From Nibrella viscosa (GTDB lineage: Bacteria > Bacteroidota > Bacteroidia > Cytophagales > Spirosomataceae), in contig NZ_BAABHB010000017.1 of NCBI RefSeq assembly GCF_039541875.1, positions 106,538 to 130,537 on the forward strand: a stretch of DNA of 24,000 nt. Direction: 5' to 3'. Under the pieces are notes generated by a model. It was not told the DNA's origin, searched no databases, and saw only the letters and a list, made by a program, of their open reading frames with translations. Numbering within the stretch: the first letter of the stretch is position 1; every line of letters starts with the position of its first letter. Shown piece by piece: positions 1 to 24,000 of this stretch. A program made the position numbers and the translations under genes.

Positions 1-1
1 T

Positions 2-1696
2 GACAGTACACTTAAGGTTTGGGACGTGAAGACAGGAAAGGTTAAACGGCTGATCAACGGACAAACCAGCTATGTACAACTCATTCATTTAAGTCCAGAT
101 GGTCGACTTTTAGTTACCTTATCTGATAAGGAAATTAACTTAGTAGATATGAAAACAGGACAATTATTACGAAAGTGGTCAGCTCATAAGCAAATGATAT
201 ATGATGTTAATATTAGTCCTGATGGCAGGCACTTAATATCCGCTGGTGGTGATAGTACAATAAAAATCTGGGATATAACAATAGGAAAGTTACTGCACAC
301 CCTTACCGGTCATAATAAAAGTGTTTACAGGGTTTGTTTTAGTCCTGACGGTAAACAGATAGTATCTTTGGATGGAAACGATACGGTCAAGCTATGGGAT
401 GTGCAGACAGGTAAGTTATTGCATACAGCGACAACATCTGCACTTAAATTTCATTATACTGCAGAAGGTCAATGGTTAATAATATACGGTTTCAATAAGA
501 TTGAAATTCGTAATGCCAAGACGCTAGCCCTGGTTCAAACCTATGAAAATAACGGCTACTTCACGGATCTGAATTTTACACCGCCCATTACTCCTGATGG
601 GAAGTATGAAATTTATCCATATTACCTCTCTTTCTTTGTAAAAGAAGCTAAGCCTTCTTTACAAAATAAACTAATAAGCGCGGTCTCCCGACCAACGATC
701 ACCTGGGAGACACCCAATACTGAGCGAATTACCGTCAGCCAGAGTACTTTTACCGTAAAAGCCTGCGTACAGGGCACAGGCGTAAGTCAATACAACCTTG
801 TACATAATAGGCAATCACTCAGCAATCGTTCTATCAAGATTGCGTCCTGCCCTTTAGCCGTTGAGCAGACCGTAACCCTACAAGCGGGTTTGAACGAATT
901 CTATATAACAGCGACCAACGAAGGCGGTACCAGCACCTCGGAGCGTCGTTATATTACCTATCAGCCCGCTCAGTCTACAACGCCTTCTATGGCATCGGCA
1001 ACTACTACTCAGAAACGGCTGGCTCTGGTGATTGGCAACGCACGCTATACACATGCCGGTACGCTGGCCAACCCTGTCAACGACGCAGAAGCCATACGGC
1101 AGGTTCTAAAAGAAAGTGGCTTTGAGGTGCTATTCTATACCAACCTGGACAAAAAAGGCATGGTAGCCGCCATTCAGGAGTTTGGCCAGAAATTAAAAGA
1201 CTACAACGTGGGGTTGTGTTACTATGCCGGACATGGCACATTTCTCAATGGTACTAACTATTTCCTACCGGTAGATGCCAATCCAAGAAGTGCAGATGAG
1301 GTAGAGTTTGAAGGACTGCCCACAACGCGGCTTATCCGCAAGATGGAAGAAACCAACAGGCAGACCAACATTCTGCTGTTTGATGCTTGCCGCAACAACC
1401 CCTTTGAACGCAGTTGGGGCCGGACACTGGGCGAGACGGGCGGCTTCGCCTTACTACCGCCCCCGAAAGGAACGCTCATTGCCTATGCTGCATCCGAAGG
1501 CGAACAAGCCGCCGACGCGGGCCGTAACCAGACAAACAGCCCATTTGCAGCAGCCTTTGTGAAATACGTCCGACAGGGAGGATTGTCGCTGTCCCAGATA
1601 CTGCTGCGGGTGCGCCGGGAGGTGGAGGAAGTCACCAAGGAGCGCCAAACTACGCAGGAGGTCAATATGTTGAGAGATGATTTTTATTTTAAATAA
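2..1696 (+). CDS. WD40-repeat / conserved TYEN-TPDG module / Ig-like segment / caspase-like (peptidase C14) protein, 5'-truncated by the window edge
   Basis: The frame is open from nt 2 (DSTLKVWDVKTGK, WD40 consensus), so the ORF-track GTG at 26 is only the first in-window start. WD40 units carry SPDG...K(I/L)WD. The conserved module NAKTLALVQTYENNGYFTD..TPDGKYEIYPYY lies at nt ~500-650, followed by a ~90-aa two-Cys beta-sandwich-like segment. The C-terminal C14 domain reads LALVIGNARY..NPVNDA..YYAGHG..LLFDACRNNPF. Confidence 0.85.
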   Translation, partial: DSTLKVWDVKTGKVKRLINGQTSYVQLIHLSPDGRLLVTLSDKEINLVDMKTGQLLRKWSAHKQMIYDVNISPDGRHLISAGGDSTIKIWDITIGKLLHTLTGHNKSVYRVCFSPDGKQIVSLDGNDTVKLWDVQTGKLLHTATTSALKFHYTAEGQWLIIYGFNKIEIRNAKTLALVQTYENNGYFTDLNFTPPITPDGKYEIYPYYLSFFVKEAKPSLQNKLISAVSRPTITWETPNTERITVSQSTFTVKACVQGTGVSQYNLVHNRQSLSNRSIKIASCPLAVEQTVTLQAGLNEFYITATNEGGTSTSERRYITYQPAQSTTPSMASATTTQKRLALVIGNARYTHAGTLANPVNDAEAIRQVLKESGFEVLFYTNLDKKGMVAAIQEFGQKLKDYNVGLCYYAGHGTFLNGTNYFLPVDANPRSADEVEFEGLPTTRLIRKMEETNRQTNILLFDACRNNPFERSWGRTLGETGGFALLPPPKGTLIAYAASEGEQAADAGRNQTNSPFAAAFVKYVRQGGLSLSQILLRVRREVEEVTKERQTTQEVNMLRDDFYFK

Positions 1697-1726
1697 TAAT
1701 TTAATAATTGATTAACTATCCTGTTT

Positions 1727-4700
1727 ATGTATCCACTATTTACTAAATCTGCAGCACTAAATGGGTTTATTCTGATCTTTTTATGGTGCTCGATCCCAAT
1801 AGTTTGTGCTCAGCAAATAGACCTTTCTCAAACCCATATGGCGGGGCATTTGCAGGCTATCAATTCAGTAGCGTATAGCCCAGATGGCAGGTATCTGGCT
1901 TCAGGCAGTGATGATCAGACTATTAAGCTGTGGGATACTCAAACGAACCGACTTATACGCACACTGACAGGGCATTCTGATGCAATCAAGTCTGTTCGCT
2001 TTAGTCCAGACGGCAAAATACTTGCCTCCGGTAGCCTTGATAAATCGATTAAACTTTGGAATGCTATTACCGGGCAACTTTTACAGACACTCTCCGAAGA
2101 AGGGAGTATTTTTTCAATTGATTACAGTCCTAATGGGAGACAACTGGTTACAGGAACTCGAGAGGGTGCTGTGAAAATTTGGGACTTACAAACCGGGAAA
2201 GTACTGAAAACTTTAAAAGGACAAAGTGGTCATACTTCCGTTGTTAAGTCCGTAAATTTTAGCCCGGATGGTAGATTAATTGCAACAGCCAGCGCCGATA
2301 AAACCATCAAACTTTGGGACACACAAACAGGAGAGTTATTGAATACCTTAACTGAACATAAAGAAACAATAAATGAAGTTAGTTTTAGTCCAGATGGGAA
2401 ACAACTTATTTCAGGCAGCGATGATAAAACTATTAAATTATGGGATACTCGATCAGGTAAACTATTGCGTAGTGTAGGTGGAGGATATCATGATAATTAT
2501 GTATCATCGGTTAGTTTTAGCCCGGATGGTAAGCTGTTTTTGTCGGCAAGTTCATCGTTTGGCTCAGGTACTAAACTGATGTTGATGAATGCTCAATCTG
2601 GCGAGCTAGTCCGAAGTATTGCATTGAGTTTTGGTTCTGTCTATTCAGTCATCTTTAGTCCAGATGGCAAACAGTTTGTTTCGGCAGGTACAGATAGGAA
2701 CATTAAAATTTGGGATACTCAACAAGGTACCGTGGAGTTTACGCTCAATCATTCTAATTCTTTATTATCAGTTCGTTTTAGTCCCGATAGTAAGCAGTTT
2801 GTCTCCGCTGGGTATGATAAAACGATTAAAGTTTGGGATACAAATAACAAGAAGTCAATAGTTGAATTTAAACATAATGATGTAGTACGATCGGTTATGT
2901 TTAGTTCCGATGGCCTGAAATTATTATCTGCAAGTGATGATAAAAGCATAGTAATCTGGGATGTAAAAACCGGAAAAAAAGAAAATACGCTATTAGCACA
3001 CTCTGACATAGTATATTATGCTTGCTTTAGCCCTGATGACAAGTTGGTAGCGTCAGGGAGTGCTGATAAGACTGTAAAAATATGGAATGCCAAACGAGGC
3101 AAGCTACTGCAAACACTAAGCGGGCATGAGGGTGTAATATTTTCAACAAGTTTCAGTCCGGATGGACAACTATTAATTGCAGGCAGTTCAGACGAAACAA
3201 TTAAAGTTTGGAATGTTCAGAATGGCCAACTTTTGAGAACACTAACAGGACACAAGGGGTCTGTATCTTTTGTTGGTTTTAGTCCGGATGGTCAGCTTAT
3301 AGCATCGTCTGGCGTTGATAATACTATAAAACTTTGGGAAACGCAAACCGGACAGTTATTGCGCACGTTAACAGGCCATGTCAGTACGGTTTTTGAAACA
3401 AGCTTCAGCCCTGATGGAAATCAAATGGTTTCGGCAAGTAATGATAAAACAATTAAAATTTGGGACGTAAAAACGGGAACCTTATTACGAACCTTAACTG
3501 GCCATGAAGGTGGGGTATATACAGTCAGCTTTAGTCCTGATGGTAAGCAACTGGTCTCTGGAGGTTACGGGAGTGAGATTAAGATTTGGGATACCAGAGC
3601 CGGTGTACTACCAAATACCCTAATTGGGTTTTACGATGAGGTCAGCTCAGTTATTAACTCTGGCAGTGCATGGCTCTTTGCAGGAACTCTAGGTGGAACG
3701 GTGAGGTCGTGGAGTGCTTGGACAGCCGCATTATATTTCTCCTACGTTGAACACTCCAGAAAAGTTAATTCTGTAAGTGTAAGCCAAGATGGTAAGTTAC
3801 TTGCTTCTGGGAGTGCCGATAAAACTATTAAACTTTGGTATACGGCTACAAGCAAATTATTTGAGACTTTAAATGGACATCAAGAAGCAGTATTGTCTTG
3901 TGATTTTAGTCCAGACGGCAAACAGGTAGCCTCTGGGAGTGCCGACAAATCAATAAAGCTTTGGGACACCCAAACTGGCGTGTTGCTGCGCACGTTAACA
4001 GGACATGAAGGAAACGTTACTGCCGTGTGCTTCACTCCCGATGACAAACAACTACTATCGGCCAGTGATGATAAGACTATTAAGGTCTGGGATCTGCTGA
4101 CCGGAAAACTAGTTCAAACGGTTCAGAATGTACCCTTCTCTATAATCGGTTTTAAATTTTTGCCGAATAGCGAAAGAATATTCTCAATCACTACAGCCAA
4201 CACACTTGAAGTTCGTGATGCTAAAACCTTTGCTATTTTAAAAACTTATGAGAATTTAGGTTTTTATACCGATCCGGATTTTAAGGCTCCCCTTACTCCT
4301 GATGGGAAGTATGAAATTTATCCTTATTACCGCTCCTTTTTTGTCAGGGAAGCGAATCCGTCAGCACCTGTCACCCGCGTCAATCCCACGGTGGCCGCAC
4401 CCACTGTCAGTTGGGAATTGCCTGCTGCCGAGCGTCTGACTGTTAGCCTGAACAATTACACGGTCAAGGCGTGTGTGCAGGGAACCGACATCAGTCAGTA
4501 TCAGCTCTACTTGAACGGGGTACCCCTCAATGGGCGTACCATCAAAACAGTGGGTTGCTCCATGCCCATCGATCAGAGTATCACCCTGCAATCGGGCGAG
4601 AATGATTTATATATTGCGGGGACCTATGGAGGCAACTCGTTTACGTCAGAGCATCGCTACATTAACTACCAACCGCCTGGAGCAACGCCTGGAACCACAA

Positions 4701-5431
4701 CAGCCACTTCATCTACAGCTAATACGTCTCGAACTCAATCAAATTTAGATGAATTCAGCAATCGTCAGGCTCTCGTTATTGGCAACTCTACCTATCAGTA
4801 TGGTAACTCACTGGATAATCGGCCTATCAACGATGCCCGTGATGTAGCAGCCAGGCTGGAGAAGCTTGGGTTTCGGGTTACCACCATCACCGATGCTACC
4901 AAAACCCAAATTGAGCGGGCCATTGGTCAGTTTAGCCGGGTGGCTCAGAATGCCGATGTCACCTTGTTTTTCTACGCCGGTCACGGGTTGGAATCCGAAG
5001 GTGTCAACTACCTCATTCCCACCGATGCCCAGTTGGAAGAACCCGAAGAAGCCCGGCTCCAGACCATTCCGCTCGACCTGATATTGAGTGAGATGAAGCG
5101 CTACAAAACCAAAGTCAATCTGGTGTATCTGGATGCCTGTCGCAACAAACTCTTTCGCAGTTGGAATAGAGACGGCATCGGACGCGGCTTCAAAACCGTC
5201 GGTCAGTTGTCGCAGAGTACCAAGGTCTATTATGCCACCCAGCCCGGAGACGTAGCTCAGAACGGTACGGGTCGCAACGGGGTATTTACTACCTCGCTGC
5301 TGAAGTACCTGCAACGGGGTGTGGAGATCGAAGATCTTATGCGCGATGTTACCAAAGATGTGATTACCAATACGCGCAACAGTCAGCAACCCTGGTCGGC
5401 GGGCACCTTACTGACGCGTTTTACTTTTTAA
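1727..5431 (+). CDS. Signal peptide + ~18 WD40 repeats + conserved module + Ig-like segment + caspase-like (peptidase C14) domain protein
   Basis: 1234-aa ORF with a hydrophobic N-terminus (..SIPIVCA QQ). About 18 units match GH..SV.FSPDG..L.SGS.D.TIKLWD. The module LEVRDAKTFAILKTYENLGFYTD..TPDGKYEIYPYY lies at nt ~4204-4350. The C14 motifs are ALVIGNSTY..INDA..FFYAGHG..VYLDACRN. By eye, the C-terminal ~230 aa are roughly 75-80% identical to the C-terminus of 11446-13935. Confidence 0.9.
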   Translation: MYPLFTKSAALNGFILIFLWCSIPIVCAQQIDLSQTHMAGHLQAINSVAYSPDGRYLASGSDDQTIKLWDTQTNRLIRTLTGHSDAIKSVRFSPDGKILASGSLDKSIKLWNAITGQLLQTLSEEGSIFSIDYSPNGRQLVTGTREGAVKIWDLQTGKVLKTLKGQSGHTSVVKSVNFSPDGRLIATASADKTIKLWDTQTGELLNTLTEHKETINEVSFSPDGKQLISGSDDKTIKLWDTRSGKLLRSVGGGYHDNYVSSVSFSPDGKLFLSASSSFGSGTKLMLMNAQSGELVRSIALSFGSVYSVIFSPDGKQFVSAGTDRNIKIWDTQQGTVEFTLNHSNSLLSVRFSPDSKQFVSAGYDKTIKVWDTNNKKSIVEFKHNDVVRSVMFSSDGLKLLSASDDKSIVIWDVKTGKKENTLLAHSDIVYYACFSPDDKLVASGSADKTVKIWNAKRGKLLQTLSGHEGVIFSTSFSPDGQLLIAGSSDETIKVWNVQNGQLLRTLTGHKGSVSFVGFSPDGQLIASSGVDNTIKLWETQTGQLLRTLTGHVSTVFETSFSPDGNQMVSASNDKTIKIWDVKTGTLLRTLTGHEGGVYTVSFSPDGKQLVSGGYGSEIKIWDTRAGVLPNTLIGFYDEVSSVINSGSAWLFAGTLGGTVRSWSAWTAALYFSYVEHSRKVNSVSVSQDGKLLASGSADKTIKLWYTATSKLFETLNGHQEAVLSCDFSPDGKQVASGSADKSIKLWDTQTGVLLRTLTGHEGNVTAVCFTPDDKQLLSASDDKTIKVWDLLTGKLVQTVQNVPFSIIGFKFLPNSERIFSITTANTLEVRDAKTFAILKTYENLGFYTDPDFKAPLTPDGKYEIYPYYRSFFVREANPSAPVTRVNPTVAAPTVSWELPAAERLTVSLNNYTVKACVQGTDISQYQLYLNGVPLNGRTIKTVGCSMPIDQSITLQSGENDLYIAGTYGGNSFTSEHRYINYQPPGATPGTTTATSSTANTSRTQSNLDEFSNRQALVIGNSTYQYGNSLDNRPINDARDVAARLEKLGFRVTTITDATKTQIERAIGQFSRVAQNADVTLFFYAGHGLESEGVNYLIPTDAQLEEPEEARLQTIPLDLILSEMKRYKTKVNLVYLDACRNKLFRSWNRDGIGRGFKTVGQLSQSTKVYYATQPGDVAQNGTGRNGVFTTSLLKYLQRGVEIEDLMRDVTKDVITNTRNSQQPWSAGTLLTRFTF

Positions 5432-5446
5432 CAGCTCCAACAAACT

Positions 5447-7012
5447 ATGGCCCAGGCAACCCTAACACTAGTTCTCTTGCTGTGGACGACGATCAGCGCA
5501 CTGGCTCAGTCCAAAAGTATTAAGATTGTAGGCGGATCGGCCCCCCGCGGTACCGAACGGCGGCTGGCCCTGGTGGTGGGCAACAAAGACTACGCTAAAC
5601 CCGGTGCCGGTCTGAGAAACCCCGTCAACGATGCCACCGATATGGCACAGGCCCTGGAGGAGCTGGGCTTCACGGTGCTACGTCGGCAGAACCTCAATCG
5701 GAGCGGCCTGGAAGCCGCCATCGACGAGTTTACCGAGCAACTTACCCGCTACGAAGTGGGGCTGTTTTATTTCTCAGGCCATGGATTGGCCTTCTCCGGG
5801 GAGAACTACCTTGTGCCCACCGATGCCAGCTTGTCGTTTGAGACTCAGGCCCGCTCGCAATGTGTATCGCTCCGGCGGGTGCTGGATGGCATGGAGGGAG
5901 CCAATGCCAAAGTAAGTCTGGTGTTTTTAGACGCCTGCCGCAACAACCCTTTTCCTAAAAGCACCAAAGGGGGGGTAAGTCAGGGCTTGGTGATTCCAAA
6001 CAATCCACGGGGCAGCCTGGTGGCTTTTGCCACCCGCGACGGGCGCACCGCCGACGACAACCCAGGTGAGCGCAACGGCTTGTTCACGGGTGAGTTGCTC
6101 AAGCACCTGCGAACGCCAAACTTAGGGTTGCGGGCCATGCTAGACCGGACCATTGCGGGTGTAGAGAGCCGCAGCGGAGGTCATCAGATTCCGGGCCGCT
6201 ACGATGAGTTAAGGGGTGATTTTATGTTTGTACAGACAGCCGGCTGGCCCAAAGTAACGGAAGACAGACGGGACCCGGTAGCTGATAACATACTGCCTTC
6301 GGTTTATTCTCTCAAAACGTACATGCCAACTATCGGTAACCAGGGTAATTATGGTACCGCTGTTGCCTGGGCAGCTTGTTATGTACGAACCATTATGGAA
6401 GCCCGGCGGCAAGGATTAGCCGGGCAACAATCGGCCATTGACGCCCTGCGGTTTTCGCCTACTTATATCTTTGAACAAGTGAAACAAGTGGGCGATAAAG
6501 AATGTCAGCTTGGTAGTCTGATTGAACCCGCGTTACTGGTGATGCAGCGAAAAGGCGCGGTATTGCTGGCAAGCTTGCCTTACCCATCTTGCGGAGCGGA
6601 TATAGTGGCTTATCATGCCCAGGCTTCCCGGTATAAAATTGGTGGCTTTGAGGCACTTTCTCCGTCCAGTAATCAAACACGCCTTTCGGCCGACGGCCTG
6701 AAGCAAGCATTAGTGGTTTCTAAAAACGCGGTTGTAATCGGTTTTCAAATTCCACGATCATTTATGAGCGCTGGAGAATACTGGCAACCGGAGCCTACTG
6801 AATCGCCGAAGAGTTCGGTCGGCAGTTCAGCGTTAACCCTCATTGGTTACGATGATCAGAAAAACGGCGGCTCTTTCTTATTAGCTAATTCCTGGGGTAA
6901 AAATTGGGGCAAAGAGGGTTACATCTGGATTCGCTATGATGTGCTCACGCAGTACGCATCTTTAGCCTATCAGATCGGTGACCCGGTTACTCCCGTCAGC
7001 GAAAAAAAGTAA
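5447..7012 (+). CDS. Signal peptide + caspase-like (C14) domain + papain-like (C1) domain with substituted catalytic residues
   Basis: 521 aa. The N-terminus is ..ISALA QSKS, followed by the conserved SIKIVGG..ERRLALVVGNKDY. The C14 dyad motifs are FYFSGHG and VFLDACRNNPF. The C-terminal ~240 aa align by eye to family C1 (NQGxxGxxxAWA, LIGYDD, LLANSWGKNWGKEGYIWIRYD). That alignment places Ala at the nucleophile-Cys position (gct 6359-6361) and Ser at the His position (tca 6827-6829). Confidence 0.85.
   Translation: MAQATLTLVLLLWTTISALAQSKSIKIVGGSAPRGTERRLALVVGNKDYAKPGAGLRNPVNDATDMAQALEELGFTVLRRQNLNRSGLEAAIDEFTEQLTRYEVGLFYFSGHGLAFSGENYLVPTDASLSFETQARSQCVSLRRVLDGMEGANAKVSLVFLDACRNNPFPKSTKGGVSQGLVIPNNPRGSLVAFATRDGRTADDNPGERNGLFTGELLKHLRTPNLGLRAMLDRTIAGVESRSGGHQIPGRYDELRGDFMFVQTAGWPKVTEDRRDPVADNILPSVYSLKTYMPTIGNQGNYGTAVAWAACYVRTIMEARRQGLAGQQSAIDALRFSPTYIFEQVKQVGDKECQLGSLIEPALLVMQRKGAVLLASLPYPSCGADIVAYHAQASRYKIGGFEALSPSSNQTRLSADGLKQALVVSKNAVVIGFQIPRSFMSAGEYWQPEPTESPKSSVGSSALTLIGYDDQKNGGSFLLANSWGKNWGKEGYIWIRYDVLTQYASLAYQIGDPVTPVSEKK
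6169..6236 (+). repeat. 68-nt near-identical dispersed repeat (copy A) at the caspase-domain / C-terminal-domain junction
   Basis: ccgcagcggaggtcatcagattccgggccgctacgatgag(t/c)taaggggtgatttt(a/g)tgtttgt(a/g)caga has 65/68 nt identical to 17003-17070. Flanking sequence on both sides is unrelated at the DNA level. Confidence 0.85.
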
Positions 7013-7043
7013 TTTTTCATCGATAAACTTTATTCTCAAACTC

Positions 7044-7067
7044 CTATAAACCGGCAGAAATGAAACA
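7044..7067 (+). promoter_or_regulatory. Conserved 24-nt leader motif CTATAAACCGGCAGAA(A/C)TGAAACA ending 12 nt upstream of the small secreted protein start codon (copy 1)
   Basis: 23/24 nt are identical to 17799-17822, and both copies sit at the same distance from their ATG, while the flanking intergenic sequence is unrelated. GGCAGAAA (7053-7060) is complementary to TTTCTGCC (7090-7097) just inside the CDS, so a stem could enclose the start codon. Confidence 0.5.
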
Positions 7068-7078
7068 TAATCTGAATT

Positions 7079-7426
7079 ATGAAATCGTTTTTCTGCCTTT
7101 TTATTATTTTGCTGTTCGTAGCTACTCGTATATCAATACCTTCATCTTCCGGCGTAGGAAGCCAGGGTTATTACTATGCCATTGTGTATAAATCTAACCC
7201 GGCTCAGGCCCAGTTTGCTACTACGTTCCTTCCCACTTGCAATGAAGGAGTACTTTACCAGCGTATTGCCCTTTATGCTCGTAAAAACGGCTTCGTGGGT
7301 TACCGATTAGAAGGGCCGTTTACGCAGGATGAAGTAGAACAAGTGCGCCTGAATGCCAAACAGCAATGGCTCGCCAGGGGTTACGCTCTGACAGATGACC
7401 ATAATTTTATTGGAAATTGCTATTAA
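7079..7426 (+). CDS. Small secreted protein of unknown function (two conserved Cys), paralog of 17834-18184
   Basis: 115 aa with a hydrophobic N-terminus. The pattern shared with the paralog is GYYYAIV..(N)KPAQ.QF.T.F...C.E..LYQRIA.YA..NG...YRL.GPF.Q.EVE..R..AKQQW...GYA...D.N..G.CY-stop. I recognise no family. The stop at 7424-7426 is 8 nt before the Ro60 ATG. Confidence 0.7.
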   Translation: MKSFFCLFIILLFVATRISIPSSSGVGSQGYYYAIVYKSNPAQAQFATTFLPTCNEGVLYQRIALYARKNGFVGYRLEGPFTQDEVEQVRLNAKQQWLARGYALTDDHNFIGNCY

Positions 7427-7434
7427 ACCAAGCT

Positions 7435-8964
7435 ATGAAATTTAACCAATCTGCCACCGAGAAAGCCGAAACCGTAAACCACGAGGGGGCCAAAGCGTAT
7501 GCGATGACACCGGCGTTGGAACTTTACTCGGCCGTAGCGACCACCATGCTGTCGGATATAAGTTACGAAAGCGCTTTCCACCGTCTGGCCCGCATTCGGA
7601 CTCTGGTCAGAAAGGTAAGCCCGACATTTGTAGCACAATTGGCCTTGTATGCCCGTGAACAGTTGTACCTACGCTCGGCACCGGTGGTCCTGATTGGCGA
7701 ACTGGCAAAACACCACCACGGCGACAGCCTGATTAGCCGGACGGTGGCCCGTGTAGTGCAGCGCCCCGATGAAATTACCGAATTGCTGGCCTACTACCAG
7801 CTGACGAATAATCGCCAGGAGACTAAAAAGCTTGGACGCCTGTCGAAGCAACTCCAGAAGGGGCTGAGGATCGCGTTTAACAAGTTTGACGAATATCAGT
7901 TTGCCAAGTACAACCGGGCCGCCCAGGTTAAACTCCGAGACGCCCTGTTTCTTGTTCACCCAAAAGCGAAGGATGAAGCCCAGCAGGTCATTTTTGACCG
8001 AATAGTAACCAATACGCTTCAACCGCCGTACACCTGGGAGAACGAACTCAGTTCCCTGGGAAAACAGCCGTTTGCCGATGAAGCCGCTAAGAAAACGGCT
8101 TTCCGGAATAAGTGGGAGGAGCTTGTGGCGAGTGGCCGGTTAGGCTATATGGCCACCTTGCGCAACCTACGTAATATGCTTGATGCGGAAGTTAGTGTAG
8201 CTACCATACAACGCGTTTGCGATCTGCTGGGCGATGCCGCTGCCGTAGACCGGGCTAAGCAGTTGCCTTTCCGCTTCCTGGCCGCCTACCGCGAAATCAA
8301 ATCGGTTAAATCTGGACATGTGGCTATGCTGAACGATGCCCTGGAAACGGCTTTGCAACTCAGCGTGGCAAATTTGCGTGGCTTTACAGCCGAAACACGG
8401 GTAGTGATTGCCTGCGATGTGTCGGGTTCCATGCAGGTTTCCGTATCGGCGAGAAGCAAGGTGCGTCTGTATGATATTGGTCTGTTGCTGGGTATGTTAC
8501 TGCAGTCGAAGTGTAAAAATGTGTTATGCGGGCTTTTCGGCGACACCTGGAAAACGGTCAATCTGCCGGGGCGTAATGTGCTGGCCAATGTGGAGGAGCT
8601 TTACCGGCGCGAAGGAGAAGTAGGCTACTCGACTAATGGTTATCTGGTGATCGACGATCTGATAAATCGGAACTACATTGCCGACAAAGTAATGCTTTTT
8701 ACAGACACACAGCTTTGGGATAGCCGAACCAACAATATGAGCCAGGATAATACAATTGAGGCTAAATGGGCCGCTTATAAACAACTGGCTCCGAACGCCA
8801 GCTTGTATCTGTTTGACCTGGCCGGCCACAAAAATGTCCCCCTGCAAGTGGAAAGTAACGACGTGTATCTGCTGGCCGGCTGGTCCGACAAAGTGTTCGA
8901 CGTTCTGCAGGCGCTGGAGGATGGGGAATCGGCCCTGTCGAAAATTGAAGCAATTTCTCTGTAA
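7435..8964 (+). CDS. rsr: Ro60-related protein (Rsr): TROVE domain + vWA domain
   Basis: Motifs match Deinococcus Rsr/Ro60 from memory: VHPKAKDE (AHPKTDD), LRNLRNM (LRNLGNL), vWA MIDAS VIACDVSGSM (LLALDVSGSM), LFTDTQLWD (VYTDNETW), and C-terminal LLAGWSDKVFDVL. I prefer the ATG at 7435 over the ORF-track TTG at 7417, which overlaps the upstream gene. Confidence 0.9.
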   Translation: MKFNQSATEKAETVNHEGAKAYAMTPALELYSAVATTMLSDISYESAFHRLARIRTLVRKVSPTFVAQLALYAREQLYLRSAPVVLIGELAKHHHGDSLISRTVARVVQRPDEITELLAYYQLTNNRQETKKLGRLSKQLQKGLRIAFNKFDEYQFAKYNRAAQVKLRDALFLVHPKAKDEAQQVIFDRIVTNTLQPPYTWENELSSLGKQPFADEAAKKTAFRNKWEELVASGRLGYMATLRNLRNMLDAEVSVATIQRVCDLLGDAAAVDRAKQLPFRFLAAYREIKSVKSGHVAMLNDALETALQLSVANLRGFTAETRVVIACDVSGSMQVSVSARSKVRLYDIGLLLGMLLQSKCKNVLCGLFGDTWKTVNLPGRNVLANVEELYRREGEVGYSTNGYLVIDDLINRNYIADKVMLFTDTQLWDSRTNNMSQDNTIEAKWAAYKQLAPNASLYLFDLAGHKNVPLQVESNDVYLLAGWSDKVFDVLQALEDGESALSKIEAISL

Positions 8965-9148
8965 AGCATGCTTTCCCTAAATCAGTTGTGTAAAATTCTA
9001 TTTAGAATGATACGTTTCGGATAAGATGTTCAGGCAGAGTTACCATATATTGTTCGGATACAGTGGCTTATTTAACGGCACCTGTTTTTGGGAATTCTGA
9101 CGGTATTGCTTAAACTTGTACGGATAATCCCATGTGGATGCTCAATAC

Positions 9149-9156
9149 TAAGTTTG
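9149..9156 (+). promoter_or_regulatory. Possible Bacteroidota-type -7 promoter element (TAAGTTTG = TAnnTTTG)
   Basis: This is an exact match to the TAnnTTTG -7 consensus, ~65 nt upstream of the Y-RNA-like fold. No well-spaced -33 TTG is present (the nearest TTG, 9116-9118, is ~30 nt away). Confidence 0.25.
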
Positions 9157-9221
9157 TGATTTCCACAACAGGAGTCTTCGGGTTACAAAATTGACCTGCT
9201 CAACCCACATCATACATTACT

Positions 9222-9361
9222 GAAAAATAGCCGGTGCCGTAGAAACGGGTTACTCCGGGTGTAAGTGGCGCAGGTTCGAATCCTGCCGCTCTTTTAGAGT
9301 GTAGCATAGCGGTCAGTGCGCTTATAATGTACCTGCTTCGTCTGTCGCCCGGCTATTTTTC
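9222..9361 (+). ncRNA. yrlA: Y RNA-like ncRNA (YrlA type) with a circularly permuted tRNA-like domain
   Basis: A 13-bp perfect terminal helix joins 9222-9234 to 9349-9361. The T-arm is GCAGG-UUCGAAU-CCUGC (9270-9286). The acceptor-like hairpin is CGCUC..GAGUG (9287-9301), followed by UA. The D-arm is GCAU-AGCGGUCA-GUGC (9304-9319). An anticodon-stem-like helix pairs 9261-9265 with 9321-9325, and 9248-9253 pairs with 9329-9333. The element lies 258 nt downstream of rsr on the same strand. Confidence 0.65.
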
Positions 9362-9368
9362 TTTGCAT

Positions 9369-11087
9369 ATGGTATTCTACCGCTCTCTCGCTGTCGTTGC
9401 CATGCTGACTCACCTGTTGACTACATCATCTGGTCAATCTCCAGTTCCCCCACTGGCCCAGTCCCAGCTGGCTGGCCATACGGAAGAAATCGTTTCAGTA
9501 GCCTTTAGTCCGGACGGCTCGCGACTGCTGTCGGGCAGCTACGATAATACCCTCAAACTTTGGGACGCTCAGACAGGAGCCGTGCTCAGAACATTTACGG
9601 GCCATAATAGTATCGTTTTCTCCGTCGCCTTTAGCCCCGATGGTCGGCGGTTGCTCTCCGGAAGCAACGATGGCACCCTGAAACTCTGGGATGCCCAAAC
9701 CGCAGCTTTGATTCAAACCCTGGTCGGCCACACCGATGGGGTCCTATCGGTGGCCTTTAGCCCAAATGGCAAACGGCTGTTATCAGGCAGTAAGGATGAA
9801 TCCCTCCGAATTTGGGATGCCCAGACCGGGACACTCCTGCAAACCATTACCGGGCATACAGGCTCGGTATTGTCGGTAGCGTTCAGCCCCGATGGTCGCC
9901 AGGTACTTTCCGGGGGCGAGGATAGCACGCTCAGGCTATGGGATGCTTTAACCGGCCGGTTGGTCAGGACAATGCCTGGTCATAAGCATTGGGTAGGCTC
10001 AGTAGCGTTCAGCCCCGATGGAAGGACGCTTTTATCCGGGAGCCGGGACAGAACCCTGAAGCTCTGGGATAGGCAAACCGGAGCCTTGTTGAAAACCCTG
10101 ACGGGACATGAAAGCAGCGTGTTGGCGGTCGCCTTCAGCCCCGACAGCCGTCGGCTGGTGTCAGCGAGTCATGACAATACCCTTGTACTATGGGATGCGC
10201 ACTCGGGAAAAGAACACCTAATACTGACAGGACACGATGAGCCAGTTGGTGCAGTGGCCTTTAGCCCCGATGGCCACCGTATTCTTTCGGGGGGTAGGGA
10301 TACCATGTTGAAGCTCTGGAATGCCCGGACAGGCCAGGTAATCCAGACGTTTTCCGGAACTATTTCCCCGGTTATTGCAACAGCTTTTAGCCCTGATGGT
10401 AGTCAGTTGATCACGGGTTGCGGGACCAATATGCTCCGGATCTGGGATAAGAACACGGGTGCCCTTACGAAAACACTGACCGGCCACACGCTGGGTGTTT
10501 CGTCCATTTCCCTCAGTGCGGATGGCAGCCGCTTGCTGTCGGGGAGTTATGATAAAACTCTCCGACTGTGGGATGCACAGACAGGACGTCTGCTCAAAAC
10601 CATTTCCGGACAAAGCACCCGAGTGCTGTCGGTGGCGCTTAGCCCCGACGGTCACCAATTAGCGTCAACTGAATGGGACAACACCTTCAAGCTCTGGGAC
10701 GCCGACACTGGTACCCTGCTGAAGACGTTTACGGGCTATGACGGAAAGGTCATAGCAGTAGCCTTTACGCCCGACGGGAAGCAGCTTTTGTCGGGTAGCC
10801 GGGATCATACTCTAAGGCTGTGGGACGCCCAGACAGGCAACGTGATTACCTCCGTTGTCTCTGAACTCCCCGCCAAAAGCTGGTTGTTTTTAGACGGAGG
10901 CCATCAGGTGCTTGTCATTACGGAGGCCAATACCCTAGAACTGCGAGAAATAAGTACCCTTAACTTGGTAAAGGAATACGAAAACACTGGATTTTTCACT
11001 GATATGACCTACCAGCCTCCACTAACGCCAGATGGGCGGTACGAGATTTATATGTATTACCGGTCTGCTTTTCTCCGAAAGCGATGA
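9369..11087 (+). CDS. Signal peptide + 11 WD40 repeats + conserved module; caspase-less paralog
   Basis: I moved the start to the ATG at 9369 (MVFYRSLAVVAMLTHLLTTSSGQSP.., which matches the paralog N-termini), because 9327-9361 forms the 3' strand of the RNA fold. There are 11 units of GH...V.SVAFSPDG..LLSGS.D.TL.LWDAQTG. The protein ends YEIYMYYRSAFLRKR-stop directly after the conserved module, with no C14 domain. Confidence 0.8.
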   Translation: MVFYRSLAVVAMLTHLLTTSSGQSPVPPLAQSQLAGHTEEIVSVAFSPDGSRLLSGSYDNTLKLWDAQTGAVLRTFTGHNSIVFSVAFSPDGRRLLSGSNDGTLKLWDAQTAALIQTLVGHTDGVLSVAFSPNGKRLLSGSKDESLRIWDAQTGTLLQTITGHTGSVLSVAFSPDGRQVLSGGEDSTLRLWDALTGRLVRTMPGHKHWVGSVAFSPDGRTLLSGSRDRTLKLWDRQTGALLKTLTGHESSVLAVAFSPDSRRLVSASHDNTLVLWDAHSGKEHLILTGHDEPVGAVAFSPDGHRILSGGRDTMLKLWNARTGQVIQTFSGTISPVIATAFSPDGSQLITGCGTNMLRIWDKNTGALTKTLTGHTLGVSSISLSADGSRLLSGSYDKTLRLWDAQTGRLLKTISGQSTRVLSVALSPDGHQLASTEWDNTFKLWDADTGTLLKTFTGYDGKVIAVAFTPDGKQLLSGSRDHTLRLWDAQTGNVITSVVSELPAKSWLFLDGGHQVLVITEANTLELREISTLNLVKEYENTGFFTDMTYQPPLTPDGRYEIYMYYRSAFLRKR

Positions 11088-11445
11088 AGTTGCCAACCAC
11101 TATTCCTTCGGGAAGTGACTGCGGCTATTAGCTGAAGGAGAAATGATCGGTGGAGATTCTGTAGTCAAAACGAGGTATTTAACTGCTGTCTAAAAGCCAG
11201 TTAATACACTGGCTAAAGTACAACCTGTGGCTCACGATGAACAAAAGAACGGTCAATATAGCCGAGAATGCCTCTGATGCCTACCTTGCATTTATGGCTG
11301 ACAAAAAGATAAATGGTTATAAACTATATGCCTTAAGTTGGTAACATAGCACCCGTAGAAAGTCCAAGCTCATGCGGCTCGCCAACGCTCATACACATTT
11401 ACGGTTTGTATTGGAAAACAATCACTTATATACTGCCAAAGTCTT

Positions 11446-13935
11446 ATGTCGTTCATGCGTTATCACTTTTTCGGTGGGCTGATTGTTTTGGTCGGATTGC
11501 TTGTTTCAGCGTCCAGTCTCGCCCAAAGCCCAGAACTTTCCCAATCGCCTTTGGCGGGGCATTTAGGTTCCGTCAATTCAGTAGCTTTCAGCCCTGATGG
11601 GCACATACTCATTTCTGGGGGAGAAGGTATTCTCAAGCTATGGGACGTCAGTTCCGGTAAGTTGCTCAAGACCTTTACGGGTCACACAGGCTTGGTGAGT
11701 TCAGTGACTTTTAGCCCCGATGGTACGAAACTGCTGTCGGGTAGTTGGGACAAGACCATTAAGCTTTGGGATGTGGGCACCGGTAGGCTACTGAGGACGT
11801 ATGCGGATCACAGCGGTTGGGTGAGCTCGGTGTCTTTTAGCCCCGATGGAAAGAAATTGGTGTCGGGTAGTTGGGACAGCACCCTCAAACTCTGGGATGT
11901 GGACACCGGTACCTTATTGAAGACCTTTACTGGTCATAGTGATGAGGTCAGGTCAGTCGCCTTCAGCCCTGATGGTACGAAACTGCTGTCGGGTAGCTGG
12001 AACAGCACCCTCAAACTCTGGGATGCCAATACCGGAATTCTGCTTAAAACTATTACAGGACATACTGAGGGCATCCTTTCGGTCGCTTTCAGCCCCGATG
12101 GAAAAAAATTACTGTCGGGTAGTGCTGACAAGACCCTTCGGCTTTGGGATGCTAGCACCGGTACTCTGTTGAAAACCTTCACTGGTCATGAAAGCAACGT
12201 AATATCAGTTGCCTTCAACCCCGATGGTACGAAACTGCTGTCGGGTAGCTCTGATGTTGATGGTACACTCAAGCTTTGGGATGCCAGCACCGGTATCCTG
12301 TTGAAAAGTCTTAACCACAACAGCAACGTAGAATCAGTAGCTTTCAGCCCTGATGGGAAGAAGCTGCTGTCGGGTAGCTTTGATAAGACACTCAAGCTGT
12401 GGGATGCTAGTACCGGTACCCTATTGAAGACTTTTGCCGGATTTCCTGATTCCCCCTGGACAAACTCTGTCGTATTCAACCTTGATGGCACAAGATTAAT
12501 ATCTTGTACCGGTTATGAATCCTCATTCAAGGTTTTGGATGCCAAGACGGGCACCTTGCTGAAGACCTTTACTGGTCATAGTGATGAGGTCAGGTCTGCC
12601 GCCTTCAGCCCCGATGGAAAGACATTACTCTCGGGTAGCGATGACAGGACACTTAAGCTCTGGAATGCCGACACCGGCACACTGCTCAAGACTTTTACTG
12701 GTCACAGTGGTTCGGTAAGTTCAGTGGCTTTTAGCCCCGATGGAAAGAAACTGCTGTCAGGGAGCCGGGACAGCACCCTCAAACTATGGGATGCTAATAC
12801 AGGTACTCTGTTAAAGACCTTTACCGGTCATAGCGATGAGGTCAGGTCAGTCGCCTTCAGCCCCGATGGAAAGAGATTACTCTCGGGTGGTAGGAACAAT
12901 ACCCTCTGGCTCTGGGATGCCCGTACTGGCACCCTGCTGAAAACAATACATACCACAACTATTCCAGTGGGGTTGCTCTTTTTGCCGGGTGGGAACCAGG
13001 TGCTGGTTATTACCGAAGCCAACGTGCTTGAACTTCGCGAAAGGGCCACATTAGAGCTATTAGCAACCTACGAAAACACTGCCTATTACACCGACTACAA
13101 CTACCAGCCCCCACTTACGCCCGATGGGCAGTACGAAATTTATGTCTATTACCAGTCGGCTTTTCTAAAGAAGGTTCCGTCCACTGTCAACGTAGCCACC
13201 AATTCACCTGTTGTTGTACCCCAGCAAGTAGTAGCACAACCCGGACCCGTGCCAGCACTGCACAACCGCCACGCCTTAGTTATCGGCAATTCCACCTATA
13301 AACATGGCTCTTCTCTAGAAAACCGGCCCGTCAATGATGCCAGCGATATGGCTGCCCGGCTGAAGGCGCTTGGCTTTCAGGTTAACCTGGTTACCGACGC
13401 CGGAAAAGCCCAGGTCGAGCAGGCTATCGGCCAGTTCAGCAAGGCCGCCCAGAACGCTGACGTTGCCCTGTTTTTCTACGCAGGGCATGGTGTAGAGGCA
13501 GAAGGGGTGAACTACCTCATCCCGACCGATGCCCGCTTAGATGATCCTGAGGACGCTCGCCTGCAAGCGATCTCCCTGGATCTGGTCTTGAGTGAAATGA
13601 AACGCTACAGAACCAAGCTCAACCTGGTTTATCTGGATGCCTGCCGCAACAACCCCTTCCGGTCCTGGAGCCGCGATGGCGGGGGGCGGGGCTTTAAAAC
13701 CGTAGGCCAACTGGCCCAGAGCACCAAGGTGTACTACGCCACTCAACCCGGCGAAGTAGCCCAGAACGGCAATAGCCGCAATGGGGTTTTCACCTCGGCA
13801 CTACTAAAGCACCTTCAGGCGGGGATAGAAATTGAAGACCTCATGCGGCAGGTCACTGTCGAGGTCATCACAAACACCCGCAACAATCAACAGCCCTGGT
13901 CAGCCGGGACGCTGCTAACCAAGTTTGTCTTCTAA
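11446..13935 (+). CDS. Signal peptide + 11 WD40 repeats + conserved module + caspase-like (C14) domain protein
   Basis: 829 aa with N-terminus ..SASSLA QSPELSQSPLAGH. It has 11 WD40 units with very high internal identity. The module LELRERATLELLATYENTAYYTD..TPDGQYEIYVYY lies at nt ~13027-13173 and is followed by a Pro/Val-rich linker. The C14 motifs are ALVIGNSTY..VNDA..FFYAGHG..VYLDACRNNPF. Confidence 0.9.
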   Translation: MSFMRYHFFGGLIVLVGLLVSASSLAQSPELSQSPLAGHLGSVNSVAFSPDGHILISGGEGILKLWDVSSGKLLKTFTGHTGLVSSVTFSPDGTKLLSGSWDKTIKLWDVGTGRLLRTYADHSGWVSSVSFSPDGKKLVSGSWDSTLKLWDVDTGTLLKTFTGHSDEVRSVAFSPDGTKLLSGSWNSTLKLWDANTGILLKTITGHTEGILSVAFSPDGKKLLSGSADKTLRLWDASTGTLLKTFTGHESNVISVAFNPDGTKLLSGSSDVDGTLKLWDASTGILLKSLNHNSNVESVAFSPDGKKLLSGSFDKTLKLWDASTGTLLKTFAGFPDSPWTNSVVFNLDGTRLISCTGYESSFKVLDAKTGTLLKTFTGHSDEVRSAAFSPDGKTLLSGSDDRTLKLWNADTGTLLKTFTGHSGSVSSVAFSPDGKKLLSGSRDSTLKLWDANTGTLLKTFTGHSDEVRSVAFSPDGKRLLSGGRNNTLWLWDARTGTLLKTIHTTTIPVGLLFLPGGNQVLVITEANVLELRERATLELLATYENTAYYTDYNYQPPLTPDGQYEIYVYYQSAFLKKVPSTVNVATNSPVVVPQQVVAQPGPVPALHNRHALVIGNSTYKHGSSLENRPVNDASDMAARLKALGFQVNLVTDAGKAQVEQAIGQFSKAAQNADVALFFYAGHGVEAEGVNYLIPTDARLDDPEDARLQAISLDLVLSEMKRYRTKLNLVYLDACRNNPFRSWSRDGGGRGFKTVGQLAQSTKVYYATQPGEVAQNGNSRNGVFTSALLKHLQAGIEIEDLMRQVTVEVITNTRNNQQPWSAGTLLTKFVF
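11557..12954 (+). repeat. Intragenic tandem array of ~126-bp (42-codon) WD40 coding repeats with near-identical units
   Basis: For example, gaagacctttactggtcatagtgatgaggtcaggtc is identical at 11919-11954 and 12561-12596, and nearly identical again at ~12826. Strings such as cagcaccctcaaactctgggatg recur at ~11878, ~12003 and ~12773. Confidence 0.85.
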
Positions 13936-14071
13936 CCACTTGGGTTATATGTGCTTTCTCACTTGAGCAAAAAATTTTGCCGCTACTAATAAGGTTAGCT
14001 GTCCAATCCCTATCTACGCTCAGGTTGGTGCATGTAAGGCACCTGCCCATATCAGAATTTGACGAGTTCTC

Positions 14072-15202
14072 ATGGTACCTATTCATTATTTCTGCGATAC
14101 GAACACCGTGGAGCAGAACGCTCTTGAACAACTGGAGCGGTACGCCGAAAATCCGTTTGTAGAGAAGATTTGTGCCTTTACGGATATTCATTTCTGCGAC
14201 GAAAAAGCCATTCCCGTGGGCGTAGCCTTCTCCACCACCGATTACGTCTATCCGCTCATTACGGGGAAGGACATCGGCTGTGGGGTCATGTACCTGCGCA
14301 TTAGCAAGGCCGACTGGCTCAGGCCCTTTAACAAGGCGGAACACTATAAAGCCTTCAACCTGGCCCACACCCGCATGACCGACGACGGCTTGGGGGGCGG
14401 CAACCACTTCCTGTCCATCGAAGAGGATGCCGATAACGTCTACGTCATTTGCCATACCGGCACCCGCGACCGGGGCATCGGTCTGTATCAGCAGTGCCTT
14501 GGGCTGACCCAGTCGTTTTCGGCTGAGTACGGACAGCAAGTGCAATTTGTTCACAAAGACTTTCTGGATGCCGGCTTCGTTGAGCAGTATAACCGAACGC
14601 TGCGGTTTGGCTACGAGCGCCGGAAAAACTTCTGCCTCAAAACACTTGTATTTCTACAGACGGCCAATTATGTCAGGGCCGAAAAGACACAGATCGACCC
14701 GAAATACCTGAGCAGCAACTTAGCCGGGTATGATGAAGAAGGAACGCTGAACGGAACATCGTACAAGCTGGAGGATTCGATTCACAATCACCTGCGGTTT
14801 GGCAACGGGTCAATTATCCACCGCAAGGGCAGTACTGAGTTAACGGCGGGCAAGACGGTGGTGATTCCCCTGTCGATGTCGCGGGGCAGTTTGCTAGTGA
14901 AGTTGAGCCACGAAACCCAGGGAGCGGATGCGCTGAATTCCTGCGCCCACGGGGCGGGCCGGCGGCTGTCGCGCTTTCAGGCCATGAAGCACTGGAAGAC
15001 GGGCCTCAAGGAAAAGGAACGACGGTCCTACAGGGAGCGCTTCTCTGAACTGCTCGACCGCTCGGGCGATTTCCCGAACGGATACATCCAGGAGTTCGAC
15101 TTCGCCTACAAGGATGCCTCGGAGCTATTTACGTATCAGCCTTACCTGAAAAAAATTACCCAGACCGAACCGATCGTGACGGTGAAGTACACAGAAATAT
15201 GA
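14072..15202 (+). CDS. rtcB: RtcB-family RNA 3'-phosphate/2',3'-cyclic phosphate ligase
   Basis: Motifs align to E. coli RtcB: TDIHF (PDVHLG), GKDIGCGV (GVDIGCGM), GGGNHFLSIE (GTGNHFIEI), ICHTGTRDRG (LHSGSRGIG), IHNHL (CHHNY), IPLSMSRGS (IPGSMGAKS), CAHGAGRR (CSHGAGR, the guanylylated His) and FAYKD (MAYKD). All metal/nucleophile residues appear present. The protein is shorter (376 aa) than E. coli RtcB. Confidence 0.9.
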   Translation: MVPIHYFCDTNTVEQNALEQLERYAENPFVEKICAFTDIHFCDEKAIPVGVAFSTTDYVYPLITGKDIGCGVMYLRISKADWLRPFNKAEHYKAFNLAHTRMTDDGLGGGNHFLSIEEDADNVYVICHTGTRDRGIGLYQQCLGLTQSFSAEYGQQVQFVHKDFLDAGFVEQYNRTLRFGYERRKNFCLKTLVFLQTANYVRAEKTQIDPKYLSSNLAGYDEEGTLNGTSYKLEDSIHNHLRFGNGSIIHRKGSTELTAGKTVVIPLSMSRGSLLVKLSHETQGADALNSCAHGAGRRLSRFQAMKHWKTGLKEKERRSYRERFSELLDRSGDFPNGYIQEFDFAYKDASELFTYQPYLKKITQTEPIVTVKYTEI

Positions 15203-15279
15203 TAAAACGACGGGAGGGTGTTGCTCCGGTTATTATTCATGGTTAAGTTGCTGACTATCTTGAAGATTACACCTCGCAT

Positions 15280-16938
15280 ATGTACCGACTTTATTTATGG
15301 CTGTTGCTGAGCCTGCTGGTAACGCATCCGTTAGTAGCCCAGAAAAGTATTAAGATTGCTGGGGGCAGAGCCCCGGCCGGCATTGAACGGCGACTGGCGC
15401 TGGTAGTAGGCAACAAAAATTATAATCGAACCGACGCCCGACTCACCAACCCCATCAATGATGCCAACGACATGGCCAATGCTCTGGAGTTACTGGGTTT
15501 TGAGGTGATTCTTAAAACCGACCTCAACCGCGTTGACTTTGAGCAGGCAGTAGATCAGTTTGGCGAACGGCTCAAACACTACGATGTGGGCCTGTTCTAC
15601 TACTCCGGTCACGGTCTACAGGCGCAGGGCGAGAATTACCTGGTGCCGGTTGATGCAGTAATTCGCAGTGAACCCCAGATACGCTACCACTGCATGGACC
15701 TAGGGCGGGTATTGGCGGCTATGGAGGGCTCTAATGCCTCCACCAATATCGTGCTGCTGGATGCCTGTCGTAACAACCCCTACAAGAAAAGCTGGAGCAA
15801 AGGCGGCTTGGCCGAAGGACTCACCATTCCGCGCAACCCGCCGGGCACCATAGTGGTGTTTGCCACCAGCGAAAACAGCGTGGCCGACGACAATACCGGC
15901 GAACGCAACGGGCTGTTTACGGCCAAGTTGCTGAAGAACATCCGGCAGCCCAACCGCTCGCTGAGTCAGATACTGGCCGAGACCCGACGTGGGGTCTACA
16001 CCCGTAGCAACAAACAGCAGGTACCGGCCGACTACAACAAATTGATGGGCGACTTTGTGTTTGTAATTCAGGATAAGGGCAAAAACGATACCAGAACCGC
16101 CGACCAGCCATTTGGCCCGGCCATGGTGTATGTGCGGGGCGGCAGCTTCCCGATGGGCAGCGAGGAAGGAGAAACCGACGAGAAGCCCGTTCACCAGGTA
16201 ACGGTGAGCGCATTTCTGATGGGTAAGTATGAGGTCACGGTAGCTGAGTTTGAGCAGTTCATTGAGGCTACCCGCTACCAGACCGATGCTGAAAAGGAAG
16301 GGCATAGCTATACATGGAACGGCAAAGATTGGAAGAAAATGGTGGGAGTCAATTGGCGGTGTGATGCCGAAGGAAACGTGCGACCTCGCAGCGATCAGAA
16401 TCACCCGGTTCTCCACGTAAGCTGGAACGATGCGGTGGCGTATTGCGAGTGGCTGAGCCGGCGAACTGGCAAACGCTACCGACTGCCGACGGAAGCCGAG
16501 TGGGAGTATGCGGCCGGCAACGGCAGCGCTCATACCAAATTTAGCTGGGGAGACATGGAGCCATCAGGGTTAATACAGTCAAATATAGCCGACCGGAGCG
16601 CAAAAGGTCTGTTAAGTTGGGCCAATGAAAACATTAATGATGGCTACAGGTACACAGCCCCGGTGGGAAGCTACGCACCGAACCGGTTTGGCTTGTACGA
16701 TATGACGGGCAATGTACATGAGTGGTGTCAGGACTTGTATAGTGACACTTATTATTCCAATTATTCCAGCGCCAGCGGCAATAATCCAACTGGTCCCGTT
16801 AGTGGCTCGTGCCGAGTCCTAAGGGGCGGTTGCTGGAACTCGATACCGCAGCACTGTCGGTCTACGGACCGAGGCTGCGAAAACCCAGCGATTCGTCACG
16901 ACCGCGTTGGTTTTCGTGTCGTATCACCAATTCAGTAA
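15280..16938 (+). CDS. Signal peptide + caspase-like (C14) domain + FGE-sulfatase/SUMF1-like domain protein
   Basis: 552 aa with N-terminus ..THPLVA QKSIKIAGG..ERRLALVVGNKNY. The C14 motifs are FYYSGHG and VLLDACRNNPY. The C-terminal SUMF1-type motifs are MVYVRGGSFPMGS, HQVTVSAFLMGKYEVT, HPVLHVSWNDAVAYCEWL, YRLPTEAEWEYAA, FGLYDMTGNVHEWCQD, RVLRGGCW and VGFRVV. Confidence 0.9.
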   Translation: MYRLYLWLLLSLLVTHPLVAQKSIKIAGGRAPAGIERRLALVVGNKNYNRTDARLTNPINDANDMANALELLGFEVILKTDLNRVDFEQAVDQFGERLKHYDVGLFYYSGHGLQAQGENYLVPVDAVIRSEPQIRYHCMDLGRVLAAMEGSNASTNIVLLDACRNNPYKKSWSKGGLAEGLTIPRNPPGTIVVFATSENSVADDNTGERNGLFTAKLLKNIRQPNRSLSQILAETRRGVYTRSNKQQVPADYNKLMGDFVFVIQDKGKNDTRTADQPFGPAMVYVRGGSFPMGSEEGETDEKPVHQVTVSAFLMGKYEVTVAEFEQFIEATRYQTDAEKEGHSYTWNGKDWKKMVGVNWRCDAEGNVRPRSDQNHPVLHVSWNDAVAYCEWLSRRTGKRYRLPTEAEWEYAAGNGSAHTKFSWGDMEPSGLIQSNIADRSAKGLLSWANENINDGYRYTAPVGSYAPNRFGLYDMTGNVHEWCQDLYSDTYYSNYSSASGNNPTGPVSGSCRVLRGGCWNSIPQHCRSTDRGCENPAIRHDRVGFRVVSPIQ

Positions 16939-16961
16939 ATAAGCATTCAGTTTAATTCCTG

Positions 16962-17752
16962 ATGGGCAATGTGCCACTAGTTCATTCGCGACGGCCGTTC
17001 AACCGCAGCGGAGGTCATCAGATTCCGGGCCGCTACGATGAGCTAAGGGGTGATTTTGTGTTTGTGCAGAAAGGTTTTTCTACACCTATTCTTGAGAAGT
17101 CAAAAACTGAACCTGTCAGTTCTAAATCTGTTCCGAACCGAACAGCCAAATTTTTAGACCTTCCTTTTGCAGAGATGGCCTATGTTGAAGGAGGCACTTT
17201 CCAGATGGGTGACCCAAATGGAATACAAGGTTATAATAAGGCACATGCGGTGACTGTGAGTAGCTTTTTGATGGGCAAATATGAAATAACAAGGCGGTAA
17301 TGGAAGAGTGTGATGGGCAGTCTACCTCCAAGTTTTAGTTCAACTCCAAAAGACTGTCAAGATTGTCCCGTTGAGCCGGTGACATGGGAAGAGATACAAA
17401 CGTTTTTGAAAACTGAACAAGCTAAGATATTTTGAACACAAAGCCGTATTACATGCCAGGTGTTGCAAGAGGCAAAATGTTACAAGTTGGTAGTTTTGAG
17501 CCTAATCGCTTAGGACTATATGACATGAGTGGTAACGCATCAGAATGGTGCAGTGACTGGGAAACTGGGTATTCTAATGAGGCTCAAGTAGATCCAACAG
17601 GACCTCCTACAGGGGATTTCAAAGTGGTACGAGGGGGGAGCTGTTGCGGGCGGTTGGACCAATGCCTGGTATTTGACCGGAATTTTGGTGATGCTACTCC
17701 CAGGTATCGACATCTATACATGGGCTTTAGAATTGTAGCCCCATCCAAATAA
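16962..17752 (+). pseudogene. Decayed caspase-FGE-sulfatase paralog (caspase domain deleted, in-frame stop, internal deletion/frameshift)
   Basis: Only the last ~20 caspase-domain codons are retained (SGGHQIPGRYDELRGDFVFVQ). The homologous frame is interrupted by TAA at 17298-17300 (..YEITRR*WKSVMG.. versus YEVTQRQWEAVMG in 18477-20168). About 45 codons, including the RLPTEAEWEYAA motif, are missing near 17410-17430, and the frame shifts there (frame of 16962 versus frame of 17432). The C-terminal motif is degraded (RGGSCCG instead of RGGSW). Confidence 0.75.
17003..17070 (+). repeat. 68-nt near-identical dispersed repeat (copy B), 5' end of the pseudogene
   Basis: See 6169-6236. This copy encodes the same SGGHQIPGRYDELRGDF(M/V)FVQ peptide. 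Confidence 0.85.
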
Positions 17753-17798
17753 TTTATAAAATTTAACTCTATCTACTGATAAGCTTTTCCCCCACCCG

Positions 17799-17822
17799 CT
17801 ATAAACCGGCAGAACTGAAACA
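17799..17822 (+). promoter_or_regulatory. Conserved 24-nt leader motif CTATAAACCGGCAGAA(A/C)TGAAACA (copy 2), ending 12 nt upstream of the ATG at 17834
   Basis: 23/24 nt are identical to 7044-7067 with identical spacing to the start codon. GGCAGAA (17808-17814) is complementary to TTCTGCC (17846-17852) inside the CDS. Confidence 0.5.
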
Positions 17823-17833
17823 AAAACACATTC

Positions 17834-18184
17834 ATGAAAACGCTTTTCTGCCTTTTTGCTTTTGCTCTCCTGATGGCCGCCAATCAGGCTCTCCCCGCTA
17901 AATCGGCTGCATCCGGCGGCCGGGGATATTACTATGCCATCGTTTTTAACAATAAACCGGCCCAGGTCCAGTTTTCCACTGCCTTTTTTGCCGATTGTCA
18001 GGAGAACACGCTCTATCAGCGGATTGCCAACTACGCCCAGAACAACGGTTACGGGCAGTACCGGCTGGTAGGACCCTTTGCGCAAACCGAAGTGGAAGCG
18101 GCCCGTCAGTACGCCAAACAGCAGTGGTATAACAGCGGCTACGCCGTGGCGGGCGATAACAACTACGTCGGTGATTGTTACTGA
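17834..18184 (+). CDS. Small secreted protein of unknown function (two conserved Cys), paralog of 7079-7426
   Basis: 116 aa with a hydrophobic N-terminus. The same GYYYAIV...LYQRIA.YA..NG..YRL.GPF...AKQQW...GDCY-stop pattern and the same leader motif as the paralog are present. Confidence 0.7.
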   Translation: MKTLFCLFAFALLMAANQALPAKSAASGGRGYYYAIVFNNKPAQVQFSTAFFADCQENTLYQRIANYAQNNGYGQYRLVGPFAQTEVEAARQYAKQQWYNSGYAVAGDNNYVGDCY

Positions 18185-18251
18185 GACTGCTACGCAGAGT
18201 GGTGAAAGTACACCTATCAGTAATGTCTAAGTAGTTTTACCGTTCAGAAAA

Positions 18252-18274
18252 TCAGCCGGCTATTGGCCGGCTGA
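18252..18274 (+). terminator. Possible terminator hairpin after the small-protein gene
   Basis: In tcagccgg-ctattgg-ccggctga, an 8-9 bp GC-rich stem lies 68 nt after the stop at 18184. No U-tract follows, so the assignment is weak. Confidence 0.3.
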
Positions 18275-18476
18275 ACTATTGCATTAGAAAGTAACTCTGC
18301 GTAAACTTGGTTTCCTAAAGCGGTTAGACTAAAATCCACATAAGTATAAAATCGCTAAATAATTAAAAACTATTATAGCAAAGATTCTGAGTAAAACCGC
18401 CTTTTTGCCTGCATTGGCGGGTGCTAAGTCGACAATATGCTGCACCAGGGCTGTCAGCACCCGGTAACTTTTAAAC

Positions 18477-20168
18477 ATGATAAACTACTCTTTTTGCAAG
18501 GCAATGCGTTTTCTGTTGCTGGCTTATGGGCTATGGCTAAGCCAACTCGGTCTGGCCCAGTCCCGTAGTATCAAAATTGTGGGTGGGCAGGTCCCATCGG
18601 GCACCGAACGCCGGCTGGCACTGGTGATCGGCAATAAAGATTACCGGCATGTGAGAGCCCTAAAGAACCCCCTCAACGATGCTCAGGATATGAGCAATGC
18701 ACTGGAACAAATCGGCTTTGAGGTTATTACCCTGACCAATACTACTTTTGGCCAGATGATTGCGGGCCTGAACCGCTTCAAGGATAAATTAACCACGTCG
18801 GATGTGGCCCTGTTGTACTACTCCGGTCATGGGGTGAGCTACAATGGCCGTAACTACTTAATGCCCATCGATGCGGAGTTGCGCTGTCTGGAACAAATCG
18901 AAGAAAATAGCGTCTCACTTAACCGTGTATTGGCCGATATTGCCGCCCGGCAGGTTCGTAATAGCTTTGTGTTCCTAGATGCCTGCCGTAATTTGCCCGA
19001 TCTGAGCATCTGCAATGGCACGCAAAAAGATGTCACGTTGCAGACGGGCCTGGTGCGACCAACTAATAACCCTCGTGGCAGTATGATTGTGTTTGCTACT
19101 GAAGAGGGTAACACCGCCGATGATAATGTAAATGGTCGTAATGGTCTGTTTACCGAAGCACTGCTGAAGTATTTAACTAAGCCTAATCTAAGTATTCGTG
19201 CCATCCTGGACCAAACGGATTTGGAAGCAGAAGCCAAAAGTGGTGGTCGTCAATCGCCCGCCCGCTACGATAAGATCCGTGGAGAGTTTATGTTTGTTAT
19301 ACAAACTCCGGCTGATCCTTTGCCAGTGACCCCTGCCCCAAGTAACGCAGAGAGCGTGACGCGTTCAGAACCTGCCAGAAGGCAAAACCAAACGAAACCT
19401 ATTGCCTCCGGAAAACCTACGCTTACCCCTACTCGTCTTACCAATTATTTAGACTTGCCGTTTGCCGATCTGGTCTATGTTCCGGGCGGTTCCTTTCAGA
19501 TGGGGGATACCCGCAATGAAGGGTCTGGAAATGAAACTCCTGATCATCGTGTCATCGTCAGCTCATTTATGATGGGTAAATACGAAGTGACCCAGCGCCA
19601 GTGGGAGGCTGTTATGGGTAACAATCCAGCTTACTTTAAAGACTGCCCCGACTGCCCGGTGGAGAGTGTCTCATGGGAAGAAGTGCAGGAGTTTTTAAGA
19701 AAACTCAACATTCGGACGAATATGCGCTATCGGCTGCCAACGGAGGCTGAGTGGGAATATGCCGCCGGCGGAGGAGATGTAGCTAATCGGAGCCGTTTTG
19801 GTAATGGACAAGATACACTGGACCCATCGCAGGTAAACTTTGATGGCAATGGACAATACATAACACCCTACTCAGTAAGTGGAAAATATAGGAATAAAAC
19901 GGTCGAAGTAGGGAGTCTTGAGCCAAATCAGTTGGGCTTATACAATATGAGTGGCAGTGTATGGGAGTGGTGTCAGGACTGGTACGGGGATTACAGTAGT
20001 GCTGAACAAACCAATCCGACCGGTCCTGCTACAGGCTCTTATCGCGTGTTGCGGGGTGGTAGCTGGTTCACTGAACCTCAGCGCTGCCGGTCATCGTACC
20101 GTGGCCGTAACACCCCTGAGTCGCGGTTTAATTATGTAGGTTTAAGAATTGTATTATCGATACCATGA
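18477..20168 (+). CDS. Signal peptide + caspase-like (C14) domain + FGE-sulfatase/SUMF1-like domain protein
   Basis: 563 aa. An alternative start at ATG 18504 would give MRFLLLAYGLWLSQLGLA QSRSIKIVGG. The C14 motifs are LALVIGNKDY, LYYSGHG and VFLDACRN. A Pro/Thr-rich linker follows. The SUMF1-type motifs are LVYVPGGSFQMGD, YRLPTEAEWEYAAGGG, LGLYNMSGSVWEWCQDWY, RVLRGGSW and VGLRIV. Confidence 0.9.
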   Translation: MINYSFCKAMRFLLLAYGLWLSQLGLAQSRSIKIVGGQVPSGTERRLALVIGNKDYRHVRALKNPLNDAQDMSNALEQIGFEVITLTNTTFGQMIAGLNRFKDKLTTSDVALLYYSGHGVSYNGRNYLMPIDAELRCLEQIEENSVSLNRVLADIAARQVRNSFVFLDACRNLPDLSICNGTQKDVTLQTGLVRPTNNPRGSMIVFATEEGNTADDNVNGRNGLFTEALLKYLTKPNLSIRAILDQTDLEAEAKSGGRQSPARYDKIRGEFMFVIQTPADPLPVTPAPSNAESVTRSEPARRQNQTKPIASGKPTLTPTRLTNYLDLPFADLVYVPGGSFQMGDTRNEGSGNETPDHRVIVSSFMMGKYEVTQRQWEAVMGNNPAYFKDCPDCPVESVSWEEVQEFLRKLNIRTNMRYRLPTEAEWEYAAGGGDVANRSRFGNGQDTLDPSQVNFDGNGQYITPYSVSGKYRNKTVEVGSLEPNQLGLYNMSGSVWEWCQDWYGDYSSAEQTNPTGPATGSYRVLRGGSWFTEPQRCRSSYRGRNTPESRFNYVGLRIVLSIP

Positions 20169-20356
20169 CAAGACGAACTCCTGTTCTGCGCCTTGTTTTT
20201 GAAGGAGGTAGAGATAGTTGGGTTATAGTCAGGTTTGCGAGTTCAAAAACGTTCAAAAAGCACTCTGACCTCTCAGTTAATTACGGGATATGCCGCTCCT
20301 AATCGACTGGCTATTTCAAAAGATCTGATTGTATAGTATACTACCCCATTCGACCT

Positions 20357-23032
20357 ATGCAAACAATTATTTACCGTTTTTATTTCTGGCTGATCTTTTG
20401 GGTGGAGCTCTTTGGAACTTTGACTCTCCAGGCTCAAAGCCCCGCATTATCTGAATCGCCTTTGGCGGGGCATATAAATCAGGTTCATTCGGTAGCCTTC
20501 ACCCCTAATGGCACTCGCTTCGTCTCAGGTAGCGAGGATGGCACCCTCAAGCTTTGGGATGCTCAGACCGCTACGTTGATCAAAACAATTACCGGCCATA
20601 GTGATGCAGTAACTTCAGTAGCCTTTAGCCCGGATGGTAGCATATTGCTATCGGGCAGCAAAGACAAAACGCTCCGATTGTGGGATGCCCAAACCGGTAA
20701 GTTACTGAAGACCCTAACCGGACATAGTAAGGCTGTGAACTCCGTGGCCTACAACTCCGATGGCACTCGTCTGCTCTCGGGAAGTGACGATGCAACAATC
20801 AAATTATGGGATAGCCAGACGGGTAACATGCTTAAATCTATAGTCGGTCATGAGAATAGCGTTGAAGCCGTTGCTTTTAGCCCCGATGGCACCCGATTAC
20901 TATCGGGGGGTAGAGATAAGACGTTGAAGTTATGGAGAACTTCGACGGGCAAGCTTCTCAACACGTTGTATGGTCATGATTATCACGTAACATCAGTTGC
21001 ATTTAGCCCTGATGGGAACTACCTGTTGTCAGGAAGTAGCGGCATGACTGGAACTGCTATTCTTTGGGACGCTCGGACTGGCAAGCAAATTTCAGAAAAT
21101 AAATTATATGGTAAGGCTCCGGTTACCTTTAGTCCAGATGGTACCCGTTTGATGGTAGTTGGTTGGGAAGATGTAAAATTATTGGATCTCAAAACCGGTA
21201 AATGGCAGCTACTAAAAGGACATAGTGATTTGGTCCTTTGTTTAGCTTTTAGCCCCGATGGTACTCGTGTGCTTTCAGGCAGTTATGATAACACTATTAA
21301 ACTATGGAATGCCCAAACGGGTAGACTGCTTCAGAGTACATCCAGTGGTCATAACAGACAAGCTGATGCCGTAGCTTTTAGCCCAGATGGAACTCGAATG
21401 CTGTCAGGTAGTAGGGACAAAACTATCAAAATCTGGAGTGCTGAAAATGGTAATCTACTCCATAGCCTGACAGGTAAGTTTGATTGGGTTCGATCAGCAA
21501 CCTTTAGCCCCAGCGGTAAGAGCATGTTAGTGGCTATTGATGGAGATAATGATGTTTTTACGCTCTATGACGCGCAAACCGGTAAGTCGCTCTGGACACA
21601 GACAGCATGGGCAAACTGGGGTAAAACATTGGCCTTCAGCCCAAACGAGACCTTTTTTGTATCAGCTAATGGCTCTTCTATTAAGGTATATAATACCCAG
21701 ACAGGCAGTTTGCTCAAAACGATGACCTCGGACGCCAATGTTGAGGTTAATACACTTGCTTTTGACGCAGACGGCAACCGCCTGGTATCAGGTAGTTCGT
21801 CAAGGAGTAAATCAGGTAGTAATGTTCTAAATATTTGGGACACCCAGGCGGGAAAGTTACTTCAGACCCTTCCGGGTCATACATCGGCAGTCACATCTGT
21901 TGCTTTAACTCCCGACGGCAATCGTTTACTATCGGCAGGCGAAGACAGTACGCTCAAACTGTGGGATCTAAAAACAGACGATGAACTAACTTCCATGACG
22001 ACAGTCGCTCCGGCAGTCGGCTTCCATTTTTTGGATGAAGGTCGTCAGGTGCTAGTCATAACCAAAGCCAACATTCTTGAAGTGCGCGAGACAGCCACCC
22101 TTAAGCTCTTAAAGACCTACGAGAACACTGGTTTCTTTACTGACCCCAACTACCAGCCCCCGCTTACGCCTGATGGGCAGTACGAGATTTACGTCTATTA
22201 CCAGTCGGCTTTTCTCAAACCTGCCCGTTCGTTCGTAGCTTCCAGTCAACCTACAACTGTGTCTCAGCAAGTAGTGACTAAACCTACGGGTGCTTCAACA
22301 TCTACTACGTCGGTAAAGCCGTCTTCACCCCCTGTCTCTACCCTGACCAAACGCTACGCCCTGGTGATCGGGAACTCCGGCTATAAAGCCGGCCGTGAAC
22401 TGGCCGGGCGGCCCCTCAACGATGCCCGCGACATCACCGCCCGGCTACAGGCACTGGGCTTCACCGTTACTAAACATGAGGACCTAACTGATAAGCAGGC
22501 ATTCGAGAGAGCTTTCCAGCAGTTTGGCCGACAAGCTCGTGGAGCCGATGTGGCTCTGTTCTTCTACGCCGGGCACGGTATCGAAGTAGCGGGAGAGAAC
22601 TATATCATCCCGATCGGGGCTACCCTGGAACAGAAAGAAGATGTGCGGTACGAAGCCTTCCCCGTCAACACCGTACTGGAGGAATATCGCGAATTAGGCG
22701 CTAAAAACAGCGTGGTACTGCTGGATGCCTGCCGCGAAAACCCGTTCCGAAGCTGGGGGCGCGATGGGGGTGGTCGGGGCTTCAAGACTATCGATCTGGC
22801 AAAGGTGCAATTGGATAATCTGTTCATCGGCTACGCCACGGCCCCTGGCAGCGTGGCCCAAAACGGCTCCGGCCGCAACGGTACCTTCACCACGGCCCTG
22901 CTTAAATACCTCCGCCAGGGTGAGCGGTTTGACGACATCTTTCAGGACACAACCAACGAGGTGCTGACCATGACGAACAACACGCAGCGGCCATTTCAAA
23001 CGTCCAGTTTGCGGACGCGTTTGATTTTCTAA
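20357..23032 (+). CDS. Signal peptide + ~12 WD40 repeats + conserved module + caspase-like (C14) domain protein
   Basis: 891 aa with N-terminus ..GTLTLQA QSPALSESPLAGH. It has about 12 WD40 units, several of them degenerate. The module LEVRETATLKLLKTYENTGFFTD..TPDGQYEIYVYY lies at nt ~22075-22218 and is followed by a Ser/Thr/Pro-rich linker. The C14 motifs are YALVIGNSGY..LNDA..FFYAGHG..VLLDACRENPF. Confidence 0.9.
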   Translation: MQTIIYRFYFWLIFWVELFGTLTLQAQSPALSESPLAGHINQVHSVAFTPNGTRFVSGSEDGTLKLWDAQTATLIKTITGHSDAVTSVAFSPDGSILLSGSKDKTLRLWDAQTGKLLKTLTGHSKAVNSVAYNSDGTRLLSGSDDATIKLWDSQTGNMLKSIVGHENSVEAVAFSPDGTRLLSGGRDKTLKLWRTSTGKLLNTLYGHDYHVTSVAFSPDGNYLLSGSSGMTGTAILWDARTGKQISENKLYGKAPVTFSPDGTRLMVVGWEDVKLLDLKTGKWQLLKGHSDLVLCLAFSPDGTRVLSGSYDNTIKLWNAQTGRLLQSTSSGHNRQADAVAFSPDGTRMLSGSRDKTIKIWSAENGNLLHSLTGKFDWVRSATFSPSGKSMLVAIDGDNDVFTLYDAQTGKSLWTQTAWANWGKTLAFSPNETFFVSANGSSIKVYNTQTGSLLKTMTSDANVEVNTLAFDADGNRLVSGSSSRSKSGSNVLNIWDTQAGKLLQTLPGHTSAVTSVALTPDGNRLLSAGEDSTLKLWDLKTDDELTSMTTVAPAVGFHFLDEGRQVLVITKANILEVRETATLKLLKTYENTGFFTDPNYQPPLTPDGQYEIYVYYQSAFLKPARSFVASSQPTTVSQQVVTKPTGASTSTTSVKPSSPPVSTLTKRYALVIGNSGYKAGRELAGRPLNDARDITARLQALGFTVTKHEDLTDKQAFERAFQQFGRQARGADVALFFYAGHGIEVAGENYIIPIGATLEQKEDVRYEAFPVNTVLEEYRELGAKNSVVLLDACRENPFRSWGRDGGGRGFKTIDLAKVQLDNLFIGYATAPGSVAQNGSGRNGTFTTALLKYLRQGERFDDIFQDTTNEVLTMTNNTQRPFQTSSLRTRLIF

Positions 23033-23257
23033 CGCCCAGCAAAGTTTAAACCGAACCAAGAACAGATAGCCCAACACATCTAATTCAGAGCAATATATGA
23101 ACGACCAGGTGCCGGTACAGTGGTCCAAGTTGAATATAATCGTTAAAACAAGCCTATGTCAATCACATACATACCTGTGGCTGGAAGCCGGGAAGAGCTA
23201 AGGACTCAGGGTCTTTTGGTTTCCGGTAGTTCGTCAGGCAGTAGCCTCTGGGGGTTC

Positions 23258-24000
23258 ATGCTGATGCTGTTGCTGAGCCTGCTGGTAACAACTGCCGGAA
23301 TGGCCCAGAGAACTATAAAAATCGCAGGTGGCAAAGCTCCCGTCGGCACTGAACGCCGGGCCGCCATCATCATCGCCAATCAGGATTACCAGCAGGATAT
23401 GATGGACCTGAAAAAAGTCTACAACGATGCCGATGATATGAAAGAGGCCCTCGATAAACTGGGCTTCGAGATCCTGGTCTTCCGAAAAGACCTCAGCCGT
23501 CTGGCCCTGGACCGGATGTTATTAAATCTGGCAACTCAGTTGAAAGGCTATCAGGTTGCTTTTTTTTACTACTCGGGTCACGGTGCCGAATTCCAGGGCA
23601 AAAATTATCTGCTGCCCACCGATATGCCTCCCCTTGAATTTCGCAGTGACTTAGCGACTTACGGCATCAGTCTCGACCGGGTGTACGAGGCCCTAGGCCA
23701 GGCCGGTGTTCGAACCAGCATCGTTGTCTCGGATGCCTGTCGCAGCCTCCCCCTGGGCAAAGGCTTACCGACGGGTATGGTCATACCGGCTAACAACCCG
23801 GCCGGTACGTTCACCATGTTTGCCACCCGCTCGGGTAATCTCTCGCTGGAAAATGCCGGCGGCCGCAACGGGTACTTTACGCAGGAGTTGTTGAAAAACT
23901 TGGTGCGGCCCAACTGGACACTGGACAACATTTTTTACGAGACTCGTAAGGGGGTTAAAGCGGCTACTAACAACCAGCAGGAACCCAGTGTGGCCAACGA
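23258..24000 (+). CDS. Signal peptide + N-terminal caspase-like (C14) domain protein, 3'-truncated by the window edge
   Basis: This ORF is not in the ORF track because it has no stop inside the window. It translates as MLMLLLSLLVTTAGMA QRTIKIAGGKAPVGTERRAAIIIANQDY..YNDADDM..FFYYSGHG..IVVSDACRS..GGRNGYFTQELL. An in-frame ATG at 23156 is an alternative start. The signal-peptide DNA gctgttgctgagcctgctggtaac is shared with 15300-15323. Confidence 0.8.
   Translation, partial: MLMLLLSLLVTTAGMAQRTIKIAGGKAPVGTERRAAIIIANQDYQQDMMDLKKVYNDADDMKEALDKLGFEILVFRKDLSRLALDRMLLNLATQLKGYQVAFFYYSGHGAEFQGKNYLLPTDMPPLEFRSDLATYGISLDRVYEALGQAGVRTSIVVSDACRSLPLGKGLPTGMVIPANNPAGTFTMFATRSGNLSLENAGGRNGYFTQELLKNLVRPNWTLDNIFYETRKGVKAATNNQQEPSVAN

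Follow-up and report, generated by a model that had tools for sequence, protein, structure and literature searches.

The 24,000-nucleotide stretch of DNA analysed here (the window), which protein matches assign to Nibrella viscosa, a member of the Spirosomataceae described as a soil bacterium, very likely brings together three independent things side by side: an exported caspase family, a Ro60/Y RNA pair and a stand-alone short RtcB. The first would be a tandem family of orthocaspase-type cysteine proteases that is specific to the lineage, old and diverged, and whose members are exported by Sec to the periplasm or envelope; each protease domain carries a fused binding module, be it WD40 propellers, an FGE-sulfatase/C-type-lectin-like domain or one of papain type, and two small secreted proteins stand alongside. 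The second would be a cytoplasmic Ro60/Y RNA surveillance module that has lost its usual companions in Bacteroidota, a WYL regulator and a long RtcB, and the third a cytoplasmic short RtcB ligase of a kind that stands alone in unrelated contexts in other genomes. Caspase paralogs that were duplicated, truncated and rearranged within a plastic region rich in such genes would account for the interleaving. All array, Ro60, Y RNA and RtcB features lie on the plus strand with short gaps between them, and are listed below; motif positions are starts in nucleotides, and a slash marks the predicted signal peptide cleavage site.

o1, 2 to 1696, plus strand: WD40 repeats, a linker and a C-terminal Peptidase_C14 domain (AGHG 1226, DACR 1382; Pfam C14 119 bits, together with WD40); the 5' end is lost at the window start and the N-terminus is missing.
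o2, 1727 to 5431, plus strand: predicted signal peptide (VCA/QQ), about 17 WD40 repeats, a linker and Peptidase_C14 (AGHG 4976, DACR 5132); 1234 aa, with a low GC3 of 0.40.
o3, 5447 to 7012, plus strand: predicted signal peptide (ALA/QS), Peptidase_C14 (SGHG 5774, DACR 5930; Pfam 117 bits) and papain-like Peptidase_C1 (Pfam 41 bits).
o4, 7079 to 7426, plus strand: predicted small secreted protein of 115 aa with 2 conserved Cys, just upstream of Ro60.
o5, 7435 to 8964, plus strand: Ro60 orthologue, TROVE and vWA domains with a DVSGSM MIDAS motif (Pfam TROVE 99.8 bits against a threshold of 23).
Y RNA, 9222 to 9361, plus strand: YrlA-type (Rfam YrlA 33.1 bits, local E 2.9e-5; fold z -3.4).
o6, 9369 to 11087, plus strand: predicted signal peptide, WD40 propellers and a linker, with the caspase domain deleted.
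o7, 11446 to 13935, plus strand: predicted signal peptide (SLA/QS), WD40 and Peptidase_C14 (AGHG 13480, DACR 13636).
o8, 14072 to 15202, plus strand: short-type RtcB of 376 aa (Pfam RtcB 98.8 bits against 27).
o9, 15280 to 16938, plus strand: predicted signal peptide (LVA/QK), Peptidase_C14 (SGHG 15604, DACR 15760; Pfam 137 bits) and an FGE-sulfatase-like domain (Pfam FGE 239 bits).
o10 and o11, 16962 to 17752, plus strand: decayed C14-FGE paralog, with Pfam FGE fragments.
o12, 17834 to 18184, plus strand: predicted small secreted protein, a paralog of o4.
o13, 18477 to 20168, plus strand: predicted signal peptide (GLA/QS), Peptidase_C14 (SGHG 18822, DACR 18978; Pfam 121 bits) and an FGE-sulfatase-like domain (Pfam FGE 174 bits).
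o14, 20357 to 23032, plus strand: predicted signal peptide (LQA/QS), WD40 and Peptidase_C14 (AGHG 22568, DACR 22724).
o15, 23258 to 24000, plus strand: predicted signal peptide (GMA/QR) and Peptidase_C14 (SGHG 23573, DACR 23732); the 3' end lies beyond the window, and the full-length protein (P0243) is a C14-FGE protein of 542 aa.

The C14 domains were counted using Pfam, a motif scan and an HMM made from the C14 domains of the window itself and run against all six reading frames, which together gave exactly eight. All eight carry [AS]GHG and DACR, in register in the alignment, as the catalytic His/Cys dyad. Four belong to WD40-C14 proteins (o1, o2, o7 and o14), three to C14-FGE-like proteins (o9, o13 and o15) and one to a C14-papain protein (o3); besides these intact copies there are one WD40-only paralog (o6) and one decayed C14-FGE copy (o10 with o11). 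At least five of the eight domains score above the Pfam C14 gathering score among the matches listed (117-137 bits against 21.4); the Pfam C14 scan covered o1 to o14, the Pfam results for o2, o7 and o14 are those of the matches listed, and the window-derived HMM matches all eight. An earlier reading of the sequence alone had proposed eight C14 domains with intact His and Cys in three fusion types on one strand, accompanied by a caspase-less WD40 paralog and a decayed copy, and the HMM searches it called for bear this out. Its other domain calls and its coordinates were likewise correct, as were its statements that a STAND NTPase, RtcA and RtcR are absent: no NACHT, NB-ARC or other STAND NTPase is among the Pfam matches listed for the window, where RtcA and RtcR also have no ORF or Pfam match. 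The first WD40 repeat comes at about residue 40, and the Walker-A regular expression matches solely inside such repeats. The start of o6 is most likely the ATG at 9369, because the mechanical ORF start at 9327 falls inside the Y RNA.

The caspase domains of the window are mutually 27-76% identical by self-BLAST, with those of o2 and o7 at 76%. In the o10/o11 remnant, about 25 aa from the end of a caspase domain are followed by an FGE domain interrupted between its N-terminal and C-terminal parts, and nucleotides 17003-17070 of the remnant are 95.6% identical over 68 nt to nucleotides 6169-6236 of o3. The C14-FGE family is very large (at least 7362 matches), and at least three further copies, inferred from their locus tags (_52690, _52020 and _51950), lie on the same Nibrella contig. 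Metacaspases fused to WD40 or to FGE-sulfatase are already known, their N-terminal helices having been read as signal peptides, and metacaspase paralogs are numerous in some Bacteroidetes, with 28 in Haliscomenobacter (PMC3501461). The window proteins resemble these prokaryotic metacaspases (Asplund-Samuelsson et al. 2012, PMC3501461) in that a C14 p20 domain with its His/Cys dyad is fused to WD40 or FGE-sulfatase. They differ from that survey in having WD40 N-terminal to the caspase and no NACHT, in the C14-papain fusion and the rare small secreted protein, and in density, with eight intact copies, one decayed and one caspase-less in 24 kb as against no more than three per predicted operon.

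The FGE-like domains scored below the cut-off of every FGE, GldK, PvdO and EgtB equivalog model in NCBIfam, despite Pfam FGE-sulfatase scores of 174-239 bits. Orthocaspases with a C-terminal CLec domain, which holds the variable region, have been described among the variable proteins of diversity-generating retroelements (DGRs) and their paralogs (PMC7517822). By analogy, we infer that the FGE-sulfatase-like domain may serve here as a CLec-type binding module. A DGR itself was rejected for this window: the ORFs of at least 100 aa include no reverse transcriptase, and self-BLAST revealed no repeat of TR/VR type at the C-terminal ends of the FGE domains.

Substrates of signal peptidase I in Bacteroidetes expose an N-terminal Gln (PMC5837995, PMC10653852), and a Q-rule site was taken as a hydrophobic h-region followed by a small residue at -1 and Gln at +1 (PMC5837995). 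An Ala/Gln site follows the N-terminal hydrophobic segment in o2, o3, o7, o9, o13, o14 and o15; o6 has Gly/Gln, o4 has Ser/Gln, and o12 has a hydrophobic segment with no clear cleavage-site Gln. Because they carry such Sec signal peptides, the caspase, WD40 and small proteins are probably exported. The Ro60 and RtcB of the window are without signal peptides, and an N-terminal hydrophobic segment occurs in 95 of 117 C14-FGE homologues as against 0/120 TROVE and 0/120 RtcB homologues. The predicted compartments thus differ, the caspase proteins being placed outside the cytoplasm and Ro60 and RtcB within it. Like the STAND NTPase-WD40-caspase and EACC1-caspase systems (Kaur et al. 2020, PMC7159879), the array combines a caspase fold with WD40 and has diversified paralogs. 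Unlike those conflict systems, it has no NTPase, and its proteins are predicted to be extracytoplasmic and not cytoplasmic death effectors; the EACC1-associated caspase model NF047832 gave 60-72 bits on the window caspases against a cut-off of 140. The predicted export of WD40-caspase and caspase-FGE proteins in Bacteroidota would argue against reading them as effectors of cytoplasmic cell death.

The small protein o4 is 53% identical to o12 and goes with the caspase array rather than with the Ro module. Its family is very rare (12 clusters in 1.84e9), it has no match in Pfam, NCBIfam or PADLOC, and its AF2 model (pLDDT 73) gave no significant fold match in the PDB. This rare small secreted partner protein is a side lead in its own right.

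The Ro60 gene starts 8 nt past the o4 stop. Its product is 100% identical to the TROVE protein of Nibrella viscosa (P0001) and 78% identical to that of Tellurirhabdus, and the DVSGSM/MIDAS residues are invariant across 15 orthologues; it scored 28 bits against the 900 of the NCBIfam Rsr equivalog model and is not an equivalog. The ends of the Y RNA pair in a 12-bp stem (AAAAATAGCCGG/CCGGCTATTTTT); one conserved strand reads GUGCCGUAG, the T and D arms are like those of a tRNA, and past the stem comes a U-rich tract. A search of the whole window at the Rfam gathering threshold was empty, the score of 33.1 falling below the 69 of YrlA (RF02553), and the element was recovered using an Rfam E-value threshold followed by comparative analysis. 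The Y RNA is nevertheless genuine, since 78 of 81 loci have a homologue immediately 3' of TROVE and compensatory changes are found in 25 of its 33 predicted pairs. Both the Ro60 gene and the Y-RNA-like element had been called at these positions from the sequence alone. In having a TROVE and vWA protein directly followed by a Y RNA of tRNA-like build, with T and D arms and closed by a long stem, the locus resembles the bacterial Ro60 (Rsr)/YrlA pair (Chen et al. 2014, PMC4201824).

The 81 other TROVE loci, taken with 10 kb on either side from Bacteroidota including Tellurirhabdus, Spirosoma, Fibrella, Runella, Chitinophaga and Flavobacterium, define the usual Ro module of the phylum: a WYL regulator, TROVE, tandem Y RNAs and a long RtcB. 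A divergent WYL-WCX regulator lies beside or upstream of TROVE in 54 of the 81 and is missing from the window, where the gene upstream is o4; a long RtcB is present in 41; and two or more Y RNA copies occur in 68 of the 78 loci having a Y RNA match, as against one in the window. The Nibrella Ro module is pared down to TROVE and one Y RNA. Unlike the rsr-yrlBA-rtcBA operon of Salmonella, the window has no RtcR, RtcA or adjacent long RtcB and a single Y RNA; the RtcB that it does contain lies 5 kb from Ro60 and the Y RNA, behind two WD40 genes, which is not the arrangement of a Salmonella-type operon.

This RtcB (o8), also correctly located by the earlier reading, starts 136 nt past o7 and ends 77 nt ahead of o9. 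It belongs to a short, divergent RtcB subfamily and is not of the Ro-linked long type, to which its similarity is distant (E 1e-7 to 1e-12), as opposed to 65-72% identity with its orthologues. The proposed Ro60/Y RNA/RtcB cassette therefore does not stand: its RtcB is of another subfamily, which has a TROVE neighbour in 0/84 loci, and the short RtcB loci examined showed no link to RtcA or Archease either. Like RtcB ligases that join 3'-phosphate and 5'-hydroxyl RNA ends, o8 appears to keep the motifs for metal binding and guanylylation (DIH, DIGCG, GGGNHF, CHTGTR, HNH and CAHGAGR, all invariant in the subfamily). The residues invariant throughout the subfamily (D67, C70, N111, H112, H128, H238 and H293-GAGR) are, from motif comparison, presumably the metal-binding Asp, Cys and His and the guanylylated His, and ligase activity is predicted on this basis. 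The match to one solved RtcB structure is marginal in sequence (E 2.3e-4), and o8 falls below the NCBIfam cut-offs of PRK09588 and TIGR03073. A PrfH-coupled RtcB, hinted at by JGI names, was rejected: TIGR03073 gave 70.5 bits against 271.8, and no prfH lies in the window.

Some 170 related loci were compared in all. No C14, WD40 or FGE gene lies within 10 kb of TROVE at any of the 81 other loci, and caspase genes lie near the short RtcB at 1 of 84 (Runella sp. MFBS21, locus Runella L082), where the orthologous rtcB is embedded in a C14-FGE array. Four caspase-array loci outside the window were compared; in three other Spirosomataceae, the neighbours of C14-FGE are papain-like or WD40-C14 genes, with neither RtcB nor TROVE at the locus. 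Other C14-FGE loci adjoin Fic, HEPN, type I R-M and helicase genes, a context resembling a defence island.

The Runella locus bears on a narrower link, in which the short RtcB alone would belong to the C14-FGE arrays of Spirosomataceae as a conserved member, possibly under common regulation, either ancestral or moved together with them. Both Spirosomataceae identified here with a short RtcB, Nibrella and Runella, have it inside a caspase array, flanked by C14-FGE genes; the two proteins fall in one 25-member clade of a neighbour-joining tree of short RtcBs, where they are not strict sisters, and a conserved block upstream of rtcB (AAAAAAT..TACTnATAAGGTT) is common to both and absent from Chitinophagaceae-type loci. 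We nevertheless consider this link unlikely: the proteins closest to the Runella RtcB (P0129 and P0141) and 80 metagenomic loci have no caspase neighbours, a single ancestral arrangement would account for the two genera without any function, and the upstream block common to both suggests a separate promoter for rtcB.

Quite improbable, in our judgement, is a variable or mobile island gathering unrelated cargo, with Ro60/Y RNA and rtcB inserted by horizontal transfer into an earlier caspase array. GC3 does vary from 0.38 to 0.70 between adjacent genes, the maximum being that of rtcB; the short RtcB subfamily is mostly from Chitinophagaceae and patchy in Spirosomataceae; Ro60 is without its usual WYL and long-RtcB neighbours; and HTH_17, Fic and R-M genes occur at related C14-FGE loci. 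However, no integrase, transposase, tRNA or terminal repeats were found in the window, and the 78% identity of Ro60 to its closest sequenced relative is consistent with vertical descent. The island differs from three independent neighbours solely in the direction of rearrangement. Equally improbable is an extended form of the link to RtcB, in which the short RtcB would be a selected resident of the exported C14-FGE arrays of Nibrella and Runella, the envelope proteases and the RNA ligase would form one stress or conflict regulon (responding, for example, to ribotoxins or phage via the envelope), and Ro60/Y RNA would have been recruited in Nibrella.

The least probable reading is one stress or conflict system with caspases as effectors and Ro60, Y RNA and RtcB as its RNA-repair recovery arm: the interleaving on one strand with short gaps, the Runella RtcB within a caspase array and the defence-type neighbours of other C14-FGE loci speak for it, but the neighbourhood counts, the subfamily of an RtcB that Ro60 never adjoins elsewhere, the restriction of signal peptides to one side of the supposed partnership, the lack of a sensor NTPase and a PADLOC result of generic caspase and repeat matches, with nothing for Ro60 or RtcB, all speak against it. 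The sequence-only reading had favoured this system and had named co-location in other genomes as its test, which the counts of 0/81 and 1/84 decide against it; its alternative, in which the expansion of paralogs trapped unrelated modules side by side, is supported by the neighbourhoods, the RtcB subfamily and the predicted compartments.

Were the coupling true, bacteria would have a new type of system that ties protease effectors to RNA repair; what the evidence points to instead is a set of known parts (orthocaspase fusions, Ro60/Y RNA and RtcB) packed with unusual density, and a useful outcome is the definition of the usual Bacteroidota Ro module. As three independent neighbours, the proteases would most likely work outside the cytoplasm, where their targets would be envelope or foreign proteins that the fused modules recognise, and Ro60/Y RNA and RtcB would, from knowledge of their families, act on cytoplasmic RNA as elsewhere, with no biochemical coupling between the two sides expected. 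Co-transcription is possible, since the genes are co-oriented and the gaps short; scans of the window for sigma-70 promoters, terminators and the Bacteroidetes -7 box (TAnnTTTG) gave counts at chance level and defined no transcription units. As a minor observation, an undescribed conserved leader is also found upstream of the short rtcB in other genomes.

All substantial ORFs found in the ORF survey of the window lie on the + strand, and the features of this stretch are listed here.

Features of the window (domains from Pfam; secretion predicted)
o1, + strand: Peptidase_C14 (C14, caspase-like) plus WD40
o3, + strand: Peptidase_C14 plus Peptidase_C1 (papain-like)
o4, 7079-7426, + strand: small secreted protein (predicted), paralog of o12
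o5, 7417/7435-8964, + strand: TROVE gene (Ro60)
o6, + strand: WD40 only
o8, 14072-15202, + strand: RtcB gene
o9 and o13, + strand: Peptidase_C14 plus FGE-sulfatase (FGE)
o10 and o11, + strand: FGE fragments
o12, 17834-18184, + strand: small secreted protein (predicted), paralog of o4

Peptidase_C14, WD40, FGE-sulfatase, Peptidase_C1, TROVE and RtcB domains were thereby all found in the window, with the TROVE and RtcB genes at 7435-8964 and 14072-15202, where the sequence-only reading had placed them. Two approaches, a motif scan and an HMM made from the window's own C14 domains and run over all six frames, revealed exactly eight such domains, and all eight keep the [AS]GHG and DACR motifs. For o2, o7 and o14 the C14 domain was shown by these two approaches, the Pfam matches listed there being many WD40 models. 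The eighth domain, in o15, extends past the 3' end of the window and is the same as that of P0243, a 542-aa C14-FGE protein. The tally was four WD40-C14 fusions, three C14-FGE fusions, one C14-papain fusion, one WD40-only paralog and one decayed C14-FGE copy. This inventory confirms the earlier description of eight dyad-bearing domains in fusions together with a caspase-less WD40 paralog and a decayed copy. The absence of a STAND NTPase, RtcA and RtcR was likewise borne out, as no NTPase, RtcA or RtcR occurred in the window among the Pfam matches listed.

The same reading had raised the possibility that the caspase array and a Ro60/Y RNA/RtcB cassette form one system, and co-location was therefore checked across genomes. 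The window TROVE protein matched one from Nibrella viscosa at 100% identity and shared 78% identity with its counterpart in Tellurirhabdus rosea. Around the T. rosea Ro60 gene lie a divergent WYL-WCX regulator and housekeeping genes, with no caspase and no RtcB within 10 kb. We assembled 81 TROVE loci with 10-kb flanks, that of T. rosea and 80 more for which each species was represented by a single genome. All six-frame ORFs were searched, the queries being the C14 HMM and the window sequences for WD40, FGE, papain, the small proteins and RtcB. C14, WD40 and FGE neighbors were each found at 0/81 loci. RtcB was present at 41 of the 81, mostly on the same strand and 1-3 kb downstream; neighbor clustering identified this Ro-linked RtcB as a long form of ~480 aa (41/81) and placed a divergently transcribed WYL-WCX regulator beside TROVE in 54/81. 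The usual Ro module of Bacteroidota is a WYL-WCX regulator, TROVE, Y RNAs (1-11, in tandem) and a long RtcB; these Ro60 genes are usually accompanied by the WYL-WCX regulator instead of RtcR. Both the regulator and the long RtcB are missing from the window. One TROVE locus, L064 (a Bacteroides sp. MAG), was the only one with a short downstream RtcB (~390 aa, 11968-13143) closer to that of the window (E 6e-21), and it may represent an intermediate subfamily linked to Ro60.

The Y RNA element (9222-9361) was examined by covariance search, folding and comparison. Rfam returned no match at the gathering threshold anywhere in the window; searched by E-value threshold, it gave a YrlA match at 9246-9354 whose 33 bits fall short of the gathering score, 69 (local E-value 2.9e-5). 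The terminal stem of the element pairs perfectly over 12 bp, and the fold beat all shuffles (z -3.4). With the element as nhmmer query, almost every TROVE locus gave + strand matches immediately 3' of the TROVE gene, frequently as tandem copies, and a profile built from these matches found at least one copy in 78/81 loci, with 1-11 per locus. RNAalifold analysis of 26 copies showed compensatory changes in 25 of 33 pairs. The pairs cover the terminal stem as well as the T arm, D arm and acceptor-like stem of the tRNA-like part, as described for YrlA (PMC4201824). This comparative evidence is decisive for the proposed Y-RNA-like element. Since position 9327, the mechanical ORF start of o6, falls within the element, the start of o6 is likely ATG 9369. 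Within window 9349-9371 the 3' strand of the terminal stem precedes TTTTTCTTT, and only 7 nt lie between the stem end and this probable ATG; expression of o6 would therefore depend on transcription passing through what resembles a terminator, or else on a promoter situated within the Y RNA region.

The window RtcB belongs to a different subfamily. It matched Ro-linked RtcBs at E 1e-7 to 1e-12 only and fell below the NCBIfam cut-offs of PRK09588 and release_rtcB, and its true orthologues are proteins of 376-378 aa with 65-72% identity, chiefly from Chitinophagaceae. The RtcB catalytic motifs are kept in the sequence and are invariant throughout this short subfamily. The short rtcB of Niastella has unrelated neighbors, while that of Runella sp. 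MFBS21 lies amid at least seven C14 genes, five of them C14-FGE. Among 80 metagenomic loci, C14, FGE and TROVE occurred in 0/80 and a WD40 gene in 1/80, and the two nearest relatives of the Runella RtcB were without caspase neighbors. Outside the window, short rtcB therefore stood beside caspase genes in 1/84 loci and beside TROVE in 0/84. With TROVE-C14 linkage at 0/81, these counts do not support a single caspase and RNA-repair system, and the "cassette" itself falls into a reduced Ro60/Y RNA module and, unrelated to it, a short RtcB that stands alone; these pieces are separated and surrounded by an expanded family of orthocaspase fusions predicted to be exported. The one residual oddity is that, in Nibrella as in Runella, the short RtcB gene is embedded in a C14-FGE array. 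A functional link behind this placement seems improbable, and the simplest account is that both inherited one arrangement from a common ancestor.

All caspase, WD40 and small proteins that are complete in the window carry an N-terminal hydrophobic segment. In caspase/WD40 proteins it is followed by alanine-glutamine sites (VCA/QQ, ALA/QS, SLA/QS, LVA/QK, GLA/QS, LQA/QS and GMA/QR, the slash marking the predicted cut), with SSG/QS in o6 and GVGS/QG in o4; in o12 the segment is there although the cleavage-site Gln is not clear. A small residue followed by Gln is the rule at Bacteroidetes signal peptidase I substrates (PMC5837995, PMC10653852). Hydrophobic N-termini were found in 95/117 C14-FGE homologues versus 0/120 TROVE and 0/120 RtcB homologues. 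From the hydrophobic N-termini and Q-rule sites we predict an extracytoplasmic site of action for the caspase-fusion proteases; that of Ro60/Y RNA and RtcB is predicted to be cytoplasmic. A 2012 survey of prokaryotic caspase homologues, in which WD40 and FGE-sulfatase were among the commonest fused domains, also took N-terminal helices for signal peptides (PMC3501461).

The small proteins o4 and o12, each preceded by a caspase-fusion gene, are 53% identical and share two conserved Cys and a C-terminal G[ND]CY. Their family had no match in Pfam, NCBIfam or PADLOC and comprised only 12 clusters among 1.84 billion representatives; an AF2 model gave an alpha/beta fold (pLDDT 73) with no PDB match. 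These proteins could be inhibitors, partners or substrates of the adjoining cysteine proteases.

The C14-FGE family is very large (at least 7362 matches at E<=1e-20), with several paralogs on single contigs of Nibrella, Runella and a Spirosomataceae MAG. Three further loci (L164-L166, from a Spirosomataceae MAG, Larkinella humicola and Runella salmonicolor) have papain-like or WD40-C14 genes, as in the window, and none has RtcB or TROVE. Their neighbors include Fic/DUF4172, HTH_17, a 1007-aa HEPN_Swt1-containing protein, a type I restriction enzyme and a UvrD/SLFN-like helicase, a context that resembles a variable or defence island.

Since the C14 domains of the window share 27-76% pairwise identity and split into a WD40-linked group (o2, o7 and o14, with o1 more distant) versus an FGE/papain-linked one (o3, o9, o13, o15), the family, judged by sequence, is old and not a recent duplication burst. 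A 68-nt tract at the end of the o3 caspase domain (6169-6236) is 95.6% identical to one in the o10 remnant (17003-17070), far above the protein identity of other paralogs, indicating either a recent gene conversion or the duplication of a unit made up of a caspase gene and a small-protein gene. Such a unit, in which a caspase fusion comes before a small secreted protein, is seen at two places (o3-o4 and o10/o11-o12). GC3 ranged from 0.38 to 0.70 across neighboring genes, being low in o2 (0.40), o4 (0.41) and o10/o11 (0.38-0.40) and high in o8, the RtcB gene (0.70), and in o9, o12 and o15 (0.63-0.64), which suggests that parts of the window differ in age or origin. Together with the loss of the caspase domain from o6 and the decay of o10 and o11, which are one copy, the tract, the repeated unit and the GC3 spread point to ongoing rearrangement.

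Consensus scans of the window for transcription signals gave chance level only. The terminal stem of the Y RNA and the U-rich tract after it resemble a terminator. Because Ro60 starts only 8 nt past o4, read-through into it from o3-o4 is possible. A conserved block ~90 nt upstream of rtcB is common to Nibrella and Runella and may be rtcB's own promoter. At other short-rtcB loci (L083-L113) a highly conserved leader of ~110 nt, absent from the window, lies directly upstream of the gene (for example L084, 9880-10000) and begins at a Bacteroidetes -7 box (TAnnTTTG). It contains a CCGA/UCGG hairpin, an ACAUC/GAUGU hairpin and a GGGGC/GCCCC pseudoknot helix, with compensatory changes in 3/5 pseudoknot pairs. 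The leader had no match in Rfam; it may be an RNA element, not yet described, that regulates the genes of the short RtcB subfamily in cis.

Follow-up and report, generated by a model that had tools for sequence, protein, structure and literature searches.

Background

According to the published placement criterion, YrlA-class bacterial Y RNAs are encoded on the strand of the Ro60 gene, within 4 kb of it (Chen et al. 2014, PMC4201824). Their 5' motif, GNCGAAN0-1G, is the presumed Ro60 contact, and a conserved YUAY precedes the variable region (PMC4201824). The dinucleotide UA is a conserved hallmark of the class (bioRxiv 10.1101/312249), and the bases required for tRNA-type tertiary contacts, including a pyrimidine that ends the variable loop, have been set out in detail (PMC4201824, bioRxiv 10.1101/312249). 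YrlA RNAs have also been reported in mycobacteriophages (Chen et al. 2014, PMC4201824). The YrlA of M. smegmatis is cut by RNase P and is given a CCA end.

The window analyzed here is a stretch of 24,000 nt from Nibrella viscosa (GCF_039541875.1, contig NZ_BAABHB010000017.1, positions 106,538-130,537, forward strand). A sequence-only reading of this stretch had proposed a cognate YrlA-type Y RNA downstream of rsr, and this reading was supported by the linkage to rsr, by the full-length alignment of the Rfam YrlA model, by a covariance model built from other genomes and by the covariation within the family. Thus, the segment 9222-9361 on the plus strand is very probably a YrlA-type bacterial Y RNA, the non-coding partner of the Rsr protein encoded upstream. 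It is a new, unannotated member of a class that is itself already known.

The rsr locus

The features of the window that are relevant to this assignment are as follows.

7435..8964, plus strand: rsr, encoding a TROVE plus vWA-like protein of 509 aa, a Ro60/Rsr orthologue
9222..9361, plus strand: the whole Y RNA-like element of the YrlA type, with predicted ends (covariance-model envelope 9219-9364)
9369..11087, plus strand: WD40-repeat gene, given from its likely start (WD40 by Pfam; the mechanical ORF opens at ATG 9327, inside the RNA)
14072..15202, plus strand: rtcB RNA ligase gene (Pfam RtcB, E 5.3e-28), 4.7 kb downstream of the Y RNA

The Pfam search identified a TROVE domain (E 2.8e-28) in the ORF upstream of the element, from ATG 7435 to the stop at 8964. 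The mechanical ORF opens at TTG 7417, and the common N-terminus of the homologues corresponds to ATG 7435. The product is 100% identical to a Nibrella viscosa TROVE protein and has 4427 homologues at E<=1e-20. The profile of the Bacteroidota Rsr orthologues matches Ro60 of X. laevis (1yvp), human RO60 (9nen) and Rsr of D. radiodurans (2nvo), but the window protein itself is remote from those Ro60/Rsr proteins for which RNA binding has been examined (profile E-values of 9e-7 to 1yvp and 1e-3 to 2nvo). A gap of about 258 nt separates the stop codon of rsr from the start of the element at 9222, both on the plus strand, which agrees with the placement described by Chen et al. 2014 and with the earlier claim that the element lies downstream of rsr (the identity of the gene being supported by Pfam and the orthologue profile).

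As a functional partner, rtcB usually accompanies rsr-yrlA loci. The rsr-Y RNA-rtcB module of Nibrella viscosa sits inside a cluster of caspase, WD40 and FGE-sulfatase genes.

Architecture of the element

All segments listed in the sequence-only reading were found in the DNA, base for base, at their positions. In 5' to 3' order (all on the plus strand) the element comprises the following parts.

9222..9234: 5' strand of the terminal helix, GAAAAAUAGCCGG, the exact reverse complement (13 bp) of 9349-9361
9235..9242: 5' motif U-GCCGUAG, the presumed Rsr/Ro60 contact, with bases invariant in the homologues
9242..9249: GAAACGGG, the 5' side of the 8-bp inner helix, pairing with 9332-9339
9248-9253: stem segment GGUUAC
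9250..9257: UUAC, matching the YUAY conserved in YrlA, and then UCCG (UUCG in the family consensus)
9261..9265: GUAAG (tRNA positions 39-43), the 3' side of the opened anticodon-like stem, pairing with CUUAU 9321-9325
9266..9269: UGGC, the variable-loop equivalent, in which C9269 (position 48) may form a Levitt pair with G9309 (position 15)
9270..9286: T arm, GCAGG-UUCGAAU-CCUGC
9287..9301: loop-capped acceptor-stem equivalent, CGCUC-UUUUA-GAGUG, with no free CCA end
9302..9303: UA linker (tRNA U8 and A9)
9304..9319: D arm, GCAU-AGCGGUCA-GUGC, with the equivalents of A14, G15, G18, G19 and A21
9320..9325: G26 equivalent (G 9320) and CUUAU (positions 27-31), the 5' side of the anticodon-like stem
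9329-9333: stem segment GUACC
9332..9339: CCUGCUUC, the 3' side of the inner helix, covarying with 9242-9249
9340..9348: GUCUGUCGC (family consensus GCCUGUUGC), the conserved strand facing the presumed Rsr-binding motif
9349..9361: 3' strand of the terminal helix, CCGGCUAUUUUUC, followed by a U-rich tail (UUU 9362-9364)

The stem formed by the two ends of the element runs from the 13-bp outer helix through a G-C/C-G step and an asymmetric internal loop that is conserved (CGUA on the 5' side, GUCUGUC on the 3' side) to the 8-bp inner helix. In an alignment of 33 homologous copies (MAFFT), 81-94% of the cells of this stem are paired and 17/18 pairs have changed on both sides: 9/10 pairs with 93.6% of the cells paired for the homologous terminal helix, and 8/8 pairs with 81% of the cells paired for the inner helix. 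The only mismatch of the inner helix, A.C at its fourth position, coincides with the least-paired column of the family (14/33 sequences unpaired). In the presumed Rsr-binding motif, U9235, G9236, C9238, G9239 and U9240 are invariant in the 33 homologues, while on the facing strand C9348 is invariant and C9237-G9347 (alignment columns 21/167) exhibits C-G/U-A covariation. The window motif GCCGUAG (9236-9242) deviates from the published GNCGAAN0-1G at one position, with U for the first A; this variant is near-invariant in the 33 Bacteroidota copies, and a Streptomyces phage has it again in the form G-CGUAG. The YUAY motif is represented by UUAC 9250-9253, and U9251, C9253, U9254 and C9256 are invariant among the 33 homologues; U9250, A9252 and C9253 of the window copy would also be able to pair with GUA 9329-9331.

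Judged from its sequence, the distal end of the element corresponds to a tRNA core in circular permutation, whose anticodon-like stem is opened, in which the T arm is followed by the acceptor-like stem-loop, UA and the D arm, and in which the variable loop spans 4 nt. Equivalents of all the tRNA tertiary-contact bases were found (U8, A14, G15:C48, G18, G19, U54, U55, C56 and A58), and the bases for the predicted contacts G9309:C9269, G9311/G9312 with U9276/C9277, U9302:A9308 and U9275:A9279 are in place. The T arm is paired in 97% of the cells in the homologues (4/5 pairs changed on both sides) and the acceptor-like helix in 92% (7/7 pairs changed on both sides). The D arm is likewise paired in 97% of the cells, and the window copy differs from the family consensus GCUC/GAGC by two pairs changed on both sides, with the pairing kept.

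The perfect 13-bp terminal helix claimed by the sequence-only reading is an exact complement and exceeds chance expectation, as 9222-9234/9349-9361 is the sole inverted repeat of at least 13 bp with arms within 200 nt in the 24-kb window. The folding energy of the 140-mer is -52.5 kcal/mol, compared with -40.2 +/- 3.6 for dinucleotide shuffles (z = -3.4; 0/200 as stable). Of the proposed structure, the single-sequence MFE fold reproduced the terminal helix as well as the T arm and capped hairpin, but neither the D arm nor the 5-bp anticodon-like stem, so that the latter two elements rest on the comparative evidence.

A Y RNA family in Bacteroidota rsr loci

The nhmmer search with the element revealed 200 matches at E<=10, 40 of them near full-length, in 80 Bacteroidota rsr loci; all 80 matches listed are on the plus strand. 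Covariance model R1 (match cut-off E<=1e-3) scored the window element at 117 bits and yielded 318 matches in 84 Bacteroidota rsr loci, with 300/300 of the matches listed lying on the rsr strand. Covariance model R2, made from 150 R1 matches from other genomes with the window left out, found the element as its single match in the window (97.7 bits, E 5.6e-23), spanning model positions 1-156.

Covariation was measured on the MAFFT alignment of 33 copies for 39 pairs. Pairing is retained in 86.2% of the cells, as compared to 42-53% in the slid-partner controls, and the covariation score is 0.537, as compared to 0.12-0.16 after sliding, with 0/500 shuffles as high. Compensatory changes in homologous loci, which the earlier reading would have led one to expect, are abundant: 32/39 pairs have changed on both sides. 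RNAalifold independently recovered the outer helix, the T arm, the acceptor-like hairpin and the D arm. A perfect 5-bp anticodon-like stem with tRNA geometry is present in 31/151 family members, versus 4.0 +/- 1.7 in permuted controls (maximum 9 in 1000), and over 20 different sequences occur among these 31 stems. A further candidate component, a closed hairpin ahead of the T arm, was dropped (50% of the cells paired in the MAFFT alignment; present in a subset of 17/150; absent in the window copy).

The effector ends of the family vary between the tRNA core with an opened anticodon stem, forms with a closed anticodon-like arm (Y32-U33-NNN-R37) and minimal forms that consist of the stem only, while both strands of the presumed Rsr-binding site are conserved in the Bacteroidota family (33 copies). 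In close relatives, rsr is followed by four or five elements in tandem, in Nibrella viscosa by one; hence some decay of the Nibrella viscosa locus may have taken place. In the spacer 8965-9221, the place of three or four additional copies in relatives, R1 with filters off detected no second Y RNA above 6.5 bits, and an nhmmer search with this spacer against all loci gave 0 matches; a short YrlB-like copy was not found anywhere in the window by R1 with filters off. Among the TROVE loci of crAss-like phages, R2 produced weak or partial matches of 20-22 bits, and the match in L087 overlaps an annotated tRNA.

The Rfam threshold

The Rfam YrlA model (RF02553) aligns end to end, positions 1-114 on 9246-9354, and has its arms in the same order. 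The score of 33.1 bits (E 2e-5, 551 nt searched) remains below the gathering score of 69. This accounts for the Rfam scan of the whole window at the gathering threshold, which reported nothing. The same model gave 33.3 bits on a YrlA-like element of a Streptomyces phage and identified YrlA at the gathering threshold in 0 of 15 Bacteroidota loci scanned; the Rfam Y_RNA model had no match at E<=10 within 8900-9450. Thus, what fails for Rfam is the threshold and not the architecture. The YrlA threshold constitutes a blind spot, in which the Bacteroidota elements (15 loci) and one Streptomyces phage element are missed, and threshold-based genome annotation consequently leaves the Bacteroidota Y RNAs uncalled, although a clade-aware model finds them easily.

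Alternative explanations

Since tRNA dimers can mimic YrlA matches, as Chen et al. 2014 (PMC4201824) have warned, it has to be considered whether the element represents a tRNA gene in decay or what is left of two tandem tRNAs (a T arm plus the 5' half of the next tRNA), with no Rsr-related role. The Rfam tRNA model indeed aligns in part (9234-9287, 21.2 bits, E 0.07), true same-strand tRNA arrays occur at related rsr loci (17 in L021, 13 in L075, 10 in L039 and 9 in L022), and R1 gives partial matches (model positions about 47-123) on tandem tRNAs upstream of rsr. However, 21.2 bits is below the tRNA gathering score of 29, ARAGORN detected no tRNA or tmRNA in the whole window, and an element with a loop-capped acceptor stem and no anticodon loop is not a canonical tRNA. 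The family model matches the element end to end, including the non-tRNA stem with its invariant motifs and the covarying closing helix, and a decaying pseudogene would not keep 86% of the cells paired with 32/39 pairs changed on both sides; an origin of this kind is therefore extremely improbable. A cis-acting mRNA structure, i.e. a terminator or stabiliser of rsr or else a 5' leader whose structure controls the WD40 gene, is scarcely better placed and appears very unlikely. It could be suspected from the U-rich tract CUAUUUUUCUUU directly 3' of the helix, followed at once by ATG 9369, and from the terminal helix, which would take up the greater part of the leader ahead of the WD40 gene if the RNA were kept in the transcript. 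An independent promoter, whose absence would suit such a structure, was not identified by the TAnnTTTG and sigma-70-type scans: the Bacteroidota -7 motif TAnnTTTG occurs at -50 to -40 ahead of 11/150 family members and upstream of the window element once, at -73, and the sigma-70-type scan gave one 9-of-12 site (9191-9218) that is no better than those in shuffles, hence no convincing promoter. On the other hand, the element lies 258 nt beyond the rsr stop, and the terminator scan of 1 kb around it flagged only the T arm within the element, plus one site inside rsr. No Rfam cis-regulatory family matched. Tandem arrays of up to about five copies are unlike a terminator or a leader, and the family follows rsr ahead of such varied genes as AsmA, peptidase M28, catalase and an HTH regulator (L081-L084), which indicates that its link is to rsr and not to the downstream gene; in these relatives the last element ends 61-217 nt ahead of the next gene.

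The third possibility, that 9327-9361 is coding, so that the WD40 protein starts at ATG 9327 and its CDS takes in the 3' third of the proposed RNA as its 5' end, deserves somewhat more attention and is nevertheless improbable. In this frame, ATG 9327 is the first start codon past the stop at 9240, and the ORF that it opens is the longest (586 aa). However, 9327-9361 is kept as an RNA stem sequence in genomes without such a downstream ORF, and the 14 residues added by this start have no counterpart in the three paralogous WD40 proteins of the window. All three paralogues exhibit signal-peptide-like N-termini of 26-28 residues, with a short n-region each (MSFMR.., MQTIIYR..), before the motif QSP..L.GH (QSP/QQI..L.GH). 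A start at 9369 would give MVFYR plus a hydrophobic core, 22 residues ahead of the motif, while a start at 9327 would place 36 residues there. Because of these N-termini, ATG 9369 is favoured over 9327 as the predicted WD40 start, with the 3' end of the predicted RNA (9361) 7 nt ahead of it; the earlier assertion that the CDS starts at 9369 is thus favoured by the paralogues, short of proof. The products starting at 9327, 9363, 9369, 9402 and 9417 had no exact entry in the protein collection searched.

Proposed function

With the YrlA-type Y RNA as the preferred interpretation, its most likely function would be that of an Rsr-binding stem carrying a tRNA-like effector module. The individual steps are modelled on the characterised systems of Salmonella, Mycobacterium and Deinococcus. 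The stem motif U-GCCGUAG opposite GUCUGUCGC would dock on the outer surface of the Rsr ring, leaving the tRNA-shaped module as a putative nuclease-resistant, effector-binding end that may tether Rsr to a partner, e.g. an exoribonuclease, and/or gate the entry of substrate RNA to the Rsr cavity. By analogy, the tRNA enzymes TruB and Dus probably modify the RNA, and a role in the quality control or repair of RNA, exerted together with the RtcB ligase from the gene 4.7 kb downstream, is likewise probable. The RNA is probably co-transcribed with rsr and then trimmed, and a promoter of its own may also be envisaged. Or perhaps the element could be the sole surviving copy here of a large Y RNA family missed at the Rfam threshold, with the excision or folding of the Y RNA, given the surrounding caspase/WD40/FGE-sulfatase cluster and the 7 nt up to the WD40 start codon, coupling the sensing of RNA damage to the expression of a cell-death-like conflict system? 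We regard this scenario as a long shot.

A function can be proposed for a previously unannotated stretch of 140 nt, and the likely start of the neighbouring gene can be corrected. The family alignment provides a two-stranded consensus for the presumed Rsr-binding site. The binding partner of the YrlA tRNA-like domain has been described as unknown (Chen et al. 2014, PMC4201824; Wang et al. 2018), and the natural variants of the effector module form a series for asking what this domain binds.

Comparison with known Y RNA systems

The YrlA of Salmonella Typhimurium (RF02553; tRNA-like domain in PDB 6CU1) likewise lies immediately 3' of rsr and shares its strand. It shares with the window element the long stem formed by the ends, with a conserved 5' motif and YUAY, the short stem flanking a 4-nt variable loop, the T arm, the loop-capped acceptor-like stem, UA and the D arm, and the lack of a free CCA end; the short variable loop of the window element in particular resembles that of the Salmonella RNA. 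The window copy differs in its motif, GCCGUAG instead of GNCGAAN0-1G, and in its terminal helix of 13 bp, which is perfect. The literature describes conservation across bacteria for the 5' strand of the presumed Rsr-binding region only, whereas both strands are conserved in the Bacteroidota clade. Unlike the Salmonella operon, the locus contains no adjacent rtcBA or rtcR; rtcB is 4.7 kb off, with WD40 genes in between.

The YrlA RNAs of actinobacteria and their phages (M. smegmatis, Gordonia, mycobacteriophages) exhibit the same architecture as the window element. Arrays of tRNA genes accompany them, as they do several of the Bacteroidota loci. Many of them possess long variable arms, which are missing from the window copy, and in contrast to the YrlA of M. 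smegmatis the 5-bp capped stem shows, as far as the sequence can tell, no sign of RNase P or CCA processing. On the Streptomyces phage pSt2308, R2 identified two elements directly upstream of a Ro-like gene (81 and 57 bits), which have the motifs G-CGUAG and UACUUC in common with the Bacteroidota family; these matches tie the family to the YrlA-like elements of actinobacterial phages.

Yrn1 of Deinococcus radiodurans and the metazoan Y RNAs are similarly modular, with a Ro60-binding stem formed by the ends and an effector module, and they also share the U-rich 3' tail with the window element. The predicted binding helix (a C-G pair, an unpaired C and a G.U pair) presumably recalls the bulged-C helix of the metazoan Y RNAs. 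Yrn1 differs in that its T and D elements have the other orientation and in that it is encoded upstream of rsr, while the metazoan Y RNAs, unlike the window element, possess no tRNA-like module. Finally, relatives of the locus contain copies of about 90 nt that consist of the stem only (L042 5566-5656, L018 5895-5989) and are analogous to the YrlB of Salmonella; in contrast to these minimal YrlB-type RNAs, the element of Nibrella viscosa is of the full tRNA-like type.

The Ro60/Rsr gene and its neighborhood

The element at 9222–9361 (+) is very probably a Y RNA of the YrlA type. It begins 258 nt past the stop codon, and on the same strand, of an ORF (stop 8964, likely start ATG 7435) which encodes a TROVE-domain protein (Pfam E-value 2.8e-28) with 100% identity to the TROVE protein annotated for Nibrella viscosa (Spirosomataceae, Bacteroidota). 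Homologs of this protein number in the thousands, and for some of them the sources give the name '60 kDa SS-A/Ro ribonucleoprotein'. A profile made from 25 orthologs in Bacteroidota matched X. laevis Ro60 (1yvp, E-value 9e-7), human RO60 and D. radiodurans Rsr (2nvo, E-value 1e-3), and therefore the gene is, judged by profile similarity, a divergent Ro60/Rsr ortholog (rsr); among solved structures, its nearest relatives are two recent entries named 'TROVE domain-containing protein'. Between rsr and the element lies a spacer of 257 nt (8965–9221), for which no homolog was detected in 84 related loci and in which no second Y RNA was detected; a minus-strand ACAGGUGCCGU fragment within 9049–9096 resembles the family 5' motif, with a score of just 6.5 bits (E-value 0.05).

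Every large ORF between 26 and 23032 lies on the + strand, and a cluster of caspase-domain/WD40 genes surrounds rsr. After 7426 the order is rsr, Y RNA, WD40, WD40, RtcB, the caspase-FGE-sulfatase genes and WD40.

Other genes of the cluster
26–1696, +, caspase and WD40
1727–5431, +, WD40
5447–7012, +, caspase and papain C1
7079–7426, +, hypothetical gene
14072–15202, +, rtcB, RtcB RNA ligase, 376 aa (PF01139, E-value 5e-28)
15280–16938 and 18477–20168, +, caspase and FGE-sulfatase
20357–23032, +, WD40

The rtcB gene follows the Y RNA on the same strand at a distance of 4.7 kb, with two WD40-repeat genes between them, so that it is linked, but not adjacent, to the Y RNA and rsr. The caspase/WD40 context is unusual, and unlike that of four closer relatives (Tellurirhabdus rosea, T. 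bombi, Spirosoma gilvum and Fibrisoma limi; L081–L084). In three Spirosomataceae relatives a divergently transcribed WYL/WCX-domain regulator lies directly upstream of rsr (minus strand; L081 3798–4880, L083 3872–4888, L084 3845–4888), and no such gene is found beside rsr in the window. Two short ORFs (16962–17300 and 17432–17752, +) contain fragments similar to the FGE-sulfatase portion of the caspase-FGE proteins that flank them (e.g. GGTFQMGD and GLYDMSGNASEWC) and probably represent a broken paralog.

Anatomy of the element

All the segments that the sequence-only reading had described were found at their coordinates on inspection of 9200–9370.

Parts of the element (+ strand; T arm, capped hairpin and D arm as read from the sequence)
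9222–9234 with 9349–9361, terminal helix, GAAAAAUAGCCGG with CCGGCUAUUUUUC, perfect reverse complement
9248–9253 with 9329–9333, inner pairing, GGU(U)AC complementary to GUACC
9261–9265 with 9321–9325, short anticodon-like stem, GUAAG complementary to CUUAU
9270–9286, T arm, GCAGG-UUCGAAU-CCUGC
9287–9301, capped hairpin, CGCUC-UUUUA-GAGUG, then UA
9304–9319, D arm, GCAU-AGCGGUCA-GUGC, then G9320

Apart from the terminal helix, the 24-kb window has no inverted repeat of at least 13 bp with arms no more than 200 nt apart. Folding of the 140-mer is better than that of its dinucleotide shuffles by 3.4 standard deviations, and this single-sequence fold includes the terminal helix along with the T arm and capped hairpin. 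The D arm and the short anticodon-like stem are absent from it; their support is comparative, as set out below.

Conservation and covariation in Bacteroidota

The comparison covered 80 Bacteroidota rsr loci and the four closer relatives. An nhmmer search with the element as a query yielded 200 matches in the 80 loci, 40 of them near full-length; among the matches listed, 80 of 80 were on the rsr strand. When 33 copies were aligned with MAFFT, U-G.CGU proved invariant in the 5' stem, as did U.CU.C in the UUACUUCG block, and the T loop and the 3' strand CGCCUGUUGCC are conserved. Both strands of the presumed Rsr site are kept in the family. RNAalifold recovered the outer helix, T arm, acceptor-like hairpin and D arm; 23 of 29 pairs showed compensatory changes. 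For a structure comprising these parts, a GC step, an 8-bp inner helix and a trial hairpin preceding the T arm (pre-T), 86.2% of cells were paired, versus 42–53% with partners slid by 1–3 columns, and the covariation score was 0.537, versus 0.12–0.16 in the slid versions. Both sides had changed in 32 of the 39 pairs, and none of 500 shuffles equaled the observed pairing or covariation values. The copy in the window agrees with the family down to details: the mismatch in its inner helix (GAAACGGG/CCUGCUUC) falls at the fourth position, the one least often paired in the family alignment, and in its D and T stems the departures from the consensus affect both sides and keep the pairs.

A covariance model built from this alignment (R1) gave 318 matches (E-value ≤1e-3) in 84 loci, with 300 of 300 on the + strand among the matches listed. 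A second model (R2), built from the 150 best R1 matches with the window excluded against circularity, identified 9219–9364 (97.7 bits, E-value 5.6e-23) as its single match in 24 kb. The four closer relatives carry 4–5 tandem Y-like elements after rsr (L081 6583–7169, L082 6560–6961, L083 6585–7076, L084 6530–7101), whereas the window has one; in close relatives the space equivalent to the window's spacer is occupied by three or four further Y-like elements. The stem GUG(C/U)CGUAG ... CCUGUU(G/A)CC is kept in all of them, with varying central modules, including stem-only forms of ~75–90 nt. In several Bacteroidota genomes the flanks of rsr contain true tRNA arrays on its strand, with as many as 17 tRNA genes in a 9.5-kb locus, and Y-like elements are interspersed among them (L021, L022, L039, L075 and L077).

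The tRNA-like core

Correspondence of the core to tRNA positions
39–43: GUAAG
Variable loop: UGGC (C48)
T arm: U54, U55, C56, G57, A58
Acceptor equivalent: 5-bp stem, UUUUA cap
8, 9: U, A
D arm: A14, G15, G18, G19, A21
26: G
27–31: CUUAU

The window copy has every base that Chen et al. 2014 and Wang et al. 2018 list for the tertiary contacts. The 5-bp stem 39–43/27–31 is not family-wide; with strict tRNA geometry it is perfect in 31 of 151 copies (permutation expectation 4.0 ± 1.7, maximum 9 in 1000), in more than 20 different sequences, with GUAAG/CUUAU of the window among them. The permuted tRNA mimic proposed from the sequence is supported, both in its arms and in this stem.

Other copies have, as an alternative, a closed hairpin before the T arm, which the window copy lacks. 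In 17 of the 150 sequences of the family alignment it has a stem of 4–5 bp, and its 7-nt loop bears an anticodon-loop signature (pyrimidine 32 in 16/17, U33 in 15/17, purine 37 in 17/17); a variable loop nGGUC comes next. In appearance this hairpin is an intact anticodon arm, not a class II variable arm. Examples are L006 7224–7376 and L042 5801–5966. The Rfam tRNA model scored 30.5 bits on the 5' halves of two L006 copies.

Rfam and tRNA scans, and alternative explanations

At gathering thresholds, Rfam found no match in the window, and ARAGORN no tRNA. In E-value mode on 8900–9450, the top match was RF02553 (YrlA) at 9246–9354 (+), which aligned over the full model (positions 1–114) with an identical order of arms (33.1 bits, E-value 2e-5). 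This is below the gathering score of 69, and by Rfam's own standard it is not a match. The low score probably reflects a narrow model rather than a different kind of RNA, because R2 detects the element, one of two Streptomyces phage pSt2308 elements found by R2 scores as low with Rfam YrlA (33.3 bits), and none of 15 Bacteroidota loci reaches the YrlA gathering threshold. For YrlA elements of Bacteroidota this amounts to a clade-wide blind spot of Rfam.

A decayed tRNA or tRNA dimer would leave both the end-to-end model match and the conserved, covarying non-tRNA stem unaccounted for. Nor does a terminator or leader explain the element, which follows rsr regardless of the next gene and forms tandem arrays in relatives; secondarily, it may also affect the adjoining WD40 gene in cis. 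What the data show is an RNA-level element, conserved, covarying and linked to rsr on the same strand. It is built of two parts, a long stem whose internal loop has invariant nucleotides and a distal module shaped like a tRNA.

That 9327–9361 is coding sequence, as the mechanical ORF start (ATG 9327, within the 3' part of the RNA) would have it, is disfavored by comparison of WD40 paralogs. Three paralogs in the window possess signal-peptide-like N-termini of 26–28 residues, ending just before QSP/QQI..L.GH. A start at 9369 places MVFYRSLAVVAMLTHLLTTSSG, 22 residues, ahead of QSP, while 9327 adds 14 residues without a counterpart, and hence the proposed start at 9369 is favored, though this N-terminal comparison is not proof. 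None of the five candidate WD40 products was found in the public protein collection. With this start, 7 nt separate the terminal helix from the start codon, tighter than the 61–217 nt between element and next gene in the four relatives.

Relationship to known Y RNAs

YrlA RNAs near rsr have been reported from more than 250 species in at least 10 phyla, so that the element is an unannotated new case of an already known class. Its placement, stem, arm order, UA, YUAY and tertiary nucleotides agree with YrlA; only the Rfam score falls short, being below its threshold. By analogy with work on Salmonella, Mycobacterium and Deinococcus (PMC4201824; bioRxiv 10.1101/312249), the stem motif (5' U-GCCGUAG, 3' GUCUGUCGC) would bind the outer surface of the Rsr ring, and the tRNA-like end would be nuclease-resistant, modified by tRNA enzymes, and may recruit an effector and/or gate substrate access. 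The same-strand rtcB is in keeping with the association in RNA repair that is usual for rsr, Y RNA and rtcB. A promoter search for the Y RNA gave no convincing candidate.

YrlA RNAs have also been reported from actinobacteria and their phages (Chen et al. 2014, PMC4201824). In pSt2308 (L085), R2 identified two elements (81 and 57 bits) directly upstream of a 'Ro-like RNA binding protein' gene, which sits within a tRNA array. Two crAss-like phages also encode a TROVE protein (L086, Bacteroides phage crAss001; L087). In crAss001, downstream of the TROVE gene (5579–5809), a 144-nt stretch is scored as tRNA by Rfam (46.6 bits) and R2 gives a match that is partial and weak (19.7 bits); a divergent Y-like element may be present here. 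In L087, an R2 match of 21.7 bits (2874–3023) lies upstream of the TROVE gene and overlaps an annotated tRNA-Gln.

Compared with the published YrlA 5' motif, the window has a one-base variant. The architecture with the anticodon-like stem is shared with the Rfam consensus and with Salmonella YrlA, which has a short variable loop. The co-transcribed Salmonella operon contains a tandem array, as do the relatives, and the single copy in this genome, versus four or five in those relatives, represents a reduction.
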